Counted from the first letter of the stretch, positions 1-64,000 are shown. The stretch is DNA of 64,000 bases from Thermoanaerobaculia bacterium (GCA_038245905.1 JBBRRY010000006.1:1-64000); one strand, 5' to 3'. The notes: generated by a model not told the origin, from the sequence alone. A program made the numbers and translations.

Positions 1-171
1 CACGAGATTCCACAGCGGCCCCATCGCCCGGCGCCCCTGATCAAGCCGTCTTCGGTCGCAGCGTCCCGTCCTGCGTGGGTGCCTCCTGACGACCACCCGT
101 GGAAGGGGTTCTTGACGGCCGCTAGCGCCAAGGCAGCTCGCCAGCGCCTGCAGCGGGCCGCCCTTCGCTGA
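1..171 (+). CDS. Transposase C-terminal fragment (IS1202/ISNCY-like), truncated by the window start
   Basis: Frame 1 reads HEIPQRPHRPAP...WVPPDDHPWKGF...ALR* (TGA 169-171). The P-x-x-HPW tail is typical of ISNCY/IS1202-group transposases, and an IS-like end follows. Confidence 0.7.
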   Translation, partial: HEIPQRPHRPAPLIKPSSVAASRPAWVPPDDHPWKGFLTAASAKAARQRLQRAALR

Positions 172-304
172 GAATGTCCGCCCTTTTCCACATTTCCACC
201 GCCGTCCACAAAGAGAAAAAGAACCAAAAAGAGAAACGCGGCGGCGACTACGGGTGACATTTCTATCGAGCTATTTCAGGGGACATTTCTAATGTGCGTT
301 GACA
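1..304 (+). mobile_element. Right end of an IS1202/ISNCY-like insertion sequence
   Basis: Ends in ...GTTGACA at 304 (5'-TGTCAAC on the minus strand). GACATTTCTA is directly repeated at 256-265 and 282-291, GC is lower than the flanks, and a transposase tail lies upstream. Confidence 0.7.
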
Positions 305-1647
305 CGGAGAGTTTCCTTACGCAGCACGGTCGCCGAAAAGCCGTCGTGCGTGACGCCGGGAAGGACGCGCACGGTACCGTCTGGCGCAAGGGCCGCCACG
401 AGCGGCACGGGCAGACCAACCGTGTCCGGGACGACGCGGGCGAAATCCGGCCGCGCGCCGAGCAGCGCCTCCACGACATCCTCGTTCTCCTCCCGCTCGA
501 GCGAGCACGTCACGTAGACGAGCGTGCCGCCTGGCGCGACGAGGTCGAGGCCGGCTGCCAGAAGGCGTCGCTGAGTCTCGGCGAAGCCGGCGAGATCCTC
601 CGGCCTCAGGCGAAGGCGTATCTCGGGATTCTTGCGCAGCGTGCCCGTGCCCGAGCAGGGAGCATCGAGTAGGACCGAGGCGAAACGACTTCGCGGCAGG
701 GGCGCTCTCCCAGCGTCCGCACGGACGACGAGCGCTTCTTCGCGGCGGCCCGCCGCGGCGAGATTCGCGGCGAGCCGGCGCGCGCGCGACTTCGTGCGCT
801 CGAGCGCGACGACGCGCCGCGCACGTCCCGTCGCGAGAAGCGCGCGCGTCTTGCCGCCCGGCGCCGCCGCGAGGTCGGCCACGATGTCCGACACGGGGAC
901 CAGCTCTACCATCGCCTGCGCGGCGACGTCGATGACAGCGAGCACGCCGGACGAGACGAGAGGATGCGCGGCGGCGGCCCCGCCCGTGACCGTGAGAGCA
1001 AGCGGGGCCCACGGAGACCGCACGGTCTCGACGCCATCCGCGGCGAGCCGCGCGACGATCTCGTCGAGTGTCCCGGCGCGAGGATCCGCGAGGAGGTCTA
1101 TCGGAGCGTCCTCTTCGTCGGCGGCAAGTGCCGCGCCCGCGGCCGAGGCGCCGAACGCCGCCACCCACCTCGCGACGAGCCATTCCGGATGCGAGGTCTC
1201 GAGCGCGAGGCGGAGGACAGGGTCCGCGCCGGCCGGAAGCACGACGGCGCCCGGGCGCGCCTCCTTTTCGGCCACCTGGCGGAGGACCGCATTCACCAGG
1301 CCCGCCGCCTTCGGCGCGAATCTCTGTGCCGCCGCGACGGTCTCCCCCACCGCCGCGTGCGCGGGGATCCTGTCCATCAAGAGGAGCTGGGCGGCACCGA
1401 GGCGAAGGGCGGCAAGCACGGGCGGATCGAGCGACTCCGGCGCCTGCCGAAGATGGCGGGACAGCACATGGTCGAGGCGGAGCGCGCCCCGCAGGGTCTT
1501 CTTCACGAGCGCCCGCAGGAGGTCGCGATCGCGCGGCGGAAGATTGCGGCCGCGCGCGTCGACGAGGGGCGCCGCGTGAGCGCGATCCCGGGCCACACGC
1601 ACGAGCACCCCGAGCGCCAGCTCCCGCACGGATCGCGGCTCGGCCAT
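289..1647 (-). CDS. rsmB: 16S rRNA m5C967 methyltransferase RsmB/Sun (NusB-like domain + methyltransferase)
   Basis: NusB-like N-terminus (LRLGAAQLLLMDRIPAHAAV), SHPEWL, DLAAAPGGKT, VLLDAPCSGTG and YVTCS motifs. ATG at 1647 overlaps the fmt stop. Confidence 0.93.
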   Translation of the reverse strand: MAEPRSVRELALGVLVRVARDRAHAAPLVDARGRNLPPRDRDLLRALVKKTLRGALRLDHVLSRHLRQAPESLDPPVLAALRLGAAQLLLMDRIPAHAAVGETVAAAQRFAPKAAGLVNAVLRQVAEKEARPGAVVLPAGADPVLRLALETSHPEWLVARWVAAFGASAAGAALAADEEDAPIDLLADPRAGTLDEIVARLAADGVETVRSPWAPLALTVTGGAAAAHPLVSSGVLAVIDVAAQAMVELVPVSDIVADLAAAPGGKTRALLATGRARRVVALERTKSRARRLAANLAAAGRREEALVVRADAGRAPLPRSRFASVLLDAPCSGTGTLRKNPEIRLRLRPEDLAGFAETQRRLLAAGLDLVAPGGTLVYVTCSLEREENEDVVEALLGARPDFARVVPDTVGLPVPLVAALAPDGTVRVLPGVTHDGFSATVLRKETLRVNAH

Positions 1648-2597
1648 CAGCCCCAGCTCTCGCCGACTAGGACGCGCTCGCCGCGGACGAATTCGGCCGC
1701 GGTCAACGCGCGGCGCCCCTCCGCCTGCAGCGTCGCCACGGCGACCGCGCCTTCTCCGCACGCGACGACGAGGCGACCTCCGGCCTCGAGAACCGTTCCC
1801 GGGAGAGATGCTTCTGCTCGGACGCGCACCTGCCCGCTTTCCGCTTCGAGCGAGAGGCCCGAGAGCTTCACCCTCGTATTTCTTCGAGTGGTAAAGAGTC
1901 CGGGCCAGGGCGTGAAGGCTCTCGCGCGACGGATCAGCTCGGTTGCCGGCCGCGTCCAGTCGACGCGGGCGTCTTCGCGGGTAATCTTCGGGCAGGACGT
2001 GGCGAGAGAGTCATCTTGAGGAACGGCCTCTTTCCTCTCTTCACCTTCTAAGAAATCCAACGTCTCGATCAGCGCATTCGCGCCAATTTCAGCGAGGCGG
2101 CTGCCAAGCTCTTCAGCAGACTCTTCCTCCCCGATCCGTGTCTCACGCATCGTGTAGACGGGCCCGGTGTCCATCCCAGCGTCCATCTTCATGATCGAAA
2201 CGCCCGTGACGGCGTCCCCCGCGAGGACCGAGGCCTGAACGGGCGAGGCCCCGCGCCAGCGTGGGAGGAGCGAGCCATGAACGTTTACGCATCCCAGACG
2301 CGGAAGGTCCAGCACTCTTTGGGCGAGGATCTTTCCGTAAGCAGCGACGACGAACACGTCCGCTCCCACGGCCGAAAGCCGCGCGACCGCCGCGTCGTCT
2401 TTCAGCGTGGGCGGCTGGAAGACTTGCATCCCCAGCGACTTCGCCCGCGCGGCGACGGGCGGATCCGTGACCTCGCCCCGTCGCCCGACCGGCTTCCCCG
2501 GCTGCGAGACGACGAGGGCGAGGGTGTGGCCCGCGTCACGAAGAGACTCCAGGCTCGGCAGCGCGAAAGACGGCGATCCGAAAAAAACGACTTGCAC
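1647..2597 (-). CDS. fmt: Methionyl-tRNA formyltransferase
   Basis: VVFFGSPSFA, VVAAYGKIL, NVHGSLLPRWRGASP and MDAGMDTGP motifs; fmt-rsmB synteny. Confidence 0.97.
   Translation of the reverse strand: MQVVFFGSPSFALPSLESLRDAGHTLALVVSQPGKPVGRRGEVTDPPVAARAKSLGMQVFQPPTLKDDAAVARLSAVGADVFVVAAYGKILAQRVLDLPRLGCVNVHGSLLPRWRGASPVQASVLAGDAVTGVSIMKMDAGMDTGPVYTMRETRIGEEESAEELGSRLAEIGANALIETLDFLEGEERKEAVPQDDSLATSCPKITREDARVDWTRPATELIRRARAFTPWPGLFTTRRNTRVKLSGLSLEAESGQVRVRAEASLPGTVLEAGGRLVVACGEGAVAVATLQAEGRRALTAAEFVRGERVLVGESWG
2027..2058 (+). repeat. Dispersed pyrimidine-flanked TTCTAAGAA element, copy in fmt
   Basis: CCTCTTTCCTCTCTTCACCTTCTAAGAAATCC. 2037-2056 is the exact reverse complement of 44997-45016, and 2041-2058 is identical to 40133-40150. 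Confidence 0.85.
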
Positions 2598-2686
2598 GGT
2601 GACAGTGTATCGACACGAAACCCAGTTTTCCCTCTAGAATGCGCACATCCCGACTCGGGAGCGAATTGAAGAAAGGACGGAATCAA

Positions 2687-2974
2687 ATGGCTGGAATGAC
2701 GAAATCGCAGATCGCGGAGCACCTCGCGGAGAAGTCGGGCCTCACCAAGAAGGCTTCGGCGCAGTTTCTCGAGGAGCTCGCCGCGCTTGCCTACAAGCAG
2801 GCGAAGAACTCCTTCACGATGCCAGGTCTCGGCAAGCTCGTGCTCGTGAACCGCAAGGCACGCATGGGCCGCAACCCCGCGACCGGTGAAGCGATCAAGA
2901 TCCCGGCGAAGCGCGTCGTGAAGTTCCGCGTCGCGAAAGCCGCCAAAGACGCGATCCTCGGCGCGAAAAAGTAG
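2687..2974 (+). CDS. hup: HU-family DNA-binding protein
   Basis: MTKSQIAEHLAEKSGLTKK...GLGKL..RKARMGRNPATGEAIKIPAK; AAAGGA RBS before ATG 2687. Confidence 0.95.
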   Translation: MAGMTKSQIAEHLAEKSGLTKKASAQFLEELAALAYKQAKNSFTMPGLGKLVLVNRKARMGRNPATGEAIKIPAKRVVKFRVAKAAKDAILGAKK

Positions 2975-2986
2975 CGCGGAGGGGTT

Positions 2987-3011
2987 TGCCCGCGGCCTCG
3001 TGCCGCGGGCA
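2987..3011. terminator. GC hairpin between convergent hup and ftsK (likely bidirectional terminator)
   Basis: TGCCCGCGGC-CTCGT-GCCGCGGGCA, a perfect 10-bp stem with no clear U-tract. Confidence 0.6.
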
Positions 3012-3021
3012 TCCCGCTCTC

Positions 3022-5457
3022 TCACGACCGTCTGTTGCGGTCGATTTCCTCGAAGTAGTCCGTCGGGACGAGAATCTCGCGGCTCCTGCTCCCGCCCGCG
3101 GGCGGTCCCACGATCCCGTCGCGCTGCATCATGTCGATGAGCTTGCCGGCACGGGAGAACCCGATTTCGAGCCGCCGTTGCAGGAACGAGATGGACGCCA
3201 TGCGCTCGCGCACGACGAGCCGGGCCGCTTGGTCGTACATCTGGTCCGCGTCGCTTTCGTCGGACCGCATGCCGTTGGCCGCGGCCTGTGCTTCGCGGTC
3301 CACCGTCACGGTCTCGTCGTAAATCGGCTTGCCCTGCTTCTTCAGGAAACGGCAGATCTCTCTCGTCTCCTCGCCGCTGATGAAGCCACCGTGCACCCGC
3401 ATCAGATAGGACGTCCCCGCCGCGAGATAGAGCATGTCGCCCTGGCCCAGGAGCGACTCGGCTCCCATGGAATCGAGGATGGTCCTTGAGTCGATCTTGG
3501 TCCGCGTCGTGTAGGAGACGCGACACGGGAGGTTCGCCTTGATCGTGCCCGTGATGACGTCCACGGACGGCCGCTGCGTGGCGAGGATGAGATGCACGCC
3601 GACGGCGCGGGCCTTCTGGGCGAGCCGCGCGACGGATTCCTCGATCTCGCGGGGGGCCGTCATCATGAGGTCCGCCAGCTCGTCGATCACGATGACGATG
3701 TACGGCATCGGCGCGATGACGCCGTTCTCGTCCGCCTTCAGCCGGTCGCCGATCTTCTCTCTCACCTCGGCGAGTGAGCGCGGGTCGCGAATCGCCGCGT
3801 TGTACTGCTCGATGTTGCGGACACCGGGCCACTCCGAGAGGAGCTTGTAGCGGCCCTCCATCTCGTCCACGGCCCACTTGAGCGCGTTCGCGGCCTTTTT
3901 CGGGTCCGTGATGACGGGCACGAGAAGGTGCGGGAGATCTTCGTAGTCCTTGAAGTCGTTCATCTTCGGGTCCACGAAGATGAACTTGACCTCGTCCGGG
4001 CGGGCCTTGAAGAGGATGGACGTGATCATGCCCGTCACGCCCACGCTCTTGCCCGCGCCCGTCTGCCCCGCGACGAGGAGGTGCGGCATCCGCGCGAGGT
4101 CCGACACGATGGGCTCGCCGTGCACGTCGATTCCGAGCGCGATCGTGAGGAGCGAGGGCGAGCGCCGGAACTTCTCGCTCTCGATCACCTCGCGGAGCGC
4201 GATGAGGTCGCGGTTCTTGTTCGGGACCTCGATTCCGACCGCGGCCCGGCCCGCCATGCGCTCGATGCGCACCTTCTCGGCCGCGAGCGCGAGCGCGAGG
4301 TCGTTCTCGAGGGACGTCACCTGAGAAACCTTCACGCCCTGCGACGGCTTGAATTCGTACGTCGTGACGACCGGCCCCGGCGTGTAAGCGTCCACCGTGC
4401 CCTCGACTCCGAATTCGAGGCACTTGGCCGCGATGAGCTCCATCGTCTGCCGGAACTCCTCGCGATCGCTCTCGCGGTCCCTCTTCGGGGCGGCGCGCAA
4501 CAGCTTGATGGGCGGGAACACCCAGCCCGAGGAATCGCGCTGCGCGGGGAAAGGCAGAATCCGCTGCGGCGCATCGGCCTTCTTCTCGAGCCGGGCCGGC
4601 CGCGCGATGGGCCGAGGCGACTCGAGCTCGGCGCCGCCCGCCTTCTGGATCGAGAACCGGCCCGCGCCCGCCCGTTCCTTGACGCGAAGCGTGGCCACCG
4701 ACGGGATGTAGACGACGTCCCCCTCCGGCTCAGCGGTTTTTTCGGGCGCGGGACGCGCGGCATCTTCCTTGGCGCGCTCGAGGTGCTTCTTCACGACGTC
4801 CCGCCTCTGCTTTTCCTTGGCTGCCTGCTCGCGCGTCCGGCGGCGCTCCAGGACGAAGCCCCGCCACCAGCCGGAGAAACGGAGGCCCGCGCTCGAGAGG
4901 CCGTCCCCGAGCGAGAGGGAGGTCGAGAGCAGAAGGCCGATCAGGAGCCCCGCGGAGAGGAGGATCGCCGCGCCGGGCGGGTTGAGAGCCGAGACCGCGA
5001 ACGAACCGAGGAGGTCCCCCACGAAGCCGCCTGCGTCGAGACCGCCGCCGAACGTTCGGGGGCGCCCGAGCGCAAGATGCGAAAGGGGGGCGAGCGTGAG
5101 GACGACGAGGAGGACGCCGAGGCCCTTCGTCCCCCAGGCACCGACCGGCCGCGACAGGAACCGCCGGCATCCGACGACGAGGAGCACGAGCGGGGCGACA
5201 AACGCGGCTACGCCGAAGAACTGGAGGCTTCCATCTGCGAAGGAGGCGCCGAGACGGCCCGCCCAATTGCGAGGCCGGACCCCCTGGTCGTTGACGGCGG
5301 AGAAGAGCGAGGGATCATTCGGGTGATACGACAGGAGCGCCGCGAGGAGGAGGAGACCCACGGCGAAGAGAGCGATACCGAGGAATTCGTCGCGCCGCCG
5401 CGCAAGCGCGGACGGCGGCAGCACGGGCCTCGAGGCCGGTGAGGCGGCGGGTGCCAT
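3022..5457 (-). CDS. ftsK: DNA translocase FtsK
   Basis: N-terminal 4TM domain (NWAGRLGA), PHLLVAGQTGAGKS, IVIDELADLMM, LATQRPS and a C-terminal gamma domain (SISFLQRRLEIGFSRAGKLID). Confidence 0.97.
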   Translation of the reverse strand: MAPAASPASRPVLPPSALARRRDEFLGIALFAVGLLLLAALLSYHPNDPSLFSAVNDQGVRPRNWAGRLGASFADGSLQFFGVAAFVAPLVLLVVGCRRFLSRPVGAWGTKGLGVLLVVLTLAPLSHLALGRPRTFGGGLDAGGFVGDLLGSFAVSALNPPGAAILLSAGLLIGLLLSTSLSLGDGLSSAGLRFSGWWRGFVLERRRTREQAAKEKQRRDVVKKHLERAKEDAARPAPEKTAEPEGDVVYIPSVATLRVKERAGAGRFSIQKAGGAELESPRPIARPARLEKKADAPQRILPFPAQRDSSGWVFPPIKLLRAAPKRDRESDREEFRQTMELIAAKCLEFGVEGTVDAYTPGPVVTTYEFKPSQGVKVSQVTSLENDLALALAAEKVRIERMAGRAAVGIEVPNKNRDLIALREVIESEKFRRSPSLLTIALGIDVHGEPIVSDLARMPHLLVAGQTGAGKSVGVTGMITSILFKARPDEVKFIFVDPKMNDFKDYEDLPHLLVPVITDPKKAANALKWAVDEMEGRYKLLSEWPGVRNIEQYNAAIRDPRSLAEVREKIGDRLKADENGVIAPMPYIVIVIDELADLMMTAPREIEESVARLAQKARAVGVHLILATQRPSVDVITGTIKANLPCRVSYTTRTKIDSRTILDSMGAESLLGQGDMLYLAAGTSYLMRVHGGFISGEETREICRFLKKQGKPIYDETVTVDREAQAAANGMRSDESDADQMYDQAARLVVRERMASISFLQRRLEIGFSRAGKLIDMMQRDGIVGPPAGGSRSREILVPTDYFEEIDRNRRS

Positions 5458-6332
5458 CAGGGAACGACCTTCAAGTCGCCGGCGAGGCCGCTCGAAAGCG
5501 AATCCCCGTAAACGATGAGCAGAAATCCCAGGACGCCGCAGTACGCGACGAATGCGCGGAGGCGCATCGACACGACCACTTTCAGGAGAAAGCCGACGGC
5601 AAAGTACCCGACGACCGCCGCGACGACCATCCCGGCGACATACGCCGGCAGCGCTTTCCCTTCGAAGACCGGACCGACGCGATGGCGGTAGGCGTGGAGG
5701 TTCTCGACGGCCGCGGCCGCCAGGATCGTCGGGATCGACAGCAGGAACGAGAACTCCGCCGCCGCCCGGCGCGAAAGGCCGGTGAAGAGGCCGACGGAGA
5801 TCGTGTTTCCCGACCGCGAGAAGCCGTGCAGCACCGCCGAGACCGACTGACAGGCGCCGATGAGGGCCGCATCACGGGGGCGCATCTCTTCGAGCGTGCG
5901 TCCGCCCTCTCCGCGCGCGTCTCCAACGCGCTGCGCGACGAAAAGGAGCACGGACGTCGCGACGAGCGCAAATCCCATCCGCCGGAATTCCGTCATGCCC
6001 TCGATTGCAAACTGCTTCAAGGGGAGCGTCACGGCACCCGTGAGGGCCACCGCGATCACGAGCAGGGAGACGAGCTTCCATGCCTGCCGCCGCTCGGCCG
6101 GGTCGGCCGAGACGAGCCCGGCAAACGTCGCGCCGATCCGCGATCGAAAGTAGACGACGACGGCGAAGAGCGTCCCGACGTGCAGCAGGACGTCGAAGAG
6201 GATCCCGGGCTGCGCAAAGCCGGGAAGAAAACGCTGCGCGAGCGCCAAGTGCGCCGTCGACGAGACGGGCAGGAACTCCGTCAGGCCCTGCACGATGCCG
6301 AGCAGGACGGCCTGACCGACGGTCACCGACAT
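5457..6332 (-). CDS. uppP: Undecaprenyl-diphosphatase UppP/BacA
   Basis: LGIVQGLTEFLPVSSTAHL, GFSRSG and AAEFSFLLSIP motifs. Confidence 0.95.
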   Translation of the reverse strand: MSVTVGQAVLLGIVQGLTEFLPVSSTAHLALAQRFLPGFAQPGILFDVLLHVGTLFAVVVYFRSRIGATFAGLVSADPAERRQAWKLVSLLVIAVALTGAVTLPLKQFAIEGMTEFRRMGFALVATSVLLFVAQRVGDARGEGGRTLEEMRPRDAALIGACQSVSAVLHGFSRSGNTISVGLFTGLSRRAAAEFSFLLSIPTILAAAAVENLHAYRHRVGPVFEGKALPAYVAGMVVAAVVGYFAVGFLLKVVVSMRLRAFVAYCGVLGFLLIVYGDSLSSGLAGDLKVVP

Positions 6333-6366
6333 CGAGGAATTGTAGCAGCGGAATGAGCGATTTAGG

Positions 6367-7182
6367 CTATTTGCCGGGTGGACCGAGCCGCGGGGCGAGC
6401 GCGTGGAACACGTCCAGGGAAAGTGTCTCCGCCCGGGCGGTCGGAGGCAGCCCCGCTTCCGCCACGGCGCGGACGGCGCGCTCGCGCCCCCACAGCGGCG
6501 ACAGCGCGTTCACGAGCGTCTTGCGCCTCGACGTGAATCCGGCCGAAGCCACGCGAAGCGCCTCGTCCGTGCCCGCCTCGGCGGCGTGCGGCACCAGCTC
6601 GAGAACCGACGACTTCACCTTGGGCGGCGGCGAGAAGTCGCCGCGCGATACGTCGAAGAGGCGCCGGGCGGACGCATGCGCGCCGACGTCGAGGGTCAGA
6701 AACCCGAACGCGTCCCCGCCGGGCGGCGCGACGATGCGGTCCGCGACTTCCTTCTGGATCATGACGACGAGGCGCGAGAACAGATCCGGCCGCCGAACGA
6801 ACGCGCGCAGCATCGGGGTCGCGCTCTCGTACGGGAGATTGCCGAGAAACGGCACGGGCGGCGCCGCTCCAACCCGGGAGAGCGCTTCCGCCACGTCGGC
6901 ATGGAGGGCATCCTGTGTCTCGACGAAGAGCGCCCGCTCCGCGAGCTCCAGCGATAGGCGAGCCGCGAGCACGGGATCGATCTCGAAGGCGAGGATGCGG
7001 GCGCCCCGGTCGAGGAGCGGCCGGGTGAGCGCGCCGCGGCCCGGACCCACCTCGACGACGGTCTCTCCTTCGCGCGCTCCGAGGCCATCGAGAATTTTTT
7101 CCACGGTGGCCGTGTTTACGAGAAAGTGTTGACCCCAGCGAGCCCGTGAGGATCTCGCGCTTGACGCTCTCACGGACCTCAC
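6367..7182 (-). CDS. rsmA: 16S rRNA adenine dimethyltransferase RsmA/KsgA
   Basis: WGQHFL, VEVGPGRGALT, GNLPY, MIQKEVADR and FSPPPKVKS motifs. Start uncertain (GTG 7182 or 7173). Confidence 0.95.
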   Translation of the reverse strand: MRSVRASSARSSRARWGQHFLVNTATVEKILDGLGAREGETVVEVGPGRGALTRPLLDRGARILAFEIDPVLAARLSLELAERALFVETQDALHADVAEALSRVGAAPPVPFLGNLPYESATPMLRAFVRRPDLFSRLVVMIQKEVADRIVAPPGGDAFGFLTLDVGAHASARRLFDVSRGDFSPPPKVKSSVLELVPHAAEAGTDEALRVASAGFTSRRKTLVNALSPLWGRERAVRAVAEAGLPPTARAETLSLDVFHALAPRLGPPGK

Positions 7183-7252
7183 CCTACCATCTAAGATCGC
7201 GCTCGGATCTCCCCGCCGCGATCCAAAGGCTGCCCAGAAAGGACCCCCACAC

Positions 7253-7582
7253 ATGTCCGCAAACGTCCTCGAGCTGAACGAAGGTTCGTTCGAAGCCACC
7301 GTCCTCAAGAGCGCCAAACCCGTCCTCGTGGACTTCTGGGCCGTCTGGTGCGGCCCCTGCCGGCAGGTGGGGCCGATCGTCGAGTCGCTCGCCGCGAAGT
7401 GGGGCGACAAGGTCACCGTCGCGAAGCTGAACGTCGACGACGTGCCGTCCGTGGCGGAGCGCTACGGGATCATGTCCATCCCGACGCTCATGCTCTTCAA
7501 GGGCGGCCAGATCGTCGAGCGCGTCGTCGGCGTGTCGCCGCAGGCCTCCCTCGAGAAGAAGTTCGAGCCCCACCTCAACTGA
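7253..7582 (+). CDS. trxA: Thioredoxin
   Basis: VLVDFWAVWCGPCR active site; SIPTL. Confidence 0.97.
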   Translation: MSANVLELNEGSFEATVLKSAKPVLVDFWAVWCGPCRQVGPIVESLAAKWGDKVTVAKLNVDDVPSVAERYGIMSIPTLMLFKGGQIVERVVGVSPQASLEKKFEPHLN

Positions 7583-7602
7583 ACGGTCGGACAGCGCCGG
7601 CG

Positions 7603-7974
7603 CTACTTGAGGGGCGCCGCTTCTTCTGGCCCCGGAAGAATCTTCCGAGCTACGGGACCATCCGGTTCGTCCTCGTAGAAGATCCTCAGACGGACCCCGC
7701 GCCTGGGGGCCGCAGTGATCTCCGTCTTGCCGTCGATCCGGAAGGCCCGGCCCGGCTGGCCGACCTCCGAGAGGACGACGTAGGCGCCCGGCTCGTATCG
7801 GAGGCACGAACCCGCCGCCCGCAGTAACGGCACCGGAGTCGGCGTCGCGGTCGGTGCCGGAGTCGCCGCCGGAGTCGGTTTCTTCTTCTTCTTCGTGGCG
7901 CCCGAAGCGGGCAGCGCGAGCAGGAGGCCGGCCAGCGCAAGGCAGACGGCGCGGAGGAACGGAAGAAGAGCCAT
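7603..7974 (-). CDS. Small secreted hypothetical protein
   Basis: Signal peptide MALLPFLRAVCLALAGLLLALPASG, then a KKKKK/PT-rich linker and a small beta-rich domain. Confidence 0.65.
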   Translation of the reverse strand: MALLPFLRAVCLALAGLLLALPASGATKKKKKPTPAATPAPTATPTPVPLLRAAGSCLRYEPGAYVVLSEVGQPGRAFRIDGKTEITAAPRRGVRLRIFYEDEPDGPVARKILPGPEEAAPLK

Positions 7975-8077
7975 TCGCGACCCAGCATATGCCGTCGGCA
8001 TCCCCCTTGCTGTAACCGACTTGCGGCCGTTCGCCGATGCCGATTCGGCGTCGAAATGAGGCCTTCGAAGGGACAGG

Positions 8078-9112
8078 ATGACGACGACCACGATCCCCGC
8101 CACCCCCGCATCGGGCCTCGACCCGGCCGCCCTCACGGAGAGAATCCGCGAGAAATCGCTGCTCGTCGGGGCTCTCCTGACGGAAATTCGCAAGGTGATC
8201 GTCGGCCAGGGCGGCCTCATCGACCGCCTGACGATCGGCCTCCTCGCGGACGGCCACTTGCTTCTGGAGGGCGTCCCCGGCCTCGCCAAGACGCTGGCCG
8301 TCAGGACCCTCGCGCGCGGCCTCGACGCCTCGTTCTCCCGCATTCAGTTCACGCCGGACCTCCTGCCGGCCGACCTCATCGGGACGCTCGTCTTCAACCC
8401 GAAGACGCAGGAGTTCGTCGCGCGGCGCGGCCCCGTGTTCGCGAACCTCGTCCTCGCGGATGAGATCAACCGCGCCCCCGCCAAGGTGCAGTCCGCGCTT
8501 CTCGAGGCCATGCAGGAGAGGCAGGTGACGGTCGGTGACACGACGACGCCCCTGCCGGACCCGTTCCTGGTCCTCGCGACCCAGAACCCCATCGAGCACG
8601 AAGGCACGTATCCGCTGCCCGAAGCCCAGGTCGACCGCTTCCTCATGAAGCTGACGGTCGGCTACCCCACGAAGGCCGAGGAGCGCCTGATCCTCGACCG
8701 AATGGGCGACACAACCGAGGCCGAAGCGTCTGCCTCCGTGCGGCCCGTGCTCACGCCGGAAGCGATCCGCGAGCTCCGCGTCCTCGTGCGCAGCATCTAT
8801 GCCGACGAACGCATCAAGGGCTATCTCGTGGAGCTCGTGGCCGCCACGCGCGACCCGAAGGCGTACGGCCTGTCGGATCTCGCGGACTTCGTGTCGTACG
8901 GCGCTTCGCCGCGCGCCACGCTCGCTCTCCTCGCGACGGCGCGCGCGCGCGCCTTCCTCGCGGGCCGAGGCTACGTCGTGCCGGAGGACGTCAAGGACGT
9001 CGCGCCGGACGTGCTGCGTCACCGCGTCCTCCTCTCGTACGAGGCCGAGGCCGAGAACGTGACGAGCGACCAGGTCGTCAAGAGGCTGCTCGAGCGGGTC
9101 GAAGTGCCCTGA
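8078..9112 (+). CDS. moxR: MoxR-family AAA+ ATPase
   Basis: HLLLEGVPGLAKT, RIQFTPDLLPAD, DEINRAPAKVQSALLEAMQE, ATQNPIE and GASPRA motifs. Confidence 0.96.
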   Translation: MTTTTIPATPASGLDPAALTERIREKSLLVGALLTEIRKVIVGQGGLIDRLTIGLLADGHLLLEGVPGLAKTLAVRTLARGLDASFSRIQFTPDLLPADLIGTLVFNPKTQEFVARRGPVFANLVLADEINRAPAKVQSALLEAMQERQVTVGDTTTPLPDPFLVLATQNPIEHEGTYPLPEAQVDRFLMKLTVGYPTKAEERLILDRMGDTTEAEASASVRPVLTPEAIRELRVLVRSIYADERIKGYLVELVAATRDPKAYGLSDLADFVSYGASPRATLALLATARARAFLAGRGYVVPEDVKDVAPDVLRHRVLLSYEAEAENVTSDQVVKRLLERVEVP

Positions 9113-9117
9113 CGGCC

Positions 9118-10002
9118 GTGCTGCCCCGCGAGATCGTCCGCAAGCTCCACCGCATCCGCATCCGGACGAACCGGCTGGTGGATGCGGGCGTGGGCGGCGA
9201 ATACCATTCGGTCTTCCGGGGCCGCGGCATGGAGTTCGCGGAGGTGCGGGAGTACGTGCCCGGCGACGACGTCCGGACGATCGACTGGAACGTGACGGCG
9301 CGGACGGGCACCCCGCACGTGAAGAAATTCACCGAGGAGCGGGACCTCACGGTCCTCCTGCTCCTCGACCTCTCGGCTTCTCAGGGATTCGGCTCGCAGT
9401 ACCTCACGAAGCGAGAGCTGATGGCCGAGCTCGCGGCGCTCCTCGCGTTCGCCGCCGTCAAGAACCACGACCGCGTCGGCGCGCTCCTCTTCACGGATCG
9501 TCTCGAGCGCTATCACCCGCCGCGCAAGGGCGTCGACCACGTGCTCGCGATCACGCGTGACGCGCTCTCGCTCGCGCCCGTGGGCCGGGGAACCGATCTC
9601 TCGCTCGCGCTCCGGAGCGCCGCATCGCTCCTCAAGCAACGCGCGGTCGTCTTCGTCGTGTCGGACTTCCTCGCCGCCGGGTACGAGAAGGCGATCAAAA
9701 CCCTGAACAAGCGCCACGACGTCGTCGCGATCCCGATCAGCGATCCCCGGGAGCAGATCCTCCCGTCCGCGGGCCTCGTGCGCCTGCGCGACGCCGAAAC
9801 CGGCGTCACGGGCGTCTTCGACACCACCGACCGGGCGTTTCAGGAAGCGTGGGGGCGGCGCCGGGCCGGCCTGCCCGAGCCGGCGGCGATCTTCCGCTCC
9901 TCCGGCATCGACTCGATCCCGCTCCGGACCGACGCATCCTACGAACTGCCCCTCGTGCGCTTCTTCAAGGCGCGCGAGAAACGCAAGGCGGCGGGGAGAT
10001 GA
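9118..10002 (+). CDS. DUF58 (VWA-like) protein
   Basis: GMEFAEVREYVPGDDVRTIDWNVTAR and VVSDF motifs; follows moxR. Confidence 0.93.
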   Translation: MLPREIVRKLHRIRIRTNRLVDAGVGGEYHSVFRGRGMEFAEVREYVPGDDVRTIDWNVTARTGTPHVKKFTEERDLTVLLLLDLSASQGFGSQYLTKRELMAELAALLAFAAVKNHDRVGALLFTDRLERYHPPRKGVDHVLAITRDALSLAPVGRGTDLSLALRSAASLLKQRAVVFVVSDFLAAGYEKAIKTLNKRHDVVAIPISDPREQILPSAGLVRLRDAETGVTGVFDTTDRAFQEAWGRRRAGLPEPAAIFRSSGIDSIPLRTDASYELPLVRFFKAREKRKAAGR

Positions 10003-11054
10003 GGACGCTCGCGACACTTCTGGTTGCGACGGGTTTCGTCGCTTTTTCTTTGAAAGGGGAAGAAGGTCCAGTCTTCTCCGCGACCGTCGACCGGACATCC
10101 GTTTCGATCGGCGACCGCGTCGTCGTGACGTATTCCGCGCGCATTCCAGCCCGCTCTTCGCTCATGCTGGAGGCTCTCGTGACGCCCGCGCCAGAGGAGG
10201 GCGCGCGGCCGCCCGGCGGCGCCATTCTCGAGTTCGAGAACCCGGCCCCGCCCACTGTGACGAAATCGAAGACCGGGGATTTCTTCGAATGGTCGCAATC
10301 GGTCGCACTTTTTCCGTTTGCCGCGGGAACCGTGCTCGTGCCGGGACCCCACTACACATTCGAGGAAAATCCGGGAAACAAGTCGGGCATCCGCCCGCCC
10401 ACCGTGGAACTGACCGTCGCTTCGCGTCTCCCTCCCGACCAGAAGCCCGAGGAGATCGCGCCGAAGGCGGACAAGCCGGTGCGCATTCCGGCCTGGCCCG
10501 CGAAGTACTGGGTCGCGCTCGCCGCGGGCTTGGCTCTCTCCGCTTCTCTCGTCGCGTGGCTCGTCTGGCTCGTCATTCACCGCCGCCGCAAGGCCGCGGG
10601 TGAGGAGGCGGGCGCGCCCGCGATCCCCCCCGGCGAGGAGCTCCGCCTCGCTCTGGCGCGGCTCGCGGCGGCCGCCGAGGGCCTCGGCGACGACGCGCGC
10701 GACTTCTACTCGGAGCTCACCCATGCGGTGAAGCGTTTCCTCGAACGCGCGACGGGCGAGCCCGTTCTCGAATGGACGACGCTCGAGACCGTGCGGCGCC
10801 TGCGCGAGAAGGGCTTCGATTTTCCTCGCGAAACGGCCTTCCCCGATCTCCTGGCCTCCGCGGACCGCGTGAAGTTCGGTAAGGGCGCCGCGACACGGGA
10901 GGACGCCCGGCAGGCTCTCGTGAGGGCGCGCCTCGTCCTCGAGGACGTCGAAGCACGGCAGAGAGCTCAGGAAAAAGCGCAGGAAGCGGCGCGCGCGGCA
11001 ACGGCGCCGAACACAACGCCGGACGTGGCTCCGAAACTGCGGGCGGCCTCATGA
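9999..11054 (+). CDS. Membrane-anchored protein of the Bat operon (BatD-like N-terminus)
   Basis: Signal peptide, ATVDRTSVSIGD, one TM helix, and FYSELT..VKRFL / ADRVKF motifs typical of the gene between DUF58 and batA. Confidence 0.75.
   Translation: MRTLATLLVATGFVAFSLKGEEGPVFSATVDRTSVSIGDRVVVTYSARIPARSSLMLEALVTPAPEEGARPPGGAILEFENPAPPTVTKSKTGDFFEWSQSVALFPFAAGTVLVPGPHYTFEENPGNKSGIRPPTVELTVASRLPPDQKPEEIAPKADKPVRIPAWPAKYWVALAAGLALSASLVAWLVWLVIHRRRKAAGEEAGAPAIPPGEELRLALARLAAAAEGLGDDARDFYSELTHAVKRFLERATGEPVLEWTTLETVRRLREKGFDFPRETAFPDLLASADRVKFGKGAATREDARQALVRARLVLEDVEARQRAQEKAQEAARAATAPNTTPDVAPKLRAAS
10043..10066 (-). repeat. Dispersed element copy (core TTCAAAGAA on the minus strand)
   Basis: 10045-10063 TTTCTTTGAAAGGGGAAGA is the exact reverse complement of 52595-52613. 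Confidence 0.8.
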
Positions 11055-12106
11055 CGGGTTTCCGCGCCCTCGTCGCATCCCTCGTCCCGCCGGGATTGTC
11101 TTTCCGCGACCCCCTTCTGCTGCTCCTCCTGCTCCTGATTCCGCTCGCGATCGCCATCCGCATCCTCCGCGAGAAGCGCGGTGACGGCGCGCTCGTCGTC
11201 CCGACGCTCGCGCACGTTTCCCGGGTGCCCTCCACGTGGCGCGTGCGGCTCCGGCACGTGCCCTTCGCGCTCGCGCTTCTCGGCTACCTCGGCCTCGTCG
11301 TCTCTCTCGCGCGGCCGCGACTCGGCCTCGAGCGGACGGAGTCGTGGACGGAGGGGGTGGACATCTTCATCGCCCTCGACGCCTCCGGTTCGATGGCCGC
11401 GGAGGACTTCCGGCCGAAGAATCGCTTCTTCGTCGCGAAGGCCTGCGCGCGCCGGTTCATCGAGGGGCGTTCGAGCGACCGGATCGGCCTCCTCGTCTTC
11501 GCCGGGCGCTCGCGCACCGTTAGCCCGCTCACGACCGACCGCGGGATGGTCCTCGACCGCATCCAGGGCCTGAGGCTGGGAGACCAGGGCGACGGCACGG
11601 CCATCGGCCTCGCTCTCGGAAACGCGCTCGCGCGCCTGAAGCCGTCCAAGGCGAAATCGCGCGTCGTGGTTCTCGTGACCGACGGCGGCAACAACGCGGG
11701 AGAGATCGACCCGGACACCGCGGCGGGTGTGGCGAAGGCGCTGGGTGTGCGCGTTTACACCGTGGGCGTCGGAACGAACAACGGGCCCGTCGAGATCCCG
11801 ATCCCCTTTCGCGACCCCGAGACCGGCCGGGTCACCGAACGGCGGATTCGGGCGAACGTGGACGTGGACGAGGCGCTTCTCAAGCGCATCGCGAACGTGA
11901 CGGGCGGCCGCTTCTTCCGCGCGACGGACGCACAGGGTCTCGCCGACACTTTCGCCACGATCGACAAGCTCGAGAAGAGCGAGATGAAGACGACGAAGTA
12001 CACGCGCTTCCGGGAGATCTTCCCGCTCGCCGCGCAGCCGGCCGCCGCGTGCCTCGCGCTCGCCGGGCTCGCGACCCTGTTCCTCTTTCCGGTGACGCCC
12101 CGATGA
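11051..12106 (+). CDS. batA: BatA-like VWA-domain membrane protein
   Basis: LARP, MIDAS DASGSM, DRIGLLVFAG, GTAIG, VTDGGNNAG and GGRFFRATD motifs. Confidence 0.88.
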   Translation: MTGFRALVASLVPPGLSFRDPLLLLLLLLIPLAIAIRILREKRGDGALVVPTLAHVSRVPSTWRVRLRHVPFALALLGYLGLVVSLARPRLGLERTESWTEGVDIFIALDASGSMAAEDFRPKNRFFVAKACARRFIEGRSSDRIGLLVFAGRSRTVSPLTTDRGMVLDRIQGLRLGDQGDGTAIGLALGNALARLKPSKAKSRVVVLVTDGGNNAGEIDPDTAAGVAKALGVRVYTVGVGTNNGPVEIPIPFRDPETGRVTERRIRANVDVDEALLKRIANVTGGRFFRATDAQGLADTFATIDKLEKSEMKTTKYTRFREIFPLAAQPAAACLALAGLATLFLFPVTPR

Positions 12107-13998
12107 CCGCGCTCCGCACGTTCTTCGCCGAGCCCGAGCTGCTCGTTCCGGGCGTCCTCTTCGCGGTCCTCGCGATCGGCTCCCTCCTCCTCGCCGTCCG
12201 GCGCCGCGCCGCAAGGAGCGCCACGCTCATTTCCCCCGCCCTCGCGGCCAAGGCTGGCCTTGCGCGCGCGGGCCGCTTCCCCGCCACCATCTCTCTCCTC
12301 GTCCTCTTCTCGATCCTCGGCCTCGGGGCGGCGCTCGCGCGTCCGCGCTGGGGCACGACGACCGAAACCGCCGAGCGGCACGGCACGGACGTCGTGCTCG
12401 TCGTCGACACGTCCGCCTCGATGCGAGCCTCCGACGTCTCACCGTCGCGCTTCGTCCTCGCCCGTCAGGCCGCTCAGTCCCTCCTCTCGCGGCTCGGAAG
12501 CGATCGCGCGGCGCTCGTCGCCTGTGAAGGAGAGTCTCAGGCCCTCGTTCCGCTCACGCTCGACGCCGCGGCGGTCGGCCTTTTCCTCGATGCGATGGAG
12601 CCTGGCATGGGGGCGAAGCCCGGGACGTCGATCGCCTCGGGACTCGCGGCCGCGGCCGACCTGTTTCCGGCCGGCTCGGCGGGCGGCAAGAACGTCGTCA
12701 TCTTCTCGGACGGCGAGGACCTCGAGGGCGGCGTGGACGCCGCGATCGCGCGCGCGAAAGCCGAGGGCATCACGGTACACACGGTCTTCGTGGGCGCCCT
12801 GAGCGGAAGCGGCGCCCCGGTTCCGGACCTCGACGCGGCCGGGCGGACGAGCGGCTTCAAGAACGACGAGAAGGGCCAGCCCGTGCTCTCGAAAGCCGAT
12901 CCTGATCTGCTGCGCCGCCTCGCCGCGGAGACCGGGGGATCCTTCACCGTCGTCTCCCCGGGCCGCACGGACCTCGAGGGCGTCGCCCGGCAAATCGATC
13001 TCGGCGCGCGCAGGCCGATGTCCGAGGTCCTCGTCACGACTCTGGAGGAACGCTTCCAGATTCCGCTCGGCATCGCGGTCGGAGCGCTGGGACTTCTTTT
13101 GCTCGGATTCGGAGGAAGAGGGAAAAATTTGCTTAGAAAGGGGAAGAGGGAAGGGTCCGCGCTCGGACAAGCCGCGGCGCTGCTCCTCGCGCTCCTTGTT
13201 GCCGCGCGCACCGAGGCGCAGCAGCCTGGCCCGGCAGCGCCCGCCTCGCCCGCGCCAGATGCTCAAGCCTCCCCCGACGTATCTCCTTCTCCTTCTTCTC
13301 TCCCCCTTCTAAGAAAAATCCTCTCTTCGCCCCGGTCCGAAGCAAAAAAAGGTCAGAAGTCCCTCGACGAGAAGAAGCTCGGCGAGGCTCTCTCTCACTT
13401 CCAACAAGAAGTCACGCTCGACCCGAAGGATCCGACGGGCGCGTACAACCTCGGCACCGCCCAGTCGAAGGCAGGGCGCGCGTCCGAGGCGCTCGCGTCC
13501 CTCGAGAAGGCGCGAAAGGAAGGCCGGGGCGGCCTCGCGGCCGACGCGGCATTCAACGCCGGCCAGACGTTCTATCGCGAGAAAAAGTACGAGCCCGCCG
13601 CCGCGGCGTTCCGTGAGGCGCTGAAGCGCCGCCCGGGAGACGCGGACGCGGCCTGGAACTACGAGCTGTGCGCGCGGCGCGCCGAGGACGAGAAGCAGAA
13701 GCAGAAGCAGAAGGACCAGCAGAAGAAGGACCAGAAAGACCAGAAGGATCAGAAAGACGACAAGAAGAGCGGGAAGGACGGGAAGGACGAGCAGCCCGAG
13801 AACCCAAACGACAAGCAACAGGCGGGAAACAACGAACTGAAGAAGCAGCAGCAGGAGAGGGAGTTCGAGCAGAAGGCGAATATGACGCGCGACAAGGCCG
13901 AACAGCTTCTGTCGGCCATCGAACGGTCGGACCTCGACGAGCAGAAGAAGAAGGTCGCCGAGCAGCGCAGCAAGCGGCGGGTCGCGAGGGACTGGTGA
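12103..13998 (+). CDS. BatB-BatC fusion (VWA + TPR + Q/K-rich tail)
   Basis: LARPRWG, DTSASM and FSDGED; TPR repeats (AYNLGTAQ, AFNAGQTFY, AWNYE); Q/K/D-rich linker; C-terminal RDW. Confidence 0.85.
   Translation: MTALRTFFAEPELLVPGVLFAVLAIGSLLLAVRRRAARSATLISPALAAKAGLARAGRFPATISLLVLFSILGLGAALARPRWGTTTETAERHGTDVVLVVDTSASMRASDVSPSRFVLARQAAQSLLSRLGSDRAALVACEGESQALVPLTLDAAAVGLFLDAMEPGMGAKPGTSIASGLAAAADLFPAGSAGGKNVVIFSDGEDLEGGVDAAIARAKAEGITVHTVFVGALSGSGAPVPDLDAAGRTSGFKNDEKGQPVLSKADPDLLRRLAAETGGSFTVVSPGRTDLEGVARQIDLGARRPMSEVLVTTLEERFQIPLGIAVGALGLLLLGFGGRGKNLLRKGKREGSALGQAAALLLALLVAARTEAQQPGPAAPASPAPDAQASPDVSPSPSSLPLLRKILSSPRSEAKKGQKSLDEKKLGEALSHFQQEVTLDPKDPTGAYNLGTAQSKAGRASEALASLEKARKEGRGGLAADAAFNAGQTFYREKKYEPAAAAFREALKRRPGDADAAWNYELCARRAEDEKQKQKQKDQQKKDQKDQKDQKDDKKSGKDGKDEQPENPNDKQQAGNNELKKQQQEREFEQKANMTRDKAEQLLSAIERSDLDEQKKKVAEQRSKRRVARDW
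13111..13155 (-). repeat. Dispersed element copy (purine-strand orientation) in batB/C
   Basis: GGAGGAAGAGGGAAAAATTTGCTTAGAAAGGGGAAGAGGGAAGGG; core TGCTTAGAA at 13130-13138. Confidence 0.8.
13282..13328 (+). repeat. Dispersed element copy (pyrimidine-strand orientation) in batB/C
   Basis: TCTCCTTCTCCTTCTTCTCTCCCCCTTCTAAGAAAAATCCTCTCTTC; core at 13307-13315. Confidence 0.85.
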
Positions 13999-15818
13999 AA
14001 AGCGCCTCCCTGTTCGCCGCCCTCGTCCGCGCCGCGGCTGCGGTCGCCGTCGTCGCGGCGCCTCCCGCCCGCGCCGCCGATGAGCTCACCGTGCAGGTCC
14101 TGGTCGACAAGGCGAGGCCGGCGGCGGACGACGTCGTCAGGCTCACCTACACGTTTTCCGGCTCCGGCCTCGGCGGCACGCTGCGCCTCCCCGGATCCCT
14201 CCCCTTGAAGAACCTGGTCCTCGCGGGCGGTCCGTCGAAGTCGGACCAGATGTCTTACGTGAACGGGGTCTTCAGCCGTTCGCTCTCCCTGACGTACTTT
14301 CTCAGGCCGCAGGGCACCGGCCCGGCCGAGGTCGGCGAGGTCGCCTTCGGATTCGACGACAAGACGGTGAAAGCCGCGAGCTATCTCCTCGACGTCGGGC
14401 CCGCCCGAGGGCACGCCGCTCAGCCCGCAGAGCCGGAGAGCGACGACCCGCTCATGTCCCTCCTCAGGCGGCGAGACAACGGGGCCTCCCGCGCAGCCGC
14501 GTCCGGCGCCCCGCGGGCCAAGCCGCTGGTCGAGTTCCGCGTGACTGCCGACAAGACGACCGCATACGTCGGCGAGGAGATCACGCTTCACTACGAGCTC
14601 CTCACGCAGGCCGACGTTCAGGGCCTCGAGTACCTCGACCCCCCGCGCTTCCCTGGCTGCTGGGCCGAGGACCTGGAGAAGCCGGAGAAACCGGTGGGCC
14701 ACCGCGACGTCGTCGACGGGCGCACGGTGATGCGGTTCACGCTTCTCAAGAAGCTCGTCTCGGGACTCAACCCCGGAACCGTCAACATTCCCGAGGCGAA
14801 GATCCGCACGAGCGTACGCATGTCGCCGGACCCTTTCAACGACCCGTTCGGCTTCTTCCCACGGCCGGAAGTCATGGACCTCGTCGCCAAGCCTCTCGCA
14901 CTCAAGATCCTCCCGATCCCGGGCGATGCCGCGTTCCACGGACCCGTCGGCCATTTCGACCTGAGCGCAAAGCTGGATCGGACGCGCGTCGCTCCCGGCG
15001 AGGCCGTCACGCTGCGTCTCCGGCTGTCCGGCGCCGGCAACCTGCGCACGGCGACGGATTCGCCGAAGGTGGACGTCGCGGGCGCGACCGTGTATCCGCC
15101 GAGCGTGAAGTCCGAGGCCACGCGCACCGGCCGCGCCCAGGTGTCCACCGAGTGGAGCTATGTGCTCGTGCCGAAGGAAAGCGGCACGGTAACGATTCCG
15201 CCGATCTCGCTCGCCGTCTTCGACCCCGGAGAGAAGCGGATCGTGACGAAGACGACCGCGCCTCTCACCTTCGTGACGGAGGGCGCAGCCCTCGGAAGCG
15301 GGGCGTCGCTCACGACCGCAGATACCATACTGCCTCCCCTGCCGGCCACGGCCACGTCCGGCGCACCGAAGACGGCAGCGCCCGCGGGGGCACCGGTCGC
15401 CGCGGACTTCTCGCATCGCACCGTGACGTTCCCGCTCTGGGCCGTCGCGGCGATCCCCGGGGCGGCCCTCCTGGCTCTCGGCGCGACTCTTCTCGCACGC
15501 CGACGGAGGAAAAGCAGCGCCTGGCAGGAGGCCCTGCGCGCTGAACCGGGCGAGACGAAAGAACGCGCGGCGGCGCGGGTCGACCGCGCCCTCCGCGAGG
15601 CGCTTCTTCGCCGTTATCTCGTCCCCGACGGGGTGTCCGCGGCCGAGGTCCTCACCGGACTCGCCGAGCGCGGCCTTCCCGCTGCGCGACTCGACGACGT
15701 GCGGGCGCTCCTTTCGGACGTTGATTTCCTCCGTTACGCCCCCCAGCTCGGCGACTACGAAGCGAGAATCGAGGGGTTGCGCGCGCGCGCCCGGGATGTC
15801 CTGCAACGCCTCGGCTGA
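13995..15818 (+). CDS. batD: BatD family protein
   Basis: Signal peptide, repeated Ig-like BatD modules (AYVGEEI, GPVGHF, GEAVTL..SGAGNL), C-terminal TM; GTG overlaps the previous stop. Confidence 0.85.
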   Translation: MKSASLFAALVRAAAAVAVVAAPPARAADELTVQVLVDKARPAADDVVRLTYTFSGSGLGGTLRLPGSLPLKNLVLAGGPSKSDQMSYVNGVFSRSLSLTYFLRPQGTGPAEVGEVAFGFDDKTVKAASYLLDVGPARGHAAQPAEPESDDPLMSLLRRRDNGASRAAASGAPRAKPLVEFRVTADKTTAYVGEEITLHYELLTQADVQGLEYLDPPRFPGCWAEDLEKPEKPVGHRDVVDGRTVMRFTLLKKLVSGLNPGTVNIPEAKIRTSVRMSPDPFNDPFGFFPRPEVMDLVAKPLALKILPIPGDAAFHGPVGHFDLSAKLDRTRVAPGEAVTLRLRLSGAGNLRTATDSPKVDVAGATVYPPSVKSEATRTGRAQVSTEWSYVLVPKESGTVTIPPISLAVFDPGEKRIVTKTTAPLTFVTEGAALGSGASLTTADTILPPLPATATSGAPKTAAPAGAPVAADFSHRTVTFPLWAVAAIPGAALLALGATLLARRRRKSSAWQEALRAEPGETKERAAARVDRALREALLRRYLVPDGVSAAEVLTGLAERGLPAARLDDVRALLSDVDFLRYAPQLGDYEARIEGLRARARDVLQRLG

Positions 15819-15868
15819 ATGCCGAATTCGAGCACGGCGACACCAAAGCGTAAAATGGCGGAACCATC

Positions 15869-17026
15869 GTGACCACAAGAGCGGCCCGGGTCATCCCGCC
15901 CAAGCAACTGGCGCGTTACATGGAGCGCCATCGCCTTCTCGACGAAACGAGCGGGACGCCGCCCGACCGCTTCCTCATCACGCTCGTGAATCGCGCCCTG
16001 GAGTTCGTGCCGGCGCAGGCGGGCGCACTGCTCCTCGACGACCCCGTCTCGAAGGAAGACGACCGCTCGCACAACGAGCTCACGATCATCGTCGCGGCGG
16101 GAGACGTGAAGGACGCCGCCGTCGGGCGGAAGGTGCGGCCCGTGGACGGCATCGCAGGATTCGTTTACGCCCGCGGTGAACGTACCTGCGTGAACGAGGT
16201 CGGCGGCGCGCACGCCTTCTCCCGCGAAATCGACGCCCTCCTCGAGCTGCCGATCACGAACGTCCTCTCCGTGCCCGTCGTGATCGAGAACCATGTTTGT
16301 GGCTCTCTCATCCTCCTGAATCGCCAGGGTGAGCCCGCCTTCACACCGCGCGACGAGCGCCTCATGGAGCTGTTCGGGGACACGCTTTCCCTCGCGCTCC
16401 AGAACCTGCTCGACGAACGGCGCGCCCGCGAGGTCGCCCGGCGCGACTCGCTCACGTCTCTTTACAACGACCGCTACTTCCACCGGAAGCTCCAGCGTGA
16501 AATCGACCGGCTCGGCGAGACGAAAGACGGCGAGCTCGCCCTCCTCTTCCTCGACTGCGACCACCTCAAAAGGGTCAACGACCTTCACGGACACCTCGCG
16601 GGCAGCCAGGTGCTCCGCGAAGTCTCGTTCATCCTCCAGCGCACCCTCGCGGAAACTGTCTCCCTCGCCTGCCGTTACGGGGGCGACGAATTCACGGTGA
16701 TCCTCCTCGACGCCAATCTCGCCGCGGCCGTCGCGATCGCCGAGAGAATCCGGAAGGCGATCGACGACTGGACGTTCCTGCCGATGTCGATCGGTCCCGG
16801 GGAACCGGCGCTGAACCTCAAGAACGTCGTGACGATGTCCGTGGGCGTCGCCACCTATCGCGCGCACGTGGATACGTCCCTGCCTACCGCCGAGCAGAAG
16901 AACCAGATCCTCAAGAAGGCGGATTCCGCCCTCTACGCCGCGAAGACCAAGGGGAAGAACTGCGTCGTCGCCGCCGAGGCGTCCTCCCAATCCGACGGCG
17001 GCACCTCGGTCATTCTGAAAACCTGA
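15869..17026 (+). CDS. GAF-domain diguanylate cyclase
   Basis: GAF domain, then DSLTSLYN, DCDHLKRVNDLHGHLAG, RYGGDEF and ADSALYAAK..GKN. Confidence 0.93.
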   Translation: MTTRAARVIPPKQLARYMERHRLLDETSGTPPDRFLITLVNRALEFVPAQAGALLLDDPVSKEDDRSHNELTIIVAAGDVKDAAVGRKVRPVDGIAGFVYARGERTCVNEVGGAHAFSREIDALLELPITNVLSVPVVIENHVCGSLILLNRQGEPAFTPRDERLMELFGDTLSLALQNLLDERRAREVARRDSLTSLYNDRYFHRKLQREIDRLGETKDGELALLFLDCDHLKRVNDLHGHLAGSQVLREVSFILQRTLAETVSLACRYGGDEFTVILLDANLAAAVAIAERIRKAIDDWTFLPMSIGPGEPALNLKNVVTMSVGVATYRAHVDTSLPTAEQKNQILKKADSALYAAKTKGKNCVVAAEASSQSDGGTSVILKT

Positions 17027-17093
17027 AATCGACCGCAAACCACCTGGCGTCAGTGCCTTCCGTCGAGGCGCCGGGACGGGTTAAAATGCCCGG

Positions 17094-18452
17094 ATGGCCG
17101 CTTCTTCGTCCTCCGTCCTGCCTGCCGACACGGCGCAGCACGTCCTCGACTCCCTTTCGAAGCACATGCTCGTCGATGGCTACCACGTGGTCATGGACCT
17201 CCGGAAGTCGCGCGGAAATTTCCTCCACGACTCGCTCCACGGAGTCGAGCTCCTGGACTTCTACTCGCACTTCGCGACCTGCCCGATCGGCTACGCGCAC
17301 CCAAAGCTGACGACCCCGGAGTTTCTCGAGGAGCTCGCGTGGACCGCCGTCACGAAACCCGCAAACAGCGACATCTACACCGAGCAAATGGCTTCCTTCG
17401 TCGAGACGTTCGCGCGCCTCGGCGTGCCGGCAACCCACTCCGCGCACATGTTCTTCGTCGAGGGCGGAGCTCTCGCGAACGAGAACGCGTTGAAGGCCGC
17501 CTTCGACTGGAAGGTTCGCGGGAACTTCCGCAAGGGCCACCGCCGCGAGGTCGGCTCGAAGATCCTGCACTTCGAGCAAGCGTTCCACGGCCGCAGCGGC
17601 TACACGCTCTCCCTCACGAACACGAGCGACCCCCGCAAGACGATGTACTTCCCGAAGTTCGACTGGCCGCGCGTCGTGAACCCGAAGCTCACGTTTCCGC
17701 TCACCGAAGAAAGCCTCGGGGCGACGATCGCCGTGGAACACCTCGCCATCGCGCAGATCGGGCGGGCGATCGCCGAGAATCCCGACGACATTGCCGCGCT
17801 CATCCTCGAGCCGATCCAGGGAGAGGGCGGCGACAACCATTTCCGCATCGAATTCCTCGCGCAGCTGCGCACGCTCTGCGACGAGCACGAGATACTGCTC
17901 ATCCTCGACGAGGTGCAGACCGGCATGGGCCTCACCGGCACGATGTGGGCCTTCCAGGGTCTCGGCATCACCCCCGATCTCTTCACCTTCGGCAAGAAGA
18001 CTCAGGTCTGCGGCTTCGCCTCGAACGACCGGATTCTCGGGGAGAAGGAAAACGTCTTCACGGTCTCCTCGCGCATCAATTCGACATGGGGCGGGAACCT
18101 CGTCGACATGGTGCGCTGCAAGAAGATTCTCGAGGTCATGGCGGAGGAGAAGCTCGTCGAGAACGCGAAGACGACGGGCGAGTTCCTCCTCGGAAAACTG
18201 AGCGAGGTGGCGTCCGAGTTCCCGGGCAAGGTGACGAACGTGCGGGGCCGGGGTCTCTTCATCGCGTTCGACCTCCCGGACACGAAGACGAGAGGAGAGG
18301 TCATGTCCTGCTGGCTGAAGAAGCACAACGTGATGTCGCTCGCTTCTGGCGAGCGCGCGATCCGGCTGCGTCCGCCCCTCACGCTCACGAAAGATGAGGC
18401 CGCCCTCGGAGTCCAGCGGCTGCGCGCCGCGCTGACCGAGATCGTCGGCTGA
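17094..18452 (+). CDS. lat: L-lysine 6-transaminase (class III PLP aminotransferase)
   Basis: KPANSDIY, GGALANENALKAAFDWK, FHGRSGYTLSLTNT, EPIQGEGG, DEVQTG, FGKKTQVCG and SSRINSTWGGN motifs. Confidence 0.92.
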   Translation: MAASSSSVLPADTAQHVLDSLSKHMLVDGYHVVMDLRKSRGNFLHDSLHGVELLDFYSHFATCPIGYAHPKLTTPEFLEELAWTAVTKPANSDIYTEQMASFVETFARLGVPATHSAHMFFVEGGALANENALKAAFDWKVRGNFRKGHRREVGSKILHFEQAFHGRSGYTLSLTNTSDPRKTMYFPKFDWPRVVNPKLTFPLTEESLGATIAVEHLAIAQIGRAIAENPDDIAALILEPIQGEGGDNHFRIEFLAQLRTLCDEHEILLILDEVQTGMGLTGTMWAFQGLGITPDLFTFGKKTQVCGFASNDRILGEKENVFTVSSRINSTWGGNLVDMVRCKKILEVMAEEKLVENAKTTGEFLLGKLSEVASEFPGKVTNVRGRGLFIAFDLPDTKTRGEVMSCWLKKHNVMSLASGERAIRLRPPLTLTKDEAALGVQRLRAALTEIVG

Positions 18453-19180
18453 TCCGTCTCTCCCGCCGAGCCGCTGTCCCTCTCATCCTTCTAAGCAGTC
18501 TTCTTCTCTACTCTTTCCTCGTCTTCATCCCCCTTCCTCAAATCCTCCTCCTCCGCTGGCGGGACCCGTCGACGACGGCGTTCATCCGCGCGCGGCAGGA
18601 GCGCCTCCGCGCGCATGACAAGAGTGACGCGATCGACCGCCGTGCGGTGCCTCTCTCAAGGGTGGCGCCCGCCCTCGTCCGCGCCGTTCTCTCCGCCGAG
18701 GACGCGCGCTTCTTCGAGCACCGTGGCATCGACTGGGATGCGGTCGGAACCGCCCGCGCGTGGAACCGGGCCCACGCCGGGGACCGCAGGAGGCGCCTCA
18801 GGGGCGCCTCGACGCTCACGCAGCAGCTCGCGAAGAACCTCTGGCTCACCGGCGAACGCACGTGGTGGCGGAAGGGACGCGAGGCCGCCATCGCGGTCGT
18901 CTTCGATCGGCTCGTCCCAAAGACGCGCATCCTCGAGATCTACCTTTCGGCGATCGAATTCGGCGAGACAACTTACGGGTGCGAGGCCGCGTCGCGGGCC
19001 CTCTTCGGCATCAGCGCGAGCCGCCTCTCCACGGCTCAAGCGGCGCGCCTGGCGGCCCTTATTCCCGGTCCCGCGTGGTACCGCGCGCATCCGGCCGCGT
19101 GGGAGCGCCGCGCGGCGCTCATCGAGCGGCGTCTCGAGGGCCAACCTCTGCCCGGGGGTCTCACGGCGCCTGCGCGCTAG
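18449..19180 (+). CDS. mtgA: Monofunctional peptidoglycan transglycosylase
   Basis: AEDARFFEHRGID, RGASTLTQQLAKNL, RKGRE and RILEIYL motifs. The frame extends upstream through a TM anchor to CTG 18449, which overlaps the lat stop (start inferred). Confidence 0.88.
   Translation: MIRLSRRAAVPLILLSSLLLYSFLVFIPLPQILLLRWRDPSTTAFIRARQERLRAHDKSDAIDRRAVPLSRVAPALVRAVLSAEDARFFEHRGIDWDAVGTARAWNRAHAGDRRRRLRGASTLTQQLAKNLWLTGERTWWRKGREAAIAVVFDRLVPKTRILEIYLSAIEFGETTYGCEAASRALFGISASRLSTAQAARLAALIPGPAWYRAHPAAWERRAALIERRLEGQPLPGGLTAPAR
18481..18520 (+). repeat. Dispersed element copy in the mtgA TM-anchor coding region
   Basis: TCTCATCCTTCTAAGCAGTCTTCTTCTCTACTCTTTCCTC; core TTCTAAGCA at 18489-18497. Confidence 0.7.
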
Positions 19181-19190
19181 AATCGCCGCG

Positions 19191-20033
19191 ATGAAAGACC
19201 GTCGCCCGGCTCCCGTCGGCACCGCCCTCGCTCTCGCCATGACCTCGCTGGCGCTCGGAGCCTGCCGCCCGAAGCCCGCCGAAATCCGCGTCACACCCGC
19301 GAAGGTGACGCTCTACGGGCCGGGGCGCTCACAGTCGCTCAAATACGACGTGTTCGACAAGAAGGGCAATCCGATGCCGGGGCTCGTGGCGGCGTGGACG
19401 TCCGACAAGCCGAAGGTCGCGTCCGTCGACGGGAACGGGCTCGTCCGCTCCCTCTCGCCCGGCCGCGCGATCGCGACCGCGAATTTTCAAGGCCTCGCCG
19501 CCAGCGCGTCCGTGGAAGTCATCGACGTAGCATCCCTCACGGTTTCGCCGAACCGGATGACGCTCGTCGGAGCGACCGGTACGAAGATGGCGCTCGTCGC
19601 GGAGGTCCGGGACGCCCGGGGAAATCTTTCCCCCCTGAAGCTGAAGTGGAACTCCGGGGATCCGAAGGTCGCGACCGTCGACGGGGACGGCGTCGTGACC
19701 GCGGGCGCGGAAGGCCGCACCACCGTCATCGCGAGCCTCGGCAACGACGTCAGTGCGGCATGTGACGTAAAGGTCCTGCATCGCGAAATCGGGGCCTTCG
19801 AGCTGACACCCATGACCCTGATTCTGAAAGTGGGCGAGACCCAGAGGATGACGGCGACGCTTAAGGACGTCACCGGCCTCGTCATCGAGGACGCGGCGCT
19901 CGCCTGGACGACTTCCGACCCGAAGACAGCCACTGTCACGAACGGGGCCGTCACCGGTGTCGCGCGCGGCGCGGCGCGAATCTCCGTCGCGACGTCCACG
20001 AAGACGCTCGGGGCGGACGTTCTCGTGAACTGA
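19191..20033 (+). CDS. Lipoprotein with three Ig-like (Big_2) repeats
   Basis: Lipobox LGAC; three repeats W(T/N)S(D/G)xPKVA(S/T)VDxxGxV. Confidence 0.85.
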   Translation: MKDRRPAPVGTALALAMTSLALGACRPKPAEIRVTPAKVTLYGPGRSQSLKYDVFDKKGNPMPGLVAAWTSDKPKVASVDGNGLVRSLSPGRAIATANFQGLAASASVEVIDVASLTVSPNRMTLVGATGTKMALVAEVRDARGNLSPLKLKWNSGDPKVATVDGDGVVTAGAEGRTTVIASLGNDVSAACDVKVLHREIGAFELTPMTLILKVGETQRMTATLKDVTGLVIEDAALAWTTSDPKTATVTNGAVTGVARGAARISVATSTKTLGADVLVN

Positions 20034-20040
20034 GGCCTCC

Positions 20041-21522
20041 CTGCGCATCACGCATCTTGCCGCGGAGTGCGTCCCGTTCGCCAAGACGGGAGGCCTCGGA
20101 GACGTCGTCGGCGCGCTCCCCAAGTCGCTCGCCGCCCGAGGCCACGACGTGGACGTCTTCATGCCTTTTCACCTCGAGGCGGCGCGCTGGTATCGGCGGC
20201 GCAACCTCTGGCCCGAGACCGCGATGCCGCCCTTCGAGGTCTCGATCTTCGGCCGCCCTCATCGGGTCGGCCTGCTCTGGGATCTCCTGCCCGGAAGCGT
20301 CGTGCCGATATACTTCGTCGCGCACGACCCGCTGTTTCACCGGAATCAGATCTACGCGTCGAACGAAAAGGGCCAGGACGACGGCCTCTGGCGCTTCGCT
20401 CTCTTCGTGCGCGCGGCGATTCACGCGCTGAAACGGCTCGACCGGCGGCCCCGCGTCCTCCACACGCACGACTGGCATCCCGCGCTCGCGCCGATGCTCG
20501 GCGCCTGGAGCAACTGGCGCGACCCCTGGTTCGACGACATCGCTTCGGTGCTCACGATCCACAACCTCGGCTATCAGGGCGTTTATGGCCGCGAGGAATT
20601 CCCGACCCTCGGCCTCCCCGACGAGGTGTGGACGGGCGGCGCGATCGAACAGCGCGGCAACGTGAACCTCCTCAAGGGCGCGATCCTTGCCGCGGACATG
20701 GTCACTGCCGTCTCGCCCACGTACGCGGACGAGATCCGCACCAGGGAAGGCGGCGTGGGCCTCGACGGGACCCTCAAGGCGCGCGGAGAAAGGGTCGTGG
20801 GTATCCTCAACGGAGTCGACAAGACGGTCTGGAACCCGGCGCACGATCCCCACCTCCCCGCGCACTACGGAACGGAGGACCTCCGCGGGAAGGCGGAGTG
20901 CCGCGCAGAGCTCTGCCGCCTGGCGGGCTTCGAGCCGGGCGACCCCGGAATGATTCTCGGCGCGATCGGCCGCCTCACCGACCAGAAGGGCTTCGATCTC
21001 CTCCTCGAAGCTGCGCCCGAGCTCATCCGCCGGGGCGTAAGAATCGCGATGCTGGGCTCCGGCGAGCCGGCGCTCGAGGGCGCGATGCGCCTCCTCGAAG
21101 GCCATGCTCCAGGCCGATTCCGCGCCTTCGTGGGCTACGACGAGCCCACCGCGCACCGGATCGAAGGCGGCGCAGACGCGTTCGTCATGCCGTCGCGCTT
21201 CGAGCCGTGCGGCCTCAACCAGATGTACTCACTGGCTTACGGCACGCCGCCGATCGTGCGGAAGACCGGAGGCCTCGCGGACTCGGTCGAAGGTTTCAAC
21301 GGCAACAACCTCGACTCCGCGACCGGCTTCACGTTCGATGAAGCAGTACCTCACGCGCTCGCGTCGGCTGTTCTCTGGGCCCAAAGCGCCTTCTTTCACC
21401 GCGAGACCTGGCGCCGAATCGTGCGGAACGGCATGGGCCGGGACTTCTCGTGGGACCGCTCGGCCGAGAAGTACGAAGCCGTCTACCGGCGCGCGCGGGA
21501 AGTCCGCGGCCTGCCCTGGTAG
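20041..21522 (+). CDS. glgA: Glycogen synthase (GT5)
   Basis: ECVPFAKTGGLGDV, HTHDWH, TIHNLGYQG, GILNGVD, RLTDQKG and MPSRFEPCGLNQ motifs. The apparent start is CTG 20041. Confidence 0.93.
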   Translation: MRITHLAAECVPFAKTGGLGDVVGALPKSLAARGHDVDVFMPFHLEAARWYRRRNLWPETAMPPFEVSIFGRPHRVGLLWDLLPGSVVPIYFVAHDPLFHRNQIYASNEKGQDDGLWRFALFVRAAIHALKRLDRRPRVLHTHDWHPALAPMLGAWSNWRDPWFDDIASVLTIHNLGYQGVYGREEFPTLGLPDEVWTGGAIEQRGNVNLLKGAILAADMVTAVSPTYADEIRTREGGVGLDGTLKARGERVVGILNGVDKTVWNPAHDPHLPAHYGTEDLRGKAECRAELCRLAGFEPGDPGMILGAIGRLTDQKGFDLLLEAAPELIRRGVRIAMLGSGEPALEGAMRLLEGHAPGRFRAFVGYDEPTAHRIEGGADAFVMPSRFEPCGLNQMYSLAYGTPPIVRKTGGLADSVEGFNGNNLDSATGFTFDEAVPHALASAVLWAQSAFFHRETWRRIVRNGMGRDFSWDRSAEKYEAVYRRAREVRGLPW

Positions 21523-21523
21523 G

Positions 21524-22171
21524 TCAGCGGGAGATCCCCGCGGCGGCAGCGCGCGCGACCGCGGCGAGATCGTCGGCCTCCGGGCCGCCGTCGGCCCACG
21601 GGACGCGCTTGCGATACGGCGGCGACGGGTGCGGCGGCAGCTTCTTCGCCGCGAGGAGCGCGAGGATCGGGACCTCTTCCGGCGCATAGCTCGAACCGTT
21701 CTCGAGGCCCTGCTTGAGAAGGCCGTATTCCGCCACCGCGGAGAGAAGGCCCGGATCGGTCTCGTCCGCGAGGCGCGAGAGGTTGCACCGGACGGTCTTT
21801 CTCGAAAGGTCGACGTCGAAGTAAAGAAACGCGGACGCGGGCGACGTCGCCGTCACGCGCCCGCCCTGTGAAGGGCTCGCGAAGCGCAGAGGCGGCCGGC
21901 CGCCGAGGCGGATCTCCTGGCGCGACGCCTGCCCGCCGACGACCTCGAGCGCCAGGACGAGATCGCTCCTCAGAAGCCCGCGCACGACCCACGCCGTGCG
22001 GCGCACGCCATCAACCTTCAGCTCGGCCTTCGCGACGTCGCAGACGCGGTTGCCCCGGCCGTCGACGATTCGCTCGAGGGTGACCTTCGGCGGCTGCTCC
22101 CCCGACACGCCTCGTGCAGCGGCCACGCTCAGGCTGAGCCAAAGAAAGAGATTCGTTGAAAGTGAATTCAT
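21524..22171 (-). CDS. Secreted hypothetical protein
   Basis: Signal-like N-terminus MNSLSTNLFLWLSLSVAAA; ATGA overlap with the upstream gene. Confidence 0.6.
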   Translation of the reverse strand: MNSLSTNLFLWLSLSVAAARGVSGEQPPKVTLERIVDGRGNRVCDVAKAELKVDGVRRTAWVVRGLLRSDLVLALEVVGGQASRQEIRLGGRPPLRFASPSQGGRVTATSPASAFLYFDVDLSRKTVRCNLSRLADETDPGLLSAVAEYGLLKQGLENGSSYAPEEVPILALLAAKKLPPHPSPPYRKRVPWADGGPEADDLAAVARAAAAGISR

Positions 22172-22986
22172 CGGATGGGGTTCTCCGGCGGGTCGACCAC
22201 GAACGGAGGGAGATCGAGCGGCAGGTGCGCGAAGGCGCGCCACGCCGCGAGGTCGCCGAGGGGCGAAGGGTCCGGCGCGAGTACGACCGTCCGCTGCTGG
22301 ACGGGCGGGACCTCGTTGCGAAACGCGACCACAACGGCGAAGAGTCCAAACCGGATATTCAGTTGATGGACTTTGTTGGGAAGCGAAGGATTGGCTTCCG
22401 GGGACACCATGAGCAGGGCCCGGAGGTCGCGCTGCTCGTCCGCGTCGAACGACGCGGACGTGATCTCGGCGAGCGTCGCGCGGACCGTTCGGATCGAAAG
22501 CTCGCTCAAGAAGAAGTCGAGGCTCCCTCCCGGCGCTCGCACCTTCTGCCGCAATCCCTCGCACGGATCATTCACCGCGGCCTCCGGGTCTTCCAGACCA
22601 CCGGCCGTCCAAACCTCGAACGCGGCACGCGGCGACGCGACGCGTTGGGATGGGCGTTCCTCCTCCACATGCTTTTCGTCCGCTAAGCCAAACGAGGACT
22701 CGACAACGTATCGTCTGCCCGAAGGCATCGTCACGAGGAGGATGTTCCGGTACGGCCAGAACCACCGTTCCTTCTCGGAGACCAAGGAGGTGGAGTACCG
22801 CACCACCACCCAGCGGACCCGGAACAGAGGGGGCGTTTCCGCTGCCGCAGATTTCTCGCGGGCGATGAAGCTCGTGTCGCCCTGCAAGTACGCCTTGCCC
22901 CGGAAGGCGTCGAACCAGTCCGGCTCCTCCGCAAACACCGCGGCCGGGACCAGACAAAGCGCGAGAAGCAGCCCCCAAGCTTTCAT
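22168..22986 (-). CDS. Secreted hypothetical protein
   Basis: Signal peptide MKAWGLLLALCLVPAAVFA; ATGA overlap with the suhB stop. Confidence 0.65.
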   Translation of the reverse strand: MKAWGLLLALCLVPAAVFAEEPDWFDAFRGKAYLQGDTSFIAREKSAAAETPPLFRVRWVVVRYSTSLVSEKERWFWPYRNILLVTMPSGRRYVVESSFGLADEKHVEEERPSQRVASPRAAFEVWTAGGLEDPEAAVNDPCEGLRQKVRAPGGSLDFFLSELSIRTVRATLAEITSASFDADEQRDLRALLMVSPEANPSLPNKVHQLNIRFGLFAVVVAFRNEVPPVQQRTVVLAPDPSPLGDLAAWRAFAHLPLDLPPFVVDPPENPIR

Positions 22987-23807
22987 AGATCCTTCTCTTC
23001 GACTCCCATCTCGCTCATCGCGGCGACGAGCGCCGCGTGAACGCCGGGAGTCGCCGCCAGGACGTTGCCCCGCGCTCGCCAGGTCGCCCCGCCGTCGAAA
23101 TCCGTGACGACTCCGCCCGCCTCGGTGACAAGGAGCGCACCCGCAGCCGTGTCCCACGGAGAGAGACCAAACTCGAAAAACCCGTCGAAGATACCGCCCG
23201 CCACGTAGGCGAGATCCAGCGCGGCGCTGCCCGCGCGCCGGATCGAGCGCGACTTCATGAAGAGAAAACGGAAGATCGAAAGGTAGCGGTCGATCTTGTG
23301 CTGCTGCCGGAACGGGAATCCCGTCGCAAGCGCGGACCCCTCGAGTCCGGGACGCGGCGGCACGCGCAGCCGCTGGCCATTCCGGAACGCGCCGGCGCCC
23401 AACTCGGCGGTGAAGAGATCTTTCTTGACGGGATCCCACACGACGCCCGCCTCGAGCGTGCCAAGGAGGCCGCCGCGCGTGCGCGCGATCGAGACGGCCC
23501 AGTGCGGAAACCCGCGCACGAAGTTCGCCGTCCCATCGAGGGGGTCCACGATCCAGGAGGGCGCGGTCTCGTCCGCGCCCGAAAGACCCGTCTCCTCACC
23601 GAGGAACCGGTCCGACGGAAACGCGCCGAGGACGATCCGGCGGACGACGGCCTCGCTCTCCCGGTCCGCGATCGAGACGACGTCGTTGAGCGCCTTCTCC
23701 TCCACGAGAGCCGGGTCGAGCCGGCCGAAGTGGCCGAGAAGAACCTCTCCGGCCTCGCGCGCCGCGGCGACCGCGGCGTCGAGCGCACTCCCGCCGGACC
23801 CGCTCAA
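22983..23807 (-). CDS. suhB: Inositol monophosphatase family protein
   Basis: FLGEE, WIVDPLDGTANF, RRAGSAALDLAYVA and WDTAAG motifs; TTG start overlaps the upstream stop. Confidence 0.92.
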   Translation of the reverse strand: MSGSGGSALDAAVAAAREAGEVLLGHFGRLDPALVEEKALNDVVSIADRESEAVVRRIVLGAFPSDRFLGEETGLSGADETAPSWIVDPLDGTANFVRGFPHWAVSIARTRGGLLGTLEAGVVWDPVKKDLFTAELGAGAFRNGQRLRVPPRPGLEGSALATGFPFRQQHKIDRYLSIFRFLFMKSRSIRRAGSAALDLAYVAGGIFDGFFEFGLSPWDTAAGALLVTEAGGVVTDFDGGATWRARGNVLAATPGVHAALVAAMSEMGVEEKDL

Positions 23808-24637
23808 TGGAACACGGACGGCTCGTCCTCCTCCGCCATCTTCTCGGACGCGGCCTGGGCCTGCGGCGATTCCGGAAACCTCTCGACGATCTCCGCCCAC
23901 ACCTCGCGAGCGAGCCCACGCACTCCCAATTCTTCTGCGAGCTCCGCGCGCGAGAGGAGGTTTTCCGGCTCGTCCGGGCGCAGCACGGAAAGGAACGTCA
24001 CCGCACGGAATCGGCCCGCCTCGTCCCCGGTCCGCCCGCGGCATCCCGAAAGATTTCTAAGGACGCGCTCGAGGAGCGCCGGAGTCTCCATCTGCCGGAG
24101 ATAGTCCGCGCGCCAGGGGACGCGCCCGCCCGCGAGCGCCTTCACTTTCCGGCGGCAGTCGTCAACCGTGAGCGGCACGCCTCCCGCGAAGGGATCCGCG
24201 AGCGTCCCGGGCGGCGCCCCGACGCGCACGATGAAGTGACCGGGAAGGCCGATGCCCGCGACGAGGATCCCCGCGCGCCGGCCCACCTCCATCCAGAGAA
24301 CCGAAAGAAGGATCGGCATCCCCTTGCGGCGTTCGAGCAGGGGACCGAGAAGCACGTTGCGAGGGTCGTAGTAATCGTCCTCGTCGCCGGTGAAGCCCAG
24401 CTCTTCGGCGAGGACGCGCGCGAGGAGCCGCGCCTTCTGGAATGAGGAGCGCGTCCCGGCGGTGCGTTCCTTGACGGCGGCGGCGGCCTCGTCGAGAACA
24501 CCCTCGGCGAGCCGGCGCGCGGCCGGCGGCGTACCCTCGATCGCGAACATCGCGCCGACGAGATCGTCCCGGCGGACGGCATCGAGGAACTCCGTGAGAT
24601 CCCGTTCGTCCTCGCGTGACCAGAGCTCTCTCATCAT
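23804..24637 (-). CDS. SirB1/transglutaminase-like TPR protein
   Basis: GFTGDEDDYYDPRN, RKGMPILLS, GLPGHF, DPF.GG and RVLRNL motifs. Confidence 0.85.
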   Translation of the reverse strand: MMRELWSREDERDLTEFLDAVRRDDLVGAMFAIEGTPPAARRLAEGVLDEAAAAVKERTAGTRSSFQKARLLARVLAEELGFTGDEDDYYDPRNVLLGPLLERRKGMPILLSVLWMEVGRRAGILVAGIGLPGHFIVRVGAPPGTLADPFAGGVPLTVDDCRRKVKALAGGRVPWRADYLRQMETPALLERVLRNLSGCRGRTGDEAGRFRAVTFLSVLRPDEPENLLSRAELAEELGVRGLAREVWAEIVERFPESPQAQAASEKMAEEDEPSVFH

Positions 24638-24644
24638 GTCCCTC

Positions 24645-24659
24645 TAGAATCTCATTCTA
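24645..24659. promoter_or_regulatory. Palindromic TAGAAT-CTC-ATTCTA; candidate bidirectional -10 elements
   Basis: Lies within the 22-bp gap between divergent starts at 24637 and 24660; TAGAAT reads on both strands. Confidence 0.6.
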
Positions 24660-25970
24660 ATGAACGGACACAGACCGCGTATCGTCATCGTGGGCGGAGG
24701 CTTCGGAGGCTTGTACACCGCTCGCCGCCTCCGTTCCCTGCCTATCGACGTCACGCTCCTCGACCGCCGGAACTTCCACCTCTTTCAGCCGCTTCTCTAT
24801 CAGGTCGCGACGGGCGCGCTCTCGCCAGCGAACATCGCGGCGCCGCTTCGCGCGATCCTCAAACGCAACGGGAACACCCAGGTTCTGCTCGCGGACGTCA
24901 CGGGATTCGACGTCGTTGGCCGGCGTGTGGTCGCGACTTCCGGGGAATTCCCGTACGACACGCTCGTCGTCGCCGCCGGCGTTCGCCACCAGTATTTCGG
25001 CCATGACGAATGGGAGTCCGAGGCTCCCGGCCTCAAGACGCTCGAGGATGCCGTGGAAATGCGCCGGCGTATTCTCCTCGCGTTCGAGCGCGCGGAGACC
25101 GCGACGGACGCCGAGGAGCGCCGCGCGCTCCTCACATTCGTCATCGTGGGAGCCGGGCCCACGGGGGCCGAGCTCGCGGGAGCGCTCGGAGAGATCGCGC
25201 GGCACACGCTCAGGCACGAGTTCCGCACGATCGATCCGGCGGAAGCACGCATCCTCCTCGTGGAAGGAGGTGCTCGCGTCCTCGCGGCCTACCCGCCGGT
25301 GCTCTCCGCAAAGGCGGAGAGGTCGCTCGCCTCCCTCGGTGTCGAGACCCTGCTCCACGCCACTGTGACGGCGGTCGAGGGCGGACGTGTCACGATCTCG
25401 CGCGCGGGCGGGCCGGCTGAAATCGAGGCGATCGAGGCGCGGACCGTTCTCTGGGCGGCGGGGGTCGCGGCGTCGCCCCTCGCGGCCGTCCTTGCGGCCG
25501 CAACCGGCGCCACCACGGATCGTGCGGGCCGGATCGCGGTGGGCCGGGATCTGACTCTTCCCGGGCATCCCGAGATCTTTGTGATCGGCGACATCGCGGT
25601 CCTCGCCGACGAGAAGGGGCGTCCCCTGCCCGGCGTCGCCCCCGTCGCCATGCAGCAGGGCCGGTACGTGGCCCGCGCGATCGCAGGGCGCCTCGCGGGT
25701 CGTGAGGCGCAAGAGCCGTTCCGCTATCGGGACAGAGGCAGCATGGCGACCATCGGGCGTGGCCGCGCGATCGCCGACCTCGGCTTCCTGCGCCTCGCCG
25801 GATATCCCGCCTGGCTCGCGTGGCTCTTCATCCACCTCATGTATCTCGTCCAGTTCGGCAACCGCGTCCTCATCCTCGTGCAATGGGCGTGGAACTACCT
25901 GACGTGGAACCGCTCGGCGCGGCTCATCACGGGATCTAGTGCCGCTTCACGATCGAGTCGAGGATCATGA
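24660..25970 (+). CDS. ndh: Type II NADH dehydrogenase
   Basis: IVGGGFGG, FQPLLYQVATG, VGAGPTGAELAG, WAAGV, FVIGD and GSMATIGR motifs. Confidence 0.93.
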   Translation: MNGHRPRIVIVGGGFGGLYTARRLRSLPIDVTLLDRRNFHLFQPLLYQVATGALSPANIAAPLRAILKRNGNTQVLLADVTGFDVVGRRVVATSGEFPYDTLVVAAGVRHQYFGHDEWESEAPGLKTLEDAVEMRRRILLAFERAETATDAEERRALLTFVIVGAGPTGAELAGALGEIARHTLRHEFRTIDPAEARILLVEGGARVLAAYPPVLSAKAERSLASLGVETLLHATVTAVEGGRVTISRAGGPAEIEAIEARTVLWAAGVAASPLAAVLAAATGATTDRAGRIAVGRDLTLPGHPEIFVIGDIAVLADEKGRPLPGVAPVAMQQGRYVARAIAGRLAGREAQEPFRYRDRGSMATIGRGRAIADLGFLRLAGYPAWLAWLFIHLMYLVQFGNRVLILVQWAWNYLTWNRSARLITGSSAASRSSRGS

Positions 25971-26370
25971 GAAAGGCGTTCTGCTGGTTCGGCTCGGTCT
26001 TGTTGATGACCGCGAGGCAGGAGCCGTCCGGGAAGAGCTGGTGCAGCTCCTCTGCAGGCCGGCTCGAGAGAATGACGATCCGCCTGTTCACAACGCCGCG
26101 CTCTTTCGCGAGCTCGAAGAGCTTTCGGCCGCCGAAAAGTGGCAGATCGAGATCGAGCAGGAGGAGACTCACATCGGGGCCAAGCACCTCGAGCGCCTCC
26201 AGCGCGTCGCGGTGGTACTCGAAGGAGACGGCCGGCCCGTAGCGGCATGCGAGGACGGCGCGCCAGGACTCCGCGTAGAGCGGAGACTGGTCCACGAAGA
26301 CGACGCGCTTCGGCTTTCCCTCGGCGACCGGCCCCTCCGCGGAAACCGGACGGAGGTAGCTGCCGCTCAA
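25936..26370 (-). CDS. Stand-alone receiver (REC)-like protein
   Basis: VVFVDQS...LLLLDLDLPLFGG...IVILSS...INK pattern; TTG start coupled to the pyrC stop. Confidence 0.7.
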   Translation of the reverse strand: MSGSYLRPVSAEGPVAEGKPKRVVFVDQSPLYAESWRAVLACRYGPAVSFEYHRDALEALEVLGPDVSLLLLDLDLPLFGGRKLFELAKERGVVNRRIVILSSRPAEELHQLFPDGSCLAVINKTEPNQQNAFLMILDSIVKRH

Positions 26371-27680
26371 CGGGCGCTCCCGGCCGGGCCCGCGCCACGC
26401 GCGAACACCTCGAGCCCGCCCACGAAGGTCCTCTCCACGCGCCCGCGCAGCGTGCGCGCGGTCCACGGGGAGTTCTTCGAACGGCTCGCAAAACCGTCTG
26501 GCGTAACGTGCGTCGACTTCGTCGTCGAGAACATCACGACGTCGGCGGGCGCCCCTTCGGCGAGGGTACCGCCCGGCAGAGAGAAGACGCGCGCGGGTGC
26601 CGTCGACAGCACCTCGACGAGACGCTGCAGCGTGATCGCGCGCGGGACGAGGAGCGCGTCCACGAGAACCGGCAGAGCCGTTTCGAGCCCCGTCACCCCG
26701 AAGGGCGCATCCTCGAACGCGAGACCCTTTTCGTCCTCGTGGTGCGGCGCGTGATCGGTGGCGACAGCGTCGATCGTTCCTTCGACGAGAGCGGCCACGA
26801 GCGCCGCGCGGTCCGCTTCCGACCGGAGCGGCGGGTTAATCTTGAAACGCGTGTCGTAACCGGAACGCGCGACGGCTTCATCGGTGAGCGTCAGGTGATG
26901 CGGCGTTACCTCGCATGTGACCGCGATTCCGGCCCGGCGCGCGACACGGATCATCTCGAGGCTCTCGCGGGTGGAGACGTGAGCAACGTGGAGGCGCGCC
27001 TTTGTGAGCGCCGCGAGCTGCAGATCGCGCGCGACCATGGCGGACTCGCCCACGTTCGGCCAGCCCGGCAGGCCGAGACGCGTGGAGGCCCAACCCTCGT
27101 TCATGACGCCGTCGCCCACGAGGGAAGGATCCTCTTCGTGCACGACCACCGGCAGGCCGAACATCGCTGCGTACTCGAGGGCGCGCCGCATGAGCATGCC
27201 GTTCGCGACCGGTTTTCCGTCATCCGAGACCGCCACGATGCCTTCAGCCTTCATGAGTCCTATCTCGGCCAGCTCGAGGCCCTTGAGCCCCTTCGAAACG
27301 GCGCCGATCGGGTACACGCGCACGAGAGCCGTTTCCCGGATGCGCCGGACGAGGAACGCCACGGCCGGCGCATCGTCGAGGACCGGCATCGTGTTCGCCA
27401 TCGCGCAAACGGTGGTGAATCCTCCCGCCGCGGCCGCGCGCGTCCCCGTCGCGACCGTTTCCTTGTGCTCGAACCCAGGCTCGCGGAGATGCGCGTGAAG
27501 ATCCACGAAGCCCGGCGCGACGACGAGGCCCGCGGCGTCCACGACGTCCGCGCCTTTGACCACGATTTTCTCGTCCACTTTCGCCACGACGCCGTCCGAG
27601 AGGAGCACATCGAGCGTCTGATCGAGATTGCGGGACGGATCGACCACGCGCCCGCCCCTGAGAAGCACGGATTCACTCAT
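26367..27680 (-). CDS. pyrC: Dihydroorotase
   Basis: [37 protein letters not shown] and ATDHAPH motifs. Confidence 0.97.
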
Positions 27681-28650
27681 CGCCGCTCGCTCCGATCAGG
27701 AGGTACAGCACCGCCATCCGCACGGCGACGCCATTCTCCACCTGGTCGAGGATCACCGAATCCGGCCCGTCCGCCACGGCAGAGTCGATTTCGACACCGC
27801 GGTTCATGGGGCCCGGGTGCATCACGATCGCGTCCTTCTTGGCGAGGCGCCGCCGCGCGGGTGTGAGGCCGAAGACCTCGAAGTACTCGCGGTCCGACGG
27901 GAAGCCAAGCCCGCCACCGCGCTCTTTCTGAACGCGCAGCATCATGATGACGTCCGCCCCGTCGACGGCCTCTTCGATGCGCGTCACGATGCGGGCACCG
28001 GTTCGCTCGATCTCGGCGGGCAGGAGCGTCGCCGGCCCTGAGAGCGTGACGCCCGCTCCCATCTTCGTCAGGAGCGAGACGTTGGACCTCGCGACCCGGC
28101 TGTGCGCGACGTCGCCGCAGATCGCGACCCGGAGCCCCGCGAGAGTGCCCTTCGCCCTTCGGATCGTGAAGGCATCGAGCAGCGCCTGCGTCGGATGCGC
28201 GTGGGTCCCGTCGCCGGCATTCACGACCGCGCACGGCAGGCTGCGCGCGAGCAGGTGCGGCGCCCCCGAGCGCGAGTGGCGGATCACGATCGCGTCCGGC
28301 GCCATCGCCATGAGGTTTCTCCCGGTGTCCAGGAGCGTCTCGCCCTTCGCGACCGACGTGCCCGCCGCGGAGAGGGCGATCGAATCCGCCGACAGCCGGC
28401 GTTCGGCGATCTCGAAGGAGAACCGCGTGCGCGTGGAATTCTCGAAGAAGAGATTCGCGACGAGCTTGCCGCGGAGCGTCGGGACCTTCTTGATCGAACG
28501 CTGGTTGATCTCGCGCATCGACTCGGCTGTGTCGAGGACGAGACGGATGTCGTCCTCGGTGATCGACTCGATGTCGAGCAGGTCCTTCCGGGAGAACGGC
28601 GGGGAGCGCGGGACGGCGGGCTCCGGAGATTCGCCTCGTCTCGTGGTCAC
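27673..28650 (-). CDS. pyrB: Aspartate carbamoyltransferase catalytic subunit
   Basis: [30 protein letters not shown] and [11 protein letters not shown] motifs. Confidence 0.97.
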
Positions 28651-28664
28651 GCCGCCCGCACCCG

Positions 28665-29297
28665 CTACTTCTTCGAGCGCCGCTTCGAACGATCCGCCGC
28701 CGCCCGCGGCCGAGGGGCTTTCTGCGCGACTTTCGCCGGGGCCTCGCGGTCCAGCAGCCAGACGTCGTCGACACCGTCGGTCTCGCGGAACGTGGCCGAG
28801 ACGATTTCGGAGGTCGACGTGGCGATCCGCTTGCCGACGAACTGTGCCTCGATCGGAAGCTCCCGGCGCCCGCGATCCATGAGGACGGCGAGGAGGATCT
28901 TTCGCGGCCGCCCGAAGTCGAGAATCGCGTCCATCGCGGCGCGCACCGTTCGCCCCGTGTAAAGGACGTCGTCGCAGAGGACGACCGTGCGGCCCTCCAC
29001 GGCGAACGGGATCTCCGTCTTCTTGAGGACCGGCGAGGCCGCAACCGTCGAGAGGTCATCGCGATAAAGCGTGATGTCGAGGAGCCCGACGCCGACCCGC
29101 ACCTTCTCGGTTCGCTCGATCTCACCGGCGAGACGGCGCGCGAGCGGGACGCCACGCGTGCGGATTCCGATCAGGACGAGGCCGTCGGTGCCCCCCTCGG
29201 ATTCGACGATCTCGTGCGCCATCCGGGCGATGGCGCGCCCCAGACCGGCGCCGTCGAGCAGCCGTAGCTTCCGGTAGGTGCCAGGAGCCTCTCCCAT
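28665..29297 (-). CDS. pyrR: PyrR regulator / uracil phosphoribosyltransferase
   Basis: [32 protein letters not shown] and DRGRRELPI motifs. Confidence 0.96.
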
Positions 29298-29333
29298 GCG
29301 CGCGCGGACACTACACGCGTGGCGGAGCAGGAG

Positions 29334-30938
29334 TCAATGAGGCTGGGAAGGGGCGAACGGCCAGGATGTCGGCGGGAGCGCGAGCTCACGCTCGCGGCGG
29401 GCGAGAAGCCGCGGCTGCGGCGTTCCCGTCCGGGCGATTTCTTCCTCGAGAGCGCCTCGCTGCTCGAAATAGACGTCAGCGACATACGCGCGCTGGAGGA
29501 GAAGAGAAGGAGAAAGAAATGAATTTTGCTTAGAAAGGAGAACAGCGAGGGCCGCGCAGGCCGCCGCGCCGCAGAAAAACGCGAACCCCGTCCGTCCTCT
29601 CTCCTTTCTGTTCCCTTCTAAGAAGAAATACACCGCGACCGCCACGATCACAGGCAGCACGAAGCGTCCCACCACGGGGGCGACCAGCTGAATTGCATTC
29701 GGCGTTGTCAGTCCCCTCTCGAAGAAAAATGCCCCGAACGAACCCCACGGAAATGCGAATCCGGGCGGAACGAACGGAAACGCGAGCGTGGTCCCGGCGC
29801 ACGCGAGAACCGAGGCCCCCACGAGGCCCGCCGCCAGCGCGCCCCCCTCGCGGAACGCGAACGGGAAGACGAGGAACGGAAGCGCCGCAACAAGATAGCG
29901 CGGGCCCACGGTGAAACCTCCGTGCCAGTTCGGATAGCCCGCATAAAGAAGAAGCAGCGACAGCGGGGCCAGCGCGAGGGCGAGACGAGCCTGCCCCGGA
30001 AGAGCGGCACGCGACGCGCGAAAGGCGGGGGGCCACAGGAGAAGGAACGGCGAGAAGACGAGGAGGCCCTTCGACGGGTCCAGGAGGAGGCGGAGGAACA
30101 CCTCCGGAGACGGGAAGGAAATGCCGAAGACGCCCGCGGAGGCGAGCGCTCGGAACCCCGCCGCGTGCTCGTGCGCGGAGGACAGCTCGAACACGCCTCC
30201 GAAACAAATGGCGTTGTATGCGAAAAGAGCGGCCGCGAATGGCAAGCCGCCCGCCACCACGGCCAGCGCGCGCCGCGGCGCTGGGATCGCCGCACAGAGA
30301 AAGAGGACGGCCCCGGGCACCGCCGCCGGATATTCCGAAAAGATCGCGAGGCCGAGAAGCGCGCCGGCGGCGAGGTCGCGTCGAAACCCCCGGGACGAGT
30401 CCCGCGGGAGAAACAGCGCCGCCCACGCCCCGAAAAGGCATGCCGCCACGAGCGCGTGGGAATAGAGGAGAAGACCGTACGCGAAGAGAGGCGTCGCGAA
30501 GAGCAGGGCGAACATCGTGACTCGGACGCGCGCCCGCGGCGCGCCGAAGAGAACGGCCGACCGGAAGAACAGATACGCGAGGAGAGCCGCAGGCAGCGTC
30601 GCCCCAAAGAGCCGCATGGACCACAAGATCGGACGCATCGAGGCGGCGGACGGCGGCCCTGCGAACGGCCGGGCGAGAAGGTAGCCCGGCAGGGACACGA
30701 GCGCGGCCCCAGGCGCCTTGTTCGAATAGACCCGGCCGTCCTTCCCCGAGACGTCCTCGAAGGAGGGCCCGAGGAGCGGCAGGACGCCCGAAATCTCGGG
30801 TGTGCCGTTCTCGACGAGCGATGCGGCGAGCGCCCAGCGGGTGAATTCGTTCGGCGAGAGAAAATGCGGGAAGACCGGCACCGCGAGAAGCGCCAGAAGA
30901 ACGTAGAGGCCCAGGACCGTTCTCTCGCGCGTCTGCAT
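29334..30938 (-). CDS. Polytopic membrane protein, GT-C/ArnT-like
   Basis: Many TM helices; YSNKAPG, GLLVFSPF and WHGG..GPRYL motifs seen in GT-C-fold hypothetical proteins. Confidence 0.7.
   Translation of the reverse strand: MQTRERTVLGLYVLLALLAVPVFPHFLSPNEFTRWALAASLVENGTPEISGVLPLLGPSFEDVSGKDGRVYSNKAPGAALVSLPGYLLARPFAGPPSAASMRPILWSMRLFGATLPAALLAYLFFRSAVLFGAPRARVRVTMFALLFATPLFAYGLLLYSHALVAACLFGAWAALFLPRDSSRGFRRDLAAGALLGLAIFSEYPAAVPGAVLFLCAAIPAPRRALAVVAGGLPFAAALFAYNAICFGGVFELSSAHEHAAGFRALASAGVFGISFPSPEVFLRLLLDPSKGLLVFSPFLLLWPPAFRASRAALPGQARLALALAPLSLLLLYAGYPNWHGGFTVGPRYLVAALPFLVFPFAFREGGALAAGLVGASVLACAGTTLAFPFVPPGFAFPWGSFGAFFFERGLTTPNAIQLVAPVVGRFVLPVIVAVAVYFFLEGNRKERGRTGFAFFCGAAACAALAVLLSKQNSFLSPSLLLQRAYVADVYFEQRGALEEEIARTGTPQPRLLARRERELALPPTSWPFAPSQPH
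29496..29541 (-). repeat. Dispersed element copy (purine orientation)
   Basis: GAGGAGAAGAGAAGGAGAAAGAAATGAATTTTGCTTAGAAAGGAGA; core at 29527-29535. Confidence 0.8.
29595..29628 (+). repeat. Dispersed element copy (pyrimidine orientation)
   Basis: TCCTCTCTCCTTTCTGTTCCCTTCTAAGAAGAAA; core at 29616-29624. Confidence 0.8.
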
Positions 30939-30981
30939 GCACCGGAAGTCTAGCGGAGCCTCTGCGGGCAGAATGCGGGCG

Positions 30982-32142
30982 ATGGACGTCTCCGACTTCG
31001 ACTTCGACCTGCCGCCCCAGTCCATCGCCCAGCGCCCCGCGCGCCGGGGCACGGCGCGACTCCTGACGCTCGACCGTTCCACGGGCGCGTTCGCGCACCG
31101 CACGGTCGCCGATCTTCCGAACCTGCTCCGTTCAGGCGACGTTCTCGTCGTAAACGACACGAAGGTGATCCCGGCGCGGATCTTCGGGACGGACGAGAAG
31201 GAACGCCGGACGGAGTTCTTGCTGGTCGAGAGAGTTCAAGAAGAAAAAGAAGAAACGATTTCTGCGAATAGAGATAGAGAAGGAGAACTCTGGCGCTGCC
31301 TCGCGAAGCCGGGGAAGCGGGTGAAGGCCGGGAGGACGTTTTTCTTCGAAGGTGGGTGGGAGGCTGTGGCTCTTCCCGTCGCCCCGGCCCCGCCGGGGGC
31401 CGAGACTTCGACACACTCACCCTCTAAGAAAAGCGCCTTCGCCCCACTGCTCGAAGGAGGCCTTTACGTTCTGCAGTTCACGAAGCACGGGAGCAAACCG
31501 AATTCGTCTCTTCTCTCCGATCTCCCGGCCCTGGGCTCCGCTCCCCTGCCGCCGTACATCCATCGCCCGGACGGTGTCGTGGACGCGCAGGACCGCGTCG
31601 ACTACCAGACCGTCTTCGCCGCTGAGCCCGGCGCGATCGCCGCGCCGACCGCGGGCCTCCACTTCACCGCGGAAATGCTCGCCGCCCTGACGGCACGCGG
31701 GGTCGAGATCGCGCGCGTGACCTTGCACGTCGGGCTCGGGACTTTCAAGCCCGTGAAGGTGGATCGCGTCGCGGACCACCGGATGGATTTCGAGCGCGGG
31801 TCGATCTCGAGCGACACCGCCGCGCGCGTGAATCGCGCGAAAGCAGAGGGGCGGCGCGTCGTGGCGGTCGGCACGACCTCCGTGCGCACGCTCGAAGCCT
31901 CGGCGCGTGCGCACGGGGGCGTGGTCGCTGCCGGTGGCTTCGAAACGGATCTCTTCCTCGTGCCGGGAGCCGAGTTCCGGGTCGTGGACGCTCTTCTGAC
32001 GAATTTCCACCTTCCCCGCTCGACGCTCCTCATGCTCGTCTCGGCGTTCGCGGGCCGCGAGAACGTTCTCGAGGCATACCGTGAGGCCGTCGGCGCCGAG
32101 TACCGGTTCTTCAGCTACGGCGATGCTATGTTCGTCTCGTGA
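30982..32142 (+). CDS. queA: tRNA preQ1 SAM ribosyltransferase-isomerase QueA
   Basis: DFDFDLP, VVNDTKVIPAR, PLPPYI, YQTVFA, AAPTAGLHF, TLHVGLGTF, TNFHLPRSTL and YRFFSYGDAM motifs. Confidence 0.97.
   Translation: MDVSDFDFDLPPQSIAQRPARRGTARLLTLDRSTGAFAHRTVADLPNLLRSGDVLVVNDTKVIPARIFGTDEKERRTEFLLVERVQEEKEETISANRDREGELWRCLAKPGKRVKAGRTFFFEGGWEAVALPVAPAPPGAETSTHSPSKKSAFAPLLEGGLYVLQFTKHGSKPNSSLLSDLPALGSAPLPPYIHRPDGVVDAQDRVDYQTVFAAEPGAIAAPTAGLHFTAEMLAALTARGVEIARVTLHVGLGTFKPVKVDRVADHRMDFERGSISSDTAARVNRAKAEGRRVVAVGTTSVRTLEASARAHGGVVAAGGFETDLFLVPGAEFRVVDALLTNFHLPRSTLLMLVSAFAGRENVLEAYREAVGAEYRFFSYGDAMFVS
31238..31433. repeat. Cluster of three element copies inside queA
   Basis: TTCTGCGAA at 31260-31268 in a purine tract; TTCTTCGAAGGTG at 31342-31354; TCACCCTCTAAGAAAA at 31417-31432. 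Confidence 0.7.
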
Positions 32143-32170
32143 GCGACCTTCCCAACACTACCTCGATACG

Positions 32171-33511
32171 TCAGTAGGCCTGCAGGTAGCGGTCCACTTC
32201 CCAACCGTGGACCTGCGCGATGTACTGCTGCCACTCGGAGCGCTTCGCCTCGACGAACTTCTCGAAGATGTGCTCGCCGAGCGCGTTCTTGAGAAGGTCG
32301 TCCTTCTCGAGGCAGTCGAGCGCCTCGGCCAGGCTGCCAGGGAGGACGTCGATCTTGAGGCGCTTCTTCTCGCGCGCGGACATTTCGAAGACGTTCTGGT
32401 TCACGGGCTCGCCCGCCTCGAGCTTGTTCTTGATGCCGTCGAGGCCTGCCGCGAGCATGACGGTGAACGCGAGGTACGGGTTGCACGCGGGATCCGGCAT
32501 GCGGACCTCGCAGCGCGTCCCCATGCCGCGCCGCGCGGGGATGCGGACCATCGGCGAGCGGTTGCGCTCGGACCAGGCGACGTTCACCGGCGCCTCGTAA
32601 CCCGGCACGAGCCGCTTGTAGGAGTTCACGAGCGGGTTCGTGATCGCGGCGATCGCGCGGGCGTGCTTCAGGATGCCGCCGATGTAGTTCATCGCAAGAT
32701 TCGAGAGCTCGTATTTCGCCTTGGCGTCGAAGAACGCGTTCTTCATGGACGCGCCCGAACCCGTGATGAGCGACTGGTGGACGTGCATCCCCGAGCCGTT
32801 GACACCAAAAATCGGCTTCGGCATGAACGTGGCGTGGAGGCCGTGGTCGAGGGCGACCTTCTTCACGATCAGCTTGAACGTCGTGACCTGGTCGGCGGTC
32901 GTGACGGCGTCGCCATACTTGAAGTCGATCTCATGCTGGCCGGGCGCGACTTCGTGGTGCGCCGCCTCGACCTCGAAGCCCATCGCCTCGAGGGCGACGA
33001 CAATGTCGCGCCGCGCTTCCTCGCCGCGGTCCACGGGCGTCAGGTCGAAATACCCACCCTGGTCATGCGTGTCGACGATCGGGTCGCCGTTCGCGTCACG
33101 GCGGAACAGGAAGAATTCCGCTTCCGGCCCGGTCATGAGCGTGTAACCCATGGCCTTCGCCTTCTCCATCTGGCGCTTCAGCGTCTGGCGCGGACACCCC
33201 GCGAAGGCCTTGCCGTCAGGAGTGATGACGTCGCACACGAGGCGCGCCACTTTGCCGTTCGGGTGGGACCACGGAAAGATGCGGAACGTGTCGAGGTCGG
33301 GCACGAGGCCCATGTCCGACTCCTCGATCCGCGTGAAGCCCTCGATCGAAGACCCGTCGAACTGAATCTCGCCGTCCAGGGCCTTCTCGAACTGGGAGCG
33401 CGGCACCTCGACGTTCTTGATGATCCCGAGGATGTCCGTGAACTGGAGGCGCAGGAAACGGACGCCTTCCTTGTCACACGTCTTCAGAATTTCGGCGGCT
33501 TTAAGTCCCAT
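32171..33511 (-). CDS. glnA: Glutamine synthetase type I
   Basis: LQFTDILG, FDGSSIEGF, HHEVAPGQHEI, ATFMPKP, NGSGMH, NSYKRLVPGYEAP and NPYLA motifs. Confidence 0.98.
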   Translation of the reverse strand: MGLKAAEILKTCDKEGVRFLRLQFTDILGIIKNVEVPRSQFEKALDGEIQFDGSSIEGFTRIEESDMGLVPDLDTFRIFPWSHPNGKVARLVCDVITPDGKAFAGCPRQTLKRQMEKAKAMGYTLMTGPEAEFFLFRRDANGDPIVDTHDQGGYFDLTPVDRGEEARRDIVVALEAMGFEVEAAHHEVAPGQHEIDFKYGDAVTTADQVTTFKLIVKKVALDHGLHATFMPKPIFGVNGSGMHVHQSLITGSGASMKNAFFDAKAKYELSNLAMNYIGGILKHARAIAAITNPLVNSYKRLVPGYEAPVNVAWSERNRSPMVRIPARRGMGTRCEVRMPDPACNPYLAFTVMLAAGLDGIKNKLEAGEPVNQNVFEMSAREKKRLKIDVLPGSLAEALDCLEKDDLLKNALGEHIFEKFVEAKRSEWQQYIAQVHGWEVDRYLQAY

Positions 33512-33599
33512 CTTGCTCTCCCCTGTTCTTGCTGATTTCGGCTCTCGCCGCCGAGAGAATCCGTTCGCCGCACCTAAAAGTCAATGAAATATGGCGATT

Positions 33600-33617
33600 T
33601 GCACTCAAATCTGTGCA
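33600..33617. promoter_or_regulatory. TGCAC-N8-GTGCA palindrome in the AT-rich glnA upstream region; candidate nitrogen-regulator site
   Basis: TGCACTCAAATCTGTGCA, about 90 bp upstream of the glnA start. Confidence 0.45.
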
Positions 33618-33698
33618 TGAAAGCTATTTCCAGAGCGATCAGTCCGAATTATTTTCTTACCTTTCGAAGAATCTCCTCTCTTCCTAAACTCCCTGTCC

Positions 33699-34325
33699 AT
33701 GAAGACGCGCGCGGACGCCTGGTCCCTCCTCACCGAGTTCACCGAGTCGCAGCCGCTTCGCCGCCACGCGCTCGCCGTCGAGGCGACGATGCGCCACCTC
33801 GCGCGCTCGAAGGGCGTGACGGACGCCGGGGAGATCGAGACGTGGGGCCTCGTCGGGATGCTCCACGATTTCGACTACGAGAAGTTCCCGACGGAGCAGG
33901 ACCACGTCTGGCGCGGCATGGAGATCCTCCGGGAGCGCGGCTGGCCCGAGCCGCTCATCAAGGCGATCGGCGGGCACGCCTTCTACACGAACATCCCTCG
34001 CGAGACGCCGATGGAGAAGGCCATCCTCGCCGCGGACGAGCTGACCGGCTTCTGCGGCGCCTGCGCGCTGATCCGGCCGAGCAAGAAGATCGCGGACGTC
34101 CCCGTCGAGTCGGTCCTGAAGCGCCTGAAGGAGAAGTCCTTCGCGCGCTCCGTCGATCGCACCTACGTCACGCGCGGCGCCGAGGAATGGGGTGCGCCGC
34201 TGCCCGAACTCGTCGCCCTCGTCCTCGCTGCCCAGGTCCCGATCGCCGACCGCATCGGCCTTGGGGGCGCCCCGGCGGCCGACCTGTCGGTCTCCCCCGC
34301 CCCGCCCGAGCCTCCCGCGCCGTGA
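33699..34325 (+). CDS. HD/HDIG-domain hydrolase
   Basis: RHALAVEA, GMLHDFDYE, ADELTGF and LKEKSFARSVDR motifs. Confidence 0.88.
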   Translation: MKTRADAWSLLTEFTESQPLRRHALAVEATMRHLARSKGVTDAGEIETWGLVGMLHDFDYEKFPTEQDHVWRGMEILRERGWPEPLIKAIGGHAFYTNIPRETPMEKAILAADELTGFCGACALIRPSKKIADVPVESVLKRLKEKSFARSVDRTYVTRGAEEWGAPLPELVALVLAAQVPIADRIGLGGAPAADLSVSPAPPEPPAP

Positions 34326-35200
34326 CGTCGGAGCTGCGCGTGCGGGCGCCGTTCGACGGCACAGGCCTGTTCGGGTTCTTCGCCGCGCGTGCGCTGCCGG
34401 GGGTGGAAAGAGCCGGAGAAGATTTCTATGAAAGGACTTTCGCCGATCGCGGCCGGGCCGGGACGATCCGGCTGGCGCTCGCACGCCGCCGCGGCTCCCT
34501 CTTCCTTTCGCAGGAAATCCCCGGTTGGGCAAGTCCCGAACGCCTGTCGGCGCGCGTTTCCCGCCTCTTCGACCTCGATGCCGACCCGCGCGCGATCGCA
34601 AGGGTGCTCTCTCACGACCCGCTCCTCGCGCCTCTCGTCGCGCGCCGGCCAGGCCTGCGCGTGCCGGGCGCGTGGGACCCCTTCGAGGTCGCCGTCCGCG
34701 CGGTCCTCGGCCAGCAAATCTCCGTCGCGGGCGCTCGCACGCTCGCGGGCCGGCTCGTCGCGCTCTGCGGCAAGCCTCTGCCCAAGCGGCTCGCACGGCC
34801 GGGCCTTACGCACGTCTTCCCGACGCCGCGCGCGGTCGCGGACGCGGATGTCGCGCGCGTCGGCCTACCCCGCGCCCGCGCGGCCGCGCTCCGCGCCTTC
34901 GCCCGAGCCGTCGCCGACGGGTCGTTTCTCCTCGCGGCGCCGCGCGGCCTCGAGGACTTCGAGGAGCGGCTCACGGCGCTGCCCGGCTTCGGGCCGTGGA
35001 CGGCTCACGTCGTCGCGCTCCGCGCCTTCGGCGAAGGCGATGCCTTCCCGGCAAGCGACCTCGGCGTCGTGCGGGCGCTGGAGCGCGCCGGCGTCAGGCC
35101 GCGTGACGTTGCAGCGCGCGCGGAGCGGTGGCGCCCCTTCCGCGCCTACGCGACACTCCACCTCTGGGCGTCGCTGGCGGACGCCACGGGGGGCGCGTGA
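34322..35200 (+). CDS. alkA: DNA-3-methyladenine glycosylase II (AlkA-like, no Ada domain)
   Basis: PGLRVPG.WDPFE, VLGQQISV, FPTP, LPGFGPWTA, DAFPASD and WRPFRAYA motifs. Confidence 0.92.
   Translation: MTSELRVRAPFDGTGLFGFFAARALPGVERAGEDFYERTFADRGRAGTIRLALARRRGSLFLSQEIPGWASPERLSARVSRLFDLDADPRAIARVLSHDPLLAPLVARRPGLRVPGAWDPFEVAVRAVLGQQISVAGARTLAGRLVALCGKPLPKRLARPGLTHVFPTPRAVADADVARVGLPRARAAALRAFARAVADGSFLLAAPRGLEDFEERLTALPGFGPWTAHVVALRAFGEGDAFPASDLGVVRALERAGVRPRDVAARAERWRPFRAYATLHLWASLADATGGA
34415..34435 (-). repeat. Dispersed element copy in alkA
   Basis: 34416-34435 GAGAAGATTTCTATGAAAGG matches the reverse complement of 52601-52620 at 19/20. Confidence 0.8.
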
Positions 35201-35724
35201 CGAAAGACCGCGAGGAAGAGAAGATTCTTAGAAGGTCGAGTTTGGCGACGCCGGCGGGCGTCGTCGTCCTGATCGAGCGTGACCGTAGTCTGGTTGGACT
35301 GGTCTTCGAGGATCACTGGGCGCATTTTCGCGGCCACCTCGAGCGAAGGTTCGGCAATTTCTCATTCGAAGAAGATCCCCGCGGCGGCGCCCCGGCCGAA
35401 GCCTTGAGGCGCTACTTCGCCGGGAACCTCGACGCTCTCGACGCCATTGAGGTCGACATGGGCGGGACGCCGTTCCAGGAGTCCGTCTGGCGGGCCCTCC
35501 GCCGCATTCCTCCGCGGACCACATGGTCCTACGCACGTCTCGCGAAGGAGATCGGCCGCCCGACCGCCGTCCGCGCCGTGGCGGGCGCGAACGGGGCGAA
35601 CCCGGTCTCGATCGTCATCCCCTGCCACCGCGTGATCGGCTCCGACGGCTCGCTCACGGGCTACGGCGGCGGGCTTCCCCGCAAGAGCTGGCTTCTCGCC
35701 CACGAGGGCGCCCTCCTCGCGTGA
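35197..35724 (+). CDS. ogt: Methylated-DNA-protein-cysteine methyltransferase
   Basis: GTPFQESVW, RAVAGANGAN and IPCHRVIG motifs. Confidence 0.95.
   Translation: MTKDREEEKILRRSSLATPAGVVVLIERDRSLVGLVFEDHWAHFRGHLERRFGNFSFEEDPRGGAPAEALRRYFAGNLDALDAIEVDMGGTPFQESVWRALRRIPPRTTWSYARLAKEIGRPTAVRAVAGANGANPVSIVIPCHRVIGSDGSLTGYGGGLPRKSWLLAHEGALLA
35212..35236 (-). repeat. Dispersed element copy at the ogt 5' end
   Basis: GAGGAAGAGAAGATTCTTAGAAGGT; core at 35225-35233. Confidence 0.85.
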
Positions 35725-35767
35725 ACGATTCGCGCCACGGCCCCCTCCCGCGAGGGATAATCCCCTG

Positions 35768-37141
35768 TTGGGCATGAACATCCTTCTCGTCGAGGGCGCG
35801 CGCGTCCTCGGAATGACGCGGCCGGACGACGTGACGCCGGACGGCGCACTCCTCGTCGAGGACGGTGCGATCGTCGCGCTCCATGCGGACGCGCGGAAGC
35901 GAGCCGCCGAAGTCGCCGCTGCGGGCCGCCCGCTCGAACGCGTGGACGCGCGCGGCCTCTGGCTGATGCCCGGTTTCGTCCAGACGCACATCCATCTCTG
36001 CCAGACGCTGCTCCGAAACGGCCCGGACGACCTTCCGCTCCTCCCCTGGTTGAAATCGTATGTCTGGCCCGGCGAGGCCGCGCACGACGAGTCTTCCCTC
36101 GAAATTTCGGCACGGCTCGGCCTCGCCGAGCTCCTCGCGGGCGGCACGACGGCGCTCCTGGACATGGGCACGGTGCGCCACACGGACGCGGTGTTCCGGG
36201 CGGCCGAAGCCTCGGGGATGCGCGTCACGAGCGGGAACGTGCTCATGGACGACGCCGATACGAATCCCGAATACCTCTTGATGGGCGCGACGGAATCTCT
36301 CGCCGAGACCGGGCGCCTCGCGAAGAGATGGCACGGAACGGCCGGTGGACGGCTCAACGTAGCCTATTGCCCGCGCTTCGCCGTCTCGTGTACGGACGGC
36401 CTCCTCCGGACTCTGGCCGCGTGCGCACGGTCGGACGGGTTTCTCGTCCACACGCACGCGGCCGAGAGCGCGGACGAGGTGGCGCTCGTCATGGCGAGAA
36501 CCGGCAAGAGAAACGTGACCTATCTCGACGACGTCGGCATTTCGGGGAGTCACGTCATCCTCGCGCACGTCATCCACACGGACGCGCGTGAGCGCTCCGT
36601 CCTCGCCGAGCGCGGCACGACCGTGGCGCACTGCCCGTCCTCGAACCTGAAGCTGGGTTCGGGAATCTGTCCGGTTCCCGAATACCGCGCGCAAGGCATC
36701 CGGGTGACGCTCGGCGCGGACGGAGCGCCCTGCAACGACCGGCTCGACCCCTTCACGGAGATGCGGCTCGCGGCGCTGCTGCCGAAGGTGCGTCCCGGCG
36801 CCGGAGCCCTTTTCGCGTGGGACGTCGTGCGGATGGCGACGGCCGACGGCGCCGCGGCGCTCGGAGTTCCGGCCGGTACGCTCGAGACCGGCCGACGGGC
36901 CGATTTCGTGCTGCTCGACCCGGGCTCGGGGTTCCTCGAGCCGACGTCCTGGCGCGACGACCCGTATGGTCCTATCGTTTACAGCATGGATCGGTCGCAC
37001 GTCGCCGCGACTTACGTGGATGGCGTTCTTCGCTATCGGCGCGGGGAGCCTTTCCCGCTCAAACCCGGGACCGAGGAAATCGACGCCGCCGTCGCGGCGC
37101 TCAAACGGCGCCGATCCGGCGACGAACGCAGAAAGAGGTAA
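35768..37141 (+). CDS. Amidohydrolase (5'-deoxyadenosine/MTA-SAH deaminase-like)
   Basis: PGFVQTHIHLCQT, PRF, HTHAAE, HCPSSNLKLGSG and LGADGAPCN motifs; start at TTG 35768 or ATG 35774. Confidence 0.88.
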   Translation: MGMNILLVEGARVLGMTRPDDVTPDGALLVEDGAIVALHADARKRAAEVAAAGRPLERVDARGLWLMPGFVQTHIHLCQTLLRNGPDDLPLLPWLKSYVWPGEAAHDESSLEISARLGLAELLAGGTTALLDMGTVRHTDAVFRAAEASGMRVTSGNVLMDDADTNPEYLLMGATESLAETGRLAKRWHGTAGGRLNVAYCPRFAVSCTDGLLRTLAACARSDGFLVHTHAAESADEVALVMARTGKRNVTYLDDVGISGSHVILAHVIHTDARERSVLAERGTTVAHCPSSNLKLGSGICPVPEYRAQGIRVTLGADGAPCNDRLDPFTEMRLAALLPKVRPGAGALFAWDVVRMATADGAAALGVPAGTLETGRRADFVLLDPGSGFLEPTSWRDDPYGPIVYSMDRSHVAATYVDGVLRYRRGEPFPLKPGTEEIDAAVAALKRRRSGDERRKR

Positions 37142-37620
37142 TGCCCGTGCCCAAGATGTCGAAGAAACCAGCTCCCTTTCTCAAGACGGTCCTCGTCGGG
37201 ACGGATTTTTCCGTCTGCGCCGCGCGCGCGTTCTCGTTCGGCGTCTCGCTCGCGGCCTCTCAGGATGCGAGGGTCCACATCGTGCACGTCCTCATCGAAC
37301 CCGTGCAGGCGTTTGACGTGGCGGGGGCTCTCCCCTACCTCGACGTGTCCACGCAGAAGGAATGGGAAGAGGCCACGAAGAAGCGGCTCGCGGCCGCCGT
37401 CGCCTCGGCGGAGAAGCGGGGGGTCCGGGCGACGTCGGAGTTCTTGTGGGGCCGCCCCTCGGACGCGCTCGTCGAGGCCGCGGTGAGGACGAAGGCCTCG
37501 CTCGTCGTTCTCGGAACGCACGGCCGCAGCGCGCTCGAGAAGCTCCTCATCGGCTCCACGGCCGAGCGCGTCGTGCGCCTCTGTCCGGTGCCCGTCCTCA
37601 CGGTCCGCGAGAAGCGCTGA
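37141..37620 (+). CDS. Universal stress protein
   Basis: VLVGTDFS and VLGTHGRS..LIGSTAERVVR.CPVPVLTV motifs. Confidence 0.93.
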   Translation: MPVPKMSKKPAPFLKTVLVGTDFSVCAARAFSFGVSLAASQDARVHIVHVLIEPVQAFDVAGALPYLDVSTQKEWEEATKKRLAAAVASAEKRGVRATSEFLWGRPSDALVEAAVRTKASLVVLGTHGRSALEKLLIGSTAERVVRLCPVPVLTVREKR

Positions 37621-37636
37621 AGCTCCGGGACCGGCC

Positions 37637-38215
37637 TCAGCCGTTCGGGACTTCCCAAAGATCCTTGACGGCCGGGTGGTCCCACGCGATGCGCCATTCG
37701 TCGGGATCCTGGACGTCGAACGTGCGGGTCACGATGTAGAAGAGCGCGCACGGGTTCGTGAGGGGGCGGTATCCGTGCGCGACTCCCTCGGGGATGCGGA
37801 CGAGGAGGTCCTGCCCGTCTCCGGCCACGATGACCTGCGTTTTTCCGCACGTCGGGGAGTCCTTCCGCACGTCGTAGAGGACGAACTTCGCCTTCGACGG
37901 ATGCGGGCAATACCAGACGTCCTGCTGCTTGAGGTGGTAATGAAGGCCCTTGATGTGGTCTTCGGCGTTCACGATCGTGAAGTTGATCTGGGCGACCGGG
38001 ACGTCCCGGAAGAACTCCGCCAGGGCTTCGCTTCCGGGGTGGTCGGCCTTCGCGCGGTAGATCTCCTGGAAGAAGCCGCGGTCGTCCACATGGCGCGGCA
38101 GCCGGTGCACTTTGACGCCGTCGAGCGGCGTCTTCGACCCGTACGCCTTGACGCCCTTGCGGAACTCGTCCGCGATGGCCGCTGCGGTCAACTCGCTGGT
38201 TTTCGTGGGCGGCAT
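37637..38215 (-). CDS. dTDP-4-dehydrorhamnose 3,5-epimerase-like cupin (RmlC family)
   Basis: DDRGFFQE, KGLHYH, DVRKDSPT and IPEGVAHGY motifs. Confidence 0.85.
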   Translation of the reverse strand: MPPTKTSELTAAAIADEFRKGVKAYGSKTPLDGVKVHRLPRHVDDRGFFQEIYRAKADHPGSEALAEFFRDVPVAQINFTIVNAEDHIKGLHYHLKQQDVWYCPHPSKAKFVLYDVRKDSPTCGKTQVIVAGDGQDLLVRIPEGVAHGYRPLTNPCALFYIVTRTFDVQDPDEWRIAWDHPAVKDLWEVPNG

Positions 38216-38338
38216 GCGTGCTCCTCGACTCGGCATTCTACGGTGCGTCGCGACCGATTCTCTGACAGCCCCCGGGGCCCGCGGTGTATCTTCCCCCAAA
38301 CCAGAGAACGTTCCGCTGGATGAAGAGGAGGGCCTCCG

Positions 38339-39850
38339 TTGTCTCCGAACCCCTACTTTGCGACGAAGTCCATGGCAAGGCTCGAGGAAGAGATGCGGGA
38401 CGAGAACCGGCTGCGCCGGATTCTTGGCCCTGTTCAGCTCACGAGCCTCGGCGTGGGCGCGATCATCGGCGCCGGCATCTTCGTGGCGACGGGAGCCGCC
38501 GCGCACAACGTGGCGGGTCCCGCGCTGATCCTGTCCTACGTCGTCGCCGGCATCACGTGCATCTTCGCGGCGCTGTGCTACGCGGAGTTCGCGGCCATGG
38601 TGCCCGTCGCGGGCTCGGCCTACACCTACGCGTACGCCACGATGGGCGAACTCTTCGCGTGGATCATCGGATGGGACCTCGTCCTCGAGTACGCGGTGGG
38701 AAGTGCGACGGTCGCAACCGGCTGGTCGGGGTACTTCCAGGACGTCCTCAGCAAGCTGGGCTACACCCTGCCCCCGCTTTTCCGGGAATCGCCGTGGCGC
38801 TACGACGCGGCATCAGGCCACTTCCTTTCGACGGGCTCGATCCTGAATCTCCCGGCGATCGTCATCGTGGCGCTCGTCACGCTGATCCTGATCAAGGGCA
38901 TCGCCGAGAGCGCGTCGTTCAACGCCGCGATGGTCATGATCAAGCTCGCCGCCGTCCTGTTCGTCATCGGCGTCGGCGCCTTCCTCGTGGACACGTCGAA
39001 CTGGCATCCGTTCGCGCCCTACGGATGGACGGGCGTCAGCTTCTTCGGCCACCACGTCGCGGGCCAGACGGACCCCGGCGGATCGCCCGTCGGCGTCCTG
39101 GCCGGGGCCGCGATCATCTTCTTCGCCTACATCGGGTTCGACTCCGTCTCCACGCACACCGAGGAAGCGCGCAACCCGCGGCGGGACGTCCCGATCGGGA
39201 TCATCGCGTCCCTCCTTATCTGTACGATCCTCTACATCGCGGTCGTCGCAGTGCTCACGGGCATGGTCAAGTACGACCAGCTCGACATCGCCGCACCGGT
39301 CAGCCGCGCTTTTGAGCAGAAACACATGGGGTGGGCGGAGGGCATCATCGCGACGGCCGGCGTCGCGGGGATCACGTCCGTGCTTCTCGTCATGATGCTG
39401 AGCGGGCCCCGTGTCTTTCTCGCGATGGCGCGCGACGGCCTCGTGCCCAAGAGCTTCTTCGGAGCCGTCCACGAGAAGTTCCGAACGCCTTGGAAGTCGA
39501 CGATCGCGATCGGAGTCTTCGTCACGGTCATGGCGGGCTTCCTGCCGATCGACGCCCTGCTGCACCTGACGAACATCGGGACGCTCCTCGCGTTCGTGAT
39601 CGTCTGCGGGGCCGTCCTGATCATGCGCCGGACGAATCCGACCGCGAACAGGCCCTTCCGCTGCCCGTGGGTGCCGTTCGTGCCGATCATGGGGATCCTG
39701 ACGTGCCTTCTCCTCATGTTCTCGCTGCCGACGGCGAACTGGTGGCGCCTCTTCACATGGCTCGCGATAGGCCTCGTCATCTACTTCCTCTACGGCCGGC
39801 ACCACTCCGTCCTGCAGAAGGACCGCGACCGCGGCATCGTCGCGCACTGA
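38339..39850 (+). CDS. Amino acid permease (APC/CAT-like)
   Basis: GVGAIIGAGIF, LCYAEFA, GSAYTY, FFAYIGFD and AMARDGL motifs. Confidence 0.95.
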   Translation: MSPNPYFATKSMARLEEEMRDENRLRRILGPVQLTSLGVGAIIGAGIFVATGAAAHNVAGPALILSYVVAGITCIFAALCYAEFAAMVPVAGSAYTYAYATMGELFAWIIGWDLVLEYAVGSATVATGWSGYFQDVLSKLGYTLPPLFRESPWRYDAASGHFLSTGSILNLPAIVIVALVTLILIKGIAESASFNAAMVMIKLAAVLFVIGVGAFLVDTSNWHPFAPYGWTGVSFFGHHVAGQTDPGGSPVGVLAGAAIIFFAYIGFDSVSTHTEEARNPRRDVPIGIIASLLICTILYIAVVAVLTGMVKYDQLDIAAPVSRAFEQKHMGWAEGIIATAGVAGITSVLLVMMLSGPRVFLAMARDGLVPKSFFGAVHEKFRTPWKSTIAIGVFVTVMAGFLPIDALLHLTNIGTLLAFVIVCGAVLIMRRTNPTANRPFRCPWVPFVPIMGILTCLLLMFSLPTANWWRLFTWLAIGLVIYFLYGRHHSVLQKDRDRGIVAH

Positions 39851-39853
39851 CCC

Positions 39854-40168
39854 GTGAAGCGCGCGGCGCTCCTGATCCTCATGGTCGGAGCGCCGCTCGC
39901 CCTCCTCTTCTTCCCGGAGCTTCGCCGGCGCATCGCGCACAAGATGCGGTTCCTGCTGCTCTTGTGGTCGGGGGCTGTTTTGTTCTTCGGATTACTAGGG
40001 GGACCGGGGAAGAAGAGTTTCTTAGAAAGGTTAAGAGGAGAGGAAATGGGCGCGGAGACGGCCTGGGCTCTCCTCGGCGTCGCGCTCTTCGCTGCCGCGT
40101 TTGTGTCCGTTCTGCGCGATTTCCGGCGATCCTCACCTTCTAAGAAATCCTCCGGCGCGAAGCGCTAG
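39854..40168 (+). CDS. Small three-TM membrane protein
   Basis: Three hydrophobic stretches; starts 3 bp after the permease stop. Confidence 0.6.
   Translation: MKRAALLILMVGAPLALLFFPELRRRIAHKMRFLLLLWSGAVLFFGLLGGPGKKSFLERLRGEEMGAETAWALLGVALFAAAFVSVLRDFRRSSPSKKSSGAKR
40006..40153. repeat. Inverted pair of dispersed elements
   Basis: GAGTTTCTTAGAAAGG (core 40019-40027) and TCACCTTCTAAGAAATCC (core 40138-40146). Confidence 0.85.
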
Positions 40169-40173
40169 TTCTT

Positions 40174-42492
40174 CTACTCGAGCGAGATCCGGTCGATTCC
40201 GATCCCGAGTGCGCGCGCGTCCTGCGAGGCGCCCGCATCCTTCGGGACCGTCGTCGGGACGCGAATCCCGAGGCGGACGGGCTCCGGACCCGAGAGGGCG
40301 CGCACGGCCTCGGGCGGGAGCGTGAGAGAGACTTCGCCGAGGCCCGGAGCGACGCGGAGCGTCCCCGCCGGAATGCCGCCGACCTGGACGGCGACGTCTA
40401 CGGGCGTCGCCACCGCGCGCGCGCGGAGCACGAGGCGCGCCGGTGCAAAGCCGGGCACGGGCGAGAAGACGATCGAGGCGTCGCCCGTCGTCCAGCGGAG
40501 ATCGAGGCCGCTGTCTCCGATCCTCTCTCGGCCGAAGAAGCCCACGGGATCGAACCGGCCGTCGTCCGGCGCTCCCAGATCGGCGACGAGCCTGGCTGCC
40601 TGCCGCGTCCAGAGCGCCTCCGGCGGGTAGGAGAACGTCGCCTCTCGAAACGAGAAGCAGCCCCGGGCGGGCCGTGTCGCGCCGTCGAGGACGGGGAGAT
40701 TCCAGGGGCGATCGCACGCGATCACGTATTCCGCGGGTCCCGGCATCGGCCCGAGCACCGCGCGCGGGACGATTGCGAGGTCGAAGGGGCCCGGAGCGAT
40801 CCGGCGCGTCAGGATCTCCCGGCCCGAGACCGCCTCCGTCACGCGCAGAGTCGTTTCCCCTGCCTCGGCCGGGCGGTCGCCCGAGAGCACCGCGCAGAGG
40901 GGACCCTGGTCCGCGGGAACATAGAGATGCGCGGTCGGCCCCGCCCAGCGGAAAGAGGCCAACGCGGGTGCCGACTCCCGCACGCCGAACCCAGGGCCGA
41001 AGAGCGGCGGAGCGGGGTCGCGTACCGCAACGTTGAGCAGCCGCCGGTTTCCAAGGGCCTCGGCCACGCGGCCGCCGCGCGTCCACGACCGCCAGGCCGG
41101 ATCGGTGACGTCAGGCGCTCCCGGCTCCCCCGTGAAGTCCGCGAGGCGCACGAGCCGCTTGTTCATCTGGCGCGGCGCCTGCACGAGCTCTGCGTCCGAA
41201 TAGCCCCACACGACGAGGCGTCCTTCCCACCGCTCGGTCCTGAGAAACGCGTGAAAATCGGGATCGGCCACGATCGTCTCGCGACCGGGATGGACGTAGC
41301 GTTCGAGCATCCGGATCGCCGCCATCGGCGGGGTCTCCTCGCGCGCGCTGGCCCGCACTTCCGGCCACGTCTCGCGCGCGAACAGGAACGCGACGAGGCA
41401 CGCGGACCCGAACGCGAAAACGCCCCGCCGGAGAAGAACCTCGAGCCCGGCGCCGACGGCCAGGAAGAGCACGAGGACGAAGGGCACGGAATAGCGCGAC
41501 ATCGCGCGGCTGTGGAGCAGCCACAGGGAGAGAAAGAGCGGCACGAGGACGAGGGCGAGATCCACCGCGCCACGGCGCCTTCGGAGGGCGAGCACGACGA
41601 GGCCCACGCCCGCGACCGACAGGACGGCCACGGCGCGACGCCACGAGAGAAAATCTCGCACGAGGAAGGAGTCGAGAAGCGTGCCCACCGTGCCCGTCGC
41701 GAGCGCATGCGCGCGGAATCCCGCGCGTTCCGAGAGCGACACGAAGAGCCCCGGCGCACCGCCCGCCTGAGCGAAGAGCCAGACACCCCACGCCGCCGTG
41801 CCGGCCAGAGAGGACAGGACGAAGGTCCATGCCGCGTCGGCCCGGCCCGGACGCGCCATGATCCGGATCGTCCAGACGAGGAGGAGCGGGAAAAAGCCGA
41901 GCAGGAGGTGCGGCCTCACGCCGCAGCCCGCGGCCGTGAGAAGCCCGGCCGCGAGGGCGAGGAGGCGGGCCCGCCGGGCGGAGACGAGATCGCGCCAGCG
42001 CGTCTGGTTCGGCGAGCGGCGCTCTTCGGCATTCGCGAGACAGGCGAGCGCACCGAGGAACAGGGCCGTCGCCGGCGTGTCGGAGAAGGCGCGCCCGCCA
42101 TTGACCCAGACGACCGGAAGCGCATACGCGAGGACGACGCCCGAGAGCGCCGACCAGCCGCCGACGACGCGGCGCCCCCAGAGATAGAGCGCGGGCACGC
42201 TGCACGCGGCGAGCACCGTGGACGCCGTCGCGAGCGCGTTGAACGGCGTCACGCAGAACGCCAGCAGGGCTCGACCCATCAGGATCCAGAGAGGAAAGCC
42301 CGGTGCCTGGGGCGAGAGGTCGAACAGGTCGAAGCGCGAGACGGCCCCGGAGAATATGGCCTCGTCGATCTCTCCCGGCGAGTTTGCCAGCGCGAAGAAA
42401 CGAGAAGCCGCCACGGCTCCGACGACGAGCGCCGCGAGAACGAGGGGCGGCTCGCGGCGCCGGTCGCCGACCCGCCCGATGCGCCTCAACAC
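40174..42492 (-). CDS. Large membrane protein with GT-C-like N-terminus and soluble C-terminal domains
   Basis: EIDE...PQAPGFPLW motif, about 10 TM helices, and soluble domains with FRWAG / LRWTTG repeats. Confidence 0.7.
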   Translation of the reverse strand: MLRRIGRVGDRRREPPLVLAALVVGAVAASRFFALANSPGEIDEAIFSGAVSRFDLFDLSPQAPGFPLWILMGRALLAFCVTPFNALATASTVLAACSVPALYLWGRRVVGGWSALSGVVLAYALPVVWVNGGRAFSDTPATALFLGALACLANAEERRSPNQTRWRDLVSARRARLLALAAGLLTAAGCGVRPHLLLGFFPLLLVWTIRIMARPGRADAAWTFVLSSLAGTAAWGVWLFAQAGGAPGLFVSLSERAGFRAHALATGTVGTLLDSFLVRDFLSWRRAVAVLSVAGVGLVVLALRRRRGAVDLALVLVPLFLSLWLLHSRAMSRYSVPFVLVLFLAVGAGLEVLLRRGVFAFGSACLVAFLFARETWPEVRASAREETPPMAAIRMLERYVHPGRETIVADPDFHAFLRTERWEGRLVVWGYSDAELVQAPRQMNKRLVRLADFTGEPGAPDVTDPAWRSWTRGGRVAEALGNRRLLNVAVRDPAPPLFGPGFGVRESAPALASFRWAGPTAHLYVPADQGPLCAVLSGDRPAEAGETTLRVTEAVSGREILTRRIAPGPFDLAIVPRAVLGPMPGPAEYVIACDRPWNLPVLDGATRPARGCFSFREATFSYPPEALWTRQAARLVADLGAPDDGRFDPVGFFGRERIGDSGLDLRWTTGDASIVFSPVPGFAPARLVLRARAVATPVDVAVQVGGIPAGTLRVAPGLGEVSLTLPPEAVRALSGPEPVRLGIRVPTTVPKDAGASQDARALGIGIDRISLE

Positions 42493-42536
42493 CGCCCGAG
42501 TGTTTCATTTTTCGGGCTGACAAGGAAACGGTTACA

Positions 42537-43931
42537 ATGACGCTCGATGTCGATTCGACATCCCGCGGGATGAGCATTCCCCGCATCCTGCCTCGCGCCG
42601 AACATCCGATTTCGCGCGGCTATATCGACCCGGACGCACTGCGCGTCCTCTACCGGCTGCACCGCGCCGGCTATAAGGCGTACCTCGTCGGCGGATCCGT
42701 GCGAGACCTCATGACGGGGCGCACGCCCAAGGACTTCGACATCGGCACCGACGCCAAGCCGCAGGAAGTCCGGCGCCTCTTTCGCAACTCGCGCGTGATC
42801 GGGCGGCGCTTCCGCCTCGCGCACATCCTCTTCGAAGGCGGAAAGATCGTCGAGGTGTCGACGTTCCGGAAGACTCCCACCGCGGCCCAGGGCGAACAAG
42901 GGGAGGAGGGCGAGGAGGATCTTCTGATCCGCTCGGACAACACGTTCGGCACGCCGGAGGAGGATGCGCTCCGCCGCGACTTCACGATCAACGGACTCTT
43001 CTACGACATCGCGACGTATGCCGTCCTCGACTTCGTAGGTGGCGTCGAGGATCTCGAGCGGCGGGTCGTGCGCACGATCGGCGACCCCCTCATCCGCTTC
43101 CGTGAGGATCCGGTCCGGATGCTTCGCGCCTGTGAGTTCGCGGGGCGCCTCTCGTTCGCGATGTCCGAAGACGTCCAGGGCGCCATCGCCGAGCTGAAAC
43201 GAGAGGTCACGAAGAGCGCCGCGCCGCGCGTCACCGAGGAGCTCCTCGATCCCTTGAGGCGCGGGTGGGGACACGACACGTACCGCCTCTGGTCGGAGGC
43301 CGGCCTCCTCGACGCGCTCCTGCCGGAGCTCGGCGGCGCCGGCGCCGCCCGCGCGGCGGAGGGAACGGCCGGGAGCCTTCTCTTCGCCCTCCTCCGCGAA
43401 ACCGATGCGCGGCAGTCCGCCGGAAAGAGACTCGAGGACGCCGCCCTTCTGTCCGCCATCTTCCTTCCCGTCGTCTTCGACGCCGTGCGCCGCCGCGGCC
43501 CTTCCGCACCCGCCGGCCCGGGGCAGATCCTGCCGGTTCTCGAGGATGCGGTGAATCCGCTCGGGATCCGGATGGCGCTTCCGAATCACGTGACACAGAC
43601 CGTCAAGCACGTCCTCGAGACGCTCGGACGGCTCACGAGCACGCGTCCTGCGGATCCCGGTGTACGCCGCCTAGCCGGCAGGCCTTACCTGAAAGCCTCG
43701 GTCGCGCTGCTGTCGCTCTATGCGCGCGCCTCGGGCCGCTACCGCGAAGCTGCCGCGGCCTGGGACGAGGCCGTCGAACGCGGCTTCGGAGCGCATGCGG
43801 TTGGCGCGCCGTTCCCCGATGCGTTCGGCCCCCCGCCCGAGCCGTTCCCGTCCGTCCCGGACGGCCGGACCCCCATCCGCAAACGCCGGCGCGGCGGTCG
43901 CCGCCGCAAGCCGCAGGCCGCGCCGGCCTGA
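42537..43931 (+). CDS. pcnB: Poly(A) polymerase I
   Basis: YLVGGSVRD, PKDFDIGT, the PAP signature VIGRRFRLAHI, RRDFTINGL and EDPVRMLRA; basic C-terminal tail. Confidence 0.92.
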   Translation: MTLDVDSTSRGMSIPRILPRAEHPISRGYIDPDALRVLYRLHRAGYKAYLVGGSVRDLMTGRTPKDFDIGTDAKPQEVRRLFRNSRVIGRRFRLAHILFEGGKIVEVSTFRKTPTAAQGEQGEEGEEDLLIRSDNTFGTPEEDALRRDFTINGLFYDIATYAVLDFVGGVEDLERRVVRTIGDPLIRFREDPVRMLRACEFAGRLSFAMSEDVQGAIAELKREVTKSAAPRVTEELLDPLRRGWGHDTYRLWSEAGLLDALLPELGGAGAARAAEGTAGSLLFALLRETDARQSAGKRLEDAALLSAIFLPVVFDAVRRRGPSAPAGPGQILPVLEDAVNPLGIRMALPNHVTQTVKHVLETLGRLTSTRPADPGVRRLAGRPYLKASVALLSLYARASGRYREAAAAWDEAVERGFGAHAVGAPFPDAFGPPPEPFPSVPDGRTPIRKRRRGGRRRKPQAAPA

Positions 43932-43934
43932 CGC

Positions 43935-44699
43935 TCAGCGCGCTCGGCGCTTCAGCCAGTCGGCGAGGTCGGACTCGAGACGCGGATAGTCGGCGCGCAG
44001 CTCTTCGCGCATGGCCTCTTCGACCGTCGCGTTTTCAGCGAGTCTGTCGAGGAAATGCGCGAGAGCGCCGAAGCCGCGGGTGTCCCGAAGCATCTCGGCC
44101 GCCGCCAGCGAGACCGCATACCCGCTGCGGGCCTGCGCCGCGGAGAAGCCCGCAAATCCGCCCTCGAGGGCGGACAACGAGAACGTACCGCGTGCGGCGT
44201 AGCCGCCCGCAAGCGCGGACGCGTAAGGTGCCGCGCTCTTTCCCTCCTCGACCTGGGCGAGACCCTCTTGGAGCCAAGTCGGAGCGCGTCCCTTCGCCCG
44301 AAAATGGACAAAGCTGTGCGTCATCTCGTGCCGGAGGACGGAAAGGAGCTCCGGCGTGACGCCCGTGATGCCGCGCGCCGGCACCCGCACCCTGCCGTCG
44401 AAGAGGCCGTTCGCCCACGACGGTGCATGTGTCACAGCGTGAAAATCACGCTCGGCATACACGATGACGACGACCTTCTCCGGGGGACCCGTGCCGAAGT
44501 CCCGGACGAGATCGGCATAGGCCTGCTCGAGCGCCGAGAGCAGGGTGCGCTCGAGACCCGCTTCGACACGCTGACCGTCGTAGACGAGGAGGATGCTCGA
44601 GCTCGCGCGCTCCGTGAAACGCTCCTCGACGTGCTGCGCCGTCGCGGACGCGGCCGCGAGTGCGGCGAACGCGAGGATCACGCACAAACCGGAGCGCAT
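43935..44699 (-). CDS. Secreted peptidase MA-like zinc metalloprotein
   Basis: Signal peptide; HEMTH (HExxH) followed by PTWLQEGLA. Confidence 0.8.
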   Translation of the reverse strand: MRSGLCVILAFAALAAASATAQHVEERFTERASSSILLVYDGQRVEAGLERTLLSALEQAYADLVRDFGTGPPEKVVVIVYAERDFHAVTHAPSWANGLFDGRVRVPARGITGVTPELLSVLRHEMTHSFVHFRAKGRAPTWLQEGLAQVEEGKSAAPYASALAGGYAARGTFSLSALEGGFAGFSAAQARSGYAVSLAAAEMLRDTRGFGALAHFLDRLAENATVEEAMREELRADYPRLESDLADWLKRRAR

Positions 44700-44730
44700 G
44701 CCCTCATGATAAGCCTCCCCGGAAGTTGAC

Positions 44731-45714
44731 TCAGCGCGGCGCGAGGACCCGCAGCTCGATCGAGACGACGTCGTCCAGTCCGCGCCCGGACAACGCGACG
44801 AGGCGCGGCGCGGGCCCGGATACGTCGAGGGCGGGAGAATCGGAAGAAGAGCTTTCTGCGAATGAAAATACAGAGACCACGCCGCTCCGGGAGGTCACGA
44901 CGACGACCGCGGCGGGCGAGACGTCATTGCTCGGAAAGAGACGAGAAACGGGAAGCCCGCCCGGACCCGCAAGGCCTCGAAGCTCCATCATGCTGAATTT
45001 CTTAGAAGGTGAAGAGGGAGTCGTGACCGTGAGCGCCGCCGGTGCCGGCGCTGCGGCTTCCCGTCTCCCGCCAGTCCTCTCCTGAAGTGAATCGTCCGCT
45101 GGTGCCGACGCCGACCTCTTCACGTACGTCGTGCCGCCTTCCAAAGAGCCCCACGTCTGTTTGCCCTTTTCGTCGAAACCCCGGTTCCACTCGGTGAGCT
45201 CGTCCTTCGAGAGGGTCACCTGGGAGGTCATTCGCACGGCGGCTCTGAGGTGCGACGGGCAGTCCTTGCCCGGCGTGCCGCCTTCCCAGCGTTCGCCGGC
45301 CCTCCTCAAGACGATCTCGCATCCGGGCCTCTCGCGAACATCGTTCGCGCCGTAAAGAGCGAGAGTCGAGGGGTCGCGCCACTTGCCGCGCACGATCAGA
45401 GGGTCCTTTGGGTCGAACGCGCGCAGGCGCACGACCTCCCCATCCTCCTCGAGGCCGTAGAAGCGCTGAAACCACGGTTCGCCGACCTTCGGAAGGGCGG
45501 CTTGTTCACGATAGAGAACGGAGGCTCCGTTCGCGATGCGGCTCCTCGGGACCGACACGACCACGATTCGCTCGACGGTACCGCCCGCGGCGCCCTCCTT
45601 CGACTCAAAGGTGCCGGTCATCCAGGCGGCAACCTCCGCGGCCCGGGTCTCGGCGTGGGCGACAGGCCCGGCGGCGAGGAGGAGCACGGCGGCGGCGGCC
45701 CAGCGCGCGTTCAC
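44731..45714 (-). CDS. Secreted CpcT/CpeT-like protein with an extra C-terminal domain
   Basis: Signal peptide; WMTGTF, LYREQA, PWFQRFY, GCEIV, GKDCPS and WNRGFDEKGKQTWGS resemble T-type chromophore lyases. Confidence 0.75.
   Translation of the reverse strand: MNARWAAAAVLLLAAGPVAHAETRAAEVAAWMTGTFESKEGAAGGTVERIVVVSVPRSRIANGASVLYREQAALPKVGEPWFQRFYGLEEDGEVVRLRAFDPKDPLIVRGKWRDPSTLALYGANDVRERPGCEIVLRRAGERWEGGTPGKDCPSHLRAAVRMTSQVTLSKDELTEWNRGFDEKGKQTWGSLEGGTTYVKRSASAPADDSLQERTGGRREAAAPAPAALTVTTPSSPSKKFSMMELRGLAGPGGLPVSRLFPSNDVSPAAVVVVTSRSGVVSVFSFAESSSSDSPALDVSGPAPRLVALSGRGLDDVVSIELRVLAPR
44995..45020 (-). repeat. Dispersed element copy
   Basis: GAATTTCTTAGAAGGTGAAGAGGGAG; 20-bp identity with the fmt copy. 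A degenerate copy lies at 44854-44862. Confidence 0.85.
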
Positions 45715-47549
45715 TCTTCCTCTTCCTCCGTGGGCGCGCCCCGCTTCTCGGACACGCGGCGCATGGAATGGTCGAGGATCCTCTTGCGCAGGCGGATCGA
45801 TTTCGGCGTCACTTCGACGAGCTCGTCGTCCTCGATCCATTCGATGGCGAGCTCGAGAGGCATCAGGCGCGGCGGCGTGAGGCGGATCGCGAAGTCCGAG
45901 CCCGACGAGCGCATGTTCGTCAGGTGTTTCTTCACACACGGATTCACGACGAGGTCGTTCGGGCGCGCGCTCTCGCCGCAGATCATCCCGCCGTAGACCT
46001 CAATGCCGGGCGGAAGAAACAGCGTCGAGCGCTCCTCGAGCCGCTCGAGAGAGTGAGCCGTCGTCTCGCCCGCCTCCTTGCACACCATGGCGCCGCGGCC
46101 TCGGCCCGTCACCTCGCCCTTGAACGGCTCGTAGCCGTGGAAGTTGTGGTACAGGAGCCCCTCGCCCTTGGTGTCCGTCAGGAACTCGTTGCGGTAACCG
46201 AAAAGACCGCGCGTCGGGATGTGAAAGTCGATGCGTACGCGGCCGGAGCCGTGATTCGTCATGTTCGTCATCTCGGCCTTGCGCTGGCCGAGCTTCTCGA
46301 TGACGGTCCCCATCGACGTCTCCGGGACGTCGATGACGAGATGCTCGATCGGCTCGCAGCTCCGCCCGTCGACTTCCTTGAGAATGACCTGGGGGCGCGA
46401 GAGGGCGAACTCGAAGCCTTCGCGGCGCATCGTCTCGACGGTGATCGCGAGGTGCAGCTCGCCGCGGCCCGACACGCGGAACGAGTCGGGGCTGTCGGTC
46501 TCCTCGACGCGCATCGCGACGTTCGTGCGGAGCTCCTTCTGGAGGCGCTCGCCGATGTTGCGGCTCGTGACGTACTTGCCCTCGCGGCCGGCGAAAGGCG
46601 AGTCGTTCACGCGGAACATCATCGACACCGTCGGCTCGTCGACGTTGATCGGCGCGAGCGCGACGGGGTTTTCGAGGTCGGCCAGCGTCTCGCCGATCGT
46701 GACTTCGTCGATGCCCGAGATGACGACGAGGTCGCCGGCGATCGCTTCCTCGACCTCGGCGCGCCGCAGCCCCTCGAAGGCCATGAGCTTCGCGATCTTC
46801 GCCTTCGTGATGGAGCCGTCGAGCTTGCAGACCGACACTTGCTGCCCCGGCTTCACCGTGCCGTTCACGATGCGCCCGATGAGGAGCCGGCCGAGGTAGT
46901 TGTCGTAGTCCAGCGAGGCCACGAGGATCTGTAGCGGGGCCGCGGGATCGCCGCCCGGCTCGGGCACCTCGACGATGATCGCGTCGAGCAGAGGCCGCAC
47001 GTCCGTCTCCGTGTGGTCCACCTCGCGGCGCGCGAAGCCGTGCTTGGCTGACGTGTACACGATCGGGAAGTCGAGCTGCTCGTCCGTGGCGCCGAGGTCC
47101 ACCATGAGGTCGAACACCTCGTCGATGACCTGATGGGGGCGCGCGTCCGGCCGGTCGATCTTGTTCACGACGACGATCGGCTTGAGCCCGAGCTCGAACG
47201 CCTTCCGGAGGACGAAGCGCGTCTGCGGCATCGTGCCCTCGGCGGCGTCGACGACGAGGAGAACCGCGTCGACCATCTTGAGGACGCGCTCCACCTCGCC
47301 CCCGAAATCGCTGTGGCCCGGCGTGTCGACGATGTTCACCTTCGTTCCGTGATAGCGGATCGACGTGTTCTTCGCGAGAATCGTGATTCCGCGCTCTTTC
47401 TCGAGGTCGTTGCTGTCCATGATCCGCTCGGTGCCCGAGACAGCCTCGTTCGCACGGAAAGTGCCGGACTGTTTCAGGAGGCAGTCCACGAGCGTGGTCT
47501 TGCCATGGTCGACGTGCGCGATGATCGCGATGTTGCGGATTCCGGACAT
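45711..47549 (-). CDS. typA: Translational GTPase TypA/BipA
   Basis: [44 protein letters not shown] and [12 protein letters not shown] motifs. Confidence 0.98.
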
Positions 47550-47616
47550 GGGACCTGCTTTCGAACCGCGGGACCGGATGAGTCGGCCTCGGCGCGGAGG
47601 AGAGAGGTTACCAGAG

Positions 47617-48210
47617 TTACTTTTTCCGGAGGCTGCTCGTGAGGAAGGGCACGAAGTCCTTCCCGGCCGGCGCGAGGTCCATCGAGAGCGCGAGCTCGCC
47701 GTCGGCCTTGTGCGCGAACAGCATCCGCGCCTTCGTTCCGGCCTCGGCATTCAGCAGTTCGCGGGACGTGAGACGTGCGCTTTCCGCCGCGACTTCGACG
47801 TCGAACGTGGCGCTGATGCCCGTCGAAAAGAAATACGACGCGACGTAACGGCGTTTCTCGCGGTCGTAGGCGAAGTACCCCACTTCCTCGATCGTCTCTT
47901 CCTTGCCGTCGTCAGCGGTCAGAATCGTGCTTCCCCGGTGGACGAGGTAGTTCCCGGAGGATTCCGGCGTGAAGCGCGCGACCCGGCCACCTACCCGAGT
48001 CCCCGACTCGGCGACTCCCGACCAGGACCCCACGAGGAAACCCAACTCCTGAAAAGGGCGCCAAGCGGGCACCGCCGCCGTGGGCGCGGCGGCGGCCGTG
48101 GACGGAGCCGGAACCGCCGTCGCCGGGCCGGGAGCCGCCGGGTTCTGAGCCGCGGCCGGGGCCGCGAGAATCAGCGCCAGGAACCCTGAACGGGCGGATC
48201 GGGTCCGCAT
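47617..48210 (-). CDS. Secreted hypothetical protein (beta-barrel/THAP4- or DUF1579-like)
   Basis: Signal peptide, P/A linker, [10 protein letters not shown]; upstream TATAAT and GGAGG. Confidence 0.65.
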
Positions 48211-48307
48211 CTGGGATTTGTCCTCCTCCGGAACTCTTCTGCGATTATAGACTTACGCGTCACGGAACCGATCCGGCCACTTTCTCGTTATGAACTTCTG
48301 AGGACCC

Positions 48308-48949
48308 ATGCCGCCTGCGCCCCACCCCGATGCCGAGCTCGTCACCCGCTGCCAGCGGGGCGACGACGGCGCCTGGGCGGACCTCGTGGCCGCCTACGGA
48401 AAAAAGGTCTACGGGATCGCCTGGCACATGACGTATGACCGCGCGGAGGCGGAGGAGCTGACTCAGGACTGTTTCCTGAAAGTCTGGCAGAACCTCGACC
48501 GGTACGAGCCCACCGAGGCCTCGCTCCTCGCCTGGATCGCCGCGCTCTCCCGGAACCTGTGCATCGATCACTATCGCCGGAGGAAGAGGGAGAAAGGCTT
48601 CTCGTTCCTCTCGGACGACGCCGTCTCCGCGCTCCTGCCCTCGACGGACGACCCGCAGGCCGACACCGTACGAAGAGAGCGCGTCCGGATGCTGCTCGAC
48701 GCAATCGGCGAACTGCCGGACGAGCTCGCCGAGGTCGTCATCCTGCGCGATCTCGACGGCCTCGACTACCGCGAGATCGGCGACCTCCTGAAGCTCGCCG
48801 ACGGCACGGTGAAGTCGCGCCTGAACCGCGCGCGCATCGAGCTCGCGCGCCTCGTGCGGGGGCGCGTCGGGGCCTCGGAGGGAGATGGCCGGTCGCTCTA
48901 TTCGCCGTTTGCCGCACGCCCTACGACCGCCACGGGGGGCGCGCGATGA
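48308..48949 (+). CDS. ECF RNA polymerase sigma factor
   Basis: AEELTQDCFLKVW, RNLCIDHYRR and LDYREIG...GTVKSRLNRAR motifs. Confidence 0.94.
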   Translation: MPPAPHPDAELVTRCQRGDDGAWADLVAAYGKKVYGIAWHMTYDRAEAEELTQDCFLKVWQNLDRYEPTEASLLAWIAALSRNLCIDHYRRRKREKGFSFLSDDAVSALLPSTDDPQADTVRRERVRMLLDAIGELPDELAEVVILRDLDGLDYREIGDLLKLADGTVKSRLNRARIELARLVRGRVGASEGDGRSLYSPFAARPTTATGGAR

Positions 48950-49737
48950 GCGCCGCCTGCCGCGCGTTCGAGCAGCGCCTCGCCGAGGTGCTCGACCGCG
49001 CTCCGGAAGGGGCTGCCGGGCGCGCCGCTCGCGCTCTCGCTACCCACGACGAGCACGCGGCCAAATGCTCCGCCTGCGCGCTGCTGGCGTTGCTCGTCGC
49101 CGGGCATGCGGAGGTGTTCGCCTTCGTCGCCCGCCCGGCGCCCGCGCCCGGATTTCTCGAGCGCCTCTCCGGGACGCCTGCCGGCGCAAGCGCGCGCCAG
49201 CGCGCGGCGGAAGTTCTCTCCTTCCTCACCCCGGGCGCGCTCGCTCGCCCGGAACCGTCTCCGGCTCTTCTCGACCGCCTCCGCGTCGTCCCGGAGCTAC
49301 GGGCCGCCGAAGACGCGTCGAACGTGCGCCGCGGCGTCTTCCTCCGGCTGAAGCCCGTCGCGACCGACTGGCGGTTCGCGGTCGCGGCCGCATACGCAGC
49401 GACGTTCGTGATCGTCGCGCTGCTGCGCATCGACCCGATGTCCGCGGCCCGCGACGCGGCAAACGACCTGACGTCGGCGGGAGAGCGCGCTCTTTCCGAG
49501 GCGCGCGTCGCGGCGGTCCATCGCTTCGACGAGAGCGCCATCGGCCGCGCCGCGACCCCGATTGCGAAACGCCTCGACTACCGCGTCTATCGTGCGTTCG
49601 CCGCGGGCCGGGCCCGCGCCGTCGCTTATTCGCAGCTCATCTACGAGAAGGTCTTCGCCGGCGCCGTCGAGTCCCTGGCGGCTTCGGAGAAGGCGACGAA
49701 AAACCCGGAACCTTCCGGCTCCTTTCGACGTTCCTGA
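48946..49737 (+). CDS. Zinc-binding anti-sigma factor (ZAS) with TM helix
   Basis: N-terminal C...HAAKCSAC (HxxxCxxC), one TM helix, translationally coupled to the ECF sigma. Confidence 0.8.
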   Translation: MSAACRAFEQRLAEVLDRAPEGAAGRAARALATHDEHAAKCSACALLALLVAGHAEVFAFVARPAPAPGFLERLSGTPAGASARQRAAEVLSFLTPGALARPEPSPALLDRLRVVPELRAAEDASNVRRGVFLRLKPVATDWRFAVAAAYAATFVIVALLRIDPMSAARDAANDLTSAGERALSEARVAAVHRFDESAIGRAATPIAKRLDYRVYRAFAAGRARAVAYSQLIYEKVFAGAVESLAASEKATKNPEPSGSFRRS

Positions 49738-49752
49738 AGACAGGTGGAAACG

Positions 49753-50343
49753 ATGAACGAGACCAGCGTGAACCCCCAATCCCCGACGCCTCCTTCGCCA
49801 TCGCCGGTGCCGCCTCCCCCCCCGATCGCGTTCGGCTCCTCGGGGCAGCAGCCGGCCGCGCCTCCGCTGCCGAAGAATCCCGGCGCCGCCGGGGCCCTCG
49901 GGATCATTCCCGGCATGGGGCACCTGTACCTCGGCCTCTACCAGCGCGCCGCGATCCTCTTCGGGATCTGGGTCCTGTTCATCTCGCTGGCCGAACACTC
50001 GCACGGTCCCTTCCCGGGCATCGCGATTCCGTTCTGGATGGTCTTCTCCATCATCGACGCGTCGCGCCAGGCGAAGGCGATCAACGCGACGGGCCGGCCC
50101 GAGGCGAATATTCTCGGCTCGGACGAACCCGTAAGAGTGAGCGGCAGCCTCACGGCCGGCATCCTCCTGATCCTGATCGGCGGCTTCCTGCTCTTGAACC
50201 GATTCGTGACGATCGACCTGTCCTTCCTGAACGACTGGTGGCCGATTCTCCTCGTCGCCTTCGGCGCCTGGCAGGTGTTCCGCCACTACCAGAGCAGGCG
50301 GGACGTCGCGAACGACGTCTCGACAGGCTCAATCACCCAATGA
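49753..50343 (+). CDS. Membrane protein (TM2-like + LiaF/DUF5668-like)
   Basis: Pro-rich N-terminus, IPGMGHLYLG and GILLILIG...WWPILL motifs; typical third gene of ECF envelope-stress units. Confidence 0.75.
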   Translation: MNETSVNPQSPTPPSPSPVPPPPPIAFGSSGQQPAAPPLPKNPGAAGALGIIPGMGHLYLGLYQRAAILFGIWVLFISLAEHSHGPFPGIAIPFWMVFSIIDASRQAKAINATGRPEANILGSDEPVRVSGSLTAGILLILIGGFLLLNRFVTIDLSFLNDWWPILLVAFGAWQVFRHYQSRRDVANDVSTGSITQ

Positions 50344-50865
50344 CGTGACGAGCACGACCGTCTTTTCGAGGATCGCGCCCGAGCGCGGGTCGATCAGATG
50401 GTCCTCGATGTCGATCTCGAGGGCTCCGTCCGCACGGCTCCACCGTGCGGATTTTCCCCGCCGGCCCGCCGCCTTCGCCACGGAGGCGGCGTTGGCCTGT
50501 ATCGCACCGCTCTTCATTCCATCCCGAAGGTCGGCTTCGAGATTCCGCTCCGCGAAGATGAACCGCGCCTCGGGGAGCTGCTTTTCATAGGCTGCCACGG
50601 ACTCGTCGACGGACTTCGCCGTCGTGTAGGCCACGATGCGGAGCTTCCCGAGGCGTTTTTTGATCTCGGCCTTCTCGGCGGCGCTCCGGGACGTGTCCGC
50701 GTCGAGACGTGCGCTCACGCTCCGCGTCTCGACCGCCGCCCGGTCGCTGAAAACCTGCGTGAGGACGGGATCGATCTCCCCTCCCGGCGGAAACGGGATT
50801 CCCGCGATCGGCGAGGCCGGGTCCGCGAGGACGAGGGCGAGCGCGAGCACGAATGAAACGGCCAT
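50329..50865 (-). CDS. Secreted hypothetical protein
   Basis: Signal-like N-terminus MAVSFVLALALVLA; upstream TAGAAT. Confidence 0.6.
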   Translation of the reverse strand: MAVSFVLALALVLADPASPIAGIPFPPGGEIDPVLTQVFSDRAAVETRSVSARLDADTSRSAAEKAEIKKRLGKLRIVAYTTAKSVDESVAAYEKQLPEARFIFAERNLEADLRDGMKSGAIQANAASVAKAAGRRGKSARWSRADGALEIDIEDHLIDPRSGAILEKTVVLVTSLGD

Positions 50866-50909
50866 CTCTTCCCTGCTTCTTTCTCTCTCTCTATTCTAGT
50901 GTCGCCGCC

Positions 50910-51836
50910 TCACGTGCGCATCTTGACCACGATCTCGGCCGGTTGCCCTGCGACGTACCGGAGTGAGCACTCGGCAAATCCCTCGCACCGGACGCAGATT
51001 CCATCACGGTCGCCCTTGAAGTCGACGGGTTTGCAGATGTTCACGCCGGGCGCGACGAGCTTCGCGAGCTCCGAGGCAAACTCGCGCTGGCGCGGCGGCG
51101 GGTCGCCGCCCCCCTGCGTCGCACGGCGGAGGTCCTCGACCTTCGGAAACAGCTCCCGGTTGCGTCGTTCGAGCGCCGCGTCCTCGCGCACCGCCCCCGC
51201 GGTCTTCACCGCGACCACGGCCTGTTTCGCGGCCTTCTTCGCGCGAGTCCCGCCGCGGTGACGGATCCAGAAAAAGAGAAACCCCGCCCCCGCTCCGGCG
51301 ACGCTCACGAAACCCGCGCCCGGCCGTCCGGCGAGCGTCGCCTGCAGGAGCCCCCAGGCGAGGCTCGCGAGCGCCAGCCAGGCAAGCCACTTCACCTTCA
51401 CCGGAATGACGAAGAAGATCAGGAACTGCATGTCGGGAAACAGGTACGCGTACGCGAAAAGCAGCGAGGCGCCCGTCAGGACCCCGCCCGAGAGCAGCGG
51501 AGTTCCGGTTGCGAGGGCCGCGAGCGAAGCGCCCAGCGTCGATATGAGCCAGAAGACCGTGAACTCGGCGGTCCCCCACTCCATCTCGAGGGCCGATCCG
51601 AGGATGTAGAGAACGAGCGTGCCGAAAAACAGCCCGAAGGGTTCCTGGTGGAGGAACTGATAGGTCAGGAACGTCCACGGCCTCTCGAACGCCGCGCCCG
51701 GATCGAATCCGAAGAGCGAGAACGTCCTCTTGGGATCCATCTTCACCAGGAAGAAGAAAATGAAGTGGAGGCCGCAGAGCGGCATCGTGAGGCCGAGCTT
51801 CGGCCCGAAAAGGTCGTTGCGGTCGTGCAGGCTCAT
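50910..51836 (-). CDS. Rhomboid-like membrane protein with Cys-rich C-terminal domain
   Basis: PWTFLTYQFLH, GSALEMEWG and FFVIPVKVKWL motifs; C-terminal C..CVRC....EC; ATGA-coupled to mutL. Confidence 0.75.
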   Translation of the reverse strand: MSLHDRNDLFGPKLGLTMPLCGLHFIFFFLVKMDPKRTFSLFGFDPGAAFERPWTFLTYQFLHQEPFGLFFGTLVLYILGSALEMEWGTAEFTVFWLISTLGASLAALATGTPLLSGGVLTGASLLFAYAYLFPDMQFLIFFVIPVKVKWLAWLALASLAWGLLQATLAGRPGAGFVSVAGAGAGFLFFWIRHRGGTRAKKAAKQAVVAVKTAGAVREDAALERRNRELFPKVEDLRRATQGGGDPPPRQREFASELAKLVAPGVNICKPVDFKGDRDGICVRCEGFAECSLRYVAGQPAEIVVKMRT

Positions 51837-53683
51837 CCGCGCCTCCCGAAGCGCTTCTCGAGCTCCTCGTGCGAGAAGGTGAGAAGGATCGGGCGTCCGT
51901 GCGGGCATGTCCACGGATCCCGGCAAGCCGCGAGGTCGCTCAGAAGTCTCGCGGCCTCGGCCGGGGCGAGGCGATGATTGATCGTGATCGCGCCGCGGCA
52001 GGCGAGAGATGCCGCGAGGACCTCACGCCGGAGCGCGGACGACGGCTCGGAGCCTTCGGACAGCGCGGCGACGCGCGCGAGATAGTCGCGGAGCGCGGGC
52101 CGTACCGACGCGGCCGGTGTCTCGGGAGGCGCCGCGGAGACGAGGAACGTGCGGCCCGACAGCTCCGACACCAGGAAGCCCGCGTCCGAAAGCAGCGCCT
52201 CGGAGCCCGAGAGGAGAGCCGCCTCGTCCGGCGACGCCTCGAACACGACGGGCTCGAGAAGACTCTGGGAAGAGGTCCCGGCGGATTCGAGACGCGAGAG
52301 AAACTTCTCGTACCGCACGCGCTCGTGCGCCACGTGCTGGTCGATGAGGACGAGCCCGTCGGGACCTTCGGCGACGAGGAAGGAGTCATGGTACTGGCCG
52401 AGGAGCCTCAGTTCGCCGATCGGAGAAGAAGAGAGAAAAGAGGAGGGAGAAGAGGGATTCTCTTCTGAATAGGAAGAAAGCGACGGGCCGGGTGCGATCG
52501 CGTCGAGCAGCGTCCGCGTGTCCCCGCCGTCGCGCGTGGCGTCCGCGCCGTAGCGGGCAGGTCCCTCGCCGAGCCACGCCGCGGCCCCGCGCCCTCTTCC
52601 CCTTTCAAAGAAATCTTCTCTTCCTCCTTCTCTTCCTCCTTCTCTTCCTCTTCCGTCTCCGAAAGCATCCCCCTCGACCGCGATCGCGCTTTTTCCACCC
52701 GTCAGCGCCGCGACGAGGCCGCGGTGGACCAGGGAATGGACCGCGTTCGAATCGCGAAAGCGGACCTCGAGCTTCTGCGGGTGCACGTTCACGTCACAGA
52801 GCTCCGGGTCCAAGGTGAGAAAAAGAGCGAATGCGAGGTGGCGGTCCGAGCGGAGGACCTCGCGTGAGGCGAGGGAGACGGCGTGGAGAATGGTCGCATC
52901 CCGGATGGCGCGGCCGTTTACGAAAAACCACTGATGGGCGCGCGAGGGAAACGTGGTTTCGGCCGGCGTCACGGCGCCTGTCAGGGTCATGCCGCCGAAG
53001 GCGAAATCCACGTCAATGGGGCGCGCCGCGGCTGCGAGGCCCATGACTTCCCGAAACCGTGCTGCCGCGCCTTCCGCGGCGGGCAGGTCGAGCAGAAGGC
53101 GCGGACCCGCGCGCAGGGTGAACGCCACGTCGGGGCGCGAGAGAGCGAGGGCGGTGACCGCCTTCACGATGGCGCGCAACTCCGCCTCGGCGCTCTTCTG
53201 AAACTTGCGCCGCGCCGGGACGTTCCCGAAAAGGTCCTCCACGACGACGCGCGTGCCCTTCGGGTGCCGCGCCGGCGACACGCACGGAGGCGCACCGCGG
53301 TCGGCAACGACCTCGGTTCCGAGCCCGGACGCGTCCATGGACGTCGTGAGGACGAGGCGCGAGACGGACGCGATCGAGGGAAGCGCCTCGCCACGGAAGC
53401 CCATCGTGCCGATCCGGGTCATGTCCTCGAAGCTGCGGATCTTCGAGGTCGCGTGGCGTTCGAGAGCCATCCGCGCGTCCTCTCGCGACATGCCCGAACC
53501 GTCGTCCGTGACCTCGAGCCGCACGATCCCGCCGCCTTCCACGTCGACCGCGACGCGGCGGGCACAGGCGTCGAGCGCGTTCTCCAGGAGCTCCTTGACG
53601 GCGGACGCCGGACGCTCGACGACCTCGCCCGCGGCGATTTGATCGACGAGGGCGTCCGAAAGAACGCGAACGGGCCCGGGCAC
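51833..53683 (-). CDS. mutL: DNA mismatch repair endonuclease MutL
   Basis: IAAGEVVERPAS, GFRGEAL, DVNVHPQK, DQHVAHER, ACR and CPHGRP motifs. Confidence 0.98.
   Translation of the reverse strand: MPGPVRVLSDALVDQIAAGEVVERPASAVKELLENALDACARRVAVDVEGGGIVRLEVTDDGSGMSREDARMALERHATSKIRSFEDMTRIGTMGFRGEALPSIASVSRLVLTTSMDASGLGTEVVADRGAPPCVSPARHPKGTRVVVEDLFGNVPARRKFQKSAEAELRAIVKAVTALALSRPDVAFTLRAGPRLLLDLPAAEGAAARFREVMGLAAAARPIDVDFAFGGMTLTGAVTPAETTFPSRAHQWFFVNGRAIRDATILHAVSLASREVLRSDRHLAFALFLTLDPELCDVNVHPQKLEVRFRDSNAVHSLVHRGLVAALTGGKSAIAVEGDAFGDGRGREGGREGGREDFFERGRGRGAAAWLGEGPARYGADATRDGGDTRTLLDAIAPGPSLSSYSEENPSSPSSFLSSSPIGELRLLGQYHDSFLVAEGPDGLVLIDQHVAHERVRYEKFLSRLESAGTSSQSLLEPVVFEASPDEAALLSGSEALLSDAGFLVSELSGRTFLVSAAPPETPAASVRPALRDYLARVAALSEGSEPSSALRREVLAASLACRGAITINHRLAPAEAARLLSDLAACRDPWTCPHGRPILLTFSHEELEKRFGRRG
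52422..52660. repeat. Purine tract plus pyrimidine tract with dispersed element and 3x12-bp tandem repeat in the mutL linker
   Basis: Purine run at 52422-52480; CTCTTCCCCTTTCAAAGAAAT followed by (CTTCTCTTCCTC)x3 at 52615-52650. Confidence 0.85.
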
Positions 53684-53693
53684 GGGCGGGATG

Positions 53694-55106
53694 TTAGCGG
53701 TTCTTCAGAACGGTGACGGCCCTCTCGACATCCTCGAGCTCCCGCGGCAGGTCGCACGACAGGCACTCCGGGCCCTTCTCGGTGACGAGGACGTCGTCCT
53801 CGATGCGCACGCCGGTGTTCCACCACTTCGAGTCGACGCCTTCCGTCTTCTCGGGAATGTAGATACCGGGCTCGACCGTGAGGACCATCCCGGGCCGGAG
53901 CTTCGCTCCGTAGGACATGCTTGCCGCGAACCGGTCCTTCGGGTCGGGCAACGCGCCCGGCTCGTAGCTCCCCGCATCGTGGACGTCGAGGCCGAGCCAG
54001 TGTCCGGCCCCGTGCGGGAGGAACTTCGCGAACGAGCGGTCCTTCACGAGGTCTTCGCGCGTGCCCTTCAGGAGTCCGAGCTTCACGAGGCCATCCACGA
54101 CCACCGCGACGGCAGTGTCCTGGATCTCGTGATACGCGGCGCCCGGGAGGGCCTTCGCGATCCCGGCCTTCTGCGCCGCGAGGACGATCTCGTAGAGCGC
54201 CTTCTGCTCCGCTGAGAACTTTCCGCTCACGGGATACGTCCGCGTGATGTCCGCCGCGTACATCCCGTACTCGCAGGCCGTGTCGTTCACGAGGACTTCG
54301 CCCGCCGCCATCGTGCGGCTCGCGTCCGGGTAGTGGAAGACGACGGAGTTCGGCCCGGAGCCGACGATCGGCGGGTAGGCCATGCGCACCCCGCCGCCCA
54401 CGAGACACGCCGAGACCTGGGCGGCCTTCAGGACACCTTCGTTCACGCCGGCGCCTGCGAGCGCCATCGCGGCGAGATGGCCGCGCACGCTGAGCGCCAC
54501 GGCCTCGCGCATGAGCGCGAGCTCGGTCGCGTCCTTCACGAGGCGCATCTGGCCGGCGTGGACCGAAACGTCGGTCGCGGCCAGCCCCTCTGTCCCGGCG
54601 TGCGCCATGCGATTCCAGCCGGTCAGCAGCTTCTCGCGGAACTCCTCGTCGCCCGCGTCAAGGTAGAAGAGCGACTTCGCGCCGCGCATCGCGTCCTTAA
54701 ATTCCTTCTCGAAGTCCGCAACAGGAAAGGCCGAGTCGGCTCCGTACATCTTCTTCGCGCCCTCGATCCCGGCCCGGCGGCCCGTCCACTGCTCGGCGCG
54801 CCACTCGTTCGGGCGCACGAAGAGGAGGTACCGCTTGCCCTCCGGCGCGGAGAGCCGGAGAACGGCGATTGAATCCGGCTCGGCGAAGCCCGTCAGATAC
54901 CAGAAGTTCGAGTCGGCTCGGTACGCGTCGCCGACCTCGACGGGCGGCTCGGCCGGCGCGCGGAGAACGACGACGGCGTCCTTCGGGAGCTTCAGGGCGA
55001 GCGCGGCGCGGTGCGCGGCGAACCACTCGGGACCTGGCGCGGGCGGGCCGGCGAGGACGGCGGACGAGGAAACGAGAAGGGCCGCGGCGAGCGACACGAG
55101 GCGCAT
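53694..55106 (-). CDS. pepP: Xaa-Pro aminopeptidase (M24B) with signal peptide
   Basis: YRADSNFWYLTG, YAADITRT, HGAGHWLGLDVHD, TVEPGIY and GVRIEDD motifs. Confidence 0.9.
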   Translation of the reverse strand: MRLVSLAAALLVSSSAVLAGPPAPGPEWFAAHRAALALKLPKDAVVVLRAPAEPPVEVGDAYRADSNFWYLTGFAEPDSIAVLRLSAPEGKRYLLFVRPNEWRAEQWTGRRAGIEGAKKMYGADSAFPVADFEKEFKDAMRGAKSLFYLDAGDEEFREKLLTGWNRMAHAGTEGLAATDVSVHAGQMRLVKDATELALMREAVALSVRGHLAAMALAGAGVNEGVLKAAQVSACLVGGGVRMAYPPIVGSGPNSVVFHYPDASRTMAAGEVLVNDTACEYGMYAADITRTYPVSGKFSAEQKALYEIVLAAQKAGIAKALPGAAYHEIQDTAVAVVVDGLVKLGLLKGTREDLVKDRSFAKFLPHGAGHWLGLDVHDAGSYEPGALPDPKDRFAASMSYGAKLRPGMVLTVEPGIYIPEKTEGVDSKWWNTGVRIEDDVLVTEKGPECLSCDLPRELEDVERAVTVLKNR

Positions 55107-55146
55107 GGGTTCCTCCAGTGGGCCGGAGTCTAGTCGGGTCGCTGTC

Positions 55147-55938
55147 TCAGACGGGGCCGGGTGCCGGCAATCGGCGCCCCTCCTCGACCCGACCGAGCAG
55201 CCTGAGCAGGCCGTCCAGGATCGTGAGCGGGTGCGGCGGGCAGCCGGGAATGAAGAGGTCGACGGGGACCACGGACGACGCGCCGCCGTGCTGCTCCGGA
55301 TGGCCCGCGTACGGTCCCCCGCTGATCGCGCAGGCTCCGACGGCGATGACGATCTTCGGCTCCGGGACCGCGTCGTACGTCTTCCGGAGCGCGAGCCGCA
55401 TGTTCTCGGTCACGGGCCCCGTGACGAGGAGGCCGTCCGCGTGGCGCGGAGACGCGACGTAGTTGATCCCGAACCGTCCGAGGTCCCAGCCGATCGTGCC
55501 GAGCACGTTGACGTCCGTGCTGCACGCGTTGCAGTCGCCTGCGCTCACGACGCGCAGCTTCAAGGAACGGCCGAAGAGGCGGAGGAGCTTCCGGTCGAGC
55601 GCCTTCGCGAGTGCGAGCTCCTGACCGCGCGCGACGAGGTCGTCCCGCCCGCGGGTCGCGAGGCGGTAGTCGTTCGTGAAGGCGACGGCGCCCTCCGGGC
55701 AGGCCTCGACGCACGCCGTGCAGAAGAGGCACTTGCCGAGATCGAGGGCGAGCGGCCCCTCCCCGGCGATCGCGTCCGTCGGGCAGACGTCGGCGCAGGA
55801 GCGGCAGCCGTCCGGGCACTTCGCGGGATCGAGCGCGGGGGCGCCCCGGAACCGGTCTGGCAGCGCGGGGGGCTCGCCCGCCGGGAACTCCATCGTCCGG
55901 TGGCCCTGGTGTGCGCGCGCGAGCAGCGCTTTCAGCAT
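55147..55938 (-). CDS. Fused 2x[4Fe-4S] ferredoxin + NuoB/HycG-like small subunit
   Basis: CxxxCxxCxxxCP and CxxCxxCxxxCP, then CNAC, ASPRHAD, GACAISGG and PGCPP. Confidence 0.92.
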   Translation of the reverse strand: MLKALLARAHQGHRTMEFPAGEPPALPDRFRGAPALDPAKCPDGCRSCADVCPTDAIAGEGPLALDLGKCLFCTACVEACPEGAVAFTNDYRLATRGRDDLVARGQELALAKALDRKLLRLFGRSLKLRVVSAGDCNACSTDVNVLGTIGWDLGRFGINYVASPRHADGLLVTGPVTENMRLALRKTYDAVPEPKIVIAVGACAISGGPYAGHPEQHGGASSVVPVDLFIPGCPPHPLTILDGLLRLLGRVEEGRRLPAPGPV

Positions 55939-55948
55939 CGGAACTCCC

Positions 55949-57487
55949 TCACAGGTCGTGGCCGCAATAGGAGAGGTTGAAGCTCTTGTTGCACAGCGGG
56001 AAGTCCGAAATCTGGCCGTCCCTCAGCGCGAGCGCGAGAGCGAACCAGTTGTGGAAGGACGGATCGGTGATCTTGTAGCGGGAGAAGAGCCCGGCCGCGT
56101 CGGTCACGGCGACGTGACAGACCTCCCCGCGCCAGCCCTCCGTGAGCGACACGACGAGCGCCTCCGGCTTCATCGCGCCCGGGACGACGGAGGTCCCGCC
56201 CGCGGGCAGCTCGTCGAGCTGGTCGAGGATGAACGAGATCGACTGCTGGATCTCGAGCCAGCGGACGTAGGCGCGCGAGTTGACGTCTCCGTGGTGCGCC
56301 GTCATGACGGGAAGGTGGACGAAGCGGTAGATGCCCGCGGGGAAATCGTGCCGAACGTCCCGCAGGATGCTGCACGCGCGCGCGGCAGGCCCGACGAGTC
56401 CCAGGCTTTCCGCGTCCTCCTGCGAAACGGTCCCTGTCCCGTCGAAGCGCTCCCTCACACTCGGCGTCTCCCAGAGGAGCTCCACCGCCTCCGTGACGTC
56501 GCGCCGCGCCACGGCGATCCGGGACCTGAGGGCGTCCACCTGAGCGGGGAGGAGGTCGAAGCCGACGCCGCCCGGCCGGACGAGGCCCCGCCCGAAGCGC
56601 GAGCCGCAGATCTCGGCCGTCATGTTCAGGAAATCTCCGCGCAGGCGTCCGCAATAGGAAGCCGTGGGGAGATACGCGACGTCACCCGCGAGCGCCCCAA
56701 GGTCTCCCACGTGGTTCGCCAGCCGCTCGAGCTCCAGCGCGACGCCGCGGATCGCGTGGGCACGCGCCGGAACGGGCGCACCCGCCAGCGCCTCGACCGC
56801 CTGTGCGTAAGCGAGGGCGTGGCCGATGGTCGTGTCGCCCGCGACGGTCTCCATGTACGGGAGGGTCCGCTTCGTCGGCCCACCGAGGAGCGCGCGTTCG
56901 ACGCCGCGATGCTGGTATCCGAGAGCGATCTCGAGGTGGAAGACCCGCTCGCCGTGGCACTGGAACCGGAAGTGTCCGGGCTCGATCACGCCGGCGTGGA
57001 CCGGCCCGACTGCGACTTCGTGCACCTCGTCTCCCTCGACGCGGAAGAACTCCGTTACTCCCGGCAGGATCGGGGCGTCGGGCGGCCGCTCCCAGGCGTC
57101 GCGATTCGGGCGATACGAAGGGTGGAAACGAACGGGCTTGAACCAGGGGTGTCCCTCGAACGCCAGGCCGAACTGCTCGGCGATCTCCCGCTCGAAGAGA
57201 TGCGCCTGCGCGACCTCGGGGACGACGGACCCGAAGGAGGTGCCGCCCGCGGTCGTGCGTGCGACGGAGAGCCGCCCGTTCGGGTCGTCCGCGAGCACGG
57301 CGAAGAGCGAGAGGCCGTCGTCCCCTCCCCGCTCCCCGACCCGGTCCGCGCCGAAATACGAGACGACGCGTCTTCTCTTCTCGCGGACGCCGTCGACGAG
57401 CCACGTGCGGAACGCGGGGGGCTCGAGCCAGGGCACGTCCCTGAGCGGGAAGGCGCGCCCGTTCCGGATTACGACGCCCGGCGTCAC
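55949..57487 (-). CDS. HycE/HyfG-like (NuoC+D) large subunit without NiFe ligands (Ehr-type)
   Basis: FEREIAE, VGPVHAGVIEPGHFRF, LELERLANH and EGWRGE motifs; ends DFPLCNKSFNLSYCGHDL. Confidence 0.9.
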   Translation of the reverse strand: MTPGVVIRNGRAFPLRDVPWLEPPAFRTWLVDGVREKRRRVVSYFGADRVGERGGDDGLSLFAVLADDPNGRLSVARTTAGGTSFGSVVPEVAQAHLFEREIAEQFGLAFEGHPWFKPVRFHPSYRPNRDAWERPPDAPILPGVTEFFRVEGDEVHEVAVGPVHAGVIEPGHFRFQCHGERVFHLEIALGYQHRGVERALLGGPTKRTLPYMETVAGDTTIGHALAYAQAVEALAGAPVPARAHAIRGVALELERLANHVGDLGALAGDVAYLPTASYCGRLRGDFLNMTAEICGSRFGRGLVRPGGVGFDLLPAQVDALRSRIAVARRDVTEAVELLWETPSVRERFDGTGTVSQEDAESLGLVGPAARACSILRDVRHDFPAGIYRFVHLPVMTAHHGDVNSRAYVRWLEIQQSISFILDQLDELPAGGTSVVPGAMKPEALVVSLTEGWRGEVCHVAVTDAAGLFSRYKITDPSFHNWFALALALRDGQISDFPLCNKSFNLSYCGHDL

Positions 57488-58917
57488 GAGGCGCCCTCCA
57501 GCGTCTTCGCGGCCGTGACGACCAGGTCGTACACCGCGTCGGGGATCCAGACCCCCATGACGACGACCATCGTCAGCGCGACGAGCATCGGGGCGACTTT
57601 CCAGAAGCCGTCCCGAAAGTCGGTTGTCGCGCCCGCGGGCGAAACCGGCCCTTGGACCACCGCGAGAACGGTCGCACCCATGCCGATGAAAATGATGACG
57701 AGGAAGACGAGGAAGAGGGCCGCCACCGCGTAGTGGCCTCCCGACATCGCGCCCGAGAGGATCGTGAACTCGCTGATGAACGGCCCGAACGGCGGCGAGC
57801 CCGTGATCGCGAGAAAGCCCGCGAGGAAGAGAGCGCCCGACAGCGGGACGCGCCGAAGTGCCCCGCTCACCTTGTCGATCGTCTTGCTGCCGTAGGCGCG
57901 GTGGATGTTTCCGGCGGACAGGAAGAGGACGACCTTAGTCAGAGCGTTGTTGATGACGTGAAGGAGCGCGCCGACGAGTGCGATGCCGCCGACCCCGACG
58001 CCGATGACGAGGATTCCCATGTGCTCGACGCTCGAGTACGCGAGCATCCGCTTGAAATCGCGCTGCCCGGCCATGAACGCCGCGGCGACGGCCATCGACA
58101 CGAGCCCGAAGCCGAGGAAGAGTTCACGCGCGAACGCTCCTTCGCCGGCCGCCTGCATCACGCGATAGACCCGGAGGAGGGCGAGGAACGCGCAGTTCGT
58201 CATTCCGCCGGCGAGGAGGGCGCCGATGATCCCGGGGGCCTCGCCGTAAGCGTCCGGCTTCCAGGTGTGCATCGGTGCGAGCCCCATCTTCGTGCCGTAG
58301 CCCACGACGAGGAGAACGAACCCGGCCCTCAGCCAAGGCCGGGACAGCCCGCTCCCGTGCTCGAGCAACGACGCGAAGAGGAGGCTCTCGTCTCCCGAGG
58401 CGCCGTGCAGCGCGGCGTACGCCACGAAGAGCGAGCCGAGGAGCGCGAGCGCGATCCCGACCGACCCGATCATGAGGTACTTCCACGCGGCTTCGAGCGA
58501 GCGGGCGTTTTGGTTGAAGTAGATCAGGACGGCCGTGGAGAGCGTCGCGCCCTCGACGGCGACCCACACGACGGCGAGGTGCTGCGCCACGGTGATTGAG
58601 GTCGTCATCGACAGGAAGGTCAAAAGGCAGACGCAGAACACGAGGTTCGGCCGCTCGCTGCGGATCCTGAGGTATCCGACGCCGTAGAACGCACAGAGAG
58701 TGAAGAGAACGGAGATGACGACGAGGATCAGGTGCCCGAGCGCGTCGGCGACGAACCACCCGCCGAGAGCCGAGTCGCCCGTCCGCACCGAGAGCGCGCC
58801 CCCGAGGTGAAGGAGGCCGACCCCGGCGACGATCAGCGGCCGAATCCGTCCCGAGGGCGTCGCGAAGGCCGCGAGAGCACCGAGGAGCGGCAGGAGGATG
58901 AGACCGAGCAGCAGCAT
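57484..58917 (-). CDS. hyfF: HyfF-like antiporter-type membrane subunit
   Basis: LEAAWKY, GYGTKMGLAPMHTWKPDAYGEAP and KRMLAYSSVEHMG motifs. Confidence 0.9.
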   Translation of the reverse strand: MLLLGLILLPLLGALAAFATPSGRIRPLIVAGVGLLHLGGALSVRTGDSALGGWFVADALGHLILVVISVLFTLCAFYGVGYLRIRSERPNLVFCVCLLTFLSMTTSITVAQHLAVVWVAVEGATLSTAVLIYFNQNARSLEAAWKYLMIGSVGIALALLGSLFVAYAALHGASGDESLLFASLLEHGSGLSRPWLRAGFVLLVVGYGTKMGLAPMHTWKPDAYGEAPGIIGALLAGGMTNCAFLALLRVYRVMQAAGEGAFARELFLGFGLVSMAVAAAFMAGQRDFKRMLAYSSVEHMGILVIGVGVGGIALVGALLHVINNALTKVVLFLSAGNIHRAYGSKTIDKVSGALRRVPLSGALFLAGFLAITGSPPFGPFISEFTILSGAMSGGHYAVAALFLVFLVIIFIGMGATVLAVVQGPVSPAGATTDFRDGFWKVAPMLVALTMVVVMGVWIPDAVYDLVVTAAKTLEGAS

Positions 58918-58921
58918 CGCG

Positions 58922-59563
58922 TCAGTCCCTGAGCTCCGAGAGGCGCTCCGTGTCGAGCGAGCCGAACTCCCGCTGGATGTGGTTCATGACGATTCCCATG
59001 ACGAAGATCCCGACGAGAAGGTCCAGAAGGACGCCCACCTCCACGAGCGTCGGCATCGCCTCGTGGAGAAGCTGCGCGAAGACGAAAATTCCGTTCTCGA
59101 GGATGAGGTATCCCGTGACCTGCGAGATCGCCTTGCGCCGCGTCGTCAGGAGGAGGAACCCCGCGAAGAGCGTCGCGAGCGCGACCGGGACGACCAGCAG
59201 GTCGCGGTGAGCCGGCATCAGCGGAAGACGGCCCGCGAAGAGAGCGGCGCCGCCCGTCCCGACCGCCAGGAGGAGCACCGAGGGGACGAGGCCCAGATAG
59301 GGCTCCATCTCCTGTTGAATGTGCACCTCGCGCAAGGCCCTGAGGAGCATCCCCGGGATGATGAAGGCCTTGACGGCCCCCGCCACGATCACGAGGCCGA
59401 GGAGGCGGGCCGTCGGCTCCGGTGAGAAGAACAGCGGGAAGACGCTGACGAAAAAGCCTTGCAGGGCCGCCGCCCGGATGCACGCCTTGAGGTTCGAGGA
59501 GCCGAGCGCGAGGAAGTTCATCGTGACGGCGAGGATGAGGAGAGACGAAGCGACTTCTCTCAT
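58922..59563 (-). CDS. hyfE: HyfE-like membrane subunit
   Basis: VKAFIIP, GYLILENGI and EVGVLLD motifs. Confidence 0.88.
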   Translation of the reverse strand: MREVASSLLILAVTMNFLALGSSNLKACIRAAALQGFFVSVFPLFFSPEPTARLLGLVIVAGAVKAFIIPGMLLRALREVHIQQEMEPYLGLVPSVLLLAVGTGGAALFAGRLPLMPAHRDLLVVPVALATLFAGFLLLTTRRKAISQVTGYLILENGIFVFAQLLHEAMPTLVEVGVLLDLLVGIFVMGIVMNHIQREFGSLDTERLSELRD

Positions 59564-59567
59564 CGTC

Positions 59568-60476
59568 TTACCTCAGGACCAGGACGACGGCGAACCCCGC
59601 GAGGAGCGTCGCCGTGACGAGAAGCTGGGGAACGCGCACGAGCCTGAGACGCGCCATGCTCGATTCCACGAGACCCACGACGACGCTGACCCCGACGAGG
59701 CCGGCCGCGAAGATCGTGAGATCGAGCGCGGCCGAGCCCGACCGGTACGGGATCAGGAGCGTCACGATCAGCGTCTCGAAGACGGCGAGCTTCAGCGCGG
59801 CTCCGTATAGGATGAAGCCAAACGCCGGCCCCGCGTGGTCGAGGACCATCACCTCGTGGATCATCGTCAGCTCGAGATGCGTGTTCGGGTCGTCGAACGG
59901 CACACGCGCGTTCTCGGCGAGGAGGACGATGAACCAGCTCGCGAGGATGAGGACGATGGAGGCGCTCGCCTTCTGCCAGGCCGCCGCGGCGTTGAGGTCG
60001 AGCATCCCCGTCAGCGTCAACGATCCGGACAGGCGCGTGAGCGCGAGCATTCCGAAGAGGAGAGCCGGCTCCGCGAGCGCCGAGAAGGTCACCTCTCGCG
60101 CCGCGCCCATCCCTTCGAACGGAGAGCCCGTATCCATCGCCGCGGCGGAGACGAAGAACCGCGCAAGGGCGAAGACACCGACGAAGAGAATCATGTCCCC
60201 CGTGAACGACAGGAGAGCGGGCTGGCCTCCGAGAGGCAGCAGGAGCGCCGCGACGAAAGGCGCGGCGACGGACAGGACCGGCCCCGCGAGGAAAATCCAC
60301 GTCGTCGTCGAGCTCACGACGAATCCCTTCCTCAGGAGCTTGGCGAGGTCGTAGTAGGCCTGCAGGAGCGGAGGGCCGGTGCGCCCGGCGACGAGGGCCT
60401 TCGTCCGGTTGATCACGCCGAGGAGGAACGGCGCGAGGACCAGCACGGCGGCGAGGTTGGCGATCGAACTCACCAT
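59568..60476 (-). CDS. hyfC: HycD/HyfC (NuoH-like) membrane subunit
   Basis: GRTGPPLLQAYYDLAKLLRK, DTGSPFEGMGAARE and ENARVPFDDPNTHLELTMIHE motifs. Confidence 0.9.
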   Translation of the reverse strand: MVSSIANLAAVLVLAPFLLGVINRTKALVAGRTGPPLLQAYYDLAKLLRKGFVVSSTTTWIFLAGPVLSVAAPFVAALLLPLGGQPALLSFTGDMILFVGVFALARFFVSAAAMDTGSPFEGMGAAREVTFSALAEPALLFGMLALTRLSGSLTLTGMLDLNAAAAWQKASASIVLILASWFIVLLAENARVPFDDPNTHLELTMIHEVMVLDHAGPAFGFILYGAALKLAVFETLIVTLLIPYRSGSAALDLTIFAAGLVGVSVVVGLVESSMARLRLVRVPQLLVTATLLAGFAVVLVLR

Positions 60477-62443
60477 GACGCACTCCACGCGAGCAGGATC
60501 AGCAGCGTGACGACGATGTAGAGAATGTAGGCTTGGATCCGGCCCGCCTGGATCGCGCGCGCGAGGCCCAGAATTGACCGGCCGCGCGAGAACGCCGGCA
60601 GGAGGAAGCGGTCGAGCACCGGGTCAGGGGCGTGGCTCTCGAAGCGCTGCTCCGCCGCGGGGAAGGGGCCGTCCATGTGCGGGCGGTGCTCGTCAGGAAA
60701 CACGGCCCAGCGGAAGAGCCCCACGAGCATCTGCGCAAACGACGAGGCCGAATACTGGACCCGCGGGCTTCCTGCCGCATAGCCGCAGTCCCACGTCGTC
60801 GTCCGTAACGCGGGCCGGGTCCACGCGAAGGCCGCGACCCCAAACGCCGCGAGGACGGCGAGGAGAAAGAGCGGGACGAGGCCCAGGACGCCCAGGTCCG
60901 CGTTTCCACTGGTCCCCGCTCCGCCGGCGAGGAGCACGACCGCCGCGTCGCGGCTGAGGCGCGCGGCGACGGCGGGCGCAAGGCCGATCATGATGCAGGC
61001 GAGTGCGAGTCCTCCCATCGCAACGCGCATCGAGCCGCTCGCGTCCGCCCCCGTCGCGGCGCGGGCCGTACGCGGAGACCCGAGGAACACGACCGAGAAC
61101 GCCTTCACGAAGCAAGCCACGGCGAGAGCGCCGATGAACGCGAGGGCAGGGGCGCTCGCGGCGGCGCCGAGGACCCTCACCCCGCCGCCGTCGCTCGTGA
61201 GGGCCCGGAAGCTCCCGAGGGCGATCAGCCATTCGCTGACGAAGCCGTTGAGCGGCGGCAGGCCGCAGATCGCTGCGGCGCCGACGAGGAAGGCCGTCCC
61301 CGTGAAGCGCATCCGCCGGAAGAGGCCCCCCATCGCGTCGATCTCCCGCGTGCCGGTTGCGTGGATCACGGCCCCGGCCGCGTAGAAGAGGAGCGCCTTG
61401 AAGGCCGCGTGGTTCCAGACGTGAAGGAGCGCACCCGCGAACCCCAGAATCGCCCAGTCGAGCCGGCCCTGCGCCACGCCGAGGACACCGACGCCGAGCC
61501 CGATCAGGATGATGCCGATGTTCTCGATGCTGTGGTACGCGAGGAGGCGCTTCAGGTCGTGCTGCGCGAGCGCGAGAGCGACGCCCATGACGCCCGACGA
61601 GATCCCGAGGGCCACAAGGGCGAGGCCGAGCCACGTCGGATACGCCGGCAGCATCGTGAGGACCCTCACGAGCCCGTAGATCCCCACCTTCAGGACGACA
61701 CCCGAGAGGAGCGCCGAGACGTGACTCGGAGCGGCCGCGTGCGCGTCCGGCAGCCAGACGTGGAGGGGGATCACGCCCGCCTTGAGCCCGAACCCGGCGA
61801 GCGCGAGCACGAGGATCGGGCTGAGGAGCGCGGACGAGCCGAGCACTGCAGACGGAACGAGGAGCCAGCCGCCGGTCGCATCGCGCAGCAGTGTGAACAT
61901 CGCAAAGAGGACCAGCGTCCCCACGTGGGCCGACACGAGGTAGATCCATCCAGCTCTGAGCGCCTGGACGTCGTTCTGATCGGTCGTGACGAGAAAGAAG
62001 GCCGCGAGGGAGACGATCTCCCAGCCGGCGAGAAACGCCCACGCGTCGCCGGCCGCTATCACGAGCGCGAGGCTGCCGGTCGCGACGCCGTAGAACACGC
62101 GGAGCTTGCGGCCGTTCCCCGGGTGGCGGGACTCCGCCCAGTAGCCCTCACCGTAGATCGAGCCAAGGCCGGAAACGACGAAGACCGGAACGAGAAAGAA
62201 CGCCGAGAGCCGGTCGAGAGAGAACGTGATCGACCCGCCGGGCAGCGCCCAGGCGAACCGCGCCGTCACCGTCCCGCCGGTGAGCGCCCACACCGCGGCG
62301 CCGGTTCCGATCGCACATCCGAGGACGTGCAGCACGGTCGCGATGCGCTGGGCCGCCGTCGAGCCCGCCTTCAGGAGAAGGCCCGGGAACCCGCTGAACG
62401 CGACGAGCCCCGAGGCGAGAGCGAGGACCTGGAGGCTCGTCAT
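60470..62443 (-). CDS. hyfB: HyfB-like antiporter-type membrane subunit (copy 2)
   Basis: KAGVIPLHVWLPDAHAAAPSHVSA, KRLLAYHSIENIG, PPLNGFVSEW and TWDCGY motifs; ATG 62443 overlaps the upstream stop. Confidence 0.9.
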   Translation of the reverse strand: MTSLQVLALASGLVAFSGFPGLLLKAGSTAAQRIATVLHVLGCAIGTGAAVWALTGGTVTARFAWALPGGSITFSLDRLSAFFLVPVFVVSGLGSIYGEGYWAESRHPGNGRKLRVFYGVATGSLALVIAAGDAWAFLAGWEIVSLAAFFLVTTDQNDVQALRAGWIYLVSAHVGTLVLFAMFTLLRDATGGWLLVPSAVLGSSALLSPILVLALAGFGLKAGVIPLHVWLPDAHAAAPSHVSALLSGVVLKVGIYGLVRVLTMLPAYPTWLGLALVALGISSGVMGVALALAQHDLKRLLAYHSIENIGIILIGLGVGVLGVAQGRLDWAILGFAGALLHVWNHAAFKALLFYAAGAVIHATGTREIDAMGGLFRRMRFTGTAFLVGAAAICGLPPLNGFVSEWLIALGSFRALTSDGGGVRVLGAAASAPALAFIGALAVACFVKAFSVVFLGSPRTARAATGADASGSMRVAMGGLALACIMIGLAPAVAARLSRDAAVVLLAGGAGTSGNADLGVLGLVPLFLLAVLAAFGVAAFAWTRPALRTTTWDCGYAAGSPRVQYSASSFAQMLVGLFRWAVFPDEHRPHMDGPFPAAEQRFESHAPDPVLDRFLLPAFSRGRSILGLARAIQAGRIQAYILYIVVTLLILLAWSASW

Positions 62444-64000
62444 CGGACATACGGCCGGAGGACCGACCAGGCGAGCGTAACGAGAACCGTCAGGAAGACG
62501 TAAACGAGGTAGAGCGTGAGCCGGCCGCTCTGGAGCCTGTGAAGGCGCGCGAGCCGGCTGGCCCACCACGCGGCGAAGGGCTCGTAGAGCCTCTCTCCGA
62601 AAGGATCGGCGGCCGTCGTCCGGAAGGAGGCGGCCGCGGGAAACGCGCCGATCGGCGACACGGCCACCGGGGACGGCGCGAGAAGACCGGGCAGGAGCGA
62701 GGCGACGGCGGCGCCGAAAGACGCGGATGTGTACTGCATCCTCGCGGTCGGCGCCGCGTATCCGCAGTCCCACGTCGGCATCCGGCGGGGGGCGCGCGGA
62801 ATCAGAGTGAGGAGGAACGCTCCGGCGGCAGCAACTGCGAGAGCGAGCACCGCGAGAGCGCTCACGGGCCGGACCAGCGACGCGGCGAGGAAGGCGGGAT
62901 CCACGGGGCCCCGGAGCCAGGCGCCTTCGGCCGCGTTGAGCGCGCCGAGGACGGCGGACGGCCAGAGGCCGAGGCCGACGCACGCGGCCGCGAGGATCGC
63001 CATCGGGGCCGTCATGAGGATCGACGGCTCGTGCGCGCCGGCCGCCTCGGCGCTCCGCGGCGCACCGAGGAACGTGACCCCGACGATCCGGACGAAGGAC
63101 GCGAGCGCAAGCGCTCCCGACAACGCGAGCGCCGGAGCCCCGAACGCGAGCACCCACCCGCCCGGGGAGTGCGCCCGGAGCGTGCCGAAGAGCCCCAGCG
63201 CGATGAGCCACTCGCCGACGAATCCGTTGAGAAGCGGCAGCCCGGCGGCCGCGAGCGCGCCGACGAGGACGAGGGTCGCGGTGACCGGCATCCGGCGGGC
63301 GAGACCGCCGAGACGCTCCATGTTCCGCGTGCCCGCGGCGTGGACGATCCCACCCGAACCGAAGAAGAGGAGCGACTTGAAGCAGGCGTGGCTGAAGACG
63401 TGGAAGAGGGCGCCGCAGAACCCGAGTGTGACCCACGCGGGCTGCCCGAGCGTGCGGCCCGCGAGCGCCAGGCCGATCCCGAGCCAGACGATCCCCATGT
63501 TCTCGACGCTCGAATAGGCGAGCGCGCGCTTGAGATCGGTCTGGCCCGATGCGATCGCGATCCCGACGACCGCTGAGACGGCGCCGAGCCCCGCGACGAG
63601 GAGTCCCCACCACAGCGGCGGGACGTCGACGAGCGACGAGAAACGGAGGAGCCCGTAAATGCCGGCCTTGAGCATGACGCCCGACATGAGCGCCGAGACG
63701 TGGCTCGGCGCGTTCGCGTGGGCCGCGGGGAGCCAGAAGTGGAACGGCACGATCCCGGCCTTGACCCCGAACCCCACGACCGCGAGGAGGAAGACGACAG
63801 ACGCCGCGGGCGAGAGCGCGATCTTCTGGATTTCGAAGGAGCCCGTCTCCGCGCGCAGCAGGGCGAAGGCCGCGAACAGGCAGGCGGTCCCGGCGTGCGT
63901 CGCGACGAGGTACACCCACGCGGCCCGCCGGACCTCCGCGAGGGCGTCGTCCGTCGCGACGAGAAAGAAGGCGGAGACGGCCATGAGCTCCCACGCGAGA
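62440..64000 (-). CDS. hyfB: HyfB-like antiporter-type membrane subunit (copy 1), 5'-truncated by the window end
   Basis: KAGIVPFHFWLPAAHANAPSHVSA, KRALAYSSVENMG and TWDCGY motifs. Confidence 0.88.
   Translation of the reverse strand, partial: LAWELMAVSAFFLVATDDALAEVRRAAWVYLVATHAGTACLFAAFALLRAETGSFEIQKIALSPAASVVFLLAVVGFGVKAGIVPFHFWLPAAHANAPSHVSALMSGVMLKAGIYGLLRFSSLVDVPPLWWGLLVAGLGAVSAVVGIAIASGQTDLKRALAYSSVENMGIVWLGIGLALAGRTLGQPAWVTLGFCGALFHVFSHACFKSLLFFGSGGIVHAAGTRNMERLGGLARRMPVTATLVLVGALAAAGLPLLNGFVGEWLIALGLFGTLRAHSPGGWVLAFGAPALALSGALALASFVRIVGVTFLGAPRSAEAAGAHEPSILMTAPMAILAAACVGLGLWPSAVLGALNAAEGAWLRGPVDPAFLAASLVRPVSALAVLALAVAAAGAFLLTLIPRAPRRMPTWDCGYAAPTARMQYTSASFGAAVASLLPGLLAPSPVAVSPIGAFPAAASFRTTAADPFGERLYEPFAAWWASRLARLHRLQSGRLTLYLVYVFLTVLVTLAWSVLRPYVR

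What the first reader, a model, noticed from the sequence alone, without database searches (positions are those of the whole stretch)
2027..52660. Dispersed intragenic DNA element (core TTCTAAGAA in pyrimidine tracts) overriding protein sequence in many unrelated genes
SEEN: in this very GC-rich DNA, short AT-rich, strand-biased islands recur with approximate consensus YTCTTCMCCTT(T)C(T/A/G)AAGAAATCTTCTCTTCC. Core positions in the pyrimidine orientation: 2046, 13307, 18489, 22982, 29616, 31422, 33663, 40138, 52604 (weaker: 10359, 34507, 35365). In the reverse orientation: 10046, 13130, 22152, 29527, 31260, 31342, 34424, 35225, 40019, 44854, 44999. Distant copies share long matches: 2037-2056 = revcomp 44997-45016 (20/20); 2041-2058 = 40133-40150 (18/18); 10045-10063 = revcomp 52595-52613 (19/19); 34416-34435 vs revcomp 52601-52620 (19/20). 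Nearly all lie inside CDSs and are translated in different frames and strands: Fmt DFLEGEERKE, BatB SSLPLLRKILSS and KNLLRKGKRE, SSPSKKSS, Ogt EEKILRRS, MutL EDFFERGRG, AlkA EDFYERT, FSLKGEEG. They use codons that are rare here (TTA, CTA, AGA). INFERENCE: the constraint acts on the DNA, not the protein. Candidates are a DNA-uptake-sequence analogue (cf. Neisseria DUS or Pasteurellaceae USS, which also accumulate in genes), a genome-wide site for a dimeric nucleoid or segregation protein (the core is a TTC-N3-GAA pseudo-palindrome), or the footprint of a very small in-frame mobile element (cf. Rickettsia palindromic elements). I do not recognise it as a described motif.
Basis: partly seen in the sequence, partly recalled or inferred. 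Interest (0 to 1): 0.92.

Follow-up and report, generated by a model that had tools for sequence, protein, structure and literature searches.

The report
Paired DNA signal written into genes
A group of sediment Acidobacteria carries hundreds of copies of a short AT-rich DNA word, usually as two facing copies, written into unrelated genes against their codon habits, and nothing known explains it.

Summary
TTCTAAGAA occurs 7 times in the window (0.03 expected) and 149 times in the 3.8-Mb genome. Inside called genes it occurs 92 times, against 2.8 after synonymous-codon shuffling. The full signal is a pyrimidine run, TTC[T/A/G]AAGAA, then a longer pyrimidine run.

It is used in all stop-free frames, on both strands, with no bias to transcription or contig strand. 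So the constraint is on DNA.

168 of 225 neighbouring sites 320 nt or less apart are convergent inverted pairs, 28-320 nt apart. They bracket unique, fast-evolving segments.

The motif is abundant in 26 of 26 genomes of one Thermoanaerobaculia genus. It is weaker in a sister genus and near absent elsewhere. Cores are conserved at orthologous places, rare codons included.

Tested and not supported:
- REPIN/RAYT
- TnpB
- a MITE family
- a hairpin
- an inverton

Best reading, at 0.4: paired binding sites for an unidentified two-fold symmetric host DNA-binding protein, kept by selection. An uptake-signal-like drive is the main rival. No function is shown.

The parts
2034..2070 (+). Single arm (pyrimidine strand on +) in fmt, residue 182, in the linker between the Formyl_trans_N and _C domains. 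It encodes DFLEGEE on the minus strand.
   Evidence: 33.4 bits. Pfam domains at 1-180 and 204-307. The arm is kept in 14 of 17 genus orthologues. A partner arm plus a 60-150 nt insert is present in six genus genomes and in G043.
10030..10066 (-). Arm (purine strand on +) at residue 16 of the gene 9999-11054, just after a signal-peptide-like N-terminus (FSLKGEEG).
   Evidence: 22.6 bits; reading frame.
10265..10383 (.). Weak convergent pair 10281(-)/10359(+), 78 nt apart, in the same gene.
   Evidence: 23.1 and 18.4 bits.
13114..13331 (.). Convergent pair 13130(-)/13307(+), 177 nt apart, in the VWA-TPR (BatB-like) gene 12103-13998. The arms encode KNLLRKGKRE and LPLLRKILSS. They bracket a TM segment and a hypervariable Pro/Ala linker.
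   Evidence: 30.7 and 32.1 bits. Both arms overlay pre-existing loops with no indel against distant homologues.
18477..18513 (+). Single arm in the gap after the gene ending at 18452.
   Evidence: 26.4 bits; frames.
22136..22172 (-). Single arm between two minus-strand genes.
   Evidence: 24.5 bits; frame change across it.
29511..29640 (.). Convergent pair 29527(-)/29616(+), 89 nt apart, in the gene 29334-31052 (-).
   Evidence: 29.5 and 22.9 bits. Present in G004 and G011; shifted or replaced in G001 and G014.
31244..31446 (.). queA: an extra arm at 31260(-) and the convergent pair 31342(-)/31422(+), 80 nt apart, around a variable loop.
   Evidence: 28.6, 24.4 and 18.9 bits. Pfam Queuosine_synth. 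The arms are conserved in five relatives. The inner part varies with indels, and core-to-core spacing of 80, 71, 80, 98, 71 keeps the frame.
33651..33687 (+). Single arm 36 nt upstream of the called start at 33699.
   Evidence: 30.5 bits.
34408..34531 (.). alkA: arm 34424(-) encoding EDFYERT, and a decayed partner at 34507(+), 83 nt apart.
   Evidence: 21.5 bits; the partner scores below 18 here. Both arms score 31 bits in G001. Pfam AlkA_N.
35209..35389 (.). Convergent pair 35225(-)/35365(+), 140 nt apart, in the N-terminal part of ogt.
   Evidence: 24.5 and 21.2 bits. The first arm is absent from G013, and the tail length differs among relatives.
40003..40162 (.). Convergent pair 40019(-)/40138(+), 119 nt apart, in the small ORF 39851-40168. 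It brackets a conserved TM-like segment.
   Evidence: 33.2 and 24.6 bits. Conserved in five relatives.
44838..44874 (-). Arm in the C-terminal tail of the CpeT/CpcT-family gene 44731-45714 (-).
   Evidence: 25.8 bits; Pfam domain at residues 27-198 only.
44983..45019 (-). Arm (SPSKK) in the same tail. Its partner arm exists in G001, G014 and G011 but not here.
   Evidence: 29.8 bits. Alignment. Contigs of two other runs replace 44973-45080 by 130 other letters.
52592..52628 (+). Single arm in mutL, residue 358, in the linker between DNA_mis_repair and MutL_C (EDFFERGRG).
   Evidence: 37.3 bits, the best in the window; Pfam domains at 211-327 and 428-572.

Best explanation
The islands are copies of one lineage-specific DNA signal about 35-50 bp long. 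It consists of a pyrimidine run of about 11-16 nt, the core TTC[T/A/G]AAGAA, an A, then a pyrimidine run of about 20-35 nt. An example is window 2037-2056.

The signal is read as double-stranded DNA, not as peptide or mRNA. Its usual working unit is a convergent pair: two copies in inverted orientation with their short flanks facing each other, 28-320 bp apart (60% lie between 70 and 150 bp).

I propose that each copy binds one half of a two-fold symmetric host DNA-binding or DNA-bending protein of this genus, of the nucleoid or topology kind. The two sites would be bridged or wrapped together. Sites would arise in place, by point substitution and small indels, wherever the encoded peptide is tolerated: domain linkers, loops, tails and intergenic DNA. 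Purifying selection on the DNA would then hold them.

Shown: enrichment, DNA-level constraint, pairing and its orientation rule, lineage restriction, and conservation of cores at orthologous places.

Inferred: that a protein reads the site, that two sites cooperate, and what the cell gains.
For: Enrichment beyond composition and beyond amino-acid plus codon content.

All stop-free frames are used in both orientations, despite TTA, CTA, AGA and TCT being rare codons here.

There is no strand bias:
- 79 R against 96 Y among unpaired intragenic sites, p 0.23
- equal + and - counts per contig
- none relative to neighbouring starts or stops

Of 586 matrix sites, 225 have a neighbour within 320 nt, against about 28 expected. 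168 of those 225 are R-then-Y (binomial p 7e-55).

The arms of a pair match the global consensus, not each other (z 0.1). This is expected for independent recognition by one reader and not for a hairpin or a recent duplication.

In five relatives, cores are 84% identical at aligned orthologous places. The flanks are 63-70% identical and the region mean is 80%. The fmt arm with TTA and two GAA codons is exact in 14 of 17 genus genomes and in one sister-genus genome.

Two arms in the VWA-TPR gene overlay older loops with no indel.

The motif is abundant in 26 of 26 genus genomes (56-346 copies) and lower in 8 of 8 genomes of genus g17 (2-45). It occurs 0-8 times in 26 other genomes of the family and 0-4 times in 12 genomes of two sister families.

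Sites sit in linkers and tails of Fmt, MutL, CpeT and Ogt.

An IS5-like element of this genome carries one arm 45-75 nt inside one end, where some IS elements carry host-factor sites.
Against: No reader protein was found or even short-listed.

Spacing shows no clear helical phasing: the vector strength at 10.5 nt is 0.07-0.09. It is also broad for a complex of fixed geometry.

Density varies 25-fold between contigs of normal GC and codon use, which is unexplained.

About 43% of sites have no detected partner.

Turnover is fast. G013, at 86% identity, keeps 5 scoring sites where this genome has 13.

My gene calls are home-made, so the in-gene fractions are approximate.

G019 and G024 are unpublished genomes. 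They contribute 2 of the 12 outgroup rows, and 2 of the 6 outgroup fmt rows (23 rows in all). The claims hold without them.
Confidence: 0.4

Rival explanations
1. An uptake-signal analogue (USS/DUS-like). The DNA-uptake machinery of this genus prefers the motif. Biased uptake plus recombination then spreads and maintains it by substitution at tolerant positions.
For: The motif is lineage-specific, has a 9-nt core with extended flanks, and is equal on both strands. It lies in coding DNA in all frames, at poorly conserved positions, and is over-represented in intergenic DNA (101 of 430 exact cores). This is the pattern described for USS/DUS in the abstract of PMC2817400. ComEC is found in 24 of 26 genus genomes and in this one.
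Against: ComEC is equally present in motif-free genera, 16 of 17 in g9, so it does not discriminate. Density is about 1 site per 6.5 kb and strongly uneven. The motif forces rare codons, whereas USS frames correlate with preferred codons (abstract of PMC2817400). Nothing in an uptake drive predicts convergent pairs 28-320 nt apart.
Confidence: 0.2
2. Ends of a small non-autonomous mobile element that inserts in frame (MITE- or Rickettsia-palindromic-element-like). The pairs would be its terminal inverted repeats.
For: The arrangement is inverted arms facing each other. In fmt, the inner segment plus the second arm is an insertion of 60-150 nt relative to outgroups and to 11 genus genomes, and is already present in G043. 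Short intergenic gaps are often filled by one pair. Arms come and go with small indels in the Ogt tail.
Against: Inner segments are unique. Among the 162 inner segments, the cross-matches all come from kinase paralogues, apart from one 15-nt match. Some are old host sequence: a TM helix of the VWA-TPR protein and the kinase alpha-C region. The inner GC3 of 0.80 is coding-like. Cores are better conserved than their surroundings, unlike a decaying relic. No Y1 transposase was found in 17 of 18 genus genomes and no TnpB in 26 of 26. A pair 1187 nt apart in G011 flanks etfA, not a transposase. The only multi-copy element found is an IS5-like IS in 3 of 27 genus genomes, with its own different terminal repeats.
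Confidence: 0.1
3. An RNA-level element. The purine arm pairs with the pyrimidine arm in transcripts, acting as a hairpin, a bidirectional terminator-like structure, or a Shine-Dalgarno / anti-Shine-Dalgarno mimic.
For: In either direction of transcription a pair reads purine arm first, pyrimidine arm second. The arms pair in the minimum-energy fold of 3 of 5 window pairs. The pyrimidine arm resembles the 16S 3' end of the genus.
Against: There is no covariation between paired arms. Fold energies are no better than shuffles, with z from -1.1 to +2.6. The inner parts are not palindromic. Unpaired sites show no bias to the transcribed strand. 118 of 168 pairs lie inside one gene, where a terminator would be harmful. 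The 16S end scores only 9 bits. Rfam gives no hit in the window.
Confidence: 0.07
4. A by-product without function. Low-complexity purine/pyrimidine tracts in loops, plus slippage or a biased repair process, would happen to converge on one word.
For: The outer flanks look like expanded CT/CTT (GA/GAA) runs and differ in length between relatives. Sites lie in variable, indel-rich regions: 26-29% unaligned against 9% overall.
Against: A specific 9-mer is 33-fold above the codon-preserving null and is conserved above its flanks. The orientation rule for pairs (p 7e-55) has no compositional explanation. The motif is absent from sister genera of similar make-up.
Confidence: 0.05
5. Invertible segments (intragenic invertons) flipped by a master recombinase that acts on the inverted arms.
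For: Inverted repeats with a shared consensus flank short segments inside genes.
Against: Inner segments are collinear in every comparison made: fmt in 7 insert-bearing genomes, and queA, the small ORF and the VWA-TPR gene. Many spacings are too short to loop. No strand-change joint was among the joints shown for contigs of four runs, though contigs hide rare forms.
Confidence: 0.03

Closest known systems
DNA uptake signal sequences (Pasteurellaceae USS, Neisseriaceae DUS)
   Same: A lineage-specific short core with extended flanks, in hundreds of copies and on both strands. It sits inside genes in several frames, at poorly conserved positions, and arises by substitution (abstract of PMC2817400).
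   Different: Density is about 5-fold lower and uneven. It uses rare rather than preferred codons. Most copies form convergent pairs 28-320 nt apart, rather than abutting terminator hairpins (the latter is recalled). Uptake bias is untested.
HIP1 (GCGATCGC) of cyanobacteria
   Same: A hyper-abundant lineage-specific word inside and between genes. It is conserved between genomes beyond a neutral expectation, has no peptide, RNA or expression role, and has been proposed to act in chromosome or nucleoid structure (abstract of PMC5861425).
   Different: HIP1 is a symmetric 8-mer without long asymmetric flanks and without an orientation rule for pairs. Periodicity at 10-90 kb was not tested here.
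REP / BIME / REPIN elements with RAYT transposases
   Same: Inverted doublets of a short dispersed repeat (listing and abstract of PMC3116915).
   Different: Those are extragenic hairpin-forming palindromes tied to a Y1 (RAYT) transposase. Here 118 of 168 pairs are intragenic, the arms are not palindromic hairpins, and PF01797 was found in 0 copies in this genome and in 1 of 18 genus genomes.
Rickettsia palindromic elements (in-frame intragenic repeats)
   Same: Repeats tolerated in frame inside unrelated, even essential, genes, in surface loops or linkers (recalled; not read here).
   Different: As I recall, RPE copies share their whole sequence and are insertions. Here only the two arms are shared, and some arms overlay old protein sequence with no insertion.

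Membership tests
USS/DUS uptake signals | Strong genome-wide over-representation of a lineage-specific short word on both strands | tested here: met
   149 copies against 34 for the reversed word. 26 of 26 genus genomes are enriched.
USS/DUS uptake signals | Cells take up motif-bearing DNA preferentially | not testable with these tools
   This needs an isolate or enrichment culture. Only ComEC presence could be checked: 24 of 26 in the genus, but also 16 of 17 in motif-free g9.
USS/DUS uptake signals | High density, about 1 per 1-3 kb (genome figures in the section headings of PMC2817400) | tested here: not met
   586 sites in 3.8 Mb, and 0.13-3.4 per 10 kb between contigs.
REPIN/RAYT | A RAYT (Y1 transposase, PF01797) gene in genomes that carry the repeat | tested here: not met
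   0 matches in this genome and 1 of 18 genus genomes. Present in 6 of 6 and 2 of 6 genomes of the motif-free sister families.
REPIN/RAYT | Extragenic location | tested here: not met
   118 of 168 pairs lie within one called gene. 329 of 430 exact cores lie in called genes.
MITE / palindromic insertion element | Copies share the internal sequence as well as the ends | tested here: not met
   Among the 162 inner segments, the cross-matches come from kinase paralogues plus one 15-nt match.
MITE / palindromic insertion element | Each copy is an insertion relative to empty orthologous sites | tested here: inconclusive
   The fmt module is an insertion. The VWA-TPR arms are not. Target duplications were not examined.
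Inverton | Both orientations of the bracketed segment occur | tested here: not met
   Collinear in all comparisons. Contigs only were available, no raw reads.
HIP1-like hyper-abundant word | Sites conserved between genomes more than their surroundings | tested here: met
   Core 0.84 against flanks 0.63-0.70, for 14 sites x 5 genomes. A formal neutral model was not run.
HIP1-like hyper-abundant word | Periodic spacing at 10-90 kb | not tested
   The own genome is in 113 contigs, and the listing for the 2-contig genome G011 was cut at 100 of 181 places.
Structured RNA / intrinsic terminator | Compensatory changes keep the two arms complementary | tested here: not met
   Arm-to-arm identity in true pairs equals that of shuffled partners, 0.503 against 0.502. 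Fold z-scores are near 0.

The most novel reading that the evidence does not exclude
A new class of genome-wide cis signal in Acidobacteriota. An asymmetric DNA word would be selected in convergent pairs that bracket short segments inside hundreds of genes, and read by a still unknown genus-specific protein. That protein could be a nucleoid or topology organiser, or the first uptake or recombination signal system outside Proteobacteria. The signal is strong enough to force the rarest codons into essential genes such as fmt and mutL.
Probability: 0.3. Interest if true: 0.85.

Novelty: new variant of a known kind. Interest (0 to 1): 0.72.

Why it matters
Lineage-specific hyper-abundant DNA words (USS, DUS, HIP1, REP, Chi) are rare windows onto machinery that reads the whole chromosome. 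All well-studied cases come from a few cultured phyla. This one comes from uncultured sediment Thermoanaerobaculia.

It has a feature none of those show: an orientation rule, with copies facing each other 28-320 bp apart around fast-evolving segments. It overrides codon choice in housekeeping genes.

It gives a concrete handle for finding an unknown DNA-binding system: a consensus for pull-down or DAP-seq, and a sharp phylogenetic boundary for gene profiling.

It also matters in practice. The motif breaks or confuses gene calling, alignment and codon-based inference in these genomes.

Tried and rejected
Promoter or ribosome-binding reading. My first guess was gene boundaries. Frame plots showed many sites at frame changes. 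However, position within genes is uniform, and orientation relative to starts and stops is even: 57 Y against 47 R upstream, and 46 against 54 downstream. The cluster of R sites 13-21 nt before called starts is an artefact, because the word holds TAG in one frame.

Replication-oriented signal (Chi/KOPS-like). + and - counts are equal on every large contig. Both strands are mixed along G011 as far as its listing went, 100 of 181 places.

Foreign DNA. Motif-poor contigs have normal GC and codon score.

Hairpin.

Cassette shuffling between loci: none.

REPIN/RAYT and TnpB guide-type reader (0 of 26 genus genomes).

Autonomous element. Seven contig ends share an identical repeat holding one arm. 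It is an IS5-like IS (DUF772 + DDE_Tnp_1) with its own ends. It is found in 3 of 27 genus genomes, and the arm is not kept in the most diverged copy. It is therefore a carrier, not the source. These 7 copies are among the 586 sites.

I expect kinase paralogues and overlapping windows, but did not check.

16S 3' end likeness: 9 bits only.

My first two gene callers drifted or merged genes. An iterated site matrix drifted to poly-T and was dropped.

Sequencing runs. No RNA holder was listed, and only contigs could be laid. That gives no evidence on expression, and none for or against rare inversions.

Literature. Searches (listings only) showed no description of this motif. I read only the abstracts and outlines of PMC2817400 and PMC5861425. 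Supplements were not consulted.

Full report
WHAT IS THERE. The window is contig C6:1-64000 of a 3.80-Mb, 113-contig genome of 67.8% GC. Names on close homologues place it in Acidobacteriota, class Thermoanaerobaculia. TTCTAAGAA occurs 7 times in the window against 0.03 expected and 149 times in the genome. The variants TTCGAAGAA and TTCAAAGAA occur 162 and 119 times.

Aligning 429 copies gives an asymmetric signal. It has a pyrimidine-rich short flank (C at -2 in 87%), the core TTC[T/A/G]AAGAA, A at +9, then a pyrimidine-rich long flank. The pyrimidine fraction is 0.73-0.82 for about 16 nt on the short side. It is 0.77 falling to 0.56 over about 35 nt on the long side.

A matrix scan finds 586 sites at 20 bits or more after merging. 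The raw counts are 599 against 183 in the reversed sequence, a control inflated by the near-palindromic core. The window holds 20 such sites against 9.9 at the genome mean.

THE CONSTRAINT IS ON DNA. I called genes with a home-made codon model: 3257 genes. These calls are approximate.

Shuffling synonymous codons within genes leaves 2.8 (max 6) TTCTAAGAA where 92 are observed. It leaves 11.2 against 101 for TTCAAAGAA, and 51.9 against 136 for TTCGAAGAA. The word is read in every frame that lacks a stop, in both orientations. This is despite needing TTA (0.03% of codons), CTA, AGA or TCT.

Unpaired intragenic sites show the purine strand in the mRNA 79 times and the pyrimidine strand 96 times, p 0.23. 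Large contigs carry equal numbers on both strands. Position along genes is flat.

In the window the sites fall in domain linkers or tails. Examples are Fmt residue 182 between its two domains, MutL residue 358 in the linker, the CpeT-family tail, the Ogt N-terminal tail, and loops of QueA.

Of 225 neighbouring sites 320 nt or less apart (about 28 expected at random), 168 have the purine strand first and the pyrimidine strand second on the + strand. That is two copies in inverted orientation with their short flanks facing each other. The other arrangements give 26, 23 and 8 (binomial p 7e-55).

Core-to-core spacing runs from 28 to 320 nt, and 102 of 171 lie between 70 and 150. There is no clear 10.5-nt phasing. 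57% of sites are in such pairs.

118 of 168 pairs lie inside one called gene. 25 lie wholly between genes, in all gene-orientation classes, and often fill the gap.

The bracketed segments have four properties.
- They are unique to each locus.
- They are not palindromic.
- They are mostly coding-like, with GC3 0.80 against 0.83 in the flanks.
- The arms of a pair resemble each other no more than arms of different pairs.

Folding gives no energy beyond shuffles.

WHO HAS IT. The word is abundant in 26 of 26 genomes of the genus: 56-346 copies, with 15-58 for the reversed control. It is lower in 8 of 8 genomes of a second genus, g17 (2-45 copies, with visible pairs in G043). It occurs 0-8 times in 26 other genomes of the family, and 0-4 times in 12 genomes of two sister families. 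Two of those 12, G019 and G024, are unpublished. The statement holds without them.

HOW SITES EVOLVE. Across an 18-kb syntenic stretch in five relatives (78-86% identity), many sites and pairs sit at orthologous places. Cores are 84% identical, while their flanks are 63-70% identical and 26-29% unaligned. The region as a whole is 80% identical and 9% unaligned. So a conserved word sits in fast-evolving surroundings.

In queA the two arms are kept while the loop between them changes by indels that preserve the frame. In the VWA-TPR gene both arms overlay loops that exist, at the same length, in homologues down to 54% identity. Those sites arose by substitution.

In fmt, six genus genomes and G043 carry arm, 60-150 nt, arm. 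The insert sequences look alike by eye, though I ran no alignment of them. On the fmt tree the insert state is scattered. The short alleles have different junctions, and one still holds the outer tail of the lost arm. I therefore infer that the module is ancestral and that its inner part plus second arm was lost several times.

The first arm stayed exact in 14 of 17 genus genomes. Two other g17 genomes and two g9 genomes have no motif there.

Turnover is nevertheless quick. G013 has 5 scoring sites where this genome has 13. Arms appear with small indels in the Ogt tail. Contigs from two other sediment runs replace window 44973-45080 by other letters.

WHAT IT IS NOT.
- REPIN/RAYT: no Y1 transposase in this genome, and one in 1 of 18 genus genomes.
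- TnpB-type guide system: 0 of 26.
- A MITE family.
- A hairpin or terminator.
- An inverton: collinear everywhere I looked.
- A promoter or ribosome-binding site.
- A replication-oriented word.
- Any Rfam family.

A late lead also failed. Seven contig ends share an identical repeat with one arm. It proved to be an IS5-like insertion sequence with different terminal repeats, present in 3 of 27 genus genomes.

MOST LIKELY MECHANISM. The evidence has four parts:
- independent matching of each arm to one consensus;
- a strict two-fold symmetric arrangement;
- indifference to transcription and replication direction;
- conservation of cores in place.

Together these point to sequence-specific recognition of double-stranded DNA by one lineage-specific reader with two-fold symmetry. 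I favour a nucleoid or topology-type protein that bridges or wraps two sites (0.4).

An uptake-signal-like drive explains the substitution origin and the lineage boundary, but not the pairs, the low uneven density or the rare codons (0.2). The remaining rivals are weaker. The reader protein, the cooperation of two sites and the benefit to the cell are all inferences. None is shown.

COMPARISON AND NOVELTY. The nearest known things are USS/DUS (abstract of PMC2817400), HIP1 (abstract of PMC5861425), REP/REPIN (listing) and, from memory, Rickettsia palindromic elements. This motif shares the general kind, a lineage-specific hyper-abundant DNA word tolerated inside genes. It fails the defining tests of REPIN, MITE and inverton, and cannot be tested for uptake.

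The convergent-pair rule with variable spacing around unique segments is, as far as my three searches show (listings only), not described. I rate it a new variant of a known kind. The chance that it is a new class of signal is 0.3.

Noticed in passing
G000 contig ends C7:127164-127397, C12, C29, C38, C40, C46, C71 (loci L058-L064); L073 411-1738: An IS5-like insertion sequence of about 1.3 kb, with a DUF772 + DDE_Tnp_1 transposase. It is inserted at CTAG-like sites and breaks the assembly at seven contig ends. It is found in 3 of 27 genus genomes. It carries one motif arm 45-75 nt inside the end that follows the transposase gene.
   Followed up: yes
L013 (G018 fmt), about 540-720 of the gene: This relative's fmt has an in-frame TAG just after the first arm and a frame change inside the inserted module. 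It may be a split gene, a pseudogene or a long-read indel error.
   Followed up: partly
G000 C11:59932-60025, C24:11449-11542, C24:14193-14286, C25:29579-29672: Ser/Thr protein-kinase paralogues all carry the pair exactly 93 nt apart around the alpha-C region, followed by a poly-Ser run. The pair was inherited through gene duplication.
   Followed up: partly
window 39851-40168 (+): A small ORF of 105 aa with two hydrophobic stretches and no Pfam hit. It is conserved in five relatives and was missed or scored low by my gene caller.
   Followed up: partly
window 35194-35200: The alkA stop and the ogt GTG start overlap (GTGA). The Ogt N-terminal tail differs in length among relatives.
   Followed up: partly
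window 44973-45080: Contigs of two other sediment runs (X2, X4) replace this stretch, which is the arm at 44999 and its inner side, by 130 other letters.
   Followed up: no
L032-L035 (16S 3' end of four genus genomes): The 16S 3' end and the start of the spacer resemble the pyrimidine arm, so the purine arm is Shine-Dalgarno-like. The stretch scores only 9 bits with the site matrix. The outgroup G021 differs there.
   Followed up: yes
whole genome, contigs C18, C20, C3 against C14, C24, C4: Site density differs about 25-fold between contigs (0.13 to 3.4 per 10 kb) at the same GC and codon score. This may reflect chromosome-scale organisation.
   Followed up: partly
relatives G019-G030 against the genus: Y1 (IS200/IS605-type or RAYT) transposases are common in the two sister families (8 of 12 genomes) but nearly missing from the motif-bearing genus (1 of 18).
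   Followed up: no
window 8078-15818: A run of co-directional genes with overlapping stops and starts. It includes the VWA-TPR fusion (BatB/BatC-like) and a signal-peptide protein, and looks like a Bat (aerotolerance-type) operon. Only the VWA-TPR gene was checked, by homologues.
   Followed up: partly
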